Under the pieces are notes generated by a model. The model was not told the DNA's origin. It made no database searches and saw nothing but the letters and a program-made list of their open reading frames with translations. 64,000 nucleotides of DNA from a plasmid. Positions 1-64,000 of the stretch are shown here, piece after piece (within the stretch, counting starts at the first letter, position 1; each line of letters begins with the position of its first letter). Where the stretch lies: sequence record CP121101.1, one strand, 5' to 3'. The position numbers were made by a program, and so were the translations under genes.

Positions 1-718
1 GGCCATCAGCATCAGCGTCAGATTGACTGGCAGCATCAGCGGCAGGTTCATGATCCGATTGTTGAGCCTTCAGATCTTCCAAGGAATCTCTGATCGCATC
101 TAGAACCAAATCAGCGCTGTCCCAGCAATCATTGAAGTCAGCGGTTATCACTCCCATTTCTGAGATGATTTCAAGCCTAGTCAATAAAGCATCCGGGAAG
201 CGTTGGCGTGCCAGCTCTCTCGTTTGCTCCCAAACTGGGGTGAGAGGCTTGTAGTTAAGCAACTCACATCCAATGTAGTGAGCAAGGTAGTCTTCCAGCA
301 CATTTATGGCTGGAGTATTCGTCCCAGGAACCTGCCTCATCCCCTTGGAGATAAACAGCTGCTCAATGGCTTCATATTCGCCACGGAGCCCCGGGTACTC
401 TAGAAGAGCCATCCGGTCTATCCGGCCGTCATCGAAGCAGTTCAGGAACCAACGGTGCACCTTACCTTTCGTCTTCAGCGACTCTTCATATTTTGCAAAG
501 TCAGAGCCATATCGGTGGTGAGCCCCTTCGTGCATGCCAAACCCCATGGCGGCCGCGGCCTGTACGGGATCCCCCGCATCGAAGAACGGCATTAACACCA
601 CACCTTGAGTTGTACCTGCAGTAGGATAATTTCCCCAGGTCGTCCTCAAACCGAAGTCGTTGGCCATCATGGCTAACCGTATTTGAATGGTCAGCATTTT
701 GCTTTGAGTAGACTGCAT
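1..718 (-). CDS. Zincin-like metallopeptidase (HExxH; SprT/ArdC-like?), C-terminus cut by window edge
   Basis: My own minus-strand translation from the ATG at 718-716 stays open to position 1, so it is absent from the ORF track for lack of a stop. A GGAG sits 7 nt upstream of the ATG. The product begins MQSTQSKMLTIQIRLAMMANDFGL and contains FGMHEGAHHRYG, i.e. an HEGAH zinc-binding motif. Confidence 0.45.
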   Translation of the reverse strand, partial: MQSTQSKMLTIQIRLAMMANDFGLRTTWGNYPTAGTTQGVVLMPFFDAGDPVQAAAAMGFGMHEGAHHRYGSDFAKYEESLKTKGKVHRWFLNCFDDGRIDRMALLEYPGLRGEYEAIEQLFISKGMRQVPGTNTPAINVLEDYLAHYIGCELLNYKPLTPVWEQTRELARQRFPDALLTRLEIISEMGVITADFNDCWDSADLVLDAIRDSLEDLKAQQSDHEPAADAASQSDADADG

Positions 719-730
719 TATGTGTCTCCA

Positions 731-759
731 AATAATAAAACCCCAGGGCGAGCCTGGGG
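731..759 (-). terminator. Rho-independent terminator after gene 788-1780
   Basis: The hairpin ccccagg-gcgagc-cctgggg is followed on the minus strand by a T-run; on the plus strand this shows as aataataaaa at 731-740. Confidence 0.6.
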
Positions 760-787
760 TTGGTTGGGGTTGCCTTGGTAAGGCGGA

Positions 788-1780
788 TTAGTAAAACCCG
801 GCCACTTCGGTGGAGGGATTATTGGTGGTGGTCGATATGGCGGCCAACATCCCGGTGAGGAAGTTGTCCTTGGAAGTGGTAACAGAACTCGGAGCAACTG
901 TTGGGTCTTCTTCCTCTTCGATCTCGAACTTGGCAGTCCTTAGGGACGACAAGTAGATCGGATCGCTCAACAACGTGAGCAAGCCCATCATTTTACTCAG
1001 CTCAGTAGCATCCAATTGAGCTGCCCGTCTCTTGGGGAGAGAACTTTCGAACGCATCAATGCTGTCAATAGCCGGTTGGATAAAACTATCCAGCACAGCC
1101 ATCTGTATGAGCTTTTCTTTGATGTTCGTCACATACCTCAGTGACTTGCGAGTGAACTTACTACCGTTGGACATCGAATACTGGAAGTCTCGCAAAGAGT
1201 TGCGAGCCATTTCAGAGATCGTATCAACTGCAGCATCACCAAGTGGGTTGTTAACCACATCCTCATTCACGCGATACGAAAATGAAACCTGCTTCCGGAC
1301 GTAATCCACGTCATAAAGCGAGGATCGTATACGAGAGGCGAAATCGTGGAGAGACACCGTTGCGGCTGCCTGTTGTATCCAAGAGTCGCATTCAGCGTCG
1401 TAGTTGAGTAAGAGCTGATCAAGATTTGCGTAGAAGCTGATTCTCATCAACTCAAGGCCGTCAGTTACCTCACTCAATAAATGGCGAGGTACAGCCCAAG
1501 CCCCAAGGACTTGGAAACCGACTTTGCTAAGCAGGGCGATACCCTCTTGGCGAGCTCTGCCTTGGAATGCGATCTTTTTCTTATCGAAGACCGATTTTGA
1601 CCCCAAGCGAACCACATCGGCGGCTAACGCCTCATTTTCTAGTCCCAAATCAAGGGGCTTGTTGTTCCGGGTCGCAGACCAGGTGGTGACTTTGAAATCC
1701 ACCAGCACATAGCGCTGGAAGAATTCGACAAAATTCATTGCGGTAAAGGATGACATGGGTAATTCCTTATCTCTGGACAA
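788..1780 (-). CDS. Hypothetical protein (about 320 aa)
   Basis: Long minus-strand ORF. The likely start is the internal Met of MSSFTAMNFVEF. It is followed by a terminator, and I could not recognise a family. Confidence 0.5.
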   Translation of the reverse strand: MSRDKELPMSSFTAMNFVEFFQRYVLVDFKVTTWSATRNNKPLDLGLENEALAADVVRLGSKSVFDKKKIAFQGRARQEGIALLSKVGFQVLGAWAVPRHLLSEVTDGLELMRISFYANLDQLLLNYDAECDSWIQQAAATVSLHDFASRIRSSLYDVDYVRKQVSFSYRVNEDVVNNPLGDAAVDTISEMARNSLRDFQYSMSNGSKFTRKSLRYVTNIKEKLIQMAVLDSFIQPAIDSIDAFESSLPKRRAAQLDATELSKMMGLLTLLSDPIYLSSLRTAKFEIEEEEDPTVAPSSVTTSKDNFLTGMLAAISTTTNNPSTEVAGFY

Positions 1781-2063
1781 GGAGTTCCCATAGCGGGAAA
1801 ACTCCCGTCAGGGTGGTGTTGGCCGATTAGGCCGAGTTGGGGTTGCGATCCGCGGATGCGGTGTGCCTTGAATCGCTGAGCACAAAACGCCACAAATAGT
1901 AGCGCTCTCGGAAATGTTCACCAAACACATCCGGCAGCACTCTGATCTGGATTTTTGCGTGACAAATACGACTCGACGAGTCACAAAGGCGAGGTTGGAA
2001 GCTACGGCCCAGAAAGGAGTCCGATTAGCCGTTCGGACATGAGCATACTATCTCAGGTGGAGA

Positions 2064-2098
2064 CAAAAAAATCAACGCTGCCCTTAGGCAACGTTGAT
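2064..2098 (-). terminator. Rho-independent terminator that encloses the stop of the 2084-2601 gene
   Basis: On the minus strand the hairpin atcaacgttgcc-taag-ggcagcgttgat is followed by ttttttt. Confidence 0.55.
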
Positions 2099-2601
2099 TT
2101 CACTCTCTTTGATTCTTGCGATTGCCATATCCAGCCAGGCACCCAACGTTGGGTGATTTCCTTGCCGGCAGTAACGGGCCCAACATGGCCAGAAGTCCGG
2201 GTCGTTCTTTGGCCAGGGGGGCTCGTGAGCCTCTAGTGTCCGATTAACCAAGACCTTGGTAACGGCCTTAATGATCGCCGGAGCACCAGCACTAGCACAT
2301 GGCAGTTTAGGGAGTCGCGACAAGCTATCCTTCAGTCCTTGCACTATTCTGTACTCGGCTTCCTTCCCTTTGATACACAAAGCGTAAAGGGGCCTGCAGT
2401 TCTTTGCCCAAGGCATATCAGGTAGTTCGTACCCCATTCGCAGTGGCACGATGTTGACGGTATCCCCGATGATGCCAATGAGAAATTCATTTGCCCCACC
2501 ACAGCTTGTTGTTTGCTCATCACATACTCAACCACGAGATCTACATCATTGCTGAGCGTGGTACCAAGAATGTTGTGCAAGCATCCTTTCAGCGTATTCA
2601 T
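2084..2601 (-). CDS. Hypothetical protein, apparently interrupted by a frameshift
   Basis: ORFs 2344-2601 and 2084-2449 overlap in different frames. Together they would encode about 170 aa. Confidence 0.3.
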
Positions 2602-2612
2602 ACGAACACCTC

Positions 2613-2636
2613 AAAAAAACCCGGCTCTAGGCCGGG
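2613..2636 (-). terminator. Rho-independent terminator after gene 2655-3050
   Basis: The hairpin cccggcctagagccggg is followed by a T-run on the minus strand. Confidence 0.55.
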
Positions 2637-2654
2637 TTGGTTGGTGTTAGAAGG

Positions 2655-3050
2655 TTAGTAAAATGCGAACTCAAACATACCTTTATGTTTGCTGAGTATC
2701 TGCTTTACCGCCTCCTGGAGTTGTTGAACTGGTGCATCAGATATGCCGACAGACTGCAAATGCTCAAGCTGTTCGGGTAGACACAGATCAATAAAATTTC
2801 GACTATGGTCATCGATCATGTCAAAAGCGTTGTGCAGCGTAAGCAGCAACAACATTACGACCTGCCCTGCATCTATCCTTTTAGTTACCCCCCGAAAGGG
2901 AATATTGCCCGTCAAGTTGCATCCGTAAAGCACCCCTTCACCTGGCATTGTTGGTGTGATAAACACCCCCTCCTCCGCCAGTTCCGCCATGATGTTTTGC
3001 CACGTGGCGACGATTTGCTCTGGTTCGGTGATTTTTGCTCGAAAGTACAT
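2655..3050 (-). CDS. Hypothetical 131-aa protein, translationally coupled to the upstream AAA ATPase
   Basis: Its start lies 6 nt after the stop of ORF 3056-4081, with a GGAC/TAAG-type RBS. Confidence 0.5.
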   Translation of the reverse strand: MYFRAKITEPEQIVATWQNIMAELAEEGVFITPTMPGEGVLYGCNLTGNIPFRGVTKRIDAGQVVMLLLLTLHNAFDMIDDHSRNFIDLCLPEQLEHLQSVGISDAPVQQLQEAVKQILSKHKGMFEFAFY

Positions 3051-3055
3051 GGCAC

Positions 3056-4081
3056 TTAGTCCTCAACCCAAGCCTGGCCGAATACAGCTTTGCAAAGGTG
3101 CATAGCTGCTTCGTAAGTCGCCTCATCACCAACTAAGCGATGAGCATACGCCTCGTGGAAGGTTTTTTTGACCCTGTTACGGACTGATGTTGGACTGGTA
3201 CGAACCATCTCTCTCACCCAACGAAGCAGGCTGCGAATGGACAACGGTTTATCCATCGCTACCCCGTTCGTCATCGTGAGATCGTTTTGTTGAGACTTTT
3301 CTACAGCAGTATTGATATCGCGCATAACGCGGATCATATCTGGTAGCAAAGCCTCAATTGCATTGACGTGCGAGGGTGGAACTTTTTGTCCAAGCTCTGC
3401 TTCCCAATCAGTAACCTTGTTTGCGATTTTGTTCTTGCAAATCGTACTCATGTCATCGTCACTCAACTCGCTTGGGGCGAGTGGGATGAATCGGTCGATA
3501 AGCGCATCACTCAACCCAGTCGTGCCTCTGAACCCAGATAGCCCAGTGATACCACCGTTGTTGAAGGTGAACACACAACGGAACAGCTTGTGCGGTTCCA
3601 ACCATTCACCAGTTTCAGCCAGCTCAATGCCATGAGTCATGAGCTCATAGAAAGCCACCAGCTCCGCAGGTTGCATAGCATCAGCTTCGTTGAGCAAGAA
3701 TATCCCACCATTAAGCAGAGCTTCCCGCAACGGACCAGAAACGAACTCACCCGTAGCGGGGTTAACACGCCCGAGCAAATCCAGCTGGAAGCTGGTCTCC
3801 TGAGTGCCTTCGACTTGGTAAAGAGGCCACTGAGTTCGAGCTGCGAACTGGATGACTCCGGTTGTCTTGCCGGCACCATACCCGCCATAGGAAACGATGA
3901 TGTCTCCATCTGGATCGGCCATGAGCCTGCGCACATCATCAAGGAAGGTTGTTGTGAAAACGTGTGGTTTTCTTACCGGCACGCGGGGGTTCATTAGATG
4001 AGCATCACCATGGGGGCAACGAACCTTGATGCTTTCATCCAAGTCAAATTCGCTGCCAGAAATGAATTTGTGCTGAGTCAT
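3056..4081 (-). CDS. AAA+ ATPase, AAA_5 / MoxR-CobS-like
   Basis: Walker A is GYGAGKTTG and Walker B is IFLLNEADAM. The ORF-track start at 4243 would run into the upstream repeat element. I take the start as the ATG at 4081 (MTQHKF), which has a GGAG RBS. Confidence 0.65.
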   Translation of the reverse strand: MTQHKFISGSEFDLDESIKVRCPHGDAHLMNPRVPVRKPHVFTTTFLDDVRRLMADPDGDIIVSYGGYGAGKTTGVIQFAARTQWPLYQVEGTQETSFQLDLLGRVNPATGEFVSGPLREALLNGGIFLLNEADAMQPAELVAFYELMTHGIELAETGEWLEPHKLFRCVFTFNNGGITGLSGFRGTTGLSDALIDRFIPLAPSELSDDDMSTICKNKIANKVTDWEAELGQKVPPSHVNAIEALLPDMIRVMRDINTAVEKSQQNDLTMTNGVAMDKPLSIRSLLRWVREMVRTSPTSVRNRVKKTFHEAYAHRLVGDEATYEAAMHLCKAVFGQAWVED

Positions 4082-4132
4082 AAAATCTCCGAATACCTGC
4101 TTGAGCAGGTTGTGTTTGTGTTGGGCTGAATG

Positions 4133-4390
4133 CCCGGGTTGGTGTTGGTCGCGAGTGACACATTGCGGACCGAGTGCCATAGAGACAGCCAGGGCTGTTT
4201 CTGCATGTTCGCTGACGCCGGAGAGATACCGGTGAACGGACATGCAGAATCAGCCAACGAGGGCTTGAGTGATAGATCACGGGTGAGGAAGTCGGCAGAG
4301 CGCCGGGATGTTGGTGTTGGCGTCAAGCCGTTCGGCTCGCCCCCTGATATCGACGCCGGGAGCATGGACAGAATAGCCTTCGGCTGACCT
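4133..4390 (-). repeat. Copy 1 of a conserved structured intergenic element; the core is 4133-4285
   Basis: It is about 85% identical to four other copies. It holds an imperfect palindrome ttctgcatgt..acatgcagaa inside ggctg..cagcc. It lies between the terminator of gene 4428-5438 and the start of gene 3056-4081. Confidence 0.8.
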
Positions 4391-4427
4391 CGTGTAAAGA
4401 CGGCCACCCCTTACGGGGTGGCCTGGG

Positions 4428-5438
4428 TTACTTAACAAAAATCAACAGCAAGCATTTCAGCGGCCCCCTGACCGTTGTACTCGATCTGGCTGACTCTGAT
4501 GATGGTTCAGTTGATTGTTTTCTATACAGCTCTGGGTTAGGTAATGTGATATTGGGGTTACGCTTTTGAACAGCTTCTGTCCATTTCACATAATCGATAA
4601 CCCCTTGCCGCGGGGAGGAATGCAATCGCACACCAGCATACTCGGCCTTTACATGGTTACCCATCATGGATCGCAATGCTTTTTTCAGCTCTGCTTCCCG
4701 GGCCTTGGCCTCATCAATCCTCACTTTGATTGGAGACATGTCACGCCAGACTTGCTGCAGCTCTGCAGCAATTTGGGTCCATGCTTCTTGGTCTTGTTGG
4801 GTGCTCGGCTCGAAGTAGTCGAGCTCTGTAATCGGCGGGGCTTCATCCCGTTCGTACAGATCCCACCACCATTTTTGCCGCTCGATCAGCAGTTCGATTA
4901 GCTCCTCATCGCGTGTGATGCGAAACACTATGAGCTTGCGATCATAGGCGCGATAAAAGGCCAAATAGCCAATCTTAGCTCCTGTCGCCAGTAGCTGGTC
5001 TTGTACCTGGGGTAGGTAGCGTTGGTAGGCCTCCGAGTTCCGGCGTTCTTGCATTACTGACTCGAAGGTTTCCCATGCTGGCACTTTGAGCTCAACCGGA
5101 GAACCATCGGACATTAACCCATCCAACGAAACGCGAATGAAGGAATAAGTCTCGTGCTGCACACAGGTTGGTATCACTAGGTCAAATATGCCTTGCGACT
5201 CTAACCAGCGCTCGAACGCCTGTCGGGCCAGCGGCTCTTGTTCATTTCCTCTTCGCACAAAGAAGTTTTTGCTCAGGTCTGTGCCGGGTTTGCGCCCAGT
5301 TTTGACCATCCAAAATGCACGAGCACTTTCATGCGCGTATGGCCACTGGATTACAGAAGCAACACTAGATGCTCCTATGCCACCAGCTCGCCATTCATGC
5401 CATTCAGGGGTGCCCTGAACTAGGTCGACGTAGATCAT
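4428..5438 (-). CDS. YqaJ-like phage-type exonuclease (PD-(D/E)XK)
   Basis: The N-terminus GTPEWHEWRAGGIGASSVASVI is typical of the YqaJ viral recombinase domain. The ATG at 5438 has an AGAGGA RBS, and a terminator hairpin sits at 4402-4423. Confidence 0.65.
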   Translation of the reverse strand: MIYVDLVQGTPEWHEWRAGGIGASSVASVIQWPYAHESARAFWMVKTGRKPGTDLSKNFFVRRGNEQEPLARQAFERWLESQGIFDLVIPTCVQHETYSFIRVSLDGLMSDGSPVELKVPAWETFESVMQERRNSEAYQRYLPQVQDQLLATGAKIGYLAFYRAYDRKLIVFRITRDEELIELLIERQKWWWDLYERDEAPPITELDYFEPSTQQDQEAWTQIAAELQQVWRDMSPIKVRIDEAKAREAELKKALRSMMGNHVKAEYAGVRLHSSPRQGVIDYVKWTEAVQKRNPNITLPNPELYRKQSTEPSSESARSSTTVRGPLKCLLLIFVK

Positions 5439-5521
5439 GGGTGTGTCCTCTATCAATCAGCCGATGTCGAGCGCCAGGACGGTCACATTTCGATCGGACA
5501 TAGATTGCTTGTGGGCAGGAG

Positions 5522-5750
5522 CCCGGGTTGGTGTTGGTCGCGAGTGGCACATTGCGGACCGAGTGCCATAGAGACAGCCTTGGGCTGTTTCTGCATGTGC
5601 GCTGACGCCGGAGAAATACCGGTGAACGGACATGCAGAATCAGCCAACGAGGGCTTGGGTGATAGATCACGGGTGGGAGTGCCGGCGCAGGGCTGGGGGG
5701 TTAGTGTTGGTGCCAAGCCTTATGGCCTGCTCTTATAAGGCACCGAGAGC
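5522..5750 (-). repeat. Copy 2 of the conserved structured element; the core is 5522-5675
   Basis: The core is the same as copy 1. Its 3' extension (gttggtgcc..taggcaccgag hairpin) is shared with copies 4 and 5. Confidence 0.8.
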
Positions 5751-5898
5751 GTTTTTCCATTGTAGTCTATCCAGGTGTTCAATAGCTGTCCAGGCCAATT
5801 GGCAGTCATCCACTGGCCGATAAGGTCGTGCTCTATGGAGCCGGCAATTCTGCTGATCCTCTCGATGAACGGCTGACACAGGCATTGGCATGTGTGGG

Positions 5899-5925
5899 AA
5901 AAAAAGCCACCGAACTTCGGTGGCT
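5899..5925 (-). terminator. Rho-independent terminator after gene 5938-8509
   Basis: The hairpin agccaccgaagttcggtggct is followed by ttttttt on the minus strand. Confidence 0.6.
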
Positions 5926-5937
5926 TTAGGTTGTGGG

Positions 5938-8509
5938 TTACATGGCTAGCATAAGCTGATCACCTTCGACATAGCGCTTCAGTGGCCTCTTTGGCAACTT
6001 AACAACCACATCTGGCAAATGAGCCGTTACTAATCTCCGTCCTGTTTTGACCATCCGAACAAAGCTGGAATAGGTCGCGTTAGGGTAGGCTACGTCACTG
6101 ATAACTGATGAGGGAGAAACCCCCTCCCCTGTCTCCAACTGACGTTGCAACCGGACTAGCTCGGCATCAAGATGCATGCGCACCAATGTACCGACTTTGC
6201 CGCGGAGTTGCGATAAGCTGGTTGCAATCTGCCATTTCCATCGTTTTTCCAGTTGCAGCGATGCTGCATTGATCCCGCCGATTGTTAACCGAGCGACCCT
6301 CACAGCAATCACCGAGGAAAGCCTGCACTCCAGATCAAACCCAATACGTTTGGCTTGCTCTATTGCCTCAGCCTCCTGCTCTGCAAACAGGACATGCTCA
6401 ACATCGGCCCAAAAGGCTGTGTTGTTCTGACGATGGTAGTCCAGCGTGAAGCTGATCCAACATAGCCGGCGCATTTGTCTAGCCCGAGCCAAATGCTTGA
6501 GTTCGTGACGGCGATATTCTGCCTGGACGATTTGCCGATATTCAGGGGTACTCAGAATTTCCAGGTCGCTTCGGCAGTAGATGCCCATTAATGACTGGTC
6601 ACCAGACAACCCCATTTGCCGCATACGTTGACCACGCTGGGCCATCATATGCATATCTGCAACCTTGCTTGGCGTGATCTGCACCACACCAAAGCGCAAC
6701 AGATATAGCACTGCAGCTGTGTTCGTCATGTCACCAGCCTGGGCAGACTCTCTCATCCGGTCATACTCATCCCAGATGATCCAACTAGCAACATCACCAT
6801 CGATGGTCAGTTGCTTTGCTGTCTCTACCGGCCCGATAGTGCGATGTCCATCATGAGTGCGTATATCGGTGGCGGCCCTCCGATCGTTTTGGCCATCAAA
6901 GTAGGTGGCCGACAACATCGGATCGGACAGCCCATCGGTCAGCTCATCAGACCCCCATTTAAGACCGGGGATCTTAAGCCAAAACTCTTGCGGAATCTTG
7001 GTCGCCGGTACCGGAGTTATTAACTCATCCTCCGTTAGCAGCTCGATGTTTCCATCCTCCCAGACACTGCGATAAATCTCTATCGCTTGGAATGGCGTTG
7101 AGTGAAAGCAGTGGAAATCCCACAGCCAACTCACGTGTAACAACTGCTCAGGTGACACAATGCGGAATTGGGGCTTCGACATGCGCTGGTTGTAGTCGTT
7201 GTCCTCGACTTCACCAAGGAGCAATTTCATCTCCAGATCCTCTGCCCTTTGCTGCTCCACATAGTCCGCGGAGCAGCATAAACGCAGCAGTCGAGCCAAG
7301 AAGCTAGGTGAGAACACGTCAGGCTGTACCTTAATGAATCCCCCTGCGTAGATTGTCCTTCCGACAGGATGACGATCTTCCCAGGACCATTGCTTGACAC
7401 CTAAAAGCCGTTGGATGTTGTTAAGGTTCACCATGTAGGCGTAGCGGTCAACCAGGGTTCTGACCCCATTGACCTCATGATAAAGCATGTTCTCCATGCT
7501 TTTATCTGTCCCACCTCGCAGGCAAGTCCAGCATCCAGTTCTTGCGCCGCAGGCATCAGAGACCTTCTTCTCGCTAGCGCTCCAGATACATTCACCTGTT
7601 GCGTCTCGATACAGCTCAGCCAATTCCTTGTTGTTGGCTTGGTAGCTTGGTAATGGCAAATGCACTGATGCTTCGTTACCGCAACTCATTAGCAGTTCCC
7701 ACACATCCCCTTGCGACCAGTGCCGGATGGGGTATAGCTCCCACCCTGCACTTGTTTTGACCGGAGCTGTGGCCTGCCCCCCGCGCCTGGCGATATTGCC
7801 AGCTCGAGTTACACCCTCTGCATCACGAGAACCCAGCACTAGACAAACCTTCTCACGCATCTCTTTTGGCATGAGCTTGATCATCTGAGCCTTTACTCTG
7901 TTACCTGTTGTTACCTTCAGGTCGATGCTGCATTGTGGTGAAGAGCTAGTGACATACGTTGGGAGGCCTCGACCAGTCAAAACACGCCCTGTCCAGGACG
8001 ATGCAGAGACTTGGTTTGCCGACTACGATAGACAGTGGCAATCGCTCCTTGTCGATCAGCGCTTGTATCGCGGCAAGCTGCCGGTCGGCGAGATTGCGCA
8101 CTTCAGGGTTCTCGACCTGTGTATCTGTATGACTGATCCAGTGGTAGGCAGAGATCTCGTTGCCGCGACCTTCACGAACCAACCCTATCATCGCAAACAA
8201 CAGTAGATGAAGAGTACCCGTCGAATCCTTCCCCCCGCTGAGTGCAAGAGAAATGGTAAACCCATCGAGTAACGTGGCTCTGATGGCAAGTACAGCTTCA
8301 GTGATCATGCTGGACAGTGGCTGCCCGGTCGTATCACTAATCGCTGCCATCAGATCGTCATTGTTCTGCAAAGTCTCTCTAAGCTGATCCCACTTGTCGC
8401 CACGGTAAATTGTAGCCTGAGGCTGCGCGAAGGAGCGTTCCGCCATGCTGATTTCACAAGCTTGCTCATCAAGAAAATCGATGTGTTCGAAGAGATCGAA
8501 GTTGTCCAT
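5938..8509 (-). CDS. PAPS reductase / PP-loop ATP-pyrophosphatase family protein (DndC/IbrA-like), interrupted by a frameshift near 7946-7980
   Basis: The N-terminal ORF 7946-8509 carries the PP-loop SGGKDS. The C-terminal 680-aa ORF 5938-7980 overlaps it by about 35 nt in another frame. Confidence 0.5.
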
Positions 8510-8618
8510 GTGTTGTCCTTATTTGTTGCCCGAGTTGGGCGGGTTGGGGTTGGTCACTGGTGGCGCATTACAGACCAAGCGCCATTAATGACCCGAGTAC
8601 AAAGCTCGGGGGATTGAT

Positions 8619-9152
8619 TCAACTATCGAGATAGTTAGGGTTGTCGAGTAAAAACTGGTGCGGGTTTCCTTGATATCGCAATAGCAGCGAAGTCCATTTC
8701 ACACCTCGGACCCACGAAGGAAGGTCAGCTAGTTGATCAAGTCGCCCAGGAGCGTGAGTCCGATATCCTCTTTTGATGGCGTGAAGCACACATTCATCAA
8801 CAGAGCTGAACACTTCATGCGTGAAGGGACCATTGACATCGTAGAAGCTCACGCGATACCCCCGCCGAGCAGAAGGCTCGGGGAAGACTACGGCTAGAGC
8901 CCCTTTCTCATCGCCTAACTCCAGAGAGAGACCAGAGCCACCGTTGGCTGCAATCAGGCGCTGACCGATCTGCACCCGGATCGAGAGCAAATAGTCTTGC
9001 ATGACCTCCATGAGCCGACCGAAGCAGATTTCTTGATCTTCATGTTCACTGAATTTCTCCAGAAACTCGGTCATCGAAGCGCTCGGTTCTTGGCCAAGCA
9101 GATCGTCATTAAAGTGCGGGCACTTCCGCACATGTGCTTTTGTTAAGAGCAT
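8619..9152 (-). CDS. Hypothetical protein (177 aa)
   Basis: The ORF has an AAGGA RBS before the ATG at 9152 and lies downstream of repeat copy 3. Confidence 0.5.
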   Translation of the reverse strand: MLLTKAHVRKCPHFNDDLLGQEPSASMTEFLEKFSEHEDQEICFGRLMEVMQDYLLSIRVQIGQRLIAANGGSGLSLELGDEKGALAVVFPEPSARRGYRVSFYDVNGPFTHEVFSSVDECVLHAIKRGYRTHAPGRLDQLADLPSWVRGVKWTSLLLRYQGNPHQFLLDNPNYLDS

Positions 9153-9178
9153 CTGGTTGTTCCTTAGAGTTGCCTAGA

Positions 9179-9365
9179 GGCGGATTGTTGTTGGTCGCGA
9201 GTGGCACATTGCGGACCGAGTGCCATAGAGACAGCCAGGGCTGTTTCTGCATGTGCGCTGATGTAGGAAAGATACCGGTAAACGGACATGCAGAATCAGC
9301 CAACGAGGGCTTGAGTGATAGATCACAGGTAGGGCTCAGGGGGGATGATGTGTACCTGGCCGGCT
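9179..9365 (-). repeat. Copy 3 of the conserved structured element; the core is 9179-9331
   Basis: Core as in copies 1 and 2. Its 3' extension is divergent, and it abuts the stop of gene 9368-10138. Confidence 0.75.
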
Positions 9366-9367
9366 GT

Positions 9368-10138
9368 CTATCGGACGATAGGCTGTAAACGAAAAACCCC
9401 CAGCTTGGCCAGGGGTTCATCTTGAGAGTATTGCTCCCGGGTTGATTGAATCACGGTACCAGGGACAGCTGTTGAGATACCCCACCAACACCTTGGCCCT
9501 CGCTTGATGCGGTCAATTTCCTCCTGCATGATGTTGCGGATTTCCTTTGCTCGATTGACCTCTACCACCAAACTGAAATGGCACTGGTGCAGAGGAACGC
9601 CCAACAACGCAGCAAGCTTCACATAGCCGCGTTTATTGTCTATGCGCCACTGTTCACACAGTTGGTCATAAGCTTGATGCAATATGCCACGCCAGCGGCG
9701 AGCTTCACGGTCGGCCATCAATCCCAAAGGCCATCCATCACCTTTGTGATAGCCACAGCTGCGACCGCAGATGCAACGGTACATTGGGTAGCGATGGGCG
9801 TCCTGCCCTTTTCGGCTGACCTGCCGCCCACAATCACAGGTGATCGTGAAAATTGGGCAATGCGCAGACTTGCGGCCTGCATGGTAGTCACAGATGAGCT
9901 TGGCAATGTAAGTTGCCTTCACTCGCTGGTCCTCTTTAAAGCCCGATTCTGCAGCAAGCCATGTCACGGCTTCTTCGGGTAGGCTCCAATCTTCAGTCAG
10001 TCGATCGTATCGGCGGCAAAGCCACTCACCGATCACTGCATACAGAAGCACATCGACACCATCAATGCCGCTTTGCTGGCATTGATCTGACAGTAGGCGG
10101 CGCAGTGCTTTGGGGGGGAGATAGTTCACATTGGACAT
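9368..10138 (-). CDS. Cys-rich zinc-ribbon protein (hypothetical)
   Basis: It contains C..CDCGRQ..YRCICGRSCGYH cysteine clusters. The probable start is the ATG at 10138 (MSNVNY) with an AAGGA RBS. Confidence 0.5.
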   Translation of the reverse strand: MSNVNYLPPKALRRLLSDQCQQSGIDGVDVLLYAVIGEWLCRRYDRLTEDWSLPEEAVTWLAAESGFKEDQRVKATYIAKLICDYHAGRKSAHCPIFTITCDCGRQVSRKGQDAHRYPMYRCICGRSCGYHKGDGWPLGLMADREARRWRGILHQAYDQLCEQWRIDNKRGYVKLAALLGVPLHQCHFSLVVEVNRAKEIRNIMQEEIDRIKRGPRCWWGISTAVPGTVIQSTREQYSQDEPLAKLGVFRLQPIVR

Positions 10139-10170
10139 ATCAAGTTCCTTAATGGGGATTGCCTTGTTTG

Positions 10171-10405
10171 GCGGGTTGGGGTTGATCGCGAGTGGCACAT
10201 TGCAGACCGAGTACCATGAGACAGCCAGGGCTGTTTCTGCATGTGCGCTGGCGCCGGTGAATTGCCGGTGAGCGGACATGCAGAATCAGCCAACGAGGGC
10301 TTTGGTGATAGATCACAGGTGAGGAAGTCGGCAGAGGGCCGGCTGATTGGAAGTTGGTGCCGAGCCTGGCGGCTCGTCCACTAATAGGCACCGAGGACTC
10401 AGACA
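10171..10405 (-). repeat. Copy 4 of the conserved structured element; the core is 10171-10321
   Basis: The core is about 85% identical to the others. It shares the gaggaagtcggcagag extension with copy 1 and the gttggtgcc hairpin with copies 2 and 5. Confidence 0.8.
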
Positions 10406-10542
10406 GATTAACCTAGGGGCCCGGTAATTGGCAACTAAGTGGCCGTCCGGTTAGTTCAAAAAATACCAGTGGATAAGCTGCACAGTGGCAGTTTATCCAC
10501 TTGCCATAACATCAGGAGCCAGTGGCCGCTCCGGGTGAATCA

Positions 10543-10899
10543 TCAGCTACCGGAGGTATCGGTCGTTGAGTTCTGAGGAGTTTGGGCCGGTTGCTCTGGT
10601 ACTTGCTTCTTCTGCCGTCTCTTGTACGGTCGGCGCGGGCTTGTACCTTGTCGCCCTTGCGATGCCGCGACTAGATCCTGAATATCAATCCCGGAATCTG
10701 CCATTTTTTCGAACAGTTCGGTGATTTTGGCTGCCTTTAGCCTTTTCTCCTCTTCCAGTCTCAGCAGCTCAAGCTCTTCATTTTCGATGTATGTAGTCAG
10801 TAAGGTGTGCAGTTCTTTACGCTGTTCAAGCGTTCCAAGCTTCTTGGCTAGGGTCATAATGTTGCGCGGGGTATGGTCACGCTTGTTTTCTTGTTGCAT
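10543..10899 (-). CDS. Truncated H-NS paralogue (N-terminal oligomerisation domain plus linker; H-NST-like)
   Basis: The stretch LRLEEEKRLKAAKITELFEKMADSGIDIQDLV..SPRRPYKRRQ aligns with H-NS residues around ADGIDPNELL..KRAQRPAKY. The C-terminal TWTGQGRTP DNA-binding motif is absent. Confidence 0.55.
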   Translation of the reverse strand: MQQENKRDHTPRNIMTLAKKLGTLEQRKELHTLLTTYIENEELELLRLEEEKRLKAAKITELFEKMADSGIDIQDLVAASQGRQGTSPRRPYKRRQKKQVPEQPAQTPQNSTTDTSGS

Positions 10900-11030
10900 G
10901 CTTTCAGGCGTCCTTTAAGAAACCGTTATCCAGTCCTCAGCCCAGTGGTGACTCACGGGCCAGCAATCAAAACGCCTACATAATAGATGGACTGACCGCG
11001 GTATTGCTAGCCAGCCCGTCCTGCACCTAA

Positions 11031-11326
11031 TTAGGAGATTGACCCCAGGTGCACTTCTATCATTTCAAGATGCTTTCCTGAGGAGGCCAGCAAGTCTCGA
11101 GTAAAACGGAATTTGTGTTTGACTGCCGTAACAAGGTTTTTCTCACTTCCCCCCAATGCCATCCCGGTGCGATCAACGACCAGTACTTTCTGACTCTTGC
11201 GATCAACCAAGCACAGCCATGGAGCTGGAGGCGGATTCATGATGTCTGATATGCTGAAATGAATCTCCTCGACGAAATTTATTTTCTGCATAATGCGGAG
11301 ACGAACCTCTGTTGCCATAATACGCA
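11031..11326 (-). pseudogene. 3' fragment of a gene disrupted by the IS21-family insertion
   Basis: The ORF begins exactly at the IS boundary. Its partner fragment is 13942-14202. Confidence 0.5.
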
Positions 11327-11406
11327 TGCGTATTCCGGCGAAGTTGAACAGCCATTCCGGCCAACGTGAACACCCTGATCCTTAACGCGCTCACGTCACC
11401 CCGTTT

Positions 11407-12164
11407 CTAACTCGAGTGTTCAGATTGGGTCAACTCACTTCTCCTCTTTCTCATCGATTCTCCCTTCAGTGACAGCCGGTGAGCGTTGTGCATCAGCCGG
11501 TCCAGGATCGCATCTGCCAGAGTGTTGTCCCCCAAGCTCACGTACCACTCTTCCGTTGGCAGCTGACTGACCACGACCGTCGAGTATTTCCCGTACCGAT
11601 CATCCATGATCTCCAGCAGGGCGTTGCGCTGCTCGGCATTCACCGCTTCCAGTCCCCAGTCATCCAGGATCAGCAGCTCTATCCTTGCCAGTTGACCCAG
11701 CAGTCTGGCGTAACTGCCATCTACCTTGGCCTGGCTCAGCTCAAGTAGCAGACGCGGCAGCCGGTAGTAACGAGTGCTGTGCCCCTGCTGACAGGCTTGG
11801 TAGCCCAGCGCACAGGCTAGGTAGGTTTTTCCGCAGCCACAGGGGCCGGTAATGAGCAGGTTCTGGCCCCGGCGCAGCCACTCTCCTTGGGCCAGGTTTG
11901 CCACCTGTGACCGCTCCAGGTTGCGTGCAGACTGGTAGTCCACCTCTTGCACCGTGGCCTGGAGTTTGAGCCTCGCCTGCTTGACCAGCCGAGCTTGTTT
12001 ACGCTGCTCCCCCGGCTCAGTTGTTCGTGTTCGACCAGCAGGCTTAGCCGCTCGATGAAGGGCAGCCCTTCGTAGGTACTTGCCTGTTCCAGTTGTTGTT
12101 GCACGGCATCCGCCATGCCAGTCAGTTTCAGGTGTCTCAAGCGGGTCAGCGTTTGTTGGGTCAT
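11407..12164 (-). CDS. istB: IS21-family IstB helper ATPase, apparently frameshifted near 12005-12020
   Basis: The N-terminus MTQQTLTRLRHLKLTGM and LLVEHEQL are in one frame. RKQARLVKQ...GPCGCGKTYLA and DDWG (Walker A and B) are in another. The frame switch falls at a cggggga run. Confidence 0.6.
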
Positions 12165-12178
12165 GGGACGTATCCTCT

Positions 12179-13720
12179 TTAGTGGAAGCTCTGGGGGCCG
12201 CGGATGTTCTCGTGCTCTTGCGGCAGTTCTGGATAACTGAGCGGACTTGCGGGCAGTTGGTCGCGGCCACTGGTCAGCACCGACTTGAGCTGCTTGAGCC
12301 GCACCAGTCCTTCCCGGTTGGCCAGCTGGCAACAGGCTTCGACTCGTGATGGCGGATACTCCCGGCTAAGACTCAGCAGTCCCAGGCAGAGTCGGTATGC
12401 CTGCTCGGCATGGGCTTTCTCTGCCAGCCGTTCGCTAACCCAGCACAAGGTGCCCGGTCCGATGTCGGCAGCCCACTGCTTAAGACGCCCTGGCGTCCAG
12501 CGTTGCTGCTTGCTGTGACGTTCCGGCATGTGCTCAGGGAGTGTGCTCATCCCCGGGATGGTTTTACGCGGATGGCTCGCGACCAGCTGTTGCTGGTGAT
12601 AGACCTGAAGCAGGGTATCGCCCGCATGGAGCTCCAGTTGCTGACCCACATACTGGTGCGGCACCGAGTAATGGTGCTGCTCATAGCTGACGTGATAGTC
12701 GATGTTGACCTTGACCGTTTTGATGGCGACATAGCGATAGGGATGCACCGGTAGTGACCCCAGTGCCGGGCGGTCCAACTGCTCAAACGCCTCGCGTCGG
12801 TTACCGGGCAGCTGCTTGAACGGGCGCTCGTTGAGCTCATTCAACAAAGCCCGGATGCACTGGTTTAGCTCGGCAAGCGAGAAGAAGGTCTGATGGCGTA
12901 GACGAGCCAGGATCCAGCGCTCGACGATCTGCACACCCACCTCGGCCTTGGCTTTGTCCTTAGGCTTGTAAGGGCGAGCTGGCATCACCGCCACCTGATA
13001 GTGCTCGGCCAACTGCTGGTAGCTGGGGTTGAGCTCGGGATCGTATCGGCAAGCCTTGCTGACACCGCTCTTGAGGTTGTCGGGGATCAGCAGTACCGGT
13101 GTCCCGCCGAAAAACTCAAAGGCACGGACATGGCTTTGCAGCCAGTCCGGCAGTGACTGGGACCAGGTGGCCTCGGCAAAGGTGTAGTTGGACGCACCGA
13201 GCACGGCGACAAAGACTTGTGCCTGACGGACCTCACCCGTAGTCGGCGACACGATGGGCACCGTGGGCCCGCAGTAGTCGATAAAGAGCTTTTCCCCCGC
13301 CTTGTGGATCTGGCGCATGGAGCGCTTTTGCAACTGACACCAGGACTTGTAACGGTCACAGAACTGGGAGTAGCTGTAACAGCTATTGGGATAGCGCTGG
13401 GTGTACTCCTCCCAGAGCAGCTGTTTGGAGACCCCCTTGCGCTTGAGCTCCTGATGGACAGAGGGCCAATCCGGCACAACATGGCGGGCCGAGATGGTGG
13501 TATCGGCCTGCGGATAGAACAGGGCAGCCAGTCGGCCATCATCAAGCTCGGTAGGTAAGGGCCAGGTAAGGCCGAGCGCCTGGGCACTTTTGAGGAGTTT
13601 CTGGATGGAGCCGACACTGACCTTGGTACAGATACTGATTTGGCGAACAGAGAGGTCAGCTTCCAGCCGCAGTCGCAGCACTTCACGAATTTTACGCATT
13701 GCAATCCTCTTGGCAGACAT
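12179..13720 (-). CDS. istA: IS21-family transposase IstA (513 aa)
   Basis: It has an N-terminal HTH and a DDE transposase core. Its stop overlaps the istB start, as is usual in IS21. Confidence 0.75.
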   Translation of the reverse strand: MSAKRIAMRKIREVLRLRLEADLSVRQISICTKVSVGSIQKLLKSAQALGLTWPLPTELDDGRLAALFYPQADTTISARHVVPDWPSVHQELKRKGVSKQLLWEEYTQRYPNSCYSYSQFCDRYKSWCQLQKRSMRQIHKAGEKLFIDYCGPTVPIVSPTTGEVRQAQVFVAVLGASNYTFAEATWSQSLPDWLQSHVRAFEFFGGTPVLLIPDNLKSGVSKACRYDPELNPSYQQLAEHYQVAVMPARPYKPKDKAKAEVGVQIVERWILARLRHQTFFSLAELNQCIRALLNELNERPFKQLPGNRREAFEQLDRPALGSLPVHPYRYVAIKTVKVNIDYHVSYEQHHYSVPHQYVGQQLELHAGDTLLQVYHQQQLVASHPRKTIPGMSTLPEHMPERHSKQQRWTPGRLKQWAADIGPGTLCWVSERLAEKAHAEQAYRLCLGLLSLSREYPPSRVEACCQLANREGLVRLKQLKSVLTSGRDQLPASPLSYPELPQEHENIRGPQSFH

Positions 13721-13941
13721 AGGCTCTTCCCTGGCAAAAGGGAGAGCGTATCAAAGGTTTTTAAATCAATGCGTTAAGGATGATTCCGGTGAATGTGAAC
13801 AGTGATTCCGGGATGTTGAACACTGTTTCCGGAAAGGAGGGGCGAAGTGTTCAGGTTGAACCGGAATGAGCGTTCACATTGGTCCGGAAATGGTGTTCAC
13901 GTTGAATCGGAATTGGTGTTCATGATCGGCCGGAATATGCA

Positions 13942-14202
13942 ACGCAACCATGCATCATTGAACTCCCTTACATTTTTGGCGCAAAAATAAGGGAAGTCCG
14001 GAGATAATATGGTTCCATACTTTCTAAAGTCCGGGGTCCAGCTTGGAGCCTGCATTGTGCCAAGTAATGTCTGCGCGTATGCAGCATGGGTTTCCGACGC
14101 GAATAGTGAGACGCGGTTTTCCAGCCACGTTTCAACATCTTCAGGTTGAACCTCTTGGACCATAAATAAATCGTTGTTAAAGGATTTTTGAAGAAGGTAC
14201 AT
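13942..14202 (-). pseudogene. 5' fragment of the IS-disrupted gene
   Basis: The ORF 13897-14202 reads into the IS end. The intact gene would have been about 185 aa. Confidence 0.5.
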
Positions 14203-14592
14203 ATCTAATCTCTTAGCTTCAGATGCCGTTACACAGGTCTAATAACGGCGTAGACCCAGCCATACGCGCATTGGCCATCACAGGTGCAGTAAAGCCACTG
14301 GGCTTGTGCGCGGCATACAAACATTCCTGAGACAGGCTGATATAACTGTAATCCTTATAATTAAAAATCGAATATCAGCATTCCTCTGCGCACAGTTTAT
14401 GGCGACAGCGGATAATGCAACCCGACCTTCCTCAGCCATAGGAAATGGCTCAGGAAGGGCTGGTTTGCCCTCTGACGAAAGAAAATAATATGTTATTTCC
14501 TCGGTGTAGCTGACCGGGAATAATAATCTGTGAACGTACTCAGCGTGATAAGTGAAATAAGGGGGCCATAAGCCCCCTGGTTTTCAGGTTAT

Positions 14593-15236
14593 TTAGTATA
14601 GGTAATTGTTTGGCCGGCTGAGTTGTCGCTCATAATGGGCGTAGGTGGCTGTAGGGTTGAAATCCCAACCGTCATCCTCGTCCGTCATGGCCATCGAGAC
14701 AACCTCATCTAGCCAGCCCTGCTTTTCAAGCCACAAGAGCAGTTCATGTTCCTTGTGGCTCAGTTTTGAACACCGTCGTAGATAGCTCCGCCGAGTGACA
14801 ACCTGCCGGAAAATCCCGGCAAGCATACGTTCTGGGCTGACGTCTAACATGATGCAGCAATGTCTAAAGCTGAAGGGTGTCAGTTCTTGTTTGAACAACC
14901 ACTCGATCCCCAACTCCCTCGATTCAGTACCGCACTTCGGTGAAATCAGCCCATAAATGGCATCATTCAGTACAACACCGCACAGAGTTGCTATACCGTC
15001 ATCGGACCAAACAAGCGTGCCCTCTTCAGGCATATCTTGCAGATCCGGCTGGTCTTCCTGGAACAGCTCCGGGAACAGCAACGGTAATGGCATTGCGCTG
15101 TTGTTGACCAGCGACACAGGATCACTGTCACCAGCTTTAGATTTCGTTGAGCTTTTTGGCTTTATTGCCCGTTCTGAGGGGATGAATAGCACATCCTTAT
15201 CAGAATCAAACATGTCTCGTTGCCAAAGTATCATGG
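14593..15236 (-). CDS. Hypothetical protein
   Basis: The start is probably MILWQRDMF. The upstream in-frame extension overlaps the ccaacaccaacccgg motif. A terminator lies at 14561-14590. Confidence 0.45.
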
Positions 15237-15404
15237 TGCCCTCCATAGAGAAGGAGGGCCACCCGTGGGGCAGCCTCTCCCCTACGGTACTTGGTGATGG
15301 GCTTTCGCCCGGGTTGGTGTTGGCCACTGGCGCGATTTGCAGGCCTATTCGCGTGATCGCCCGAAAGCAATTCGCTGATAGTCATCTATCTTCGAATCGC
15401 TCTT

Positions 15405-15435
15405 TCGAGAATGAGAAAGAGGGCCAAAGGCCCTC
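15405..15435 (-). terminator. Terminator after the bet-like gene
   Basis: The hairpin gagggcctttggccctc is followed by a T-rich tail on the minus strand. Confidence 0.5.
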
Positions 15436-15487
15436 ATCCCGAGGTTACAAAGGTCTTAAACCGCGGCGAACCACGAGATCTTCATCC

Positions 15488-16657
15488 TTACCCATGAGTG
15501 ACAACCTCCATCTGATCGAGAGCGGCCAGTACCCACGCGCGATCATCATCGCTCATTCTGGTTGACTTGAAGTACCCACGAAGAGCACCCCATTGCTTTG
15601 TCTGTACTGTCCGGCTAAAGCCGATTCGGACATCCCCACGCAACCGATCGGAAGGTAAGTAACCACCCCATGGGAATTTGATAATTTCCTCTAGTGTGGT
15701 TGGTTTTGCACCGATCTGGGCGGCTGGCGTTTCCGCTGGCTCCACTTCGACCTGGACGGCCGGCGTTTCCGCTGGTTCCACTTCGACCTGAACGGCCGGC
15801 GTTTCCGCTGGTTCCACTTCGACCTGAACGGCCGGCGTTTCCGCTTGCTTTGCTTCGACTTGGGCAGTTGGCGTTTCCGCTAGCTTCGCTTCGACCTGGG
15901 CAGCTGGCGTTTCCGCTGGCTTCGCTTCGACCTGGGCAGCTGGCGTTTCCGCTGGCTTCGCTTCGACCTGGGCAGCTGGCGTTTCCGCTGGCTTTGCTTC
16001 GACCTGGGCAGCAGCTGGCGTTTCCGCTGGCTTTGCTTCGACCTGGGCGGCCGGCGTTTCCGCTGGCTTTGCTTCGACCTGGGCGGCCTGTCCACTATCT
16101 ACGACGACAGTAAGGCCCCCATCTTTAGGGCTAAGACTCGCCTGACTTTCATCAGCTGCGTAAACGCCAGTTAATAACCGGATCGTTTGAGCAGTCGATT
16201 TGTGGCCCAACGACCTATTTGGCATGTGACACCAGGCTTCTGTATTGAAGAAGTTCTCAGCCAGATACTCCCGGTGCACAAACCGTCCACCATCAGCAGT
16301 TACCAATGTGGTCTCTATCCACTCATGCCCGCGAACATCCTTGGCCATCTCAGCGAAGGTAAGGACGTTTTCGGAGTAGGTGTGGATGATCTCTCTGACG
16401 CCAGCCTGTTTTGCAAGCTGTAGCCATCCATCTACACGAAGCCCGATCTCAATCCCCAGATTGGTGCGACGAGCAAACATCGTCCCATCAAAAGGGTTGA
16501 GCTGGGTGCGCTCGATGAACCGAATGGTCTTCTTGAAATCCAACGTAGTCGGACTGTAGCCAGCGCAGATCACTTCCAGGAACAACAGGTCTCGAAGCGA
16601 GTCTTTAACTTCGTCGGTCTGGACATCAAGGATTTTCTCTACGGTTTGAATAGCCAT
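15488..16657 (-). CDS. Bet/Red-beta (RecT-family) single-strand annealing protein with a repetitive linker
   Basis: FLEVICAGY..NPFDG..VDGWLQLAKQAG and WCHMPNRSLGHKSTAQTIRLLTG match the lambda Bet motifs VDGW and HPKRMLRHKAMIQCARLAFG. The start is taken as the ATG at 16657, which has a GGAG RBS. Confidence 0.6.
   Translation of the reverse strand: MAIQTVEKILDVQTDEVKDSLRDLLFLEVICAGYSPTTLDFKKTIRFIERTQLNPFDGTMFARRTNLGIEIGLRVDGWLQLAKQAGVREIIHTYSENVLTFAEMAKDVRGHEWIETTLVTADGGRFVHREYLAENFFNTEAWCHMPNRSLGHKSTAQTIRLLTGVYAADESQASLSPKDGGLTVVVDSGQAAQVEAKPAETPAAQVEAKPAETPAAAQVEAKPAETPAAQVEAKPAETPAAQVEAKPAETPAAQVEAKLAETPTAQVEAKQAETPAVQVEVEPAETPAVQVEVEPAETPAVQVEVEPAETPAAQIGAKPTTLEEIIKFPWGGYLPSDRLRGDVRIGFSRTVQTKQWGALRGYFKSTRMSDDDRAWVLAALDQMEVVTHG
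15715..16110. repeat. About 11 tandem 36-bp repeats inside the bet-like CDS, encoding AQVEAKPAETPA units
   Basis: The unit ggccggcgtttccgctggttccacttcgacctgaac repeats directly. The last three copies carry VQVEVEPAETPA. Confidence 0.8.
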
Positions 16658-16669
16658 GTTATTTCTCCA

Positions 16670-16695
16670 AAAAAAAAGCCTCGACAATGCGAGGC
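16670..16695 (-). terminator. Terminator after ssb
   Basis: The hairpin gcctcgcattgtcgaggc is followed by ttttttttt on the minus strand. Confidence 0.6.
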
Positions 16696-16725
16696 TGGTT
16701 GGTGTTGCCATTTCAGGCTGGTTGG

Positions 16726-17310
16726 TTAGGGGCGACGACTACCGTCATATTGCGGCTGCCGGTGTCCATGCTGTTGCTGGGAATTAGCCTGATGTTGCTG
16801 GGAATTTCCCCAGTGTTGCTGAGGTTGCTCCTCCCAGTGTTGCTGGGGTTGCTCCTCCCAGTGTTGCTGGGGTTGTTGAGGTTGTTGCCGGCGAGAAGTT
16901 TGTTGAGGTCTTTGAGGCTGCTTACTCTGCTGAGGCCGCCCTTGCGGATTATTGGCAAAGCCGGACTGCTTCAAACAAGCTATTGCCTCTGCCGGCATGT
17001 GTACGTTGATACACGCCACCTTAACCTTGAGCCCTGAACGGGATTCCCCGCCCTGCTCCCAAGATTCAAAGACAAGCTTCCCTGAAATTTCAAGATAGTC
17101 CCCCTTCTTGATAGCAGGGGTTTTTTCCCCGGAAAGCTCCACCCGAATGAACTGGGTGCGATCTACCCACTGTCCAGATTTGGGGTCCCGATAACCGTCA
17201 TCAATTGCGATGGTTGCCGGGCCATACGGTCCATATTGACCAGTCCGGATGTCGGCATGGCTCACGTAGCCGCCAAGCCTCACTTCGTTTATCTTGTTGT
17301 TCATTCTCAT
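16726..17310 (-). CDS. ssb: Single-stranded DNA-binding protein
   Basis: It has an OB-fold N-terminus (VRLGGYVSHADIRTGQYGP..FIRVELSGEK) and a Q/P-rich tail with QPQQHWEE repeats. I did not see the usual DDDIPF terminus. Confidence 0.65.
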   Translation of the reverse strand: MRMNNKINEVRLGGYVSHADIRTGQYGPYGPATIAIDDGYRDPKSGQWVDRTQFIRVELSGEKTPAIKKGDYLEISGKLVFESWEQGGESRSGLKVKVACINVHMPAEAIACLKQSGFANNPQGRPQQSKQPQRPQQTSRRQQPQQPQQHWEEQPQQHWEEQPQQHWGNSQQHQANSQQQHGHRQPQYDGSRRP

Positions 17311-17425
17311 AGTCGAAATCCTATGTGGTTGATGTTGGGTGGCTTTACGCCTGCGACTTAAAACCCCTATCGCTCTTTGCCAGTTGGCAAACCATCTCAG
17401 GAAAAGCTTGCTTTCCTGAACCGAT

Positions 17426-17923
17426 TCACATGACTGAATGTGATAAGAGGCTGCCCTTGGGCAGCCTCTTTGTCACATTGGACGTGGTTGAGGGAAATCT
17501 TGTTCCCGTGTAGTATTCAACAGGCTGGTACGCCAGCTGTTCCTCTTCAATTTCATCTGAGCTTTGGGATTGTACTTTCATCCCTGCAGCCTGGGCACGC
17601 CAGCTAGCCTCTGCCTGAGCAGGTCTCGCAGGTCTCGCGGCCTCTGTTTTGGCTGTTGCACCGACGACCCCTGCTGCACGAAGACGTTCCTCAACAGCGG
17701 TCTCTACTGCTGTTTTAAAACGAACTTCCGACAACTCATTACTAAACTCTTTTTTGATGATGTCTGCAGCCATTGTGGCGGCTTCCGCCATCATGGCTTT
17801 TTTGCGATGGCCATCCAGTTCGCGCTGGTCAGCCTCAGTGCTTTTGAGCAGTTGTTCCTTCATTCCGCCGGCAAAGGCGAAAACGAGAATAGCCAAGAAT
17901 CCCAAAACTATGATGGTTTCCAT
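17426..17923 (-). CDS. Hypothetical membrane-anchored coiled-coil protein
   Basis: It has an N-terminal TM segment (IIVLGFLAILVFAFAGG) and then a charged helical region. Confidence 0.4.
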   Translation of the reverse strand: METIIVLGFLAILVFAFAGGMKEQLLKSTEADQRELDGHRKKAMMAEAATMAADIIKKEFSNELSEVRFKTAVETAVEERLRAAGVVGATAKTEAARPARPAQAEASWRAQAAGMKVQSQSSDEIEEEQLAYQPVEYYTGTRFPSTTSNVTKRLPKGSLLSHSVM

Positions 17924-18304
17924 AATGCCTACCTTAAAATCTGGCGTGAGCCTAGTTAAGAGTTAACCTGTTGGTTGGATTTTTGTACGTGATGCCAAAT
18001 GGCTGCTAGATGGTTACACGGACTAGCTATTCAGGCATGTTGCCCGAAATTCATCATGCCGATACGACCAAGTATGGGTATGTAGAATCAGGGGAACCTG
18101 CTAGATGCTGATGTGTGAGGGGATGGTGTGTGCAAGCCCCTGGTAAGGGGACTTGCGAATCACCAAGAACGAATATTGGATTTCGTGGCGTGGGATAAAG
18201 TTAGGGATCGCCATACAGCAATCACAGGTTTAGAAATCTGCCACCCGGCGATGCAGCAGGCAGAGAAAACGGCAAGTTCGCCAGCAAAGGTTATGTCCAT
18301 GATT

Positions 18305-18376
18305 TTTCCTGTGACGTCGTGGGTACATCAAACCACTCAGAAAGCAGTTTGATGTACCCACGACAGGAAATTGGAC
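18305..18376. other. Long near-perfect hairpin (about 26-bp stem)
   Basis: The left arm tttcctgt-gac-gtcgtgggtacatcaaac and right arm gtttgatgtacccacgac-aggaaa are separated by a 14-nt loop. Confidence 0.7.
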
Positions 18377-18670
18377 GTTGGGATCTGTCAACAGACAGGG
18401 CGACTTGTTTAACCCCTTGGTCGCCTACTACTGCAGGGCAGCAATTACTTTATAATCTCGCACGTTGATGGAAAATTTACAACCCCCAGCGTGTTCACTA
18501 CTATCCACGAGCGCCTTCACTATGCGGTCCAGGTGTCGTTCTCTGTAACCCAACCCAGTGAGGCCCTCGCTCCCCGCCAACCAGGGATCTCTCAACAATC
18601 GCCCACCTTGCGCTTGCACCCTGTCAGGTTGCGGTAATATGGAGCGGTAAGTCCTTACGCAGATAATGAG

Positions 18671-19105
18671 ATGAGGGTAGCCGGAATGAACGACAAGAAA
18701 CTGGTGAGTGCCAGCAAGATCGGCAAGATGGCATGGTGTCCACATGGAAGCAGCCTACAAGAACAAGGGGTCATTGCGAGTGCTCAGAGCCAGGCTAAGG
18801 CTGACTATGGCACAGCAAGTCATGAGCGTTTGACCGCTGCGGCAATAGAACAACAAGCACAGGACCAACGCTGCTTCGTAGCTAGTTATGCACTGGGGCC
18901 AAACCATGCAGTAACACAGCAACTTCGGGATTGGCGAGATAACAATCTGAGCCATCATCACCTTGGCCGCATTTTCATCAAGACCTACTATGCGTTGTCA
19001 CCATTCACCATCAAGCTGCTATCACCCCTTCCGGGTGCACGCACTGCAGCTAGCTCACTGGTCCTGGCGTTTGCCCGGATGGTGGCAGGAAATGAGGATG
19101 CATGA
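18671..19105 (+). CDS. Hypothetical protein, first gene of a plus-strand three-gene island
   Basis: The ORF's stop overlaps the start of the next gene (ATGA). Confidence 0.4.
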   Translation: MRVAGMNDKKLVSASKIGKMAWCPHGSSLQEQGVIASAQSQAKADYGTASHERLTAAAIEQQAQDQRCFVASYALGPNHAVTQQLRDWRDNNLSHHHLGRIFIKTYYALSPFTIKLLSPLPGARTAASSLVLAFARMVAGNEDA

Positions 19106-19602
19106 TGATGGCATTTCTTATTGCTTTCGTGGTCTTTGTCGCACTGTTGTACCTGGCTGGGCGCAGGTCACACAGGACTAGTTCACCTCTCGGGGTTAAG
19201 GGCAAGATTATATATGCTGACCAAGGCCGAAAATCGAAGCTGTTCATAAACAGAAAGTACGGAATCACTGCGAAACCTGACTTCATCATCACCACCCCGA
19301 ACGGTGAAAACATGATGGTTGAGTACAAGAGCCGCACAGGCCGAGTTTACCAGTCTGACATTGTCCAACTGTTGGCATCCGTCCTAGCGGCTCGTTCAGA
19401 AATGCCGATCCATCGAGCAGTAGTCGTAACCAAGGGAACCCGGCGTGAGATAGAGCTGGGGAGCGACGAACATATTTTTAGGGAAATCTCAAAATTTGTT
19501 TTGTTGGCTCGACGAGCTCAAGAAGGTGAGATCATCAAGATTTTTTCTTCTCATCCAGGAGTATGTCGAACCTGTTCGGTTGCAAATAGCTGCCAACGTT
19601 GA
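19102..19602 (+). CDS. Membrane-anchored PD-(D/E)xK-type (NERD-like) nuclease
   Basis: It has an N-terminal TM helix (MMMAFLIAFVVFVALLYLAG). The catalytic-looking motif is KPDFII..MVEYKSR. A C-terminal CRTCSVANSC cysteine cluster is present. Confidence 0.45.
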   Translation: MMMAFLIAFVVFVALLYLAGRRSHRTSSPLGVKGKIIYADQGRKSKLFINRKYGITAKPDFIITTPNGENMMVEYKSRTGRVYQSDIVQLLASVLAARSEMPIHRAVVVTKGTRREIELGSDEHIFREISKFVLLARRAQEGEIIKIFSSHPGVCRTCSVANSCQR

Positions 19603-19609
19603 TAGGGGG

Positions 19610-20218
19610 ATGATGAAAGTGATCAATCAAATATGCACAAGTGCCTTGACTTGGGTTGAACGAAAATCTGGCAATTTGATGCCTGTTAATGGACCTCTTG
19701 CAATTGCCTATGTGGTCTACCAACTCGCAAAGTCCACAGAGCCTAACTACAGCGTCAATCAAATTCAATTGGTCTCAGGGCTGTTCACGGTAACAAGTCG
19801 CCATGGTGGGTTATCGTTCAGTGTCTTGGCCGGCTGCATTATGCTGCTTAGTATCGTGGCTGTTGCTAAATTTTGCCGTAGTTTACGTTGGCCAATGCTC
19901 GGCGGCAGGGTGTCCATAGCTGCAGTTCTCCTGCCTGCTCTGGTTGCTTGGTGGGTGTACGCCTTGTTCTATTGGCAAACAAGTAGCGGGGATCAATTCA
20001 TGCTGTACCCAGCGTTGTTTGGTATCTGTTTTACAGTTTTGTTTTTGGCATTCAAGGTACCGTTCGTTACCATTGTTGTTGGAATTTTCTCGGCCATTTA
20101 CTTGAGAAACTCAAGCACATTCTCAGCAGAGCATGATGCGGGGAGGTCTGAATCAGACAGAGCAGAGGCCGAACTTGAAAACCAATACGATTGGCATAGA
20201 AATGGGGTAGATGACTAA
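19610..20218 (+). CDS. Polytopic membrane protein
   Basis: It has several hydrophobic helices and probably starts at MMKVINQ. A plus-strand terminator follows. Confidence 0.4.
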   Translation: MMKVINQICTSALTWVERKSGNLMPVNGPLAIAYVVYQLAKSTEPNYSVNQIQLVSGLFTVTSRHGGLSFSVLAGCIMLLSIVAVAKFCRSLRWPMLGGRVSIAAVLLPALVAWWVYALFYWQTSSGDQFMLYPALFGICFTVLFLAFKVPFVTIVVGIFSAIYLRNSSTFSAEHDAGRSESDRAEAELENQYDWHRNGVDD

Positions 20219-20243
20219 GCCGCTATCCAACGGAAACGACAAT

Positions 20244-20266
20244 GGGGCCGCAAGGCCCCATTTTTA
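20244..20266 (+). terminator. Terminator of the plus-strand island
   Basis: The hairpin ggggccgcaaggcccc is followed by attttt. Confidence 0.55.
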
Positions 20267-20294
20267 TACCGTTAACATTTCTGGTATTTCAACG

Positions 20295-21764
20295 TTATTT
20301 CATGAAAGAGGCTCCCACTTTCGTGGCTAGTCCGGCCCCCCCCTTTGCCATGGACGCCAGTTTGCCGACGTTCCCAGATGTTCCACCAAAGTCAGCACCA
20401 TGGGATCCAACCCCAGGCATGACAACCTGTATGCCAACCAGCCCCAGGATGAAGAACCAGACCAATGGCAAATACGTGTAAAGCTGAAGAGCTGCTGCAC
20501 GAGCGTATGTTCCATTCGTGGATACGGTCGCAAATATGACATCAACCAGACTGCCCACCCAGGTTGCCAATGACACGATGGCAGTCGTGAACTCAACCCC
20601 GAAATAGAGACCCGCAAGCAGCAGAGTAACTTTTATGTCGAAGCCTCTAAATACCAAGATGATGGGTATAACCATTAGTAGAATCATTTGCACAACGGCC
20701 ATCTGAATCGGGATAGACTGACGAAACACGATCGCGTCTGGAGCGTTGACAGCATTCGCAACTGATGTTGTAAATGCTGCGATCATCTGAGCAACTTCGC
20801 TATCCTCATTGTTGGTTCTGGTACCCATACTATCTTCAACAACAATTTTTCCGCCTGGTAATTGGAAGGCATCGCCAATTGCTCTTTTGGTGCTACCAAT
20901 CATCTCACCTGCAAGCCGATATGCGATCTCCTGCTCGGAGAGATTATGCTTCTCCGCCATCTGCTTTAGCATGACAGGAAAGCCCTCGGTTTGATTTAGG
21001 CGCTGCAAGCTGCTTCCCATCAAATGAACGAAGGCTTGATTGCACCCCAGAATTGTTTGGCCGCCCGAGTTATCACCAGCCAGGCCCAGGCCGGAGGCAA
21101 CCTCACTATTAACGAGAACCACACTCCCTTCTTTCTTGTACTGAGCGATGAAATCAGGATGGCCTATCCACCAGGTTCCATCAAACTTAGAGCCTTGGGA
21201 CACTTTACCGGAAGCGGGTGCGAGACAACTCTTGCCCCACTGTTGGGCTAGTTCTCGATCTTGTGGGTTGGTGAAATTTGCGGAATTCACGTTTGAATTT
21301 ATAGCAGCGATGTCCTCAGCGCATGGTGTTGTCGAGATAACCACGTTTGTGGTGATACTGGAAAAGTCATGCACTGCTGCCCAAAACATTGGTGCCTTGG
21401 TACTCGAGCTATTGAAATTCCCCACCATGCTAATTACTGAGTTTGTTGGATTTGGCGCACCAGGATCAACACACGAATTTGCAGGACGTGTGGCGATATT
21501 ACTTGTAACATCCACCACTGGAATAAAGGCCAGAATAAACACAGTAAAAATGCCGAGTAATCGCTTCCTTAGAAATTTAACCGCTAGCTCACCGGCATTT
21601 CCTTCATCATCCCCTTGGGTCATGGCTTCAACTATAGACTGGACTATAGCCACAAAGAATGGGGCATAGACTAGGCCACTTATACATAATGCTTCAACTA
21701 CAACATCCATCATATGCACCCCCATCAAGAGGGTGTACGGATCAACCCAATGGTTTGCGATCAT
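20295..21764 (-). CDS. traG: TraG N-terminal-domain family membrane protein, paralogue B
   Basis: It is a polytopic membrane protein, clearly paralogous to 21761-23283. The N-termini MIANHWVDPYTLLMGVH and MIVNEWIEPYTLMMGVH align, and the NAGELAVKFLRK block is shared. Confidence 0.5.
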   Translation of the reverse strand: MIANHWVDPYTLLMGVHMMDVVVEALCISGLVYAPFFVAIVQSIVEAMTQGDDEGNAGELAVKFLRKRLLGIFTVFILAFIPVVDVTSNIATRPANSCVDPGAPNPTNSVISMVGNFNSSSTKAPMFWAAVHDFSSITTNVVISTTPCAEDIAAINSNVNSANFTNPQDRELAQQWGKSCLAPASGKVSQGSKFDGTWWIGHPDFIAQYKKEGSVVLVNSEVASGLGLAGDNSGGQTILGCNQAFVHLMGSSLQRLNQTEGFPVMLKQMAEKHNLSEQEIAYRLAGEMIGSTKRAIGDAFQLPGGKIVVEDSMGTRTNNEDSEVAQMIAAFTTSVANAVNAPDAIVFRQSIPIQMAVVQMILLMVIPIILVFRGFDIKVTLLLAGLYFGVEFTTAIVSLATWVGSLVDVIFATVSTNGTYARAAALQLYTYLPLVWFFILGLVGIQVVMPGVGSHGADFGGTSGNVGKLASMAKGGAGLATKVGASFMK

Positions 21765-23283
21765 GATGATTTTCCGCCTGACTTCATGAATGACTTGCCG
21801 GCGGAGTTTGCCATACTTCCCGCTTGTTGCTGGATGCGAACGCTTGTATTGAGCCCATTGCTTACGCTCTGCTCCACTCCTTGAGAGGCACTTCCTATCA
21901 TCTGGCTGCCACCCTTAATGCCTACATAAGCCATGAGTGCCATCCACAGCTTTGGCAACAAGTCATAAGAGGTGTAACCAACCCTGGTCAAGATGCTCTC
22001 TTGCAGCCCAGAACGAATGTTGCAGAGCCCGCCCCAACCCCACCGTTGATGCTTGAATAGAAGAATAAATTGAGGGTATTATCCATCCAGGTGGCCAGGT
22101 TTACAAAAACCAACGTGAATTCAAGCCCGAAATATGTTGCGCTAATTGCAAGGGCAGTTTTTATATTGAAACCAGAGAATACCAACAAGATGGGCGTGGC
22201 CATAATAAGGGTCATCTGCATCACACAGATCTGAATCGGTGTTGTATTCTTCAACACTATCGTGCCCGGCGCCTTTAGCAAATTTCCAACCGCTGTCCCT
22301 AACCATCCGATCATCTCTTTCATGTAACCAGAAGCACTGTCTGGAGCAACAGAATGATCTGTTTCGCCTGCGAATAGATTGGTAAGTTGGGCGCTTGTTT
22401 GTGGTTGCACTTTGGCTACCTTCGACATCGCCAACTTCTTCTCTGTATCTGAGTCTTGTGAAGCGTTAATCAATATTTCTAGAGACCCTTGCGACTGGTT
22501 CCTTGCAGCCGAAACTGCGGCAGCCTCAATGTGTTGGTAAGCGACATCGCAATTTAGCCTTACTTCACCACCTTCAGATAGCCCAACCGGCAAGCCTGCT
22601 GCGATCGCGGACTCCCTGCTTATTAGAACCGTATTTTGCTCCTTCTTATAAAACTCACGCATTGACTGGGAGCCCGCCCAGGTAGAGTCATCAAGACTTC
22701 CTCTACGGGTTGCATCACCAACTGCAGGGCTGAGGCATGCACGTTGCCAACTATCTGCAATGGTCTGGTCATAACTATTCTCAAGATTTGCCGCCTGAAT
22801 ATTAACAGATGCCATCTGCAAATCAGCAGCACAAGGAGTATTGGCAATAACTGTGTTTGTGAATGTTGAAGCATAGTCATGAACCGCGAGCCACCAAACG
22901 GGTACTTTGGTGTAACCGCCTTGAAAATTACCCATCATCATTTGCTGATTTGTTGTTGGAGGCGCCTGGATTCGCTGATCTCCATCGCAAGAATAATTGC
23001 TTATGTTGACATCAAATCTCATCTGACTGTTCGCCATTGGAACGAAGGCGAGAATAAACACTGGGAAAATGATCAATAGTTCTTTGCGGAGAAATTTCAC
23101 CGCTAATTCACCGGCATTACCCTCATCCACGCCCTGAGTCATTGCCTCAACAATTGATTTAACGATCGCAAAAAAAAATGGTGCATAAACCAATCCACTG
23201 GAGCAAAGTATTTCAGTGATGACTCCCATTGAGTGCACACCCATCATAAGCGTGTACGGTTCTATCCACTCATTTACAATCAT
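21761..23283 (-). CDS. traG: TraG N-terminal-domain family membrane protein, paralogue A, frameshifted near 21990
   Basis: ORF 21988-23283 plus the 76-aa ORF 21761-21991. The tail of the small ORF (GKSFMKSGGKSS) matches the C-terminus of paralogue B. Confidence 0.5.
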
Positions 23284-23570
23284 CAGAGTGCCCCATGCAT
23301 TATTTCAACCGTAGTGAACGCTACAGCCATTAGGATTTGACTTTGCCACAAAAATTTCTTCCCCTCTTTGGTCAGCACCTTTTTTGTTGCACGCTCTATT
23401 ATTTTTGGGAGCGCAATTATTAGGCTTGGAACTATTATCCATTTTGCCACGGTGGCCCAACGGGAAAACTGTTGCCAAGCCTCGCTCTTCGTGTCCACGA
23501 GAAGAATCAAAAATATCGAACAAAGCAGCACTGCAAGTATATATATAACAAAAAGGAGGTATTTTTTCAT
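23283..23570 (-). CDS. Small membrane protein
   Basis: 95 aa with two hydrophobic helices, between traH and traG. Confidence 0.4.
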   Translation of the reverse strand: MKKYLLFVIYILAVLLCSIFLILLVDTKSEAWQQFSRWATVAKWIIVPSLIIALPKIIERATKKVLTKEGKKFLWQSQILMAVAFTTVEIMHGAL

Positions 23571-23631
23571 TTCAGCTCCAGGGATTTATAGAGAAAGCAA
23601 CGGATATGCCGTTGCTTTCTACTGGGAAATA

Positions 23632-24984
23632 TTAATTTGCAGTGCCAACAGGTAATTCATTTGTTGGCGTTCTGTACGAACCAGGCTTGTTCTCCATATT
23701 TGCTCTACGCAGAATGTCTATCTGAGCACTGCCGGCGAGCTCTTTCTTGAAGCGAAGTTCACGCTCAAGTAGATCCATCTCCTGGATAAGCAGGGCCCTC
23801 TTGTGGAGTGCCTCAGATCGAACAGCTTCGTTGTTCGTCACGCTTTCATCCCGTAAACCAGCGTCCATGATCCGCACAGAGTGAAGAAGTTTTTCATATG
23901 TGTTGGCCATAGAGATATCGGTCGCTAGCGCCGCCACATAGGCAGCTTGTTCTGTCGGGTGGATTTGCTTTATCGCAAGCAACAGATCCCGGGTCACCTT
24001 AATGCTTGATGTTGATGCGCTTTCGAGATCCTTGGCAGTGATGCTAGAACTAGGGCGCCTTGCAAGATCCAGTAACTTGGAATTGGTTGCATCGAACTCC
24101 TTGGCGTATGCGGCTTTTGCACCGATGCCTCTATCCTCTTCACGAGGTGAAGCGTCACTGTCGGTATACATCCTGGTTTCACCCACAACATCCGAGATGA
24201 AGGTGTTGGCCTCCCGAGGTGACTTGAATACGGCCCCCATCCCCATAGCGTTAGTAGCTGATGTAGGCAAGGGGGAGCTATCGGTCGCAGCACGTCCAGC
24301 CAACGCGTTGAACCCGGCATATGAAGTGTGTTCTGTTACCTTGATCGGTTTACCAATCATCCCTCTCTTCTCGACACCGAAGTCAACGCCCTTCTTGCCG
24401 TCGTCATAACTCCGCCCGGCCGAGCCATCCTTGAAGACGAGATCCTTTAGCTGATAGTTTCCGTTTGCGTGCTTCTTGATGGCCTCCGCATATTCCTCAC
24501 TCACCGTGAGATTCTTGAGAGCCCCAGCAGGCAATGAATCGAAAACTCCTTGCTGCATCTCCTGGCAAGTCATTACGTTGGCATTGAAAGCATCTGTGGC
24601 CGTCATACTGCCTGACATCAACATGTCATAGACATCAGGATTTGCTCTCTGAATAGCCATCCCGATGAGGCTAGTGGGATTCACTGCAGCCATCAGTTGG
24701 CCTACCAGTGATGACTGCAGCTGTTTGAAGGCGCCGGAGTTGAAGCTACCAAGCATCTCACTGTTCAAGCTCATAGCAGAACACGACAGATCAACATTCC
24801 AGCCGGCAGAAGCTTTGCTGAATGGTTCGGTCGATGATGGTGCATCGATGGGCCGGCCACCACCAATCCGCTGATTTATAACCGCTCGCTCATCAAACTG
24901 TGCAGCCCAAGTGGGCCCACTGAACAAGGCTAGTAGACAGGCCACTGATAGAATTCGTTTTTGCATCATCATCCCCAAGTTCAT
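23632..24984 (-). CDS. traH: F-type pilus assembly protein TraH-like
   Basis: It has a signal peptide (MNLGMMMQKRILSVACLLALFSG) and is about 450 aa. Its position between traU and traG matches F-like order. Confidence 0.5.
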   Translation of the reverse strand: MNLGMMMQKRILSVACLLALFSGPTWAAQFDERAVINQRIGGGRPIDAPSSTEPFSKASAGWNVDLSCSAMSLNSEMLGSFNSGAFKQLQSSLVGQLMAAVNPTSLIGMAIQRANPDVYDMLMSGSMTATDAFNANVMTCQEMQQGVFDSLPAGALKNLTVSEEYAEAIKKHANGNYQLKDLVFKDGSAGRSYDDGKKGVDFGVEKRGMIGKPIKVTEHTSYAGFNALAGRAATDSSPLPTSATNAMGMGAVFKSPREANTFISDVVGETRMYTDSDASPREEDRGIGAKAAYAKEFDATNSKLLDLARRPSSSITAKDLESASTSSIKVTRDLLLAIKQIHPTEQAAYVAALATDISMANTYEKLLHSVRIMDAGLRDESVTNNEAVRSEALHKRALLIQEMDLLERELRFKKELAGSAQIDILRRANMENKPGSYRTPTNELPVGTAN

Positions 24985-25117
24985 GAAACAGCCTATTTTA
25001 ACTTGCTTGCTCAGAGAAATGGGGTGCGCAAATGGACGTGGATTATCCGCCACACCGGAAGTTGCATTGGCTCGAGACCGTGTTAACGTGGACCCAGTTA
25101 ATTGAAGGAGTTGTTTT

Positions 25118-25435
25118 ATGGCTCAAATCAAGCTTCCAAAGCCTATCTACTACGATGATCTGAAGAATGCCGATACCGGGCATGAAATGTTCAGCTACCT
25201 TGTATTGGCGGCCGATCATTACCAAGTGCCGATGAATTGGGACATGAGCTACCCAGAGATGGCGAAAGCGATCCAGGGGCAATTGCAGGCTCTAGATCTT
25301 GATACGGCCGAAGCATCTGCACAGGTAGAAGGGATGTATTGCATGATGGAACTGGTCGCGTTGATCAATCAAAAGCAGCCAGGGGATAGCCAGGCTAAGC
25401 AGCGGCATGTTCAGAGAGGTGCATTCAAAAAGTGA
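25118..25435 (+). CDS. Hypothetical small protein; opposite-strand insert in the tra operon
   Basis: It has a strong AAGGAG RBS. Confidence 0.4.
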   Translation: MAQIKLPKPIYYDDLKNADTGHEMFSYLVLAADHYQVPMNWDMSYPEMAKAIQGQLQALDLDTAEASAQVEGMYCMMELVALINQKQPGDSQAKQRHVQRGAFKK

Positions 25436-25716
25436 AGAACCCTGAACCCAGCTTGGACCGTGAGGCTGTCATTTCTGCTATTGGCGCATACATCAAGTTA
25501 CGAGGGTGCAATGAGGTGCTTGCGTCGCGTAATCTTGAGATGATTGTGACTCGTGTTACCCCTTTTGTTGATGAACCCGATGCCGTTGCCCTGATCGTAA
25601 AATTCATGTCGATTCGGCACACTTCCTCTACTCGCATGCTGACCGACATTTACGACCTACTGTCTACAAAAGACTGGCAAGTAACGATAGGCTCCTTTAT
25701 TTCAGGTTCCCAATAA
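25432..25716 (+). CDS. Hypothetical small protein, translationally coupled to 25118-25435
   Basis: It starts at a GTG that overlaps the upstream stop. Confidence 0.35.
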   Translation: MKNPEPSLDREAVISAIGAYIKLRGCNEVLASRNLEMIVTRVTPFVDEPDAVALIVKFMSIRHTSSTRMLTDIYDLLSTKDWQVTIGSFISGSQ

Positions 25717-25745
25717 TTGAGAAGGCCCCTTGTGGGCCCTCTTCG

Positions 25746-26825
25746 TTAAATACGGTATAGGAAAGTTCCTCTCCTGGCACAACACTCATACCGTCGCCAA
25801 AGTGTGTAGAGGTAGTTATGGGTCGGAGAGAAGTCATCTTCACTGTACTTGAATTCCTCGCTCGAATCTGCTGGGAATGCCTTGCACTCAGTCTTCCCGC
25901 GTGGATAGTTTCTTTGCCATTTGGCCGTTTCAGCATCTCCTTCACGGGGTGGGACTGGAGCCCACACTTTCGCAGAACCAGCAGTGTCAGGTAATTTTTG
26001 ATAGATGTGGGCATTCAATGATGTGACAATATCGGCGGCCCGTTGGGCGATTACCGTTGAACTGATATATCTGTTCGGATTAACGATTGACCCAATTCTG
26101 GGGAATATGTACCCGAAACGTTCACTCGACTGAACTATATCTCCATACCCGCCGAGTGCGCTTCCTACAGTCCCGCTCAGTGCATCACCACTCTTTGCAA
26201 AGATCTTTCGATTGAAGTTGGATGGAAGCACTAATAAAGGAGCTTCCAGAAGTCCCATCCGCCATTCCGGATCAAGAGTTGAAACGAAGTATGGGTTGAA
26301 CGGCATGACATCACTATTACAGAATCCCGACAGACTTAGCATGCTTCCCACGATGTCCCTGAAACCGAGCAAGGCTGGGTTTCCATAAACATTCGTATCG
26401 AAGAAGTTCTTATTCGTTGCAGTACCAGTAGGCGAACCGCGGACACCAGTCCCAACATCGAAACCGTGATTCAGACCCCTTGCCAGTGGATCGGTAACTT
26501 GTGACATTGGTTTCGTCAACCAGGTGAGAGGGTAGGCCTCCCTATTTGATACTGTCTCTACTATGACATCTGGGTTGTAATGACTGACCACACTAGATGT
26601 TCTGACCCGACAATACGGGCCGGCACAGTGAAGCCAGAAGCACACCCCTTTGATTTTGTAGTCGACACATGCAAGGTCCATTGTGTCCGCTATTAGATCG
26701 AAGATTTCGACCTTCTTATCACCATCAGGAAGAGTGCTATTGGCATCTATGGCCATCGACTTTCCACTTATGACCATTAAGCACGAAATAGCAATCCGCG
26801 CGCCTAGAGATAATTTATTCACCAT
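25746..26825 (-). CDS. traU: TraU-like conjugal transfer protein
   Basis: It has a signal peptide. The cysteine pattern VDYKIKGVCFWLHCAGPYCRVRTSSVVSHYNPD matches the TraU hallmark GICIW..C..GC.V.T..KVGHYNPD. Confidence 0.6.
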   Translation of the reverse strand: MVNKLSLGARIAISCLMVISGKSMAIDANSTLPDGDKKVEIFDLIADTMDLACVDYKIKGVCFWLHCAGPYCRVRTSSVVSHYNPDVIVETVSNREAYPLTWLTKPMSQVTDPLARGLNHGFDVGTGVRGSPTGTATNKNFFDTNVYGNPALLGFRDIVGSMLSLSGFCNSDVMPFNPYFVSTLDPEWRMGLLEAPLLVLPSNFNRKIFAKSGDALSGTVGSALGGYGDIVQSSERFGYIFPRIGSIVNPNRYISSTVIAQRAADIVTSLNAHIYQKLPDTAGSAKVWAPVPPREGDAETAKWQRNYPRGKTECKAFPADSSEEFKYSEDDFSPTHNYLYTLWRRYECCARRGTFLYRI

Positions 26826-27336
26826 TCCCCCTTGTCGAGCCGTTCAACTCTCCGCGGCTGCGCGTCTTTTCAAAGATCGAGTAGGCCTGTAGAGGATCGA
26901 GGCCATACACTATCCATTTTTTATTAAAAACAACTGCTGGTACCTTCTCTACATTCAGAGAACGAGCCAACGTCAAAGACTCTGCAGTAGACGCATACTT
27001 TTCCAGGACACTCATTTTACTTAGCTTCGCGAACCGTTTGGTGGCAATTGCAGCAGCCTCCGCTTCAGAGGCTGGAAGCCCGGCACTCAATTCCATCTCA
27101 AGCTTGTAGATTTCATCTATCTGTCGGATGTGCACTGGTACTATCAACTTTTTAGCCAGTTGAGCACTTTCCACGTCATATCGAAGGCCATCCACGGTAA
27201 ACACATCTACTTGAGTAACCTGAACTTCAGTAGCTTTAGCTTGCGAGTTCAAAATCGGGATCAGGAAGGTGAAAGCCATCAAGCTACGTCTTATCATCTG
27301 CCGCGCCTCCATGCCCTTCCAACCTTCCCCATGCAC
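26815..27336 (-). CDS. Conjugal transfer periplasmic protein, possibly TraW-like
   Basis: Its position between traC and traU matches traW in F and SXT. It has a signal peptide (MIRRSLMAFTFLIPILNSQA). I could not confirm the family from sequence. Confidence 0.3.
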   Translation of the reverse strand: MHGEGWKGMEARQMIRRSLMAFTFLIPILNSQAKATEVQVTQVDVFTVDGLRYDVESAQLAKKLIVPVHIRQIDEIYKLEMELSAGLPASEAEAAAIATKRFAKLSKMSVLEKYASTAESLTLARSLNVEKVPAVVFNKKWIVYGLDPLQAYSIFEKTRSRGELNGSTRGNGE

Positions 27337-27478
27337 ATCAAGGGGTGGACCGTTTCGCTGAACTCAACAATTGCAGGTTGCCGATAAGAGTTTCTAGCAT
27401 CGGGGCCTCGGTTCAGGGGGGCTGTGTGCTTCAGCCTGGCTCTATCCCAGACGGTCGCGGGACATCTTACCGGCGTCA

Positions 27479-38835: not shown

Positions 38836-39780
38836 TTATTTGGTGGGATTTTTAAACAATTTATTTGCTACATTGTTGCTGAACCAAAACGGATGCGTTT
38901 GGTGGAGCAGGAATAAACCATGCCTGGGTTCCATTCTGATCAGTTTCCCATATCCGGACGTAAGCTCTCGTTCCATCAAACCGGCCCTCAACAGCCCCCA
39001 TTTTGTTAAACGGAAGCCATTTTTGCTGTATGACAGAGGAATCACGTTTACTTTGCGAGTCCCGCGATTAGTAGGACAGGAGACAAGGGAAACGATCTGG
39101 TTATTTTGTTGCACATTACCCCAAGCCAACCCAGAAAGTACGGTGCGATTTGTGAGGCCGGAAATAGAAAGATCTTTTACGTTCTCGATGGCATATCCGG
39201 CAGCATTCATGTTCCCCTTTAGCGCCCTCGATCCATCAAGCATATAAAAATTGTCGTGAGCAACCTCAGTGCCTGGTCGACCAATTTCCGTAACTATATT
39301 TGTTCCAGATACGGTAGCAAAAGGCAGTGAAGACAATAATCCAGCGGCAACGTCATTTCGTTGATCTGCTGGCACTTTTGCGAGTGGTATGGTCAATTCG
39401 AACCTTGGAATTGTTGGGTTCCCAGCTACACCATAAGTCCTTACAGAAATAGCATCCCCCCAGAGAGTTTCAGTCATTGGCCGGCAGTTACCCGCACTCG
39501 CATCACTTACGGTACAGTTCCTAATGTAACCCTCATTAATTAGTACCTGAATCGATGATGGGAAGTTAGTAGGTGTAACTGTGTTATTGCTCTTAGATGT
39601 GAACTGATACCTTTCCGCTGCTTTTGAAAAAAGCTCAGCAATGCGAAGGCCTTGTTGTTCCGCAGCAGAATCAATTCTTTGCTGCCTCATTTCATTGTAA
39701 ACAATCATGCTCACGAAAATTAAAACTGGAAGAACTATAGAAAGTTCAATGAGTGTAAATCCACTCTGGCTTTTACGCAT
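38836..39780 (-). CDS. pilV: Type IVb minor pilin / adhesin PilV-like
   Basis: It has a prepilin leader MRKSQSGFTLIELSIVL (a G/F cleavage site). Confidence 0.55.
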   Translation of the reverse strand: MRKSQSGFTLIELSIVLPVLIFVSMIVYNEMRQQRIDSAAEQQGLRIAELFSKAAERYQFTSKSNNTVTPTNFPSSIQVLINEGYIRNCTVSDASAGNCRPMTETLWGDAISVRTYGVAGNPTIPRFELTIPLAKVPADQRNDVAAGLLSSLPFATVSGTNIVTEIGRPGTEVAHDNFYMLDGSRALKGNMNAAGYAIENVKDLSISGLTNRTVLSGLAWGNVQQNNQIVSLVSCPTNRGTRKVNVIPLSYSKNGFRLTKWGLLRAGLMERELTSGYGKLIRMEPRHGLFLLHQTHPFWFSNNVANKLFKNPTK

Positions 39781-40286
39781 TACTTATCTCCAATGCCATG
39801 TGCCCAGCAATTTGTTGGACTCCTATACATTTCTCCAAACGAAGATAGCCTTGGAGACTTAATAGGGAACTGAAATGATAATGTACTACCTGACATGTAA
39901 TCTGCGCCAGAATCAGTATATAGCTCGCCAGCAAAAGCGGCATTCCTTACATCTATTGAAACCACGACATGAACAGGCTCACCCCCGCGATACCCAAAAG
40001 CGAAACTTGTCGCCCACGGCGCAGGATATACCGATGAGTTGGGCACCCCTGCTGTAATTAAATCAGCATGAGAAATGCTTATGCCAGTCAGGCAACCATT
40101 AGGCACCTTAAGTCGAAGCGCTGAGTTAACTCCAGCATTCACATCAGAGGCGATTCCATGAGCCTTTATAGATTGCATTGCTATGTTTAAATTATACCCA
40201 ATAGCAGTCACGCCAAATGAGATAGTGGCAATTACCGCCATAGCCACCGATAGCTCAATCAAAGTGTAACCACTACATTTCTTCAT
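39780..40286 (-). CDS. Type IV prepilin-like protein
   Basis: Its leader is MKKCSGYTLIELSVAMAVIA. Confidence 0.5.
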   Translation of the reverse strand: MKKCSGYTLIELSVAMAVIATISFGVTAIGYNLNIAMQSIKAHGIASDVNAGVNSALRLKVPNGCLTGISISHADLITAGVPNSSVYPAPWATSFAFGYRGGEPVHVVVSIDVRNAAFAGELYTDSGADYMSGSTLSFQFPIKSPRLSSFGEMYRSPTNCWAHGIGDK

Positions 40287-40490
40287 AAATATGCCTGCTA
40301 TGTTCTAAAATATGGAGGCGGCTAAGCCGCCTCCTTAACAACGATAATTTACATCGTTCCTTTAACACTGCTGCCAGTGACGGTAATAGTTGTGCACCCT
40401 GTAGCCGTCTGACAACGCCCTGTAGTCATGGGGGCTAAGGTATCAGCTAGATCGGTTATGTAGTCAGCCGGCAGGCCCGCCATCGTGATA

Positions 40491-40835
40491 TCAACCAGGC
40501 TGGGGTTGGTAGTGTTTTGCTACAACGGTAATATCACCACCAAATGCATTTGCCGCCTTACCATCTTTGGCAGTACCACAGACGCTGGCATCAAGCAGCT
40601 TAGACCCCGTCGCACACAACACGCTCATGCTCACACCATTCTTATTCGGGCGCCCTTTTTTCCAACGCTCCGTTGCAGTTGTGATTTGTTGCATCTGCTT
40701 TATGAGCGCCTCTTGCTTAGTTTGATATTTTACACCTTCAGCTACTTGCAGAACGACCACCAAGAGAACGGCTGCAATTGCCACCACAATGGAAAACTCG
40801 ATCAATGTGAAGCCGCCTTGTTTTTTGGAAGCCAT
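40491..40835 (-). CDS. pilS: Type IVb major pilin PilS-like
   Basis: Its leader is KKQGGFTLIEFSIVVAIAAVL. Confidence 0.5.
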   Translation of the reverse strand: MASKKQGGFTLIEFSIVVAIAAVLLVVVLQVAEGVKYQTKQEALIKQMQQITTATERWKKGRPNKNGVSMSVLCATGSKLLDASVCGTAKDGKAANAFGGDITVVAKHYQPQPG

Positions 40836-40882
40836 GATTTCATTGTTCTGGTTTACGTAGTTCATCATTCAACCCTTAAAAA

Positions 40883-41921
40883 TTAATAAGCAACTCTAGC
40901 GGACTGCGCCACCACGAGATATGTACCACCGGCCAATATAGCCATACCGCAACCTGCAGCCATCATCGTCAGCAAGTTTGCCAATTTCCCCAAACTAACT
41001 ATCTGTTTTTTTAGCCTCCTTCGCTGTCTTATCGAGCTTTGCATTAGCACCGATGGAATGTCTTCACTATTACTTAATATTTTAATTCTTTGAATTTCAA
41101 CTTGACCAAGTAACCCCACATCAAATACATCACCATAGTTTTTCTTACCTGATGCTATTTTCAACTTTATTTTCTGTATTTTTGCTCGAAGCCAACGACT
41201 TGAACCCTGGCCAATAATGCTCATACAATCATTAATCCCGACCCCGGCTCTCATAAGGCTGGAGACACTAGCTAACACTGCTATCGCATTGAGGTCTCTA
41301 TATTGTTTAAAAACTATGGAGTTATCAAGTGACTCTCTATATGGAAAATTCGGTAACATCCACATCAAGCTTATGAGGCTAGTAATGGCCAAGCACATAA
41401 GAAAAAACATCCAGTTATGACTGAATTCTGCAAGACTCCATGCTGCCTGTGATATCCCCCCCCATTTGTAGAGCGGCAGTCTGTTTTGCATATCCAGCAT
41501 ATACTCATATGACGGACGGACCCGCTACAGTCAACAACGCAACAATCATTACTGCAGGATATTTTACTGCATTCAAAATATCCAAAGTCAATCCAGAAGC
41601 ATCTCTGATGGTGTTTATACCAACATCAAGCCCCATGTCTATGTCACCAGTTTCTTGTCCAGCAGCAATTGTAGAAATTATTATTGGTGAGAACCATCCT
41701 TGCATACCAGATGTAACTGGCCTACCATTTCTGATAGCCATCAGCATATCACCTGCAAGCGCTTTAGCAGAGGGAGATCCGAACTCTACCAAATTAATAC
41801 AAATATCTTTCTCATCAATACCAGAGTTGATTAACTCCTTAAAGTCCTCGAGGAATTCAATTTGGTCGGTTTTAAAAAAAACCAACTGGAGCCACGTCTT
41901 CGAAAGGATGTCAAGATTCAC
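40883..41921 (-). CDS. pilR: PilR (GspF-family inner-membrane platform protein), split by a frameshift at about 41500
   Basis: The two adjacent ORFs 41505-41921 and 40883-41500 are in different frames. Both have GspF-like helices. Confidence 0.5.
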
Positions 41922-43437
41922 AACAGCTCCTTAATTTGTTCAGCAGCAGAGTGAATATCGCATATCCCAGCCCTTACTTTTTTAAGTGCATAGTGCTTAA
42001 TATTTTTCCAGCCATTCTCCAACAAGTGGATCTTCCACGCCAACGCATCACCTTTAGCTATGAATTTACGGTCGTCATCTGTTAAGACGATGACCTCCAT
42101 TACCAAGGTTCTACCTTTTTCACCTTCAACACATTTGCTGCAACCATTACTATTCTTTACTCGAGCGAGGTGTAGATCTACACCCAGAGCTCTGCGCAAA
42201 ATAGCCTGCTGTTCTTCGGTTGCCTTTTCATGCGGAATTGAACAGTACGGGCAAAGAACCCTGATTAGCCTCTGATGAGCGAAGACTGAGAATACATCAG
42301 GGCTACTGGCGATTACTGACGGCACGCGTAAATGTTCTACCAGCTTGGTTGCAAGACCGGTTGCACTTGAAGTATGTGTGGTTCCGATTAACAAGTGCCC
42401 GGATTCTGAAAGGTGAGTAAATTCCGCGGCGCTTTTTTGGTCACGCACCTCACCAAAATAAATGACGTCAGGATCTTGCCTGAGCATTACTTTTCCGTAA
42501 TACGCAAGTCACGCTCTTTACCTTTCTTTGTCAGGCCATAATCAATTCGCGTTTGAGAAACCCCATCCAAACTCCATTCAGGTGGGTCTTCAAGCGTATT
42601 GATATTGCGGCCATCATCAATAGTTGATAGCCCCGCCATAGCTACTGTGGTTTTCCCTGAACCGGTGGGTCCAGAGAAAAAAACGGCCCCTTGAGGCTGC
42701 TTGAATGCATGCTCAATGATTTCAATGTGATCTTCGTCCATCCCCATATCTGCGAACGAAGGAATATCGTCCCTAATGGGTGTCAGTAATCGCAGTACGG
42801 TTTTGGTACAGTCTTTATCGTCGCTACTGCTACTAACAGGTAGCATTGACGTCCGCCAATCCCATGCTTTTTGAACATTATTTACAGAGATAATCTTACT
42901 AAAGCTTCCAGCATTTGGAATTAACGCTGAATAGCTTTCTTCTGAACCGCTGTGACCATTAAATACATAAGCTGTTAGTTCTGCCCCATATTCTTTTGTC
43001 TGAGGTGCAGAGATATCAATCAAACGACCATCAATACGACATTTTATTATTGTTTTCTTTCCTTTCACCAAAATGTGTATATCAGATCCCCCCATTCTAA
43101 TACACCTTGACAGCAATCCCATCAAGCGGTCTTCAACTTGTGTTGGTGCGACATCAGTGGCGTTCTTAGCACTTTGTTGGACTGTGTCGACACTTTGAGT
43201 TGAACCGACCTGCAAAGCATTCAGTACTACTTCGCTATCAGCAAGATTAATATTCGGCTCCTTACCATGCAGCTGAACCTTAACCTTAGAAATTATTGTA
43301 TTTAAGTTATCACTCTTTGGATCTGATGTGTAAACGACCCAGTTCTCATCAACGAAGCAGCTTTTGTCCTCCCGGCAAAGTGCTAAGATTTCATCATCAT
43401 CAATTAATGACACAGTGTTTTTAATTGCCATGTTCAT
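41918..43437 (-). CDS. pilQ: PilQ (GspE-family pilus assembly ATPase), split by a frameshift near 42487
   Basis: Walker A GPTGSGKTT is in the upstream ORF. Walker B DPDVIYFGEVRD and the His box LLIGTTHTSSATG are in the downstream ORF. The two meet at a TAATG stop/start overlap. Confidence 0.65.
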
Positions 43438-43453
43438 ATTAACATCCGGTTCC

Positions 43454-44182
43454 TCAATAGACCATATTTATGCAGCGAGATGACTTTCCATATCTTGCGC
43501 ACAATTGCCTATCATTCAGGGAGATAATCTTAATACCATCTATTGTCTTACCTACCAGAGCAGGAATCATTCTTCCAGACTCACCAATAGAAACATACGC
43601 GGTCAGCCTCCCATCTACACGGGCCGCATATCGAAGAATGAGTCTGTCAAGTTTGCTACCAGGCTGGTCCATCTCCTTAGGCTCATTAAATGCGATTCCA
43701 GTTCCTACCGGCATTGGATTGCTAGAGGACACGGTTGCGCCTACAGGCATTTCGTCCTGAAGCAAGAATGCCCCAGAAGGTGGGGTGCTTTCCGCTGGCT
43801 TCTCTGCTGCTACTTTTTTCTTTGCGGCATTAATCTCAATCAGCTCTTCCACCGTGTTTGTTGCCAGCAAGGCCTCTGCCTTAGCCCTTCTTTCTCCGAG
43901 GCTCATCAGCTCTTGTATGTTTTTTGGCAGCTTCGGCATCTTCACTGCAGCCGGGGGGTCAATCACACTTTGGCTTGCCATATCGCCCCCTCCAACTACA
44001 GCGGTTGATGCCGGCGCCCGCTGCTCTGACTGTGCGATAAGAGCATTGAGACGCTCATTCCGCTTTTCCTTTCTATTTTCTTGAGCCTGATATAAATAAA
44101 CCGCACTGGCACATGCTACTGACAGCAACCCTAAATATGTTACCAACTTTTTAGTGTTATATTTATTTTTGTTCTCATTCAT
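43454..44182 (-). CDS. pilP: PilP-like protein
   Basis: It has a signal/lipoprotein-like N-terminus and sits between pilQ and pilO, as in R64. Confidence 0.4.
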   Translation of the reverse strand: MNENKNKYNTKKLVTYLGLLSVACASAVYLYQAQENRKEKRNERLNALIAQSEQRAPASTAVVGGGDMASQSVIDPPAAVKMPKLPKNIQELMSLGERRAKAEALLATNTVEELIEINAAKKKVAAEKPAESTPPSGAFLLQDEMPVGATVSSSNPMPVGTGIAFNEPKEMDQPGSKLDRLILRYAARVDGRLTAYVSIGESGRMIPALVGKTIDGIKIISLNDRQLCARYGKSSRCINMVY

Positions 44183-45305
44183 TGTGAGCCACCTCCAAAC
44201 TGAATTACCGCATTATTGAGGGTGCAATCCCCTTCCTTGCTAATGCTGAACGTTGCTGATTCCAATTTTATTGGCATTCCTTTCATCGCATTACCAAGCT
44301 CGCTAATGAACCAAGGATTAGCCTTTGCGATGGTCAGGCTGGCCTTTCTACTTGCCCATACCCCATTAGCTTCTATGGGTTCATAGCTTGCTTTCAAACC
44401 TGATATCAACGAAAGCTTTGAAAACAAATCAAAGACTGTATCATCAAGAACCTTGAAATTGGCATGATGTGAACTCCAATAGGAACTCAGAGGGATAGCT
44501 ACTCGAATAAATGGTGATGACCCGCTGAATGACATAGATAGGTTATTTTTTTCAGTCCATGCATTTATCACTTGTCTATCGATCACAACTTCAGGCAACA
44601 CCATATTGATGCTGCCTATTTCGATGGTTCCCGCAGGCAAATCCGTGACAACGGGAATTGTTCCAAACTTTGCACACGTCACACCAAACTCACTGATCGC
44701 ATCACCCGCAAGTTGCACATCTGTCCATGCTGCGCGATAGGCATACCAGGGATCCGTTACTTCCGGTGGCGGCGGTGGTGGCGGTTCAGGCCATAGAAAC
44801 CAGGTAACAGCTGCAATAACAGATATACAAACAAGTGATGGTTTAACCATTCTTGCCAATGCAGAACCACGAAACTCAACGAGCTCGAAGTCATCAGGCC
44901 TTAAATTTAAAGCCTCAATTATCGTTGTTTCTATGCCATGAACAGATAATTCGGTTGTAGAAAAAATGCGGTCAGATGGGTGTACCTGCAACCACTCAGA
45001 CACAATTCCGTAGCATCGACGACTTCATCACGACGAATATCTCCAGCGTCCCAGAGAACGCATCGATAGGCGCGGTCTGAAGCAATAATGCACACCCATT
45101 TCCTGGGGGTGTCTTTCACTTCGTGAATTAGTGCCTCAGCAATGCATTCGCCCCAAGCAATATCAGCCTCATCAGAGGCTACCCGCGTTAGCAGTTCTCC
45201 ATTCTCGAATATCCGCTCATACTTAGCCGGATACTCCACCCGCCACCGCTTCAGGACTTCTTTTTGCTTACCACCATGCGGCAGAGTAGTTCTGATAGTT
45301 CCCAT
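44179..45305 (-). CDS. pilO: PilO-like protein, apparently frameshifted near 44931-45003
   Basis: An N-terminal cytoplasmic ORF 44931-45305 overlaps a 274-aa ORF that has a TM and a polyproline stretch. Confidence 0.4.
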
Positions 45306-45309
45306 GGCT

Positions 45310-46821
45310 CTATATCCGCTTAGGGGTGATCAGAACAATTGTTTCTGTCATGCTACTTTCACCTGAGTTCCCACCCAAGAATGAATTCTTAAATACAGAT
45401 GTCTCATCAGACTTATTTGACTTCTGTTTGTATCCATTAAGCACGAGGGTTTCGCCATATTTAAGGCCAATATCTTGATCAAACTTTATTTCTTGAACTT
45501 GCGGCGGCGCCCGAATTGTTACACCGCTCACTTCTGTATCATCCCATTTAATAACTTTTGATAGAACTCCAGAAATTTGGAGGTTTACCATATCATCTGA
45601 TATATTTGGCATCACGGACATTGTAAGGCCATCACTTACAACGGCATCTTCAACTTCAACGCTTGCATCGGCATTTTCATTTGGTGTAACTGTTACTCTG
45701 GCAATATATGTCAGTTTTTCCGAGTTATCTATTGAGGCCACTCTGTTATTTCTAGCAACAGTTCTTGGCTCATATTCTACACCAACATGCCCTTGAGTTT
45801 GCAGTGACTTCATCAGGATGGTTGTTCCATCCCATTTTGGATTTGTCGAGGTAAATGAAAATCCATAATTCCCTGAATCACCTAGGGTTGGCAGTGATGG
45901 ACCAGCAAACTGCAGCTTACCTTCTGAAAGATTTCGTATAACATTCCAATCAATGCCAAACGCAGAACCTTTGCCTCCTTTGAATTGGAGAACCTTTACT
46001 TCAATCATCATTACCTGGCGAGCTATTGCCTGTTTTCTTGATGAAATATAGCTCTCAACCAGGCTCATACGATGCGGGGTTGTTCTAACAAGAATAGAAG
46101 CAGTCGAGGAAGTTACGATTACATTCCCTTCTAATGGGTTCTTATCATCCTTACTTGCACCGTCACGCCTCAGAATCGACTCTATAGCAGCTAAATAGTC
46201 ATCAAACGGATTTATGTCGACCACTTCAGTGGTTGCGTAAGTATCCGAATTCCCAAGAGAGCTTGTAATTGTTCGGTTTGCTAATCCCTCACCGCTATTA
46301 TTTACTGAGTTAGCCTTGCGGCCAAAGAGGAATGAACTTTTTCCCAAGAGTGAATTTAACTCAAATACTTTTGTGACATATCGTTCAAAATTAATTTTGT
46401 TCCCAAGAACACTAACGGAAATGTCAGCTTTTGCTGCGATCTCATTTAGCGCCCCATTCACATCCCCCTGATAATCCACAGAAATAATTTTGTCTTGGAC
46501 CACATCAGGTCCATAGTTAACTGATATTTTCTGATCGGCCGATTGCAGCAAGTTCCTTACTGCAAAGCTAAGCGGTATATTTTGGCCTTGAATGGTGGCG
46601 GGCTTTCTGACCCACCAAGGGGCCCCCTCACCGATTGTCGGATTCAAGTCCAAAGGGGGCTTGTCGATATAGATACTTTTAGAGGATTCATGCTTACCCT
46701 CATACGCCTTAATTTGTCCAAGTGTATCGTTAGCAGCATTTTTCTGCTCCAAATGATCCGTGGCACCACACCCTGAAAGAGCTATGATAACTGCTGTTGC
46801 AATAGCACTGCGCGATTTCAT
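45310..46821 (-). CDS. pilN: PilN secretin-family outer-membrane lipoprotein
   Basis: It has a lipobox (IIALSGC) and a secretin C-domain (VLVRTTPHRMSL...IEVKVLQF). Confidence 0.6.
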   Translation of the reverse strand: MKSRSAIATAVIIALSGCGATDHLEQKNAANDTLGQIKAYEGKHESSKSIYIDKPPLDLNPTIGEGAPWWVRKPATIQGQNIPLSFAVRNLLQSADQKISVNYGPDVVQDKIISVDYQGDVNGALNEIAAKADISVSVLGNKINFERYVTKVFELNSLLGKSSFLFGRKANSVNNSGEGLANRTITSSLGNSDTYATTEVVDINPFDDYLAAIESILRRDGASKDDKNPLEGNVIVTSSTASILVRTTPHRMSLVESYISSRKQAIARQVMMIEVKVLQFKGGKGSAFGIDWNVIRNLSEGKLQFAGPSLPTLGDSGNYGFSFTSTNPKWDGTTILMKSLQTQGHVGVEYEPRTVARNNRVASIDNSEKLTYIARVTVTPNENADASVEVEDAVVSDGLTMSVMPNISDDMVNLQISGVLSKVIKWDDTEVSGVTIRAPPQVQEIKFDQDIGLKYGETLVLNGYKQKSNKSDETSVFKNSFLGGNSGESSMTETIVLITPKRI

Positions 46822-46823
46822 GA

Positions 46824-47726
46824 TCAGTTCCCCTGCACAAAATAAACGTGTTGTGTTGACTTCAGTAGCTGTGGTTGGACTGGGTATGATTCGATCAACG
46901 CATTAAGTGCTGATGCTATATCCCCTCTTTCCGTGACGATTGGCCAGCTTGACGATACGTAATAATCCTGAGGACGCCAATCTTGTATTGTCGTATTCCA
47001 CCCATAGGACTTGGTAAGACGAATTGCATTTTCTTTCAGGCTGCCGGCAGTGACATTAAATGTCTGTACCAACACCCCTGGAACGTGTATTACGGCACTT
47101 TTACTCATAGCGTCGTAGCTAACAATGAATTTTGAATTTGTTTCATTGCCAAATGCGCTTTGCGCGTCGGATATTACCCCTTGGAAGTCATACGCAGAAA
47201 AGTGCGTTTTCTTTGGTATAGATGAAAAGCCAGTAGGCACTCCCCCTGGGAAATAATAGAGAACTGTTTTATACCCGTTATCTCTAAACCATCTCGATAA
47301 AGCACGCTCCCAAGATTCACCAGCTCGAACAACCATAGACAACTTTTCTACTGTGATGGCAGGCGGCTTTGTTTCATTAATTGGAACGAACACCTTCCCA
47401 CTCGTCACAACAGGAGCCAGAGGTTTCATCAACTCTTGGGGCGTGCTTGCCATTGGATTCGATGCTGATGCAAGCATCGGCTTCTTGGTATTACTTGCCG
47501 TCGCAACAGGGGTCCATTGGTGCTTAGTTGTTACCTGCTCAACTTTTTGTTGAACAGCTGCAGCCAAGTCATTCTGCTCCGCTCCAACAGTGTTATATAC
47601 GCCGGTGTCGTTCTGGCTGCGCGTCGACACGATCTGCGGGGCGCTGTGGTCTTTTAGTACGTTGTTCGGGCTGCACCCTCCTACCAAGGCTGCAGCTACC
47701 GCCACCGACAGGAGCTTCAGTCGCAC
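46824..47726 (-). CDS. pilL: PilL lipoprotein
   Basis: It has a lipobox (ALVGGCS) and is 300 aa. It is the first gene of the pilL-N-O-P-Q-R order. Confidence 0.5.
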   Translation of the reverse strand: MRLKLLSVAVAAALVGGCSPNNVLKDHSAPQIVSTRSQNDTGVYNTVGAEQNDLAAAVQQKVEQVTTKHQWTPVATASNTKKPMLASASNPMASTPQELMKPLAPVVTSGKVFVPINETKPPAITVEKLSMVVRAGESWERALSRWFRDNGYKTVLYYFPGGVPTGFSSIPKKTHFSAYDFQGVISDAQSAFGNETNSKFIVSYDAMSKSAVIHVPGVLVQTFNVTAGSLKENAIRLTKSYGWNTTIQDWRPQDYYVSSSWPIVTERGDIASALNALIESYPVQPQLLKSTQHVYFVQGN

Positions 47727-48290
47727 TTGATGATCTCCGTCGCTGTGATTGTCGCGGATCGATCCCTTTCATGTATCTGCGGAAGAAGCGGCAATCCAGC
47801 CAGGAACGCTTCAAGAGCCTTTATCGGCTCTTTTTTATCGACCTCAAAACCGGCATCAAACTGCCAATCGCAGTGAGCCGGTACGGTCTTAGACCAACGG
47901 ATTGCCTGCAACCCCAACGCAAAGCGGAGGCTCTCCAGCTGTCCACGTAGTGATCCAGGATGCACGCTGAAGTAACGCTGTTCTCGGTCCCGACGAATGA
48001 AATTGATCGATCGCCTGCTGACGGTCATTGATGATGTGACGTAGGCGAGTAATCTGCCCGGTGATCCGCGCGTTATGCTTGGCATACTCATCACGCAAAA
48101 GGGCCAGGTCGTTCTGTAGCAGTTCGATTTCAGTGTTGAGCTCTATGAGCGTTTTGTCGCCATAAGTATCACGTGCCATCTCCGCCATTGGCGGAGTTCT
48201 CCTCTCAGGCCGTGTGTCGCCTGGTGAAGCCTGCACCTGCGATATCCCCAGCAGGGCAACGACACTGAATGCCAAAACACTTTTTCTCAT
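47717..48290 (-). CDS. Hypothetical secreted coiled-coil protein upstream of pilL, apparently frameshifted
   Basis: ORFs 47889-48413 (signal peptide MRKSVLAFSVVALLGISQVQA) and 47717-48094 overlap in different frames. Confidence 0.3.
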
Positions 48291-48434
48291 AGACGCCACC
48301 GTATAGAAAATCCTAGGGGGCGTTATACCGCACTCAAGCGGAAATAATTGCACAGCTAAAATGGGGGGGGTTTTCTGAACGGTCTCGAGATAGGAGGAAA
48401 AAAAACCCGCCAATTACTTAGGCGGGTTCTGGGT

Positions 48435-48755
48435 TTATGTGTTTTCCATCTGGCGTTGTCGCTGATGGATTCGGCTTGGCGTGAACTGACCAGACCATAC
48501 AAGCCCGGTGTCTATCGTGACCTCTTGCCGTATCCTGATCTTCATGCTCTCACCGCTCATGTCTTGGATCGTCTCAAGTAATCTACTCTCAACAGAGTGC
48601 AGGAACTCGAGATCCCTCATAGCAACTTTGAGTAAGGCTTTCTGTCGTTCTTCTCGCAATTTTGCCTTGCGATTTCGCATTTCAAATATGCATGGGATCG
48701 CGACAGCGATAACGGCGAAGAACCCAGAAATCAAGGCCACTGTGATAGTTTCCAT
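48435..48755 (-). CDS. Small membrane protein
   Basis: 106 aa with an N-terminal TM helix. Confidence 0.35.
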   Translation of the reverse strand: METITVALISGFFAVIAVAIPCIFEMRNRKAKLREERQKALLKVAMRDLEFLHSVESRLLETIQDMSGESMKIRIRQEVTIDTGLVWSGQFTPSRIHQRQRQMENT

Positions 48756-49067
48756 AGTGCCCTTCCTTAGTATTCATCACTCATGATGATTGTTGTGGTG
48801 CTGCGGTCTGCCTCAGTGATAACCCATATCCTACCTTGGCCTTTATCAGCCGGCAGGCTGGATAGAACCCTCTCATCATTGCTGATAGCATCAAGGTTCT
48901 TAAGTCTCTGTGCATGGCTCCACAATAACCCCTCTCGATGAGCGTCAAGCAAAGCTGATGACGATATGCCCAGGCGTTCAAGTGTTTCCATAGCGACTGG
49001 AGTGGCCCGCACGTTCCTAAATTAAACATTTGTAGTTCCTGTTTCTGTGCCCTGGAGGCTTAAATTG

Positions 49068-49337
49068 TTAAGCCGCCTTCTCTGCAAGCGCGTTCGCAAG
49101 CAGCAAGGGCCACGCAGGATCGACACTGTTCAATGCCTGAATGACTTGATCAGCATCTAAAACGCAAGATGTGAATGTTGAATTAAGTTTGTCTATGTCT
49201 GCGGCCGGCGATCTCACAACTGTTCTTATGAAGTTGCATCCTTCGCCTGGGTTCACGCTTGCATAAACGTTGGATTCCCCCAGCCTTACAAGCTGGCCAG
49301 TAGAGATAAGTTCTCCAGTTTTGGTTACTTCGAACAT
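49068..49337 (-). CDS. Hypothetical small protein, first gene downstream of repeat copy 5
   Basis: GAGG RBS 5 nt upstream of the ATG, directly after the repeat. Confidence 0.4.
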   Translation of the reverse strand: MFEVTKTGELISTGQLVRLGESNVYASVNPGEGCNFIRTVVRSPAADIDKLNSTFTSCVLDADQVIQALNSVDPAWPLLLANALAEKAA

Positions 49338-49366
49338 GATTATGCCTCGTTGAATTTGGTTTTAAT

Positions 49367-49600
49367 CCCGGGTTGGTGTTGGTCACGAGTGACACATTGC
49401 GGACCGAGTGCCATAAGACAGCCTTGGGCTGTTTCTGCATGTACGCTGACGCCGGAGAATAACCGGTGAACGGACATGCAGAATCAGCCTACGAGGGCTT
49501 GGGTGATGGATCACAGGTGGAAGTACCTGCAGAGTGCAGGTAGAGTTGATGTTGGTGCCAGGCCGGGCGGCCTGTCCCCACGTAGGCACCGAGGACTTAT
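49367..49600 (-). repeat. Copy 5 of the conserved structured element
   Basis: The core 49367-49521 is about 85% identical to copies 1-4. Its 3' hairpin gtgccaggccgggcggcctgtcc..taggcaccgag is shared with copies 2 and 4. Confidence 0.8.
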
Positions 49601-49686
49601 ACAGAATAACCTAGCGGACTAATATCTGGCAATCTGGTACAGATTTAAAAATTGATGGCCATGCATAAATGGCATGGCCATCACAT

Positions 49687-50088
49687 TCAGATGAGGAAAT
49701 CGTCCAGCGAGCGCCCTTGTGCTATCTGCTCAGCCAAGTGCTTCGGGGTGCGCCCCTGACCTGTCCAAGTCTGTTCGTTTCCATCAACAACATAACGATA
49801 CTTGGGCGGTCTCGGAGCGCGTTTTTTCTTTTCACTAGAGTTTACGCCTGAAGCATCCCCGACAAGTTCTTTGGGGTCGATGCCGGCCTTGGCCAGCAAC
49901 TCCTGGAACTCTGCCAACTTACTCATTCGTTCTGATTGAGCAGCCTTTTCTTTGTCTACTTGAGTCTTACGTTCCAAGTACACCAACTCGAATTTTTCGT
50001 GGGCCTCTTGTACTTGTTCAAAGGGCAGATCTCGAAGTGCTGCCCGGAGGCTTCGAATATTCAACAGCATTTTCAAAAATTCTTGCAT
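49687..50088 (-). CDS. hns: H-NS family nucleoid-associated protein (full length)
   Basis: The C-terminus has the TWTGQGRTPK DNA-binding motif. An N-terminal coiled coil is present, as is the GIDPKEL linker. Confidence 0.75.
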   Translation of the reverse strand: MQEFLKMLLNIRSLRAALRDLPFEQVQEAHEKFELVYLERKTQVDKEKAAQSERMSKLAEFQELLAKAGIDPKELVGDASGVNSSEKKKRAPRPPKYRYVVDGNEQTWTGQGRTPKHLAEQIAQGRSLDDFLI

Positions 50089-50920
50089 GTGTGATCCCTA
50101 CTAAAAAATTCAACGGAAAGAAACTAACTATTAATGCTCAATAATTGTCACTCTCCGCTTACCCCATTCTGAGAGTTGTCTATAAACGACTGCGCATCAG
50201 CTTTAGATTATATTGATCTCATAAAAATGAAAATGATATTTTTCATGTTTCGGATACTCTGAGTATTTTTTCTACCCCCACATCACCCATCATGCCCCCA
50301 GATTGGTAACTTTGGCTATATGATCCGATTCCACCCCGGCAGTGGCCCGCGGCGACCAAGACGGAACAACCGATTGGCAATAGCACTGAAGACATACCGC
50401 ACTGGTTGGTAGCCTTAGAGCAAGCCACCAGAACATAACTGCGGTGTTCGAGCCCTACACTTGACGAATCACTGGTTGGCTGGGCCGCCGCAAACACTTG
50501 TGGACGGCTTAGTTCCACAGCAATGCTTTGCGGCACCCTTGAGCCACAATGGGCCGCGACTTGCAAGAGCTCCCCTACAACCCAAACTGAATAATCTGCT
50601 CTGGTGGCGGTTAATCTTCAAGAACATCATCAATCTACCCACCAAAGTGCCGACCAACCTAGTGCTGGGTCTCACCCTAATAACCATTCAACCGAATTAA
50701 TTTTTGTATAGATTGATTGGGCAACTATTTTGTAATTGAGGAACGTCTACCATTCTACGTATTGCCAATCTTGCAAGCGCAAGATTGAATCCGATATCTA
50801 TATCCTGCTCAGGGTATCGAGCGCCCCTCAACTTTATAACTACATTTAAATTACTACCGGTTGTGAACTCAGACCATACGAGTGTATCTTGCTTACAACC
50901 AAAATAGTCCAACAGGGCTA

Positions 50921-51481
50921 TTACATTCTTAGCATAAACACCCTTATAATTACTAATAGCAACTGCATCGGCGAAGTGTTTATATGCTTCAAAGTATTCC
51001 CCTTCTCAACTCCCAACCTTCCAATGTAGCTATATGATGCAGCTAACCCCTCATGAGATAAAGTTTTGTCACCAGAACTAAACTTAATAAATTCAACAAA
51101 CTGCTCCGACTGAGTTTTTGTCAGTTCAAACTCATCCAGATTAACCATGGCCGGCAAATTGACAATAATATTTGCGTCATTTTTTTCCATTCCTGAAAGA
51201 AATGCTTTTTTGGCTAACTTTACCCACTCCAAACGCTCTTCTGTTACATAACAAATCCGGGATGAAAAACGTTCACAGTTTGGTTCCATAACATCAAGCA
51301 TTCTTCGCTCATCAAGATGCTTTATTAAGGCATTTCCATAAACAGTTAAATTGATTGCATTATCCATGCTTTGATTGTGGTACTTATCAACAAGTCTCAC
51401 TCCCTCATAATCTGTGTCTTTGCACCCGCAGAGAACAGCACCCAGGACCACCATACAAAAAGTAATCTCAAATTTATTCAT
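50921..51481 (-). CDS. Lipoprotein in an AT-rich islet
   Basis: It has a lipobox (LGAVLCGC). The local GC is far below the rest of the window. Confidence 0.4.
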   Translation of the reverse strand: MNKFEITFCMVVLGAVLCGCKDTDYEGVRLVDKYHNQSMDNAINLTVYGNALIKHLDERRMLDVMEPNCERFSSRICYVTEERLEWVKLAKKAFLSGMEKNDANIIVNLPAMVNLDEFELTKTQSEQFVEFIKFSSGDKTLSHEGLAASYSYIGRLGVEKGNTLKHINTSPMQLLLVIIRVFMLRM

Positions 51482-51769
51482 ATTTCCCTACCATTCCTTC
51501 ATACATAAGTAATTACCGATAGCACTACGCTTTTATCGTCCATGCTCTCTTCGATATAATCTGCATGAAAATCCGAGCTATCTTACAAATAAAACTCCCG
51601 ATCCTCATGGGGACCTACGAGTATGCTTGGTGCAGAACTATCAGTGCTGATTCTCCCGCTATTTTGTCTAATGCAAGGCTGTCATCGACTCAACACCGAG
51701 TTATTCAGGGCACCGGCCTGTTAGTGCTCCAAGCATCCCACGGGGGCCTTGTTCCACTTGTAATACCGG

Positions 51770-53760
51770 CACCACCCAGCCGGTACTGGCCAACTTGAGC
51801 GCCGAGCTCGCAGCAGCCCGGGGCCACCTGATGCACAGACCCGCCGGACCCAGTACCGGCACAACCCCGCCGGCAGTGGCCAACCTTGGCGACGAGCTCG
51901 CAGCAGCCCGGGGCCACCTGCAGCACTGACCCACCGGACGCAGTACCGGATCCACAGCCAACCTAGACGCCGGGACCGCGGAGGCCCGCAGCCACCTACG
52001 GCACCGGCAACACCGGACACTGCGCCAGATCCCCCCGCCAGCTGTCGCCACCCTGGCACCGAGAGCTCGGCGGCCCAACTGGCGCAGCACCTGATCACCC
52101 TGCCGGCACTGGCCACCTTGGGCGTCGAGCTCGCAGCGACCCGGGACCACCTGCAGCACAGACCCAACAGACGCAGTAACGGATCCCCCGCCGGCAATGG
52201 CCAACCTGGGCGACGAGCTCGCAGCAGCCCAGGGCCACCTGCAGCACTAACCCACCGGACGCAGTACAGGATCCCCCGCTGGCAATGGCCAACCTGGGCA
52301 CCGAGACTTCGGCGGCCCGCAGGACGCTGCACCGGCCTCCCACCCGGTCGACGGCTACTTTGGGTGACGATCTCGCAGTAGCCCAGTACCACCTGTTACT
52401 CCTTCCCACCGGGCGAAACACCGAATCACACGCCGGCTGTGGTCACCCTGGTCGTCGGACTCCCAGCGGCCCAGGGCCACCTGCTACTCCTTCCCACTAG
52501 GCGAAGCGCGCCGGGTCACCCCGCCACCGCTGGGTAACCTCTGCCCGAAACCGCAGCGACCCGAGGCCACCGGCAGCACAGACCCGCCGGACCCAGTACC
52601 GGCACCACCCCACCGGCAGTGACCAACCTGAGCGCTGAGACCGCGGCGTCCAGGGGCCACTTGCTGCACCGGCAACACGGGGCGCACAGACCCGCCGGAT
52701 GCAGTTCCGGATCACCCGCCGGCTGTGGCCCCCTGGGTGCCGGCTCGCAACTGCCCGGGGCCACCGGCTACACCGACCCAACTGGCGCAGCACCTGATCA
52801 CCCAGCCGGCAGTGGCCACCCAGGGCGTTGAGCTCGCAGTGGCCTGAGGCCACCGGAAGCACAGACCCGCCGGATGCATTACCTGATACACCCCGCCGGC
52901 GGGACCGCGGAGGCCCGCAGCCACCTGGTGCACCGACCCCCACCCGGTCGATGGCCACCCTGGGCGCCGGCTCGCAACTGCCCGGGGCCACCGGCTACAC
53001 CGACGACCAACAACTGGTGCAGTACCTGATCACCCCGCCAGCAGTGGCCACCCAGGGCGCCGGCTCGCAGCTGTACGGAGCTACCTGCAGCACCGACCCA
53101 CCGGACGCAGTGCCGGATCCACCCCGCCGGCGTTGGCCACCCTCGGCGCCAGGACCGCGGAGGTCCGCAGCCACCTACGGCACCGGCAACACCGGACACT
53201 GTGCCAGATCCCACCGCCAGCAGTGGCCAACCAGGGCGACGAGCTTGCATCTGTACGGAGCTACCTGCAGCACCGACCCACCGGACGCAGTACCGGATCC
53301 ACCCTGCCAGCAGTGGCCACCCTCGGCGCCGGGACCGCGGTGGCCCGCAGCCACCTGCAGCACCGACCCACCGGACGCAGTACCGGATCCACCCTGCCAG
53401 CAGTGGCCACCCTCGGCGCCGGGACCGCGGTGGCCCGCAGCCACCTACGGCACCGGCAACACCGGACACAGCGCCAGATCCCACCGCCTGCAGTGGCCAA
53501 CCTGGGCGACGACAAGCTCGCAGCAGCCCGGGGCCACCTGCTGCACCGGCAACACCGGACACTGCGCCAGATCCCACCGCCAGCAGTGGCCACCCAGGGC
53601 GTGGAGCACGCAGCGGCCCGGGGCCACCTGCAGCACAGACCCACCGGACGCAGTACCGGATCCACCCCGCCAACAGTGGCTACCCTCGGCGCCGGGACCG
53701 CGGAGGCCCGCAGCCACCTATGGCACCGGCAGCACAGACCCGCCGGGCGCAGTAACGGAT
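51770..53760. repeat. GC-rich (about 70%) tandem repeat array, about 90-bp period and about 20 units, central units degenerate
   Basis: Direct repeats of ...ggcgacgagctcgcagcagcccggggccacctgcagcaccgacccaccggacgcagtaccggatcc... alternate with a related variant. All six frames are largely open. One plus-strand frame (ORF 52828-53790) shows third-position wobble. Confidence 0.8.
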
Positions 53761-53767
53761 AATAAAA

Positions 53768-53800
53768 ATCCGCCTCAAGGGGCGGATTAGGTTTTTCCAA
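53768..53800. terminator. Bidirectional rho-independent terminator
   Basis: The hairpin aatccgcctcaaggggcggatt is flanked by T-runs on both strands. Confidence 0.6.
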
Positions 53801-54076
53801 TTTCAATAAGTGGTGATCAGCGCGGTGCCCGGCAGCATCTTGACGCAGTTGGTGACGATAGGGCGTTGAGGTTCAATGGCCTTACCTGCCTCCTGCATTG
53901 ACTCACCAGCCTGCTGCAAGGCCTACAACAGTCGTCGATAAGCCTACGTAAGGGCAAGGCAAATACTGTTATCCATTCGGTCGGCAAAGCGTTCTGCCGG
54001 GTTTCTGCACTCGGCCAAGACGCCAGTACAACGGAGCCAAGCGCCATTTGCTTGATCTTCATTGGTGTTTTTTCTC

Positions 54077-54400
54077 TTACTTACCAACTTCGACTTGGGT
54101 ATCCGAAATCAGCTGCTGCATTTCTTCGATATGGCGGCGATCAGAGTCGTCTAGTTCGGTGCTCTCGGCCAGATAATCCAGATCTTCGGCCAGCCTGAAA
54201 GTCAAATTCTGCAACGTGGTAATCCGGCCCAGCGCCACAACCTGAGCCATCGTCAGCCCCTCCCAATTTGACCAGGGACATTCTGCAACAGGGTGCGCCC
54301 ATGTCTCCCCACTCAGGGTATCCGGCCCATTCCGGGGCTCTAGCTTCGCCCCACAACAACCGCAGTTCTGTTCAGCCATGCCGTATTCCCTCTTACTCAA
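54077..54400 (-). CDS. Hypothetical Cys-rich protein
   Basis: It contains CGCCGAKL..C near the N-terminus. Confidence 0.35.
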   Translation of the reverse strand: MSKREYGMAEQNCGCCGAKLEPRNGPDTLSGETWAHPVAECPWSNWEGLTMAQVVALGRITTLQNLTFRLAEDLDYLAESTELDDSDRRHIEEMQQLISDTQVEVGK

Positions 54401-54770
54401 GCCGCAAACGTTCTTGCGCCATCATTAGCTCATATCCGCTGATCCGATCTACCCCTTGAACATCACGTTTGGGTGATCGAATTTCCTTACCGTTAACTGT
54501 GCCCGTCAGTATCCACTGTCGAAGCTGGCCAAGCGATAGGCCCAACTGCTTGGCTGCATCGTCCATGCGCCATGAATACTTGAGAAGTAGATCATCTGCT
54601 ACTTGGTCAAAATTCCCGGCCAGCATCCGTTCCAGCGCACGACGAGCCAAGCCCTCAGCAATGTCTCCATAGCGGGCAGTGTTGTAAGTAACCCGCAGCC
54701 CATTGTACTGCGCCTGCCACTGGCCTGTTGCGGCCTTAAAGGAGAGTCCTTTAGGGAGTCGGTCGCTCAC
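54393..54770 (-). CDS. Hypothetical protein
   Basis: 125-aa ORF whose stop overlaps the start of the next gene (54393-54400). Confidence 0.35.
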   Translation of the reverse strand: MSDRLPKGLSFKAATGQWQAQYNGLRVTYNTARYGDIAEGLARRALERMLAGNFDQVADDLLLKYSWRMDDAAKQLGLSLGQLRQWILTGTVNGKEIRSPKRDVQGVDRISGYELMMAQERLRLE

Positions 54771-54796
54771 GGTTCCTTTACCTCAATATGACGGGC

Positions 54797-55246
54797 TTAA
54801 TGAGCCCACGACTGCGCGTTATATGGAGTCTCCAGCAGCTCACCACGAAGAATGCAGTCCCCTAAGAACGCAGCCCTCGATTCAACCCACTTCACCTCCT
54901 CTGGTAGGCAAGCTGCGAGGTCAAACATGCAATAGAGATGGCGTTGCCGGTACGTATCTTTTTCAGATTTGAGCCCATCACGTAAGGCTCGGATGCTTTG
55001 AACAATGATCACTTCTTGCCCGCGGTGCAACACGGCTACTCCGCATTTTCGTCCCAACCGACCCAGCTCAAACTGGTCTATGGCACCATCGGCGTAATCC
55101 AGTTCAACGATGCGGGCGGCCTGACCTTCAATCAGCTTAAGTGCAACTTCTTTGCTACCCGCTTGCAGAATATTCATCGTTTTTCCCAAGTAATCATCAC
55201 TCAATGTCATTTGTGGGTTCTTTACACCAGGCTCTAGATGTTCCAA
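54797..55246 (-). CDS. Hypothetical protein
   Basis: ORF; the start is uncertain. Confidence 0.3.
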   Translation of the reverse strand: MEHLEPGVKNPQMTLSDDYLGKTMNILQAGSKEVALKLIEGQAARIVELDYADGAIDQFELGRLGRKCGVAVLHRGQEVIIVQSIRALRDGLKSEKDTYRQRHLYCMFDLAACLPEEVKWVESRAAFLGDCILRGELLETPYNAQSWAH

Positions 55247-55458
55247 TGGCCACCACCCCCATCACTACGCCTGCCAAAAACACGCATAGAAAGGTCAAGC
55301 ATAAACTCTCATATCTAATTGATATATCGACCAAAACAATCAAAGAAAATATCGCAATAAGAACTATCAATCCAGCTATCGGATGTAACCTTATGCCTAA
55401 ATTTCTAACCGATGTTGGTTTACCATATTGTTTAAAGTTCAACCCCATTTTCCCTCGA

Positions 55459-55800
55459 TCAGTTGCTTGTTGCTGCGAGCATATCAGCCGCCATGACGTT
55501 AGCCAGCTCGGGAGCCAATACTGTAGTGGCGCTGATCAGCCTGTACTCGCTCGTCTCATACTCGCTCGGCCAGCCTACCAGTTCGGCATGAACCTTGATA
55601 AGGCCGGACTTCGACAAACCAGCGCCGAGAGCTTCAATAAACTGCTTGTCGCCATCCTCGGCTATATCATCAAGAACCATCTTCCGCACATCCGCGTCAT
55701 GTGATGACACCTCAAGAACGGCACCGGCCGACCAGCTCACACCAAGTGCTATCAATGCTGTAAATGTCATTTCCATGGTCTTTGATTCCTTGCTTTCCAA
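55459..55800 (-). CDS. Hypothetical protein
   Basis: 113-aa ORF. An 83-aa membrane ORF lies downstream at 55197-55448. Confidence 0.3.
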   Translation of the reverse strand: MESKESKTMEMTFTALIALGVSWSAGAVLEVSSHDADVRKMVLDDIAEDGDKQFIEALGAGLSKSGLIKVHAELVGWPSEYETSEYRLISATTVLAPELANVMAADMLAATSN

Positions 55801-57158
55801 TCAGCTTGCTTTCGCGTAAGGAGCCGGTGGTCTCCCCTTTCACGTATCTTCGACATTGCCGGTTCTTTGTAAAGATGCACACTCTACTTGTGCCGGCATT
55901 GTGTGGTTTTCACACAATGGCCATCAGTTTCTCAGTGCTAATTCTCCCACTGGTTTTACCAATGCAAGGCGGCCGCCCCTTCAACACAGGTATTCAGGCC
56001 GCCGACTCGCCGGACGCTGTGGACTTGATCTCTCAACCAGCTCGGCACAGGTCCGGGGCGATCCAGCCCTACCACACCGGCAGCGTAAACGCTGAACATC
56101 GATTAGCTCGGTGGTCCATTGCCACCTGCAGCCACTGGATGCTAATCCATATCACTGGTTGAGGTCGTTCTTAGCTCCGTGCACCAGATCAATGACACCA
56201 GAGCTGGCCGCTCTGGAGGCGCAGTAAGCACCATCGGATAAAGGTTCCCGAACTCTACATTCACCCCGGCAAGGGCCCTCAGGTCACCAGCCGTGTCGAC
56301 CCCAAATATCAAGCCGGTCGGCAGCTCGCTTCCACCTACAGTGCTAGCAGCGCCGAACTATACACCTGACCTCCGGAACCAGCCCTAACCACTCTGAACC
56401 TACGTACCAGCTCAGTGGTACCGGCGTGCCCCCTTGGATGCTGAGCTCACAGCGGCCCAAGGCATGTCAGATCCCTCCCCTCCTCTCGGCCGAAGCGAGC
56501 TAAACCGAGCCCTGGGTCCCGAGATCGGCATGCACACCGACAAAAGCCCACAACCATCCCCAGGCCCCTCCGCTCACCGGCACCGGTGCAGGTCTCCCAG
56601 GACGCCGAATCCACTGTGGCCAGGGGTCCGTAACATCTGGTCCTTCAAGGGTACTGGGTCCAGAACTCGGCAAGCACACCAACTAGATCCCGCCACCACC
56701 ATTGCAGGCCCCACTAAACACCTGCACCGACCCAGGATCCGTTGAACACTTCGCACAAGCTCACTGGTGCCCCCTTCCCTGAAATCAACCAGTAGGCATC
56801 CCACACCAGGTCACCAGCCCCGACGCTAGCCGCTCAGGGGGTGCCTTGAAAGACGCCGTAGCACAGAGGCCCGAATTCAGCATGCACACAGACAAAAGCC
56901 TGGGCCTAGCACACGAGTGAGATCTTCCGGGCCACTTGCTGTACCGCGAGCACATTGATAGTGCAGGCCAACACCAATCAGAACTGGGGGCTAATCAGGC
57001 GTGTGTTCAGGAGGCTGTGACTGGCGGGCTCGCCAGTGAATACCTGCAACTTGCTGACGGAATGGATTTGCCCGTCAGTGCGCTCATGGCGCCAGTTGCA
57101 TTGCGAAGATCTGGGGGATGATCGAAGTAAGCAAAAAAATCGTCTACGGGTGCTATAA

Positions 57159-60100
57159 ATGTCCTTTTTGAACGCAACGGCTTTCCTTGATTACTTGTTC
57201 TGCCCTCCCCTTTCAGGGCACAAAACAACCGTCATCGCAAAAACGGTGTCCCAAAAAATCAGGTGCAATATTGAAGCGATCAAAATTGTAAAGCGCTGCT
57301 TGGCTGATGGCTCGCTGGCTGTATCTGACGTCGAGCGTGATGTCCTTACTCAGTATACCGGATGGGGTCAACTATCAGGACTCTTTGAGCCAGAACACCC
57401 CCAGCATGCCGAATTGAAATCGCTAGTCACTCAAGCAGAATTCGCTGCGTTGGAAGCATCTGTATTGACCTCCTATTACACCTCCGAATGGATTATTGAT
57501 GCCATGTATCGTGCCGTGGCACGCCTGGGTGTGCAGGAAGGTCTATTACTCGATTTCGCTACAGGCTCAGGTAAATTTTTGGCGGGGCGCCCAGCGACTC
57601 TTTCAGCGATGAAATCCTTTGCTGTTGAGTTGGATGGCCTGACAGGGACTATCGCCCGCCTGCTGAACCCTGCAGCCAAGATCTATGTCAATCAGCCGTT
57701 CGAGCAAGTAAAGCTCCCGAATAGTGGCGACTTTTCCCTAGTTATTGGAAACCCGCCATACTGCTCTGTTCCTGCCAGGGATAGAGCATTTGGCACTCTT
57801 CCACTACATGCCTACTTTCTGATTAGGGGGTTGAGCGAACTGCACCACGGCGGGCTAATGGCTGTTGTCGTATCAAGCTGGGTAATGGACTCGAAAGATA
57901 ACGATGCGCGGCTATCTCTCTCGGCCAGGGGAAATTTGGTTGCAGCCTGTCGTCTGCCGAATTCGGTGTTCAAGGGTGAAGGAGCCAACGTTGTTACCGA
58001 TATTCTGGTCTTTCAAGCCTGCCAGCACCCGGAAGAAAACCCTTCATGGATCGACACCGTAGAGGTCAACGACGAAGCAGGCTCGGCATATCGTGTGAAT
58101 CGCTTGTTTGTGGATCGTCCTGAACTCGTCGCCGGCAAAATCTCAGCTCCTAGCACCTTCAATGTGTCTTGCAACGTTGCAGACCCTGGCCGTGATCTTG
58201 CGAGTGTTGTAACTGAAATCCTCGATATCCAGACTTCCAACCCCTTATTTTACCGTAAGTCTACGGTTCCAGTTGCAAGGAAAGGCGTCATTTCTGCCCC
58301 CGCTGGTATGAGCGATGTTGGGCCATATGAGTTTTGCCAAACTCCGGCGGGCGAGTTGATGCGTCGAGTGGCAGATCATGTTGATGAAAACGGGGCTAAG
58401 GTGCCCACGTTCCAACAGTGCGAGTTTAAATCAGCCAAGGATAGGCTGCGTATATCGGCCATGCTGAGAGTTAAGAGGGTCTTGGCATCACTCATCAACG
58501 CAGAGCAAAGCAATGCGCCAGACACCAGCTTGCGAGCTATTAGGGCTGATCTTAATGCAACCTATGACCGCTTTACTGCCGACTTCGGTCCGTTCCACGC
58601 CTCAAAAAACAAATCTGTACTTGGGGAAGATCCGTGGTATTACCGCTTACGTGCTCTCGAGCTGGACTACATCGCACCGATCAGTACCACGGTTGCCGAA
58701 AAGGAGGGCATCGCAGAGCGTAAAGAGCAATGGAGTAAGGGGGATCTGTTCACCCGCCGCGCAATCACTCCGTTGATCACTCCCAGCTATGCCGCGAACC
58801 TTGCCGACGCCGTGCTAATTTCCGTGAGCTACAAGGGTGAGGTCGATCTTTCATACGTTCGGGATCTGGTCGGCTTTAAAGGGACAGACCAAGAACTTTT
58901 GCATCAGTTGGCCGAACAATCTCTGGCATTTGCCGAACCAGATAGTGGCAACCTGGTCATTGCTGCAAAGTACCTTTCAGGTTACATCCCCAGCAAGATT
59001 GAGGCTGCACAAGGAGCGGCCGAATCCGACCCTCTGTTTGCTATCAATGTTGCCAAACTGCAGCGAGTCATGCCCTCCCCCATCAAGGCGGTAGACATTT
59101 TTGCACCGATGAACTCCCGTTGGCTGCCTAACCATTTCCACGCCGATTTTATCCGCCATCTGGTCGATCAGCCCAAATTGAATGCACAAGTTACCCTTAT
59201 CGACAACGAGTATCATGTTTCGCATGGCTCTCTTCCTCAAACCGTCTTAACCTCTGAATGGGGTACGCAGCGCCGCGATATGACCACCTTGCTCATTGCG
59301 CTTTTGAACAATCGCGCGATTGAGGTACGCGATCCACATCCGAGCATATCTAATACGACTGTTCCGAACCCGGACGAAACAATGGCCGCCCAACACAAAG
59401 CAGAGGAAATTAAGGCGGCCTGGGAGTCGTGGGTGCTGGATGATTCCGAACGCCGCAACGAAATTGAGCTTGCTTATAACGCACATTTCAACGGCTTTGT
59501 TGCCCCAAATATAATGGCTCACGCCTGCCTTTAACTGGTAGTGCAGTAGACCTATATCACACACAGAGAAACGCCATTGCTCGGGTCATTCATGAGTCGT
59601 GCACTTTGATCGATCACGCTGTCGGCGCCGGAAAAACGTTCACAATGATTGGCGCGGCAAGCGAACTAAGACGCATTAATAAATATGAGCGTGTAGTGCT
59701 GGTCGCGCCTAATCATCTTGTTGCTCAGCATGCCACCGCTGCACAATTTATTTTCCCTGGCATGAACATCTTTGTGCTCGATAAAACGATGATGACCCCG
59801 GCCACACGCCGCACAGCCTTAGCCCGCCTTGCAATGACAGACTTCGATCTATGCATCATCCCGCTGAGTGTGTTCGGGCTAATCCCAGCCCCTCACGATC
59901 TCTTAGTCGAAATGTTGGAAGCAGAGATTGATGATCTTCACCGGTGTTTGTCGGAGCTGAAAAATGAGCGGTTATCTGTACGCCGGATGCAGACGCGGAT
60001 CCAGCGCAAAGAAGCAGAACTCGAAGAACTGGTGAACAAACGCACTGATGAAATGCTCGACTTTGCTGACCTAAGGATCACAACTCTAATCATTGATGAG

Positions 60101-62164
60101 AGCCAATTCGGTAAGAACCTAAGTTATTCTTCATCCCTGCAAAGCGTTGCCGGCATGGGCCAGGCATCAGGCAGTAAGCGTGCCTTTGATCTATTTATCA
60201 AAAGCCGTGCTGTTCTGCGTGCCGGTGGGCGATATGTTGAGGCTACCGGAACACCAATCCTCAACTCCGTTGTGGAAGCACATCGACATCTGCGAGTGAT
60301 GGCCGAAGATTTTACTCAGTCAGCAAAGCTGACCCACTTTGACGCATTCAGTGCAGTTTTCGCCCAGCCAGTGACAGATTATGAATTGGCGGCGTCCGGG
60401 CGCGGCTACAAGATGAGAACTCGAATTAGTACATTCACAAATTTGACAGAGCTTCAAGCTATCTACTCAAGCTTCGCTGATGTAGTTACTTCTGAGCAGT
60501 TGCCTAATGTCTTGCCAAAACTAGCTGATGGCCGCAGTGCTATACCTCCCCTCACAGGGGGCAAGATCATCGAGCTGGTGATTGAACCCAATGAGCACCA
60601 GGAAAACGGCTTCGCCGAAATCGTCAGTGCATATTCTCGAGTCGATAACCGGGAGAACAACCCCCTTAAACTGCTCAACCGGGGGCGAATGCTCTCTCTC
60701 GATGCTCGGCTTGTGTACCCAGACGCACCGGACTACCAGGACAGCAAAATTAATACCGTAGTGCGCTACCTGCTCGAAAAATATCAAACGACAACTAGCG
60801 TTCGCGGTACTCAGATGGTCTTCATGGATCGCAGCATTCCCGCTCGCCATCGTGCCGGAGCTTCGAAAGAGTGGGCGGCAATATTCAACCTTGCTAGGCA
60901 GGGCGATGAAGAAGCGTTAGAGCGTATTGAAGGCCTAGACGAACTCGAACTTACCGCCATGGTCTGCAGTTCATTCAGCCTCTACGATGAGCTGGTAGAA
61001 AAATTGGTTGAGGGTGGCGTCCCCCGCAACGAGATCGCAGTGATCCACGATTACCGGACGGACACCAGAAAGGAAGCGTTGCGTGACATGATGAATGAGG
61101 GGCAGATCCGAATTTTGCTTGGCTCTACTGAACTGGCAGGCTCTGGGCTCAATATCAACCGGCGTTTGGTTTCGTTGGTTCACTTCGATCTCCCATATCG
61201 GCCCGGTGATTTGGCGCAACGAGCTGGCCGCATTGAGCGCCAAGGCAATCTGTTATGGGCGAATGACCCCGAGTTCACCATTGATATTGTTGTGCCAATC
61301 ACCCGTCGCTGTCTTGATGCTTGGCAACTGGGTTTGCTCAACACCAAGCAGCGCTTTATCAGCCGTTTCCGTCAACTCGATAGCTCAGTCCGGCACTACA
61401 CAGAGCAAAATGAAGCGATTGATTATGCCGAGTTAAGCGCCATCGTAGCCGATGACCCGCGAATCCTGGCTCATGTCAAAGGCAAAGCAAAGCTGCGAAA
61501 GCTTGAGGCAGCCCGGAATAACTGGTTCCGGAATCGCGTCAGATTGGACGACCAGGCACAATCCCTTGAGCAAAGAAGCGCAACCTTGGCGACCAAAATA
61601 CAGATGATTCGAGCCGATGCAGCTAACATTGCGGCCACGGCGGATGAGTTGTTGATCACTGTGGATGGTGTGACATATGAAAAAATGGGGGTGGATTCGA
61701 CGGCTACAGATCGTCTAAACATAACCGCCGCCGCCCCGGCTGTCGGTTCAAAATATGGCAGACTGAACTACCGTGCAGATATTGGCAGTCAACACGACAT
61801 GGCTACTTACCGGGGGGCTACTCTGGTCTATGAAAAGCCGTATTTCGCCAAGTTGTGCTTCGCCACCGAGTTCACAGTTCGCGGCCCCTCTGGTCATCAC
61901 TACGAGCTGAGAAATTTAGAGCGCAATAGCATTAACGCTGTGATGGCCGCCTTTGTCGTGCTCGTCGATACCTTGCCGCGCTTACCAAACATAGCCACGG
62001 CCCAAATGGCTACTTGGACAAAGAACGCTACCGACTATCGCACTGAGGCAGCGAAGCCATTCAGCGCCCAAGCAGAGCTTGATGAACTGATCCCATTTTT
62101 GCGGCAACTTGAAAAGGAATTGGCAGATTCAGCCACACATTCAGTAAATCAAATGGCCGCTTGA
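57159..62164 (+). CDS. N6-adenine DNA methyltransferase fused to an SNF2/DEAD-like helicase, with the frame interrupted near 59480-59534
   Basis: The MTase motif I is LLDFATGSGKFL and motif IV is VIGNPPYCS. The helicase motifs are HAVGAGKTF, IIDESQFG and QRAGRIERQG. The helicase frame stays open upstream to 59480 (YNGSRLPLTGSAVDLYHTQRNAIARVIHESCTLIDH) and overlaps the end of the MTase ORF. Confidence 0.65.
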
Positions 62165-62322
62165 GGAATGATGTACCCCCCCACCTGCTGACAGGGGGGT
62201 TGTTCATTGACGAAAGATATTCGTCTGCTATTTGATAGCCCCAACTAATGATTATTGGTTTGCCCTCCCTTGCATTGACCGATGCCGTGGGATCATAACC
62301 CCATTGAAACCAGAATGGGGTT

Positions 62323-64000
62323 ATGAACATGAACGCATTGAAACAAGGCGCCTCCAACCACACGGATGATTCTTTGGTGATGCTCACTGTTGATCAGGTA
62401 GTCGCAGCCCCCTGGGGCAACGTCCGTCGCGGCAGCCGCAACAATACCAAGTGGACGGATTTTCTCGCTGATGTAAGGCTGCGCGGGATCATCCAATCGG
62501 TGACGGTTCGCCCCCATCCAGAAGTGGCAGGTGTTTTCGAGCTGTTAGCAGGATATGGCCGTTGGGATGCCGCCAAAATTGTGGGTTGCCCGCTCCCCGC
62601 CCTTGTCGTCAATTGCAGTGACTCAGAAGGCGTTGCTATTGGCATGATGGAGAACCTGCAGCGGGAAGACATGGGGCCGGTTGATGAAGCCCACGCAGCA
62701 CAAACGGCACTAGCTCTATGCAATGGTGATTACGAAGAAGCCCGTAAGCAACTCGGTTGGTCGCTGGGTCGCCTCAAACAGCGCCTGCATCTTACTCGCT
62801 GCACTCCGGCAGTGCTTGATGCAATCTCAGCCAAATTGGTTTCACTTCGCCATGCCGATTTGCTCGCAGGTATCAGTGCTGAGGCGCAGAACGCTCTGTT
62901 GCCCTCAATTACTGAGAAAAGCCTTAGCGTGGATGCGCTCAAAGCCTTGCTTGGTAAAGCCTCGGCACCGATTTCCTCTGCGCGTTTTGATGTAGGAGAT
63001 TGCGCCTCCTGCATTCACAACAGCCAGCAACAATCCAGCCTGTTTAATGAGTTCGCTGTTGTTGACGGGGCTGTTTGCCGGAATCTTGTGTGCTTTAAAC
63101 AAAAAACTGCAGCTATGGTTGCGGCCCGCAAGGGCGAACTCGCCGAGCGTTACGGCACCATCATTGTTCTATCCGAAGTGTCCCAAGGTTCGATTAACCA
63201 TGTAAGCCATGACACCGTTGGCGCAGAGCAGATGTTTGATGGCTGTTTACCTTGCTCGAAGCGTGTTGCATTGCTCGATGACCGCATTGATACCGCAGGT
63301 GATGTGCTCGAAGATCGTTGTACCGACCCAGATTGCTTCAAAACGTGTGTTGCGAAGCACTGTGATGCAGTGGCGGAAGCTGCAGAAATCACTGAACAGG
63401 CGAACTGGGCGGCGGGGATTGATCCCGCTCTCACCAATACAGCCCAACCCTTGCAATTGGATGACGGGAATAAGCAGGCTCCCAATGTGCCCAAAAGAAA
63501 GGCTGCCGATAGTGATCCCGCTACCTCTTTGAGTAGTTCGGTGGTTGCAGACCACAAGATAATGCTAAGACGCGCAGCCGTTGAGGCGTGGGGAAGCGAC
63601 GCAGAGGCTTCACAGCGTTTCCAACTATCAGTTGTTTTGTCGAGCCTTTTGTCCGTTGCTGGCAAAGCAACCTTTGGACGCGCCCTGCCGGATACCATTG
63701 CTGATAGCAGCAAAAGTATTGAGGCGTTGCGAAGCGAGATCGCCAGTACCATGAGCTTTATCGTCGAGCGTTTGGACGGCACCGGCTACTGCCCGATGGT
63801 GGACGTTATGATGGCCACTCTCCCCCACGCTCCTAACGCTAAGGAGAAGGCTATAGCCCAATGGGTTCCCACACCCGAGCGACTGAAAAGTTACACGACA
63901 GATACAATCACCTTCATCTTGAAGGAGTCCGGCTTCTTGACTGCCTATGAGGCTGCCCACGATGCCAAGGCACTGAAAAAGCTTATCGGTATGAACAAAG
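62323..64000 (+). CDS. ParB/Srx-fold nuclease-domain protein (ParB-like), runs off the right edge
   Basis: My own translation from the ATG at 62323 shows no stop up to 64000. The ParB box is VTVRPHPEVAGVFELLAGYGRWDAAK. Confidence 0.55.
   Translation, partial: MNMNALKQGASNHTDDSLVMLTVDQVVAAPWGNVRRGSRNNTKWTDFLADVRLRGIIQSVTVRPHPEVAGVFELLAGYGRWDAAKIVGCPLPALVVNCSDSEGVAIGMMENLQREDMGPVDEAHAAQTALALCNGDYEEARKQLGWSLGRLKQRLHLTRCTPAVLDAISAKLVSLRHADLLAGISAEAQNALLPSITEKSLSVDALKALLGKASAPISSARFDVGDCASCIHNSQQQSSLFNEFAVVDGAVCRNLVCFKQKTAAMVAARKGELAERYGTIIVLSEVSQGSINHVSHDTVGAEQMFDGCLPCSKRVALLDDRIDTAGDVLEDRCTDPDCFKTCVAKHCDAVAEAAEITEQANWAAGIDPALTNTAQPLQLDDGNKQAPNVPKRKAADSDPATSLSSSVVADHKIMLRRAAVEAWGSDAEASQRFQLSVVLSSLLSVAGKATFGRALPDTIADSSKSIEALRSEIASTMSFIVERLDGTGYCPMVDVMMATLPHAPNAKEKAIAQWVPTPERLKSYTTDTITFILKESGFLTAYEAAHDAKALKKLIGMNK

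What the first reader, a model, noticed from the sequence alone, without database searches (positions are those of the whole stretch)
4133..10405. Five copies of a conserved hairpin-rich element, each immediately upstream of a minus-strand cargo gene
Copies lie at 4133-4390, 5522-5750, 9179-9365, 10171-10405 and 49367-49600. They share a core of about 150 nt that is roughly 85% identical: gggttggtgttggtcgcgagtggcacattgcggaccgagtgccatagagacagccagggctgtttctgcatgtgcgctgacgccggagaaataccggtgaacggacatgcagaatcagccaacgagggcttgagtgatagatcacgggtg. Two kinds of 3' extension follow the core. One is gaggaagtcggcagag... and the other is a gttggtgcc...taggcaccgag hairpin. All five copies point the same way. 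Each sits between the terminator of the previous gene and the RBS of the next minus-strand gene (AAA ATPase operon, YqaJ, 177-aa ORF, Zn-ribbon protein, and the small ORF that leads into the pil region). The core contains a long imperfect palindrome, ggctg-t-ttctgcatgt ... acatgcagaa-t-cagcc, with an inner ccgg/ccgg stem and mismatch bubbles. ORFs that overlap the repeats are conserved only because the DNA is conserved, so I regard the element as non-coding. It looks like a portable promoter/leader or cis-regulatory RNA that is acquired together with cargo genes. Its position next to ssb, anti-restriction-like genes and recombinases, with every gene on one strand, is also what one expects for ssDNA promoters of the F Frpo type, which fire from the transferred strand when it enters a recipient.
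Basis: partly seen in the sequence, partly recalled or inferred. Interest (0 to 1): 0.85.

Follow-up and report, generated by a model that had tools for sequence, protein, structure and literature searches.

The report
Repeated promoter-plus-leader cassette on Aeromonas plasmid
A family of Aeromonas resistance plasmids places the same ordinary-looking promoter and hairpin-rich untranslated leader in front of many unrelated genes; this is most likely a shared, undescribed RNA-level expression control, not a single-stranded-DNA promoter of the F-plasmid type.

Summary
Five co-oriented copies lie at the stated places. The window also holds a partial copy (8520-8626) and a diverged copy (15290-15381). 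The window is about 99.6% identical to Aeromonas plasmid pAER-f909 (MOBH relaxase, ICE-type T4SS).

Each full copy reads: terminator of the upstream gene, sigma70-like promoter (TTGCCA/TTTACA, 17-18 nt, TAWYCT), a 5' hairpin starting at about +1, a long imperfect hairpin (H3), three small hairpins (hpX, hp2, hp3) separated by C/A-rich tracts, then SD and ATG.

The same architecture recurs in relatives whose neighbouring YqaJ protein is only 54-75% identical. There the stems covary: H3b 8 of 10 pairs, hp2 6 of 6 pairs. The hp2 loop GGUCUGNAA stays constant. No Rfam family matches.

I read it as a propagated promoter plus structured 5'-UTR cassette, that is, a candidate new cis-regulatory RNA.

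The Frpo reading fails every test I could run. There is no homology. The promoter hexamers lie outside the hairpins. No 300-nt window reaches the -75 kcal/mol screen. One copy heads the pilus operon. Function on single-stranded DNA is not excluded (about 10%).

The mechanism downstream of transcription (processing, stability, translation) is inferred, not shown.

The parts
4083..4398 (-). Copy c1, ahead of the AAA-ATPase operon (ATG at 4081). Promoter TTTACA-17-TATTCT 4370-4398; hairpin A 4316-4357; H1 4269-4280; long hairpin H3 4193-4255; hpX 4185-4198; hp2 4156-4179; C/A tract 4135-4150.
   Evidence: (208 bits)
5439..5792 (-). Copy c2, ahead of the YqaJ-family nuclease gene (ATG 5438). Promoter TGGACA-17-TAGACT 5764-5792; hairpin A 5706-5744; H3 5583-5645; hpX 5574-5588; hp2 5545-5568; C/A tract 5524-5539.
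   Evidence: (207 bits)
9153..9335 (-). Copy c3, ahead of the 177-aa ORF (ATG 9152). It has no promoter and no hairpin A, and follows directly on the terminator of the upstream gene (9394-9418). H3 9239-9301; hpX 9231-9244; hp2 9202-9225; C/A tract 9181-9196.
   Evidence: (189 bits)
10139..10434 (-). Copy c4, ahead of the DUF3268 zinc-finger gene (ATG 10138). Promoter TTGCCA (10429-10434), 18 nt, TAATCT (10405-10410); hairpin A 10353-10392; H1 10305-10316; H3 10229-10291; hpX 10221-10234; hp2 10193-10216; C/A tract 10172-10187; hp3 10161-10172; SD AAGGA about 10146-10150.
   Evidence: (190 bits)
49339..49632 (-). Copy c5, ahead of the 89-aa ORF that leads into the type IV pilus (pil) genes (ATG 49338). 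Promoter TTGCCA (49627-49632), 18 nt, TATTCT (49603-49608); hairpin A 49551-49590; H3 49427-49489; hpX 49418-49432; hp2 49390-49413; C/A tract 49369-49384.
   Evidence: (195 bits)
8510..8626 (-). Short-form copy (3' module only) filling the 110-nt gap between the 177-aa ORF and the PAPS-reductase-like gene (ATG 8509). Its own hpX CCCGAG/CUCGGG 8592-8610; hp2 GGCGC/GCGCC 8561-8584; C/A tract 8540-8555; hp3 GCCC/GGGC 8528-8540.
   Evidence: D10; 38 bits, E 8e-11
15290..15381 (-). Diverged short-form copy ahead of the gene that precedes ssb. hp2 with a different stem (GCGAU/AUCGC) but the same loop motif GGCCUGCAA 15332-15360; C/A tract 15310-15325; hp3 GGGC-GAAA-GCCC 15299-15310.
   Evidence: (23 bits, E 1e-5)
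1803..1918 (-). Possible further, very diverged 3' module ahead of the DUF3150 gene: small hairpin, GCAACCCCAACUCG, hairpin GGCC-UAAUC-GGCC, AACACCACCC. The covariance model does not detect it.
   Evidence: Weak: the nhmmer hit is to a model that contained this sequence.

Best explanation
The element is a duplicated expression cassette: an ordinary double-stranded sigma70-type promoter followed by a structured 5' untranslated leader of about 260-290 nt that runs up to the ribosome-binding site of whatever gene follows.

In order, the cassette contains:
- the terminator of the upstream gene;
- a -35 hexamer (TTGCCA or TTTACA), a 17-18 nt spacer, and a -10 hexamer (TAWYCT);
- the predicted transcription start about 7 nt further on, at the foot of a 5'-terminal hairpin (hairpin A);
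- a small hairpin HB;
- a long imperfect hairpin H3 of about 23 bp with two conserved 1x1 mismatches;
- a 3' module that every member shares: hairpin hpX, hairpin hp2 displaying the conserved loop GGUCUGNAA, the unpaired tract CCAACNCCAACCCG, a 3-4 bp G/C hairpin hp3, a second C/A-rich tract, then SD and ATG.

The 5' arm of hpX overlaps the 3' base of H3, so those two helices exclude each other.

Shown here: the repeats, their orientation and fixed position relative to genes, the conserved promoter hexamers, and covariation that proves the helices are selected in a single-stranded nucleic acid.

Inferred: the leaders act on the mRNA, putting recombination and maintenance genes and the mating-pilus operon under one post-transcriptional control.
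- The 5' hairpin would protect the transcript's 5' end.
- H3 has the size and shape of an RNase III substrate, so it may be a processing or stability site. That would also serve the promoter-less, intercistronic copies.
- The G-poor C/A tracts around hp3 would give an unstructured ribosome landing site.
- The invariant hp2 loop would be the contact for a still unknown protein or RNA partner.
For: Repeat family and coordinates.

Orientation and position: all 38 copies in the loci examined are co-oriented with their genes. Every well-preserved copy has an ORF starting 26-120 nt after the core (26-88 nt in all but one).

Promoter:
- Hexamers TTGnnn/TTTACA, 17-18 nt, TAWYCT end 12-13 nt before the hairpin-A stem in five paralogous positions.
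- The tool's independent scan finds two of them.
- The same terminator, TTTACA, 17/18 nt, TATTCT, hairpin A arrangement recurs in relatives with 54-75% YqaJ identity.

Distant copies: the covariance model finds at least 6 full copies in Aeromonas sp. Y311-2. It also finds copies in three metagenome lineages, one with 42% GC.

Covariation on 37 distinct rows:
- H3b: 8 of 10 pairs show two or more Watson-Crick types.
- hp2: 6 of 6 pairs.
- H3a: 4 of 5 pairs.
- hp3 flips between GGGC/GCCC, GCC/GGC, GCCC/GGGC and GGCC/GGCC.
- Hairpin A changes GGUGCC/GGCACC to GGCGUC/GACGCC.

Strand:
- In unambiguous alignments, one-sided changes that keep pairing are G-U on the sense strand at 8 positions against A.C at 2.
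- A U.G pair is conserved in 22 of 27 rows and is C-G in the other 5.

Constraint:
- Orthologous cores are 92-97% identical, against 83-90% at third codon positions of most neighbouring genes and 85-87% in non-repeat intergenic DNA.
- Paralogues (90.8%) are almost as alike as orthologues (93.7%).

Coupling to a gene: the copy in pAER-f909 that lost its downstream gene has decayed (31-43 bits). Its orthologue in pS121-1a, which keeps a 111-aa gene, is intact (143-178 bits).

Intercistronic member: a short-form copy fills a 110-nt intercistronic gap that has no promoter. That placement fits action on RNA.
Against: - No transcript data exist, so the start site, any processing and any regulatory effect are unverified.
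- The strand argument is only suggestive. Over all 37 rows, G-U exceeds A.C by cells (58 to 12) but only 14 to 9 by positions. In H3b of the distant copies A.C is the commoner. The model-based alignment leans towards sense-strand pairs.
- Both strands fold better than shuffles: z = -2.7 for sense RNA, -3.1 for antisense RNA, -3.5 for template-strand DNA.
- Copy c3 and similar copies have no recognisable promoter.
- The plasmid annotation names no RNA-binding protein. No complementary RNA partner was found.
- Within the close plasmid family H3 never covaries. Its conservation there could equally reflect a DNA-level site or gene conversion.
Confidence: 0.6

Rival explanations
1. A single-stranded-DNA element of the transferred strand: an Frpo-like ssDNA promoter or a priming signal (ssi). 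It would belong to a new sequence class and fire or prime when the strand enters a recipient.
For: - Several hairpins are selected in a single-stranded nucleic acid.
- All copies lie on one strand, near ssb and recombination genes.
- The template strand folds well as DNA (z = -3.5), and the copies are among the most structured 300-nt windows.
- ssDNA promoter classes without homology to Frpo exist (PMC12672017).
- Promoter-less copies such as c3 need some source of transcription.
- The plasmid encodes a Toprim-domain, primase-like protein.
Against: - No similarity to Frpo/ssi-bearing replicons.
- The only promoter-like hexamers lie outside the hairpins and are predicted unpaired on the template strand.
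- The would-be non-template arm of H3 has no conserved -35/-10: CAGAAT becomes GGGAAA or CAGAAA in relatives.
- No window reaches the -75 kcal/mol screen; the minimum is -68.5, and the fold is several small hairpins, not one large stem-loop.
- Wobble changes lean towards the sense strand, not the template strand.
- One copy drives the pil operon, a donor function.
- A copy decays when its gene is lost.
- oriT and the identity of the transferred strand are unknown; traI lies about 60 kb away.
Confidence: 0.1
2. A DNA-level control region like the CUP elements of IncN plasmids or the Reg576 operators of p576. The conserved core would be an array of binding sites for a plasmid repressor or nucleoid protein that blocks transcription from the upstream promoter until the plasmid is established.
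For: - Repeated promoter-bearing upstream elements bound by one repressor are known for plasmid establishment regulons.
- H3 and the GTGATCTATCAC palindrome are sequence-invariant within the close family, with no covariation.
- H-NS-like genes sit directly upstream of two copies.
Against: - In distant relatives the stems change sequence while keeping pairing, and H1 is lost. That is not expected for duplex operators.
- The arms of H3 are 15-28 nt apart.
- The most conserved parts are loop and unpaired tracts next to the SD.
- No ArdK-type or other repressor is named in the annotation.
- No similarity to IncN plasmids.
Confidence: 0.12
3. A selfish or neutral repeat (MITE-like element or recombination scar) with no function for the neighbouring genes.
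For: It is multi-copy, confined to one plasmid lineage, and carries an internal palindrome. Paralogues are nearly as similar as orthologues, which is compatible with gene conversion.
Against: - No terminal inverted repeats or target duplications.
- One orientation only, and syntenic positions in all plasmids.
- Conserved beyond synonymous sites.
- Architecture and covariation persist at 54% protein identity.
Confidence: 0.05
4. A gene for a trans-acting small RNA or antisense RNA transcribed from the opposite (plus) strand.
For: On the plus strand, hp3 followed by GGGTTGGTGTTGG scores as terminator-like.
Against: No promoter-like site on the plus strand inside any copy. The T-tract is poor. 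The element's limits coincide with a sense promoter and an SD.
Confidence: 0.03

Closest known systems
Frpo / ssi single-stranded-DNA promoters of F, ColIb-P9 and pESBL (classes 1-3)
   Same: Several related, hairpin-forming, non-coding elements lie in one orientation, each upstream of an operon, in a region with ssb on a conjugative plasmid.
   Different: - No sequence similarity.
- Frpo-type elements are one large stem-loop that rebuilds -35/-10 boxes in its stem. Here the hexamers lie in unpaired DNA upstream of several small hairpins.
- It fails the -75 kcal/mol screen.
- It also heads the pilus operon.
- Leading-region position is unproven.
CUP (conserved upstream) elements of IncN plasmid pKM101/R46 (Delver & Belogurov 1997, cited in PMC6289460)
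   Same: A repeated upstream element carrying a promoter precedes several unrelated genes of a conjugative plasmid and forms one regulon.
   Different: CUP works as duplex DNA through the ArdK repressor and a 13-nt consensus. Here most of the conserved part is transcribed, is structured and covaries. No ArdK-like regulator is annotated, and there is no sequence similarity.
Reg576-controlled promoters of Bacillus plasmid p576 (PMC6294495)
   Same: Establishment genes sit in separate transcription units that share conserved upstream features. The promoters are duplex, not ssDNA promoters.
   Different: The shared feature there is a dual heptamer operator at the promoter. Here it is a leader of about 270 nt downstream of the promoter.
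RNase III processing hairpins between the early genes of phage T7 (R0.3-R1.3). This comparison rests on my own knowledge.
   Same: Related imperfect hairpins of about two helical turns with internal mismatches lie in front of successive genes of a mobile element. All point one way, and some are intercistronic.
   Different: Cleavage is untested here. The elements usually carry their own promoter and an additional conserved 3' module.
Structured cis-regulatory 5'-UTR RNA motifs found by comparative genomics (Rfam 'Cis-reg' class, e.g. the DUF3268 motif)
   Same: Location between promoter and start codon, covarying helices, conserved loops, association with mobile-element genes. One copy even precedes a DUF3268 gene.
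   Different: It matches no Rfam 15 model, even at E<=1-5. It is present in up to about 9 copies per replicon ahead of unrelated genes, which argues against a ligand-specific riboswitch.

Membership tests
Frpo/ssi ssDNA promoters | Sequence similarity to known Frpo/ssi elements (the criterion of Samuel et al. 2024: BLAST E<1e-6) | tested here: not met
   blastn 'distant' against PLSDB hits only 16 plasmids of this family. There is no match in 5,426 complete E. coli genomes with their plasmids at E<=0.01.
Frpo/ssi ssDNA promoters | One large stem-loop on the template strand whose stem rebuilds -35 and -10 boxes | tested here: not met
   The promoter-like hexamers lie upstream of hairpin A in a stretch that is predicted to be largely unpaired on the template strand. 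The H3 arm has no conserved hexamers.
Frpo/ssi ssDNA promoters | Passes the folding screen used to find classes 1-3 (300-nt window, DNA parameters, below -75 kcal/mol) | tested here: not met
   Template strand 3000-16500: minimum -68.5, mean -44.5 kcal/mol. The windows placed over the full copies give -49 to -59 kcal/mol.
Frpo/ssi ssDNA promoters | Lies in the leading region next to oriT, on the strand where the transferred strand is the template | tested here: inconclusive
   oriT is unknown. The MOBH traI gene is at 22.5 kb of the record, about 60 kb beyond the block. Nearly the whole backbone is on one strand, so orientation says little.
Frpo/ssi ssDNA promoters | Transcription or priming from single-stranded but not duplex DNA | not testable with these tools
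   Needs in vitro transcription or transconjugant RNA-seq.
CUP elements (IncN) | Repeated upstream element that contains a promoter | tested here: met
   Positionally conserved sigma70-like hexamers.
CUP elements (IncN) | ArdK repressor and its 13-nt consensus site; similarity to CUP sequences | tested here: not met
   No IncN plasmid is hit. No ardK-like product is named in the full plasmid annotation. ArdK itself was not searched by profile.
Known RNA families (riboswitches, leaders, sRNAs; Rfam 15) | Score at or near a family's gathering threshold | tested here: not met
   There are no hits at gathering score in the window. No hit overlaps the copies at E<=5. There is none in four relatives at E<=1.
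Integron attC sites | End-to-end imperfect palindrome with RYYYAAC...GTTRRRY core sites, next to an integron integrase | tested here: not met
   The only inverted repeats found are internal to the element or pair with flanking sequence. The two ends of the element carry a direct sub-repeat (hairpin followed by ACCAACACYAACCC), not an inverted one. The plasmid's intI1 lies in a separate resistance region.
MITE / Correia-type elements | Terminal inverted repeats, target-site duplication, insertion in either orientation | tested here: not met
   No TIR or TSD. All 38 copies have one orientation and syntenic positions.
Structured cis-regulatory 5'-UTR RNA | Lies between a promoter and the start codon, on the sense strand | tested here: met
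Structured cis-regulatory 5'-UTR RNA | Helices supported by compensatory changes across diverged members | tested here: met
   H3b 8 of 10, hp2 6 of 6 and H3a 4 of 5 pairs show two or more Watson-Crick types in 37 rows. hp3 and hairpin A also show compensatory changes.
Structured cis-regulatory 5'-UTR RNA | The structure forms on the transcribed (sense) strand rather than its complement | tested here: inconclusive
   One-sided changes that keep pairing: 8 G-U against 2 A.C positions in close copies, and a conserved U.G pair. Over all rows the count is only 14 against 9 positions.
Structured cis-regulatory 5'-UTR RNA | It is transcribed and alters expression of the downstream gene | not testable with these tools
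   No expression data.
RNase III processing site | Imperfect RNA hairpin of about 20 bp or more in a 5'-UTR or between cistrons | tested here: met
   H3 has 5+10+4+4 pairs with 1x1 mismatches. Cleavage itself is not testable here.

The most novel reading that the evidence does not exclude
The hairpin set (H3 plus the hpX-hp2-hp3 module) works on the transferred single strand. It would be a new, Frpo-unrelated class of ssDNA promoter or priming signal, specific to MOBH / ICE-type (MPF_G) plasmids, that gives early expression of recombination and maintenance genes in the recipient.
Probability: 0.1. Interest if true: 0.8.

Novelty: new variant of a known kind. Interest (0 to 1): 0.45.

Why it matters
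These plasmids (pAER-f909, pS121-1a and relatives) carry carbapenemase, tmexCD-toprJ, integron and mercury-resistance cargo in Aeromonas from clinical, sewage and aquaculture sources.

The shared promoter-leader cassette defines a regulon of eight or more units. It links recombination genes (YqaJ, AAA-ATPase/DUF3150/VWA), a PAPS-reductase-like gene, the ssb neighbourhood and the mating pilus. That gives one handle on how this unstudied backbone controls its maintenance and transfer genes.

It is also a well-supported candidate for a new structured RNA family with an invariant loop, suitable for Rfam and for a search for its binding partner.

It shows that 'repeated hairpin element upstream of every gene near ssb' does not by itself indicate an ssDNA promoter.

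In practice, the element causes wrong start-codon calls in RefSeq, where ORFs are extended into the repeat.

Tried and rejected
- **Exact-pattern scans.** GTDB species representatives gave no true hit (the Aeromonas lusitana match is chance). Viral contigs gave none. Metagenome hits belong to the same plasmid family.
- **Protein-guided search in PLSDB with the AAA ATPase.** The next relatives are 30% identical or less. The closest, a Photobacterium plasmid with the same gene module, has no repeated leader and no covariance-model hit.
- **Coding potential.** Rejected: 1-nt indels and only non-synonymous differences.
- **CRP or FNR site at GTGATCTATCAC.** Half-site spacing is wrong (by inspection), and the palindrome is lost in Aeromonas sp. 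Y311-2.
- **Promoter inside the core or on the antisense strand.** None found.
- **Conserved anti-SD pairing.** Not consistent between copies (by inspection).
- **Long-range pairing GUUGG/CCAAC.** Not compensated.
- **Search for an RNA complementary to the hp2 loop or C/A tract.** Only chance matches.
- **Folding energy as a strand discriminator.** Uninformative: the G/T-rich complement always folds better.
- **Rfam DUF3268 motif, STAXI and other mobile-element motifs.** No hits.
- **nut/boxB-like reading of hp3.** Rejected because its loop is not conserved.
- **pAsa4 literature.** Nothing on these repeats; pAER-f909 is mentioned in one in-silico resistance survey only.

Full report
**1. What the window is.**
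The 261-nt copy at 5500-5760 matches Aeromonas sp. ASNIH4 plasmid pAER-f909 (NZ_CP026221.1, 171 kb) at 100%. The plasmid has a MOBH relaxase, an ICE-type T4SS and an R64-like pil cluster. The whole window aligns to it in reverse orientation at 99.5-99.8%. The differences are an extra IS21-family insertion, one inverted segment and some indels. Genes on the window's minus strand are plus-strand genes of the record.

**2.
- The repeat finder reports a five-member family of 150 nt at 4135, 5525, 9181, 10171 and 49369. A 52-nt family adds a sixth site at 8534-8585.
- A profile HMM and a covariance model built from the copies recover the five at 166-208 bits.
- They also recover a partial copy at 8520-8626 (38 bits) and a diverged one at 15290-15381 (23 bits).
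- pAER-f909 has a seventh full copy and a decayed copy outside the window.
- Core identity among paralogues averages 90.8%.
- All copies point the same way as the gene that follows them.
- Every well-preserved copy is followed 26-120 nt later (26-88 nt in all but one) by the start of an ORF. Those ORFs are unrelated to one another: an AAA ATPase, a YqaJ nuclease, a 177-aa protein, a DUF3268 zinc-finger protein, an 89-aa protein ahead of the pil genes, a 183-aa protein and a PAPS-reductase-like protein.
- ORFs overlapping the repeat are artefacts. Copies differ by single-base indels, and the differences between two 'uORF' versions are all non-synonymous.

**3. Anatomy, read in the direction of the genes.**
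1. The upstream gene ends in a hairpin plus T-run.
2. A sigma70-like promoter follows.
   - c1 has TTTACA-17-TATTCT.
   - c2 has TGGACA-17-TAGACT.
   - c4 has TTGCCA-18-TAATCT.
   - c5 has TTGCCA-18-TATTCT.
   - Two out-of-window positions have TTGCTC-17-TATCCT and TTGATG-17-TAATCT.
   - The -10 hexamer ends 12-13 nt before the hairpin-A stem in five of the six positions, and 19-23 nt before it in c2.
3. A transcript starting about 7 nt after the -10 hexamer would begin at the foot of a 5'-terminal hairpin.
4. Next come a small hairpin HB, a 4-bp hairpin H1, and the long hairpin H3. H3 has 5+10+4+4 pairs with two 1x1 mismatches and a U.G pair.
5. Then comes a 3' module. It consists of hpX (ACAGCC/GGCUGU, whose 5' arm is the 3' base of H3) and hp2 (6 bp, 12-nt loop). 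These are followed by the tract GACCAACACCAACCCG, hp3 (3-4 G/C pairs), more C/A-rich sequence, SD and ATG.
6. Copy c3 lacks the promoter and hairpin A and follows the upstream terminator directly.
7. The copy at 8520-8626 is only the 3' module. It fills a 110-nt intercistronic gap.

**4. Distribution.**
- In PLSDB the element occurs only in 16 records: 15 Aeromonas plasmids and one Enterobacter co-integrate.
- There is no true hit in one genome per species of GTDB, none in IMG/VR and none in 5,426 E. coli genomes.
- Searching with the neighbouring YqaJ protein found more distant relatives of the same backbone.
  - Aeromonas sp. Y311-2 has 75% protein identity.
  - Metagenome contigs have 54-64% identity, and one of them has only 42% GC.
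- The covariance model finds at least six full copies and some partial ones in the first. It finds two to three per contig in the others. They lie upstream of the same or of other genes.
- In these relatives the whole arrangement is kept: terminator, TTTACA-17/18-TATTCT-like promoter, 5' hairpin, H3, hpX, hp2, C/A tract, hp3, AACACCAAC, SD.
- A Photobacterium plasmid with the same gene module at 30% identity has no such repeat.

**5. The helices are real.**
- Within the close family nearly nothing covaries. 98.6% of cells are paired, and 8 pairs change on one side only.
- With the distant copies added (37 distinct rows), two or more Watson-Crick pair types appear at 8 of 10 pairs of H3b, at 4 of 5 pairs of H3a and at 6 of 6 pairs of hp2.
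- For example, UUCUGCAUGU/ACAUGCAGAA becomes UUCCCUUUGC/GUAAAGGGAA or UUCUGUUUG/CAAACAGAA.
- The hp2 stem takes at least six forms (GGCAC, GGCGC, CUGCG, GGUGA, CGCG, GCGAU). Its loop keeps GGUCUGNAA throughout.
- hp3 flips between GGGC/GCCC, GCC/GGC, GCCC/GGGC and GGCC/GGCC.
- Hairpin A shows two double changes.
- hpX shows ACAGCC/GGCUGU changing to AUAGCC/GGCUAU.
- So the element is selected as a folded single strand. The most constant parts are an exposed loop and unpaired C/A tracts next to the ribosome-binding site.

**6. Is it under selection?**
- Orthologous cores are 92-97% identical. Third codon positions of most flanking genes are 83-90% identical, and non-repeat intergenic DNA is 85-87%.
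- Paralogues are almost as similar as orthologues. That points to strong constraint, gene conversion, or both.
- Three paralogues of one plasmid share a private loop change.
- In pAER-f909 the copy whose downstream 111-aa gene has been deleted has decayed. Its orthologue in pS121-1a, which still has the gene, is intact.

**7. RNA or single-stranded DNA, and which strand?**
- Folding energy does not decide, because both strands beat their shuffles.
- In unambiguous alignments, one-sided changes that preserve pairing are G-U on the sense strand at 8 positions and A.C (that is, G-T on the template strand) at 2.
- A U.G pair is conserved, being U.G in 22 rows and C-G in 5.
- Over all rows the excess is 58 to 12 cells but only 14 to 9 positions. 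The model-fitted alignment also favours sense pairs. I therefore call this suggestive only.
- The stronger arguments for action on the mRNA are positional.
  - A conserved duplex-type promoter lies upstream.
  - The element has a fixed 3' end next to the SD.
  - One member is intercistronic.
  - A copy decayed after its gene was lost.

**8. The Frpo idea tested.**
Frpo-type promoters are defined by three things. They show similarity to known Frpo/ssi, or they form one large stem-loop that rebuilds -35/-10 boxes. They also lie in the leading region. Here:
- There is no similarity.
- The hexamers lie outside the hairpins, in DNA predicted to be largely unpaired on the template strand.
- The H3 arm that would be the non-template strand has no conserved hexamers.
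- I repeated the published screen (300-nt window, 10-nt step, DNA parameters, threshold -75 kcal/mol) on the template strand from 3000 to 16500. The minimum was -68.5 and the mean -44.5 kcal/mol. Windows over the copies gave -49 to -59.
- One copy heads the pil operon.
- The relaxase gene is about 60 kb away, oriT is unknown, and almost the whole backbone is on one strand. 'Leading region' and 'every gene on one strand' therefore carry little weight.

None of this excludes some other role on single-stranded DNA, such as priming. I give that about 10%.

**9. What it most likely does.**
- *Shown:* a propagated promoter-plus-leader cassette with selected secondary structure.
- *Inferred:* transcription from the TAWYCT promoters gives mRNAs with a protective 5' hairpin.
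- *Inferred:* H3 has the length and mismatch pattern of RNase III substrates. It competes with hpX for the CAGCC segment, so it is a plausible processing or switch element. That would also make sense of the promoter-less copies reached by read-through.
- *Inferred:* the G-poor C/A tracts around hp3 keep the region before the SD open.
- *Inferred:* the invariant hp2 loop is the likely contact for a common trans-acting factor.

The result would be coordinated post-transcriptional control of eight or more units. No candidate partner was found.

**10. Comparison with known systems.**
The closest functional analogues are repeated upstream control elements of plasmid establishment regulons.
- **Frpo/ssi** act on ssDNA.
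- **CUP/ArdK of IncN** act on duplex DNA.
- **Reg576 operators** act on duplex DNA.

The present element shares their logic of one module and many genes. It differs in being mainly a transcribed, covarying leader.

It matches no Rfam family, including the DUF3268 motif, although one copy precedes a DUF3268 gene. It is not an attC site or a MITE.

I file it as a new variant of a known kind: a candidate new cis-regulatory RNA family embedded in a propagated promoter cassette. Interest is moderate. The structure is solid and undescribed, but its range is one plasmid clade and its mechanism is still inferred.

Noticed in passing
window 11326-13942: An IS21-family insertion is present in the window but absent from pAER-f909. 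There is an IstB Pfam hit at 11410-12270 and an IstA-sized ORF at 12179-13720.
   Followed up: partly
window 37845-38811: This segment is inverted relative to pAER-f909. It lies inside the prepilin/pilV part of the pil cluster and may be a shufflon-type inversion.
   Followed up: no
window 5938-8509: The PAPS-reductase-like gene is split into two frames in the window (7946-8509 and 5938-7980). In pAER-f909 and relatives it is a single ORF of 856-859 aa. This is either a frameshift or a sequencing error.
   Followed up: partly
window 49690-50088 and 10546-10899: There are two H-NS-like genes: one full-length (133 aa) and one with only the N-terminal oligomerisation domain (118 aa, like H-NS antagonists). 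Each lies directly upstream of a leader copy (c5 and c4).
   Followed up: partly
window 15669-16064 and 51700-53800: A 36-nt tandem repeat array lies inside a 407-aa ORF. A large set of 90-nt degenerate repeats lies in another region. Both look like repetitive coding sequence.
   Followed up: no
window 3056-4243 and 9368-10279; L026 4501-5328: An ATG inside hairpin H3 opens reading frames that run in frame into the downstream genes. In the pS121-1a record (L026) the zinc-finger gene's annotated start lies inside the repeat, and some ORF calls in the window extend into it in the same way. These are likely mis-annotated N-termini.
   Followed up: yes
L024 1090-1246, 47403-47559, 48793-48947: Three paralogous copies in one A. 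caviae plasmid share a private change in the H3 apical loop (UAUUUCG). Their orthologues elsewhere lack it. This indicates gene conversion or co-adaptation among copies.
   Followed up: partly
L001 36050-36194 (pAER-f909, outside the window) against L026 25053-25225: A decayed copy has no downstream gene in pAER-f909. The intact copy in pS121-1a still precedes a 111-aa gene.
   Followed up: yes
hp2 loops, e.g. window 10200-10208: From memory, the conserved loop GGUCUGCAA resembles a conserved 16S rRNA segment (GAGUCUGCAACUC). I did not verify this with the tools, and it may be coincidence.
   Followed up: no
L029 1335-11532 (pAER-f909 145-155 kb, outside the window): About ten consecutive hypothetical genes of 280-300 aa lie on one strand between the integrase region and umuDC. 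They may be a paralogue array in what could be the true leading region.
   Followed up: no

What the first reader, a model, noticed from the sequence alone, without database searches (positions are those of the whole stretch)
21761..62164. Pervasive frame breaks in conserved genes across the window
At least ten otherwise well-conserved genes are split into overlapping or adjacent ORFs. They are traG-A (about 21990), traC (two breaks, about 28520 and about 29800-29990), traK (about 32990), pilR (about 41500), pilQ (42487), pilO (about 44960), the pilL-upstream gene, istB (about 12010), the PAPS-reductase gene (about 7960), the 2084-2601 gene, and the methylase-helicase (about 59500). Several breaks fall at homopolymer runs. 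Either the assembly carries uncorrected indels, as in long-read data, or the element is a decaying, non-self-transmissible relic.
Basis: seen in the sequence. Interest (0 to 1): 0.6.

Follow-up and report, generated by a model that had tools for sequence, protein, structure and literature searches.

The report
Assembly indels on a 500-base grid
The broken genes are real in this sequence, but every break is a 1-7 base (net) insertion or deletion lying close to a multiple of 500 bases and missing from every other assembly of the same Aeromonas plasmid backbone, so they are joins left by assembly or polishing software, not gene decay.

Summary
At least seven more genes are also affected.

They are not biological. 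The window is an Aeromonas MOBH plasmid backbone, about 99.6% identical to pAER-f909, where each of these genes with an annotated CDS is a single CDS.

- **Grid:** outside repeat zones, 29 of 33 indel events against pAER-f909 lie within -5 to +20 bases of a multiple of 500 in the window's own coordinates (P about 2e-33). The 41 substitutions are spread evenly.
- **Owner of the grid:** the phase stays continuous across an ISAs29 insertion that only the window has. The grid therefore belongs to this assembly.
- **Prediction test:** the only indel in that IS, compared with independent copies, is +CC at 12009-12010. It is on the grid and breaks istB.
- **Other assemblies:** all 35 affected joins are unique to the window. 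The 1-13 near-identical assemblies covering each join all lack the indel.
- **Repair:** undoing only the on-grid indels restores every gene, for example TraC at 987 aa and the methylase-helicase at 1668 aa.
- **Homopolymers:** they are not the cause.

The best explanation is splicing errors from consensus or polishing done in 500-base windows, as Racon does. The decaying-relic reading is rejected. Interest is low, except as a quality-control flag.

The parts
2502..2503 (.). Join artefact: +CA, a tandem duplication, phase +2. It splits the 171-aa gene at 2084-2601 (- strand).
   Evidence: repaired ORF is 171 aa
4504..4505 (.). Join artefact: +GG with an adjacent mismatch at 4502, phase +4. It alters the 3' end of the lambda-exonuclease (YqaJ) gene.
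   Evidence: 5 of 5 covering assemblies lack it
8006..8006 (.). Join artefact: +G, phase +6. It splits the PAPS-reductase gene, which is 856 aa when repaired.
   Evidence: 6 of 6
9505..10005 (.). Two adjacent join artefacts in the zinc-finger (DUF3268) gene: -TG at 9505, and a complex event of net +3 at 9999-10005.
   Evidence: 6 of 6 each
10502..11004 (.). Two intergenic join artefacts: -G at 10502 and +T at 11004.
11327..13941 (-). ISAs29 (IS21 family) insertion, absent from pAER-f909 and a real difference. Its only indel against independent copies is +CC at 12009-12010 (phase +9), which breaks istB (251 aa in the references).
16008..16016 (.). Join artefact of net +6 inside the 36-nt tandem repeat of a hypothetical gene. 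Exact placement is ambiguous because of the repeat.
   Evidence: 7 of 7
17511..17511 (.). Join artefact: +T, phase +11. It breaks a 149-aa hypothetical gene.
   Evidence: 7 of 7
22012..22013 (.). Join artefact: -C, phase +12. It breaks TraG_N gene A, which is 507 aa when repaired.
   Evidence: 13 of 13
25009..25010 (.). Join artefact: -A, phase +9. It lies upstream of, or at the 5' edge of, the 450-aa hypothetical gene.
   Evidence: 13 of 13
28508..30008 (.). Two join artefacts in the conjugative ATPase gene traC: +T at 28508 and -A at 30007. They cut it into three ORFs. It is 987 aa when repaired.
   Evidence: 7 of 7 each
32510..33011. Two join artefacts in the TIGR03749/DUF3438 (traK-like) gene: +AGG at 32510 (in frame) and -A at 33010 (frameshift). 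Repaired, the ORF is 311 aa; the gene is called at 310 aa in related assemblies.
36005..36006 (.). Join artefact: -T, intergenic.
38017..38020 (.). Join artefact: +GGTT, a tandem duplication, phase +17. It lies inside the invertible segment.
39011..39012 (.). Join artefact: -G, phase +11. It lies in the pilV-like gene, which is 306 aa when repaired.
40515..40515 (.). Join artefact: +T, phase +15. It breaks the prepilin (pilS-like) gene, which is 172 aa when repaired.
   Evidence: 11 of 11
41518..41519 (.). Join artefact: +G with an adjacent mismatch, phase +18. It splits pilR (T2SS-F family), which is 345 aa when repaired.
   Evidence: 11 of 11
42505..42506 (.). Join artefact: -A, phase +5. 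It splits the pilQ ATPase gene, which is 506 aa when repaired.
   Evidence: 7 of 7
45000..45001 (.). Join artefact: +AC, a tandem duplication, phase 0. It splits pilO, which is 374 aa when repaired.
   Evidence: 7 of 7
45501..46006 (.). Two in-frame join artefacts in the secretin gene pilN: +GCG at 45501 and +ATC at 46004, both tandem duplications. The window ORF is 503 aa against 501 aa in relatives.
48005..48008 (.). Join artefact: +GATC, a tandem duplication, phase +5. It splits the gene upstream of pilL (189 aa in relatives).
49006..49007 (.). Join artefact: -A, phase +6. It breaks an 87-aa hypothetical gene.
50502..51003 (.). Join artefacts: -C at 50502 (intergenic, with a compensating +T at 50527) and -T at 51002. 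The second breaks a 261-aa hypothetical gene.
52506..53514 (.). On-grid insertions inside the GC-rich 90-nt repeat arrays: +GC at 52506, +5 at 53005-53010 and +6 at 53507-53514. The last two are ambiguous because of repeat alignment.
56006..56507 (.). Two intergenic join artefacts: -T at 56006 and -G at 56506.
   Evidence: 5 of 5 each
59509..59510 (.). Join artefact: -A (AAAA to AAA), phase +9. It splits the 1668-aa methylase-helicase gene (+ strand, 57159-62164).
   Evidence: 4 of 4

Best explanation
The frame breaks are software artefacts. The contig's consensus was computed, or polished, in consecutive windows of 500 bases that were handled independently and then spliced end to end. At about a quarter of the joins (35 of 127 in this window) the splice lost 1-2 bases or duplicated 1-4 bases. 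Wherever such a join lies in a gene, the reading frame breaks.

The DNA molecule itself is an intact Aeromonas MOBH plasmid backbone of the pAER-f909 / pS121-1a type. It carries a complete ICE-type conjugation gene set and a type IVb pilus cluster.

**Shown:**
- the 500-base periodicity in the window's own coordinates
- the indels are private to this window
- removing them restores the genes

**Inferred:**
- the kind of program responsible. Racon works exactly this way and is normally run with 500-base windows. From memory, PacBio Quiver/Arrow also uses 500-base reference chunks.
For: **1. Periodicity.** Of 33 indel events against pAER-f909 outside repeat zones, 29 lie within -5 to +20 of a multiple of 500 (binomial P about 2e-33). 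Only 3 of 41 substitutions do, which is the chance expectation, and those three (plus a mismatch at 2492, 10 nt upstream of the 2502 indel) flank on-grid indels.

**2. The grid is in the window's coordinates.** Phases are 2-11 on both sides of the 2615-nt ISAs29 insertion that pAER-f909 lacks, and 6 to 9 across the site where pAER-f909 carries an ISL3. In pAER-f909 coordinates the phase jumps from about 141 to about 11.

**3. Prediction met.** Against independent ISAs29 copies in Klebsiella and Aeromonas plasmids, the IS in the window has one mismatch and a single indel, +CC at 12009-12010 (phase 9), inside istB.

**4. Polarity.** The 89%-identical outgroup pS121-1a has the pAER-f909 length at every on-grid indel where it gives a clear local alignment; only 56006, in a poorly aligned (85%) intergenic stretch, is ambiguous.

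**5. Other assemblies.** Twenty near-identical loci were compared. They include NCBI genomes, Logan read-run assemblies, an ENA metagenome contig and a JGI metagenome contig. At all 35 affected joins, every covering locus (1-13 per join) lacks the window's indel. No join is polymorphic among them. CP180565.1 matches the window over 21.5 kb with no independent substitution. The only differences are 11 on-grid indels, one adjacent mismatch and one G-run length.

**6. Repair.** Reverting only the on-grid indels gives single ORFs of the lengths called in relatives: TraC 987, TraG_N 507, PAPS reductase 856, pilQ 506, pilR 345, pilO 374, pilN 501, prepilin 172, pilV-like 306 and methylase-helicase 1668 aa.

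**7. Form.** 16 of 25 insertions are exact tandem duplications of the adjacent 1-4 bases.

**8. Natural control.** pAER-f909 against pS121-1a shows 3140 substitutions to 33 indels. Two of the 33 are on the grid. Only 8 fall inside the transfer and pilus CDSs, and those are multiples of 3, a closely spaced pair (37695/37702), or single bases near a CDS end (28101, 32869).

**9. Mechanism exists.** Racon splits the backbone into non-overlapping windows, calls each consensus independently and splices them (bioRxiv 10.1101/068122). It is routinely run with -w 500 (PMC8337076).
Against: - No reads, assembly metadata or source record were available. The source contig was not found by exact search in three collections, so the program cannot be named with certainty.
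- I found no paper that explicitly documents indels at Racon window joins.
- In coordinates corrected for the indels the phase drifts to -34, whereas in raw window coordinates it stays between -1 and +18. This fits re-gridding on a backbone that already had these lengths, but I cannot reconstruct the exact history.
- A few off-grid indels exist: the G-run at 38192 and the T-run at 54068, which are ordinary homopolymer differences or real variation; the A-run at 41873, where the outgroup sides with the window, so pAER-f909 is the deviant; and the 23-nt and 7-nt repeat-copy differences at 16691 and 37467.
Confidence: 0.9

Rival explanations
1. These are ordinary uncorrected long-read errors: random indels concentrated in homopolymer runs of a nanopore or PacBio assembly.
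For: The breaks are small indels private to this assembly. A few sit in short runs: AAAA at 59509 and CCC at 12009. Three long runs differ from pAER-f909: 38192, 41874 and 54068.
Against: - Positions are periodic at 500 bases, not tied to sequence context.
- Only 1 of 25 mono-base grid indels lies in a run of 4 or more. 78 of 81 runs of 6 or more are identical in length to pAER-f909.
- Many events are multi-base tandem duplications such as GATC, GGTT, AGG and ATC, which are not homopolymer slips.
Confidence: 0.03
2. The indels were introduced on a roughly 500-base grid by some other block-wise handling of the sequence after assembly. Examples are chunked re-alignment or format conversion, another chunked consensus caller, or deliberate or synthetic corruption of a correct sequence.
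For: - The grid follows the final coordinates more tightly than the indel-corrected ones.
- Apart from the grid indels, the window is base-for-base identical to CP180565.1 and to a GCA_027705405.1 contig over 14-21 kb.
- The artefact-bearing 37-mer is absent from all three public contig collections searched.
Against: - The window is not any single known record plus indels. It shares the ISAs29 site with CP180560.1 but continues on the far side like pAER-f909, so it is an independent assembly.
- Mismatches next to the indels (2492, 4502, 41519, 45496) and the complex event at 9999-10005 look like poorly supported consensus ends rather than clean edits.
- In either case the conclusion that the breaks are not biological is unchanged.
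Confidence: 0.06
3. The element is genuinely pseudogenised: a decaying, non-transmissible relic whose transfer, pilus and maintenance genes have accumulated real frameshift mutations.
For: Twenty CDSs carry on-grid indels, at least 17 of them frame-disrupting, across the conjugation and pilus regions. PLSDB types relatives as 'mobilizable' rather than conjugative.
Against: - Real mutations have no reason to fall at multiples of 500 in an assembly's coordinates (P about 2e-33).
- There is no accompanying substitution load. The only mismatch against CP180565.1 over 21.5 kb is adjacent to a grid indel.
- None of the 35 indels is shared with any of up to 13 near-identical plasmids per site.
- Intergenic joins are hit just as often (10502, 11004, 36005, 56006, 56506).
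- A recently inserted, otherwise identical IS copy carries the same kind of lesion on the same grid.
Confidence: 0.01
4. The breaks are programmed frameshift sites or phase-variable slipped-strand tracts that regulate the transfer and pilus genes.
For: Conjugative pilus loci can be phase-variable. A G11 tract and an invertible segment do lie next to the pilV-like gene.
Against: - The break sites have no slippery heptamers or simple-sequence tracts (contexts).
- Relatives encode the proteins in one frame.
- The periodicity is unexplained by this reading.
Confidence: 0.002

Closest known systems
Window-splice errors of windowed consensus polishers (Racon, also used inside Raven and Unicycler; from memory, PacBio Quiver/Arrow with 500-base reference chunks)
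   Same: - The backbone is cut into fixed non-overlapping windows, each consensus is called independently and the pieces are spliced.
- The usual window is 500 bases.
- The lesions here recur every 500 bases in the assembly's own coordinates. They are 1-4 base duplications or 1-2 base losses, sometimes with a neighbouring mismatch.
   Different: - The tool actually used is unknown.
- An error rate of about 27% of joins is high, which suggests low coverage or no later polishing with another method.
- I found no publication describing this specific signature.
Homopolymer indel errors of nanopore or PacBio assemblies
   Same: They are small indels private to one assembly that split genes into adjacent ORFs.
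   Different: These are not in homopolymers and are periodic. Long runs are almost all correct.
Aeromonas MOBH plasmids pAER-f909 (NZ_CP026221.1), pS121-1a (NZ_CP022170.1) and CP180565.1/CP180560.1
   Same: - The backbone, gene order and sequence are the same. Identity is 99.6% to pAER-f909 with the artefacts included, and the window is essentially identical to CP180565.1 over the transfer region.
- The ICE-type T4SS genes are shared: TIGR03752/03749/03756, TraC, TraU and TraG_N x2.
- The pilus cluster is shared: secretin, T2SS-E ATPase, T2SS-F and prepilins.
   Different: - The window has ISAs29 at 11327-13941.
- It lacks the ISAeme19 insertion that pAER-f909 carries in the methylase-helicase gene.
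- It has the opposite orientation of the segment next to pilV, and different copy numbers in the repeat arrays.

Membership tests
Windowed-consensus (500-base) splice artefact | Lesions recur at the window length in the assembly's own coordinate system. | tested here: met
   29 of 33 events lie within -5 to +20 of n x 500 (P about 2e-33). The phase is continuous across the window-specific IS but jumps in pAER-f909 coordinates.
Windowed-consensus (500-base) splice artefact | Lesions are absent from independent assemblies of the same sequence. | tested here: met
   At all 35 affected joins, every one of the 1-13 near-identical loci lacks the indel. The outgroup agrees wherever it aligns clearly.
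Windowed-consensus (500-base) splice artefact | Lesions are short duplications or losses at the join, independent of sequence context. | tested here: met
   16 of 25 insertions are exact tandem duplications of 1-4 nt. Deletions are 1-2 nt. Coding and intergenic joins are both hit.
Windowed-consensus (500-base) splice artefact | Reads or the assembly log show that a 500-base windowed polisher was used and that reads do not support the indels. | not testable with these tools
   No reads or metadata are available. The source contig was not found.
Homopolymer-type long-read error | Indels are concentrated in mononucleotide runs, typically of 4-5 or more. | tested here: not met
   Only 1 of 25 lies in a run of 4 or more and none in a run of 5 or more. 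78 of 81 long runs are unchanged.
Pseudogenised / decaying conjugative element | Inactivating mutations are at positions unrelated to assembly coordinates, are accompanied by substitution divergence, and are often shared with relatives. | tested here: not met
   Positions are periodic. The substitution-to-indel ratio is about 1:1 here against about 95:1 between natural relatives. No indel is shared.
Programmed frameshift / slipped-strand phase variation | A slippery motif or simple-sequence tract lies at the break, and the two-frame arrangement is conserved in relatives. | tested here: not met
   The contexts show no such motifs. Relatives have single-frame genes.
pAER-f909 / pS121-1a-type Aeromonas MOBH plasmid backbone | Collinear near-identity across the transfer, pilus and maintenance genes. 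| tested here: met
   Collinear blocks at 98.0-99.9% identity (95.3% across the 90-nt repeat arrays at 51764-53661) cover the whole window apart from the IS insertion, the inversion and the repeat arrays. There are 14 Aeromonas plasmid hits.

The most novel reading that the evidence does not exclude
At least some of the on-grid indels are real mutations in the plasmid. This copy would then be a recently and massively inactivated transfer element, and the 500-base spacing would be a coincidence or reflect an unknown periodic mutational process.
Probability: 0.01. Interest if true: 0.6.

Novelty: not a real feature. Interest (0 to 1): 0.07.

Why it matters
There is no biological claim here. The plasmid should be treated as carrying intact conjugation, pilus, IS and methylase-helicase genes.

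The practical value is quality control.
- Any annotation, pseudogene count or transferability call made from this assembly would be wrong. At least 17 genes in 64 kb would be called pseudogenes.
- The rest of the assembly probably carries the same lesions about every 2 kb on average.
- Taking frameshift positions modulo 500 is a cheap, reference-free way to recognise this class of artefact in other windows of the scan before they are read as gene decay.

Tried and rejected
- **E. coli genomes:** searching 25 kb of the window found no match.
- **Source contig:** an exact search for a 37-mer spanning the +GATC artefact found nothing in genome contigs, metagenome contigs or viral contigs. The source assembly could not be identified and the grid could not be followed beyond the window.
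- **Literature:** a search for papers describing errors at Racon 'window boundaries' returned none. Only the algorithm description and the usual -w 500 setting could be cited.
- **Exact-grid test:** I tested whether the grid becomes exact after removing the indels. It does not. The phase drifts to -34, whereas raw window coordinates keep it within -1 to +18. The grid is therefore tied to a backbone that already had about the final lengths.
- **CP180565.1 plus edits:** I considered that the window might simply be CP180565.1 with edits. This was rejected because the sister record CP180560.1 diverges from the window beyond the IS and beyond the 261-aa gene.
- **Other readings:** homopolymer error, pseudogenisation and programmed frameshifting were each tested and rejected, as set out under rival explanations.

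Full report
**What is there.** A megablast of window 21001-46000 against PLSDB gave 14 Aeromonas plasmids. The best is pAER-f909 of Aeromonas sp. ASNIH4 (NZ_CP026221.1) at 99.6% identity. A group at about 88-90% includes pS121-1a. There was no match in E. coli genomes.

In pAER-f909 and pS121-1a the genes in question are single CDSs:
- conjugative ATPase: 2964 nt in pAER-f909 (2973 in pS121-1a)
- TraG_N: 1524 nt
- TIGR03749: 933 nt
- T2SS-F: 1032 or 1038 nt
- T2SS-E ATPase: 1521 nt
- the 1125-nt pilO-like gene
- PAPS reductase: 2571 nt in pAER-f909 (interrupted by an IS5 in pS121-1a)
- a 5046-nt helicase-related gene in pS121-1a

**Whole-window comparison.** The window is collinear with pAER-f909 over all 64 kb, with these exceptions:
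- an insertion at 11327-13941 in the window, which is ISAs29 of the IS21 family
- an ISL3 element in pAER-f909 at window position about 58243-58252
- an inverted segment at 37845-38811
- length variation in tandem-repeat arrays at 15.7-16.1 kb and 51.7-53.7 kb

**The key result.** I listed every difference. The indels fall at 2502, 4504, 8006, 9505, 10001, 10502, 11004, 16008, 17511, 22012, 25009, 28508, 30007, 32510, 33010, 36005, 38017, 39011, 40515, 41518, 42505, 45000, 45501, 46004, 48005, 49006, 50502, 51002, 52506, 53005, 53507, 56006, 56506 and 59509. These are all multiples of 500 plus 0 to 18.

Outside the repeat zones, 29 of 33 indel events lie within -5 to +20 of a multiple of 500 (binomial P about 2e-33). 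Only 3 of 41 substitutions do, which is the chance expectation. Those three, and a fourth mismatch 10 nt upstream of the 2502 indel, are neighbours of grid indels. About 37 scattered substitutions therefore look like true divergence between two closely related plasmids. The indels are something else.

**Whose grid is it?** A period of 500 would appear in either sequence's coordinates, so the phase has to be followed across structural differences. In window coordinates the phase is 2-6 before the ISAs29 insertion and 8-12 after it. It is 6, 6 and then 9 across the ISL3 site. In pAER-f909 locus coordinates the phase is about 141 before the IS site and about 11 after. The grid therefore belongs to the window's assembly.

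This gave a prediction: the IS copy, which pAER-f909 cannot be used to check, should carry lesions only near 12000, 12500, 13000 or 13500. Against two independent ISAs29 copies (Klebsiella p52810_IncC and Aeromonas pMCR5_045096), the window's copy has one mismatch and exactly one indel. That indel is +CC at 12009-12010, inside istB.

**Polarity and independence.**
- In three-way alignments, the 89%-identical outgroup pS121-1a has the pAER-f909 length at every on-grid indel where it aligns clearly; the poorly aligned intergenic site at 56006 is the one ambiguous case. At the off-grid A-run at 41873 it sides with the window, so that difference belongs to pAER-f909.
- Exact-protein look-ups found many further assemblies carrying identical TIGR03752, SSB and H-NS proteins. 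They include NCBI genomes, Logan assemblies of sequencing runs, an ENA metagenome contig and a JGI metagenome contig. In all of them the neighbouring genes are intact: TraC 987 aa, TraG_N 507, DUF3438 310, pilQ 506, pilR 345, secretin 501, pilO 374 and helicase 1668 aa.
- CP180565.1 matches the window over 21.5 kb with no independent substitution. The only differences are 11 on-grid indels, a mismatch touching one of them, and a G-run length. A GCA_027705405.1 contig shows 0 substitutions and 6 on-grid indels over 14.2 kb.
- Across 20 near-identical loci, all 35 affected joins carry an indel that every covering locus (1-13 per join) lacks. No join is polymorphic among the relatives.

**Consequences for genes.** All 20 pAER-f909 CDSs that contain an indel contain an on-grid one.

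**Form of the lesions.**
- 16 of 25 insertions are exact tandem duplications of the adjacent 1-4 bases: CA, AC, GC, AGG, GCG, ATC, GATC and GGTT.
- Deletions remove 1-2 bases.
- Only one of 25 mono-base events lies in a reference run of 4 or more.
- Only three of the 81 homopolymer runs of 6 or more in the window differ in length from pAER-f909.

**Natural-divergence control.** pAER-f909 against pS121-1a over 30 kb shows 3140 substitutions and 33 indel events. Two of the 33 fall on the grid, which is the chance level. Only eight fall inside the transfer and pilus CDSs. These are multiples of three, a closely spaced pair of single-base events (37695/37702), or single bases near a CDS end (28101, 32869). 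Real evolution of this backbone does not produce the pattern in the window.

**Mechanism.** Racon cuts the backbone into non-overlapping windows, builds a partial-order-alignment consensus for each independently, and splices the window consensuses together (bioRxiv 10.1101/068122). It is customarily run with -w 500 (for example PMC8337076). From my own knowledge, 500 is its default. Also from memory, PacBio's Quiver/Arrow processes 500-base reference chunks.

Poorly supported window ends that are trimmed or overlapped by a few bases would give exactly these small losses and duplications. The slow wander of the phase (-1 to +18) fits window lengths changing slightly during polishing. In indel-corrected coordinates the phase drifts to -34, so the grid is tied to a backbone that already had about the final lengths.

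I could not identify the tool or the source record. I also found no paper describing this signature. The tool is therefore inferred, while the artefactual nature is shown.

**Verdict.** The 'decaying relic' half is refuted. This is not a real biological feature. Once the joins are repaired, the underlying molecule is an ordinary member of a known Aeromonas MOBH plasmid group with intact transfer and pilus genes.

Noticed in passing
window 37845-38811: A segment of about 970 nt lies just 3' of the pilV-like gene (38836-39780, - strand). It is bounded by 158-nt imperfect inverted repeats at 37845-38002 and 38654-38811. It is inverted relative to pAER-f909. Among near-identical plasmids both orientations occur: L010 and L011 match the window, while L009 and L012 match pAER-f909. 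It looks like a single-segment, shufflon-like switch of the pilus adhesin C-terminus. No recombinase gene was identified next to it.
   Followed up: partly
window 38192-38202: A poly-G tract inside the invertible segment is 11 G in the window, 9 in CP180565.1 and 8 in pAER-f909. It could be a homopolymer sequencing error or a real slippage-prone tract.
   Followed up: no
window 51764-53735: A 69% GC block is made of arrays of 88-90-nt tandem repeats, up to 8.5 copies, with long ORFs on both strands. Copy number and sequence differ from pAER-f909, and other relatives replace the region with resistance genes. Its function is unknown.
   Followed up: partly
window 15712-16087: A 36-nt tandem repeat (10.4 copies, 91% matches) lies inside a hypothetical gene of about 400 aa next to the SSB gene. 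Relatives have 364-388-aa versions, so the copy number varies.
   Followed up: no
window 4122-4330, 5512-5719, 9179-9333, 10170-10390, 49364-49571: A dispersed intergenic repeat of 150-230 nt (84-93% identity between copies) is present at five places in the window, upstream of or between maintenance genes. It may be a shared regulatory region.
   Followed up: no
window 11327-13941 and about 58243-58252: These are real structural differences from pAER-f909. The window has an ISAs29 (IS21 family) insertion that truncates a 183-aa hypothetical gene. CP180560.1 has the IS at the same left junction but different DNA beyond it. pAER-f909 has ISAeme19 (ISL3 family) inside the methylase-helicase gene, which is uninterrupted in the window.
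   Followed up: partly
window 41873-41881: An A-run near the 5' end of pilR is A8 in the window, and pS121-1a has the same overall length there (its run is interrupted). It is A9 in pAER-f909. The deviant is therefore pAER-f909, whose pilR is annotated 2 codons shorter (1032 nt, against 1038 nt in pS121-1a).
   Followed up: partly
window 16691 and 37467-37473: There are two off-grid repeat-copy differences from pAER-f909. The window has one copy fewer of a 23-nt direct repeat at 16691. It has one extra CGCCGTG unit at 37467, which CP180565.1 shares, so that one is real variation.
   Followed up: partly

What the first reader, a model, noticed from the sequence alone, without database searches (positions are those of the whole stretch)
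51770..53760. A 2-kb tandem-repeat array of about 70% GC in a roughly 50% GC element
About 20 direct repeats with a period near 90 bp alternate between two related variants: ...gagctcgcagcagcccggggccacctgcagcaccgacccaccggacgcagtaccggatcc... and ...gggaccgcggaggcccgcagccacctacggcaccggcaacaccggacactgcgccagatcc.... The central units (52300-52600) are degenerate. The array is bounded by an AT-rich lipoprotein islet on the left and a bidirectional terminator at 53768-53800 on the right. All frames are mostly open. In one plus-strand frame the variable position in cagcac(a/t/c)gaccc is a synonymous Thr third position, which hints at a Pro/Trp-rich 30-aa protein repeat (...WPPSAPGPRWPAATCSTDPPDAVPDPP...). 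That frame carries a stop in the first unit, and no signal peptide is evident. The alternatives are a repetitive surface or secreted protein, a partition or centromere-like iteron array (a ParB-like gene lies 9 kb away), or satellite-like DNA acquired from a high-GC donor.
Basis: seen in the sequence. Interest (0 to 1): 0.8.

Follow-up and report, generated by a model that had tools for sequence, protein, structure and literature searches.

The report
GC-rich satellite DNA on Aeromonas plasmids
The 2-kb block of ~90-bp head-to-tail repeats is real but is not a gene: it is one copy of an undescribed, very GC-rich non-coding repeat family that large Aeromonas resistance plasmids keep at the same three backbone sites, and its job, if it has one, is unknown.

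Summary
Window 51766-53760 holds 23 direct units of about 90 bp (55-106 bp), 71% GC and only 9.5% T on the + strand. A bidirectional terminator closes the array at 53767-53788.

It is not protein-coding:
- No ORF spans it.
- Many units are 88, 89 or 91 bp.
- Sister arrays have periods of 98/99/197, 77/104 and 95 bp.
- Variation among units shows no 3-base periodicity.
- No protein family matches.

It is not a structured RNA either: there is no Rfam hit and no excess folding.

The window is 99.5% identical to Aeromonas plasmid pAER-f909. That plasmid has four arrays of this family, all in one orientation. One is a decayed second array inside the window (56000-56950). pK433-NDM carries arrays at the same three backbone sites. 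The distantly related plasmid pAeme3 has three arrays.

Arrays change by whole-unit gains and losses, and their GC content tracks how homogeneous they are (rho 0.98). I found the family in 16 Aeromonas plasmids and in four metagenome contigs that carry the same plasmid loci. It is absent from one-genome-per-species contigs, E. coli genomes, phages and viral contigs. No paper I found describes it.

My best reading is non-coding satellite DNA, probably retained as a cis-acting DNA element. That function is inferred, not shown.

The parts
51766..53760 (+). Main array ('array C'): 23 head-to-tail units of about 90 bp, 71% GC, C-rich and T-poor on the + strand. Non-coding.
52286..52620 (+). Degenerate central units (u07-u10) of the main array.
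   Evidence: low HMM scores
52952..53760 (+). Most regular block of the array. Two unit variants alternate here, giving a 180-bp higher-order period. A 90-bp unit at 53263-53352 is missing in the sister plasmid.
51641..51715 (+). 75-nt segment left of the array. It recurs left of the second array and in plasmid pS121-1a. Function unknown. It is not shared by all arrays.
53767..53788 (.). Bidirectional intrinsic terminator that closes the array on the right. It also ends the minus-strand operon 55246-54077.
55932..56004 (+). Second copy of the 75-nt segment (75% identical to the first).
56000..56950 (+). Second, decayed array of the same family ('array B'). It is 61% GC with the same strand bias and is no longer detectably tandem. 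It lies directly upstream of the methylase-helicase gene. It is homologous to parts of the arrays of pK433-NDM and pS121-1a.
56528..56545 (+). Conserved 18-mer GCATGCACACCGACAAAA. It is found only inside or at the end of arrays of this plasmid family, always in the array's orientation.
56880..56897 (+). Second copy of the 18-mer (GCATGCACACAGACAAAA), at the end of array B.
50921..51481 (-). Flanking gene: 186-aa ORF with a lipoprotein-like N-terminus and no Pfam match. It starts next to the array.
54077..55800 (-). Cassette of small ORFs of unknown function (107, 125, 149, 83 and 113 aa) enclosed between arrays C and B. It is absent at this place from pK433-NDM and pS121-1a.
57159..62164 (+). 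Flanking gene: N6-adenine methylase fused to an SNF2-type helicase. It is split into two ORFs in the window. Arrays of this site lie upstream of it in all plasmids of the family examined.

Best explanation
The array is non-coding satellite (minisatellite) DNA. It belongs to a repeat family specific to large Aeromonas plasmids.

**Shown**
- It is neither a gene nor a structured RNA.
- It turns over by gain and loss of whole units and by homogenisation into higher-order repeats.
- The family sits at the same three backbone sites in diverged plasmids, all in one orientation.
- Homogeneous arrays are 76-80% GC and decayed ones 60-69%.

**Inferred**
- The blocks persist at fixed sites even after they have lost their repetitiveness.
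- A core (GTGGCCACCCTGGGC..CCGAGCTC, GGCGGCCCGGGGCC, CACCGGATC) survives between plasmids whose backbones no longer align.
- For these two reasons the blocks are most likely retained as cis-acting DNA.
- My preferred mechanism is a multi-site platform for an oligomerising DNA-binding protein encoded by the plasmid or the host. Candidates are the KfrA-like protein next to array D and the PRTRC ParB-like protein 5 kb from array B.
- Such a platform would act in plasmid maintenance or organisation rather than as a classical centromere or origin.

**How sure.** About 0.9 that it is non-coding satellite DNA, about 0.55 that it is retained for a cis-acting function, and about 0.35 that the function is a protein-binding platform. 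The confidence given (0.55) is for the statement as a whole.
For: **Non-coding**
- No spanning ORF exists.
- Unit lengths are not multiples of 3.
- Indels of 2, 5 and 3 nt separate the window from the sister plasmid.
- Periods elsewhere are 98/99/197, 95/97/68, 117/43 and 77/104 bp.
- There is no 3-periodicity of variation.
- There are no Pfam or PDB hits.

**Not a structured RNA**
- There is no Rfam hit at E<=1.
- Folding z-scores are -0.02, +0.70 and -1.19.

**Satellite dynamics**
- Against pAER-f909 there are only 4 substitutions in 2.6 kb, but one +90 and one -90 unit indel.
- pK433-NDM has 197-bp higher-order repeats at 99% identity.
- GC content against repetitiveness gives Spearman 0.98 over 10 arrays.

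**Persistence at fixed sites**
- pAER-f909 has four arrays, all on one strand.
- pK433-NDM has arrays at the same sites: rep/par, H-NS/methylase-helicase, and primase/KfrA-like protein with integrase.
- Decayed arrays of 1-1.5 kb are still present.

**Sequence constraint**
- pAeme3 arrays are about 70-75% identical to those of the MOBH plasmids. Their flanks show no DNA similarity and only 28-52% translated (tblastx) identity.
- Shared core k-mers occur in 9-10 of 11 arrays.

**Candidate binders nearby**
- A KfrA_N-domain protein lies next to array D. KfrA of RA3 binds direct repeats cooperatively (PMC7783346).
- A PRTRC ParB gene lies near array B.
Against: - No binding was tested, and no experiment or expression data exist.
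- Unit length varies from 43 to 117 bp without constant helical phasing. No dyad is strictly conserved: AGTGGCCACC alternates with GGAGGCCACC. Both are unlike known centromeres or iterons.
- Arrays evolve faster than the backbone: about 70% identity between pAER-f909 and pK433-NDM, against 87-94% for their flanks.
- Conservation between plasmid lineages could come from exchange between co-resident plasmids rather than from selection.
- Same orientation and shared strand bias can be inherited from one ancestral unit. They are not independent evidence.
- The core does not occur elsewhere in the window, for example in promoters.
Confidence: 0.55

Rival explanations
1. Neutral or selfish satellite. 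A GC-rich seed expanded by slippage and unequal recombination and spread to a few intergenic sites. It persists only because expansion balances loss, and it does nothing for the plasmid.
For: - Copy number changes fast and higher-order repeats form.
- Unit length varies.
- Some arrays have simply decayed.
- There is no conserved dyad or phasing.
- GC rising with homogeneity fits GC-biased conversion within arrays.
Against: - The same three sites are occupied in diverged plasmids.
- Decayed, no longer recombinogenic blocks of 1-1.5 kb have not been deleted.
- The core survives between backbones that no longer align.
- The arrays take up 3.4-4.2% of each plasmid.
Confidence: 0.3
2. GC-rich boundary element. 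The blocks act through composition, not sequence. They would be stretches that the AT-preferring silencer H-NS cannot coat, insulating backbone modules from one another. The plasmid encodes its own H-NS at 49687-50088.
For: - The plasmid is about 50% GC and the arrays 60-80% GC with very few A/T steps.
- Arrays lie between functional modules, often between a terminator and the next promoter region.
- Function by composition would tolerate the observed freedom in unit length, and would allow decayed arrays to keep working.
- An H-NS gene lies 1.7 kb from the array.
Against: - No precedent is known to me.
- It does not explain conservation of specific core motifs, nor the conserved 18-mer.
- H-NS occupancy is untested.
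Confidence: 0.1
3. Classical plasmid centromere (ParB or ParR binding array, like sopC) or replication iterons.
For: - The units are direct repeats on a low-copy plasmid.
- A ParB-family gene lies 9 kb away.
- One array of the family lies between the rep-like gene and parAB in sister plasmids.
- Related ICEs and RA3 have long direct repeats in or near putative origins (PMC2647930; PMC9455977).
Against: - parAB has its own upstream 33-bp repeats, and the rep-like gene its own 7 x 22-bp iterons, both elsewhere.
- There are three or four arrays per plasmid.
- Unit length varies from 43 to 117 bp.
- No AT-rich unwinding region or dyad core is present.
- This particular array is 20-25 kb from rep and par in pAER-f909.
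Confidence: 0.08
4. Long repetitive non-coding RNA, transcribed in the C-rich direction from the left flank and ended by the terminator at 53767-53788.
For: - In the C-rich direction, arrays C and D are followed by strong terminators.
- A 75-nt segment is shared upstream of arrays C and B and of the pS121-1a array.
- Strand-asymmetric composition is conserved.
Against: - There is no promoter-like site on the + strand within 350 bp upstream of the array.
- Upstream regions of the other arrays are unrelated.
- There is no Rfam match and no excess structure.
- The terminators also serve convergent neighbouring genes.
- A 2-kb untranslated C-rich RNA would be a target for Rho termination (general knowledge).
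Confidence: 0.06
5. Protein-coding 30-aa repeat gene (surface or secreted protein), or its recent pseudogene.
For: - Long open frames exist on the + strand of the right half (320, 209 and 184 aa).
- One frame ends at a stop just before the terminator.
Against: - All three + frames are open simply because T is about 9%.
- Frames are broken by units of 88, 89, 91 and 65 bp.
- Other arrays have periods not divisible by 3.
- There is no codon-position bias.
- No family, structure or real homologue was found. The four database 'proteins' are ORFs called on the same arrays.
Confidence: 0.02

Closest known systems
DR1/DR2 long repetitive sequences of the IncU plasmid RA3 from Aeromonas hydrophila (PMC9455977)
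   Same: - Non-coding composite direct repeats on an Aeromonas plasmid.
- Built of alternating unit variants: r1 38 bp, r2 42 bp, r3 60 bp.
- C-rich and T-poor on one strand (T 16%).
- Units begin with GGTGGCCAA.
- Their function was described as unknown. DR2 raises origin activity and r3 behaves as a putative iteron.
   Different: - No significant sequence homology: nhmmer E>10, alignment p 0.06-0.29.
- RA3 repeats are 339 and 557 bp long and about 56-62% GC, and they flank the replication genes.
- The arrays here are 1-4 kb and 70-80% GC, occur at three or four sites, and this one is far from rep.
Putative oriV repeats of the pKLC102 / PAPI-1 / PFGI-1 / ICEHin1056 family of conjugative islands (PMC2647930, PMC2258188)
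   Same: - The conjugation genes are annotated as the same kind (integrating-conjugative-element families such as PFL_4669, plus type IV pilus genes).
- In PFGI-1, a G+C-rich stretch of 46-bp direct repeats lies among ParB, nucleoid-protein, helicase and SSB genes. Each repeat carries a GGCC-centred imperfect inverted repeat.
   Different: - Those repeats are few (four in PFGI-1), short and at one site, and were assigned to oriV by sequence features only.
- Homology to the arrays here was not tested, because I did not have those sequences.
- Here a separate rep-like gene with 22-bp iterons exists.
sopC centromere of plasmid F (12 direct repeats of 43 bp, each with a SopB-binding inverted repeat; from my own knowledge)
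   Same: Tandem direct repeats of tens of bp on a low-copy conjugative plasmid that act purely as DNA.
   Different: - sopC adjoins sopAB, has a fixed 43-bp unit of about four helical turns with a conserved dyad, and occurs once.
- The arrays here are not next to parAB, vary in unit length and lack a strict dyad.
Bacterial minisatellites / MIRU-VNTR loci of Mycobacterium tuberculosis (from my own knowledge)
   Same: - Units of 40-100 bp in tandem.
- Dispersed over several intergenic loci that share one unit family.
- GC-rich.
- Copy number differs between close relatives by whole units.
   Different: - MIRUs are chromosomal, with few copies per locus, and match the GC content of their genome.
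- Here 20-48 units per locus sit on plasmids and are 20-30 GC points above the backbone.
CRISPR arrays
   Same: Regularly spaced direct repeats. For two of the arrays, a shared 'leader-like' flank.
   Different: There are no unique spacers: the whole 90 bp repeats. No cas genes are annotated in pAER-f909, and the repeat has no hairpin.

Membership tests
Protein-coding tandem-repeat gene | One continuous ORF with a start codon spanning the repeats | tested here: not met
   The longest ORFs cover at most the right half (320 aa). All six frames are interrupted.
Protein-coding tandem-repeat gene | Unit length a multiple of 3, conserved among relatives | tested here: not met
   Units of 88, 89, 91 and 65 bp. 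Sister arrays have periods of 98/99/197, 95/97, 77/104 and 117/43 bp. Indels of 2 and 5 nt separate the window from pAER-f909.
Protein-coding tandem-repeat gene | Codon-position bias of substitutions; homologues or domains | tested here: not met
   Entropy by column mod 3 is not different in four arrays (p 0.36-0.48). No Pfam or PDB match. The only database hits are ORFs called on the same arrays.
Plasmid centromere (sopC / parC / parS type) | Lies next to the partition operon it serves | tested here: not met
   In the 99.5%-identical plasmid pAER-f909, parA-parB lie about 20 kb away with their own 33-bp repeats. No parA gene is annotated in the pAER-f909 regions that align with the window.
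Plasmid centromere (sopC / parC / parS type) | Fixed unit with a conserved dyad or short binding motif in constant helical phase | tested here: not met
   Unit length varies from 43 to 117 bp among arrays. GTGGCCAC alternates with GAGGCCAC.
Plasmid centromere (sopC / parC / parS type) | Bound by the cognate ParB/ParR; exerts partition incompatibility | not testable with these tools
   Needs ChIP, EMSA and incompatibility tests.
Replication iterons / oriV | 17-22-bp repeats next to the rep gene, with an AT-rich unwinding region | tested here: not met
   pAER-f909 has 7 x 22-bp repeats directly upstream of a 658-aa rep-like gene elsewhere. This array is 71% GC and 25-30 kb from it.
CRISPR | Short repeats separated by unique spacers; cas genes | tested here: not met
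   Units abut one another with no unique spacers. No cas genes are annotated in pAER-f909.
Structured non-coding RNA | Match to a known family or a thermodynamically unusual fold | tested here: not met
   No Rfam match at E<=1 over 49000-58000. Folding z-scores are -0.02, +0.70 and -1.19.
Minisatellite / dispersed tandem-repeat family (MIRU-like) | Head-to-tail units of tens of bp in non-coding DNA | tested here: met
Minisatellite / dispersed tandem-repeat family (MIRU-like) | Copy number differs between close relatives by whole units | tested here: met
   One +90 and one -90 bp indel with only 4 substitutions against pAER-f909.
Minisatellite / dispersed tandem-repeat family (MIRU-like) | Several loci share one unit family; homogenisation within loci | tested here: met
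   Four loci in pAER-f909 and three each in pK433-NDM and pAeme3. Locus-specific periods and higher-order repeats.
RA3-type DR1/DR2 long repeats | Sequence homology to r1/r2/r3 | tested here: not met
   nhmmer E>10. Local alignments are no better than shuffles (p 0.06-0.29).
RA3-type DR1/DR2 long repeats | Composite alternating units flanking the replication module | tested here: inconclusive
   Alternating variants are present. Only one of the family's loci (array A of sister plasmids) lies beside the rep-like gene. This array does not.

The most novel reading that the evidence does not exclude
The arrays are a new kind of plasmid cis-element. They would be kilobase-scale GC-rich satellites kept at module boundaries of AT-rich Aeromonas megaplasmids. 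They would work either as loading platforms for an oligomerising maintenance protein (KfrA-like or ParB-like) or as H-NS-refractory insulators. On this reading their rapid unit turnover is tolerated because only the core motifs or the composition matter. The closest analogy is a bacterial-plasmid counterpart of functional eukaryotic satellite DNA.
Probability: 0.2. Interest if true: 0.7.

Novelty: new variant of a known kind. Interest (0 to 1): 0.5.

Why it matters
These plasmids are 160-240 kb and carry NDM-1, MOX and integron-borne resistance genes in clinical and wastewater Aeromonas. Each devotes 6-8 kb (3.4-4.2%) to unannotated GC-rich satellites at conserved backbone sites.

- **If the arrays bind a maintenance protein or insulate modules**, they are an unrecognised part of the backbone and a possible target or marker for this plasmid group.
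- **If they are neutral**, they are a rare clear case of satellite-DNA dynamics in a bacterial replicon: higher-order repeats, birth and decay, and GC content tracking homogenisation.

There are also practical consequences:
- Gene callers place spurious ORFs on the arrays.
- Short-read assemblies break or collapse there.
- Direct repeats at several sites can split or rearrange the plasmid.

Tried and rejected
1. **Restriction-site decoy.** Six-bp palindromes are about 2x enriched in the array (77 against 41±6; consensus unit p about 0.01). But the same sites are just as common, and not avoided, in the backbone. Dropped.
2. **Chi or KOPS-like polar signals on the G-rich strand.** There is no GCTGGTGG in any array. 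I saw only near-misses by eye. The Aeromonas Chi sequence is unknown to me, so this is not fully excluded.
3. **G-quadruplex.** G-runs are separated by more than 20 nt (read from the sequence). Not pursued.
4. **Universal leader or promoter.** The 75-nt shared segment is limited to arrays C and B and pS121-1a. Upstream regions of the other arrays are unrelated. There is no convincing sigma-70 site.
5. **General association with the methylase-helicase gene.** Homologues are widespread on conjugative plasmids (1992 records), but the nearest one outside Aeromonas (pEMT1) has no array upstream.
6. **High-GC donor.** Core-pattern scans of genome, metagenome and viral contigs gave only single chance hits, for example inside an ORF conserved among three Zobellella species.
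7. **A shared array-binding protein between pAeme3 and the MOBH plasmids.** The only small protein conserved near arrays has a hydrophobic, membrane-anchor-like N-terminus, so it is unlikely to bind DNA.
8. **Homology to RA3 DR1/DR2.** Not significant.
9. **Literature.** Papers on pK433-NDM and on Aeromonas plasmids do not mention the arrays. Klockgether 2004 on pKLC102 is not held in the library.
Full report
**1. The observation**

Window 51766-53760 is a tandem array.
- Tandem Repeats Finder gives periods of 88-90 bp, with higher-order periods of 180 and 363 bp.
- Cutting at the TGGCCA anchor and aligning gives 23 units of 55-106 bp, mostly 84-93 bp.
- A profile HMM recovers 21-23 units there. 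BLAST with two consensus units finds none elsewhere in the window.
- The array is 71% GC in a window of about 50% GC. It is strongly asymmetric: C 0.42, G 0.29, A 0.19, T 0.095 on the + strand.

**2. It is not a gene**

- No ORF spans the array.
- Many units are 88, 89, 91, 65 or 66 bp.
- The near-identical sister array differs by 2-, 5- and 3-nt indels.
- Homologous arrays in other plasmids have periods of 98/99/197, 95/97/68, 117/43 and 77/104 bp.
- In pK433-NDM all three + frames are open for more than 2 kb. That is only because the strand has 8% T, and each 'protein' reads successive units in different frames.
- Variation among units shows no 3-base periodicity in four arrays (p 0.36-0.48).
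- Translations hit no Pfam family or solved structure.
- A search of 5.8 billion cluster-representative protein sequences found four sequences. All four are ORFs called on the same arrays in metagenome contigs of the same plasmid family.

**3. It is not a known or structured RNA**

There is no Rfam match at E<=1 on either strand. Folding energies equal those of shuffled sequence, with z-scores of -0.02, +0.70 and -1.19. No promoter-like site points into the array.

**4. What the element is part of**

The window is 99.5-99.8% identical to Aeromonas sp. plasmid pAER-f909 (171 kb, MOBH relaxase). It differs by an IS21 insertion, one inverted segment and an ISL3 element that interrupts the methylase-helicase gene in pAER-f909 but is absent from the window. 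The neighbours of the array run in this order:
- type IV pilus genes;
- H-NS (49687-50088);
- a lipoprotein-like ORF;
- the array;
- the terminator;
- a cassette of small unknown ORFs on the minus strand;
- a second, decayed array;
- a methylase-helicase gene;
- PRTRC ParB;
- DnaN.

The second array (56000-56950) is 61% GC with the same strand bias. It shares unit variants with the pK433-NDM array.

**5. A dispersed family**

Only 16 records in the plasmid collection match, and all are 81-244 kb Aeromonas plasmids. The arrays carry no listed feature in the collection's (incomplete) gene table, apart from a few short ORFs that overlap them.

Assembling pAER-f909 from fetched pieces and scanning it with the HMM shows four arrays, all on the same strand:

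| Array | Record position | State | Neighbours |
|---|---|---|---|
| A | 52.9-54.4 kb | decayed | between a rep-like gene with 7 x 22-bp iterons and parAB |
| B | about 75.0-75.95 kb | decayed | window 56000-56950 |
| C | 78.2-80.1 kb | regular | this finding |
| D | 132.5-134.3 kb | 21 units, 80% GC | between a primase-like gene and genes for a KfrA_N-domain protein and a tyrosine recombinase |

- pK433-NDM has arrays at the same three sites (A, B/C and D) in the same orientation. Each has its own unit length.
- pAeme3 has F-type transfer genes. Its flanks share no DNA similarity with pAER-f909, and translated (tblastx) matches reach only 28-52% identity. Yet it carries three arrays that are 70-75% identical to the others.
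- Exact-pattern scans found no array in 596 Gb of species-representative genomes, in metagenome contigs or in viral contigs. BLAST found none in E. coli genomes or phages.
- The only arrays outside the 16 plasmids are on four metagenome contigs of the same plasmid family, found through the protein search.

**6. Dynamics**

- Against pAER-f909 the array has 4 substitutions but one unit gained and one lost.
- pK433-NDM has 197-bp higher-order repeats at 99% identity.
- Across ten arrays, GC content rises with the fraction of repeated 14-mers (Spearman 0.98). Homogeneous arrays are 76-80% GC, and decayed ones 60-69%.
- Arrays diverge faster than the backbone within the MOBH plasmids: about 70% against 87-94%. 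They are no more diverged between plasmid lineages whose backbones are unalignable.
- A core is shared by 9-10 of 11 arrays: GTGGCCACCCTGGGC and GGCGGCCCGGGGCC. CACCGGATC is also among the better-conserved segments.
- An 18-mer, GCATG(C/T)ACAC(C/A)GACAAAA, occurs only inside or at the end of arrays of the MOBH plasmids, always in array orientation.

**7. Interpretation**

It is shown that this is non-coding satellite DNA with whole-unit turnover, and that it is a conserved, multi-site feature of an Aeromonas plasmid group. Function is inferred.

I favour retention as cis-acting DNA for three reasons:
- The same sites are occupied in diverged plasmids.
- Decayed blocks of 1-1.5 kb have not been deleted.
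- The core survives between unalignable backbones.

The most likely mechanism is a multi-site platform for an oligomerising DNA-binding protein. A KfrA_N-domain protein is encoded 2 kb from array D. RA3 KfrA binds direct repeats cooperatively and contacts the partition proteins. A PRTRC ParB gene lies 5 kb from array B.

Against this reading, unit length and helical phase are not conserved, no dyad is strict, and nothing has been tested. The main rival is a neutral satellite. Lesser rivals are a GC-rich H-NS-refractory boundary, a classical centromere or iteron, and a repetitive RNA.

**8. Comparison with what is known**

- **RA3 DR1/DR2** are the closest described objects. They are composite direct repeats on an Aeromonas plasmid, described as 'of unknown function'. 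DR2 boosts origin activity (PMC9455977). They are not detectably homologous to these arrays. They are also much shorter, less GC-rich and confined to the replication module.
- **PFGI-1/pKLC102-type islands** have transfer genes annotated as the same ICE-type families. Their putative oriV contains G+C-rich direct repeats (PMC2647930; PMC2258188).
- **sopC and MIRU-type minisatellites** are analogies from my own knowledge.
- No paper I could find mentions these arrays.

**9. Verdict**

The protein reading is refuted. The satellite reading is supported, without a high-GC donor. The centromere or iteron reading is unsupported in its classical form. I class this as a new variant of a known kind: plasmid non-coding direct-repeat arrays, or bacterial minisatellites. 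Interest is moderate because the function is unknown but directly testable.

Noticed in passing
window 56000-56950: A second, decayed array of the same repeat family directly upstream of the methylase-helicase gene. It shows up only as a 60% GC, A>T, C>G island.
   Followed up: yes
pAER-f909 record 132519-134290 (about 3.3 kb beyond the left end of the window); L167/L005: The best-preserved array of the family: 21 units of 90/91 bp, 80% GC. It lies between a primase-like (Toprim) gene and genes for a KfrA_N-domain DNA-binding protein and a tyrosine recombinase.
   Followed up: yes
window 11326-13942: IS21-family insertion (IstA-like 12179-13720, IstB-like 11407-12270, both minus strand). It is absent from pAER-f909. 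Repeats of 21-46 bp lie at 13781-13935 near its end.
   Followed up: partly
window 37845-38811: A 967-bp segment inverted relative to pAER-f909. It is bounded by 158-nt inverted arms (77% complementary) and lies beside the type IV pilus genes. It may be an invertible (shufflon-like) switch.
   Followed up: partly
window 15712-16087 (in ORF 15488-16711, minus strand): A 36-bp tandem repeat of 10.4 copies (a multiple of 3, unlike the finding) inside a 407-aa ORF with no Pfam match. A 24-bp repeat lies at 16809-16875.
   Followed up: no
window 57159-59534 and 59606-62164: The N6-methylase/SNF2-helicase gene is split into two ORFs in different frames. It is one 1668-aa ORF in pK433-NDM and in a metagenome contig, and is interrupted by ISL3 in pAER-f909. 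The split is either a frameshift mutation or a sequencing error.
   Followed up: partly
window 56528-56545 and 56880-56897; also pAER-f909, pK433-NDM, pS121-1a: An almost invariant 18-mer, GCATG(C/T)ACAC(C/A)GACAAAA. It occurs only inside or at the end of arrays, always in array orientation. It is absent from the pAeme3 regions examined (28.8 kb, covering its three arrays). Meaning unknown.
   Followed up: partly
window 51641-51715 and 55932-56004; L004 7186-7395: A conserved 75-nt (up to 210-nt) segment between an array and the start of the adjacent minus-strand gene. It is shared by three arrays. No convincing promoter was found in it.
   Followed up: partly
pAER-f909 record 48128-48286, 15484-16392 and 56733-56806: The sister plasmid has 7 x 22-bp iterons upstream of a 658-aa rep-like gene, a Tus-like terminus-binding protein gene, and 33-bp repeats upstream of parA. 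These are likely the real origin, a replication-termination protein and the partition site.
   Followed up: no
L175, L172, L173, L176 (ENA metagenome contigs): Short-read assemblies of the same plasmid loci break inside array C or carry only 5-7 units at locus D. Gene callers place ORFs on the arrays. This is a likely repeat-collapse and annotation artefact.
   Followed up: partly
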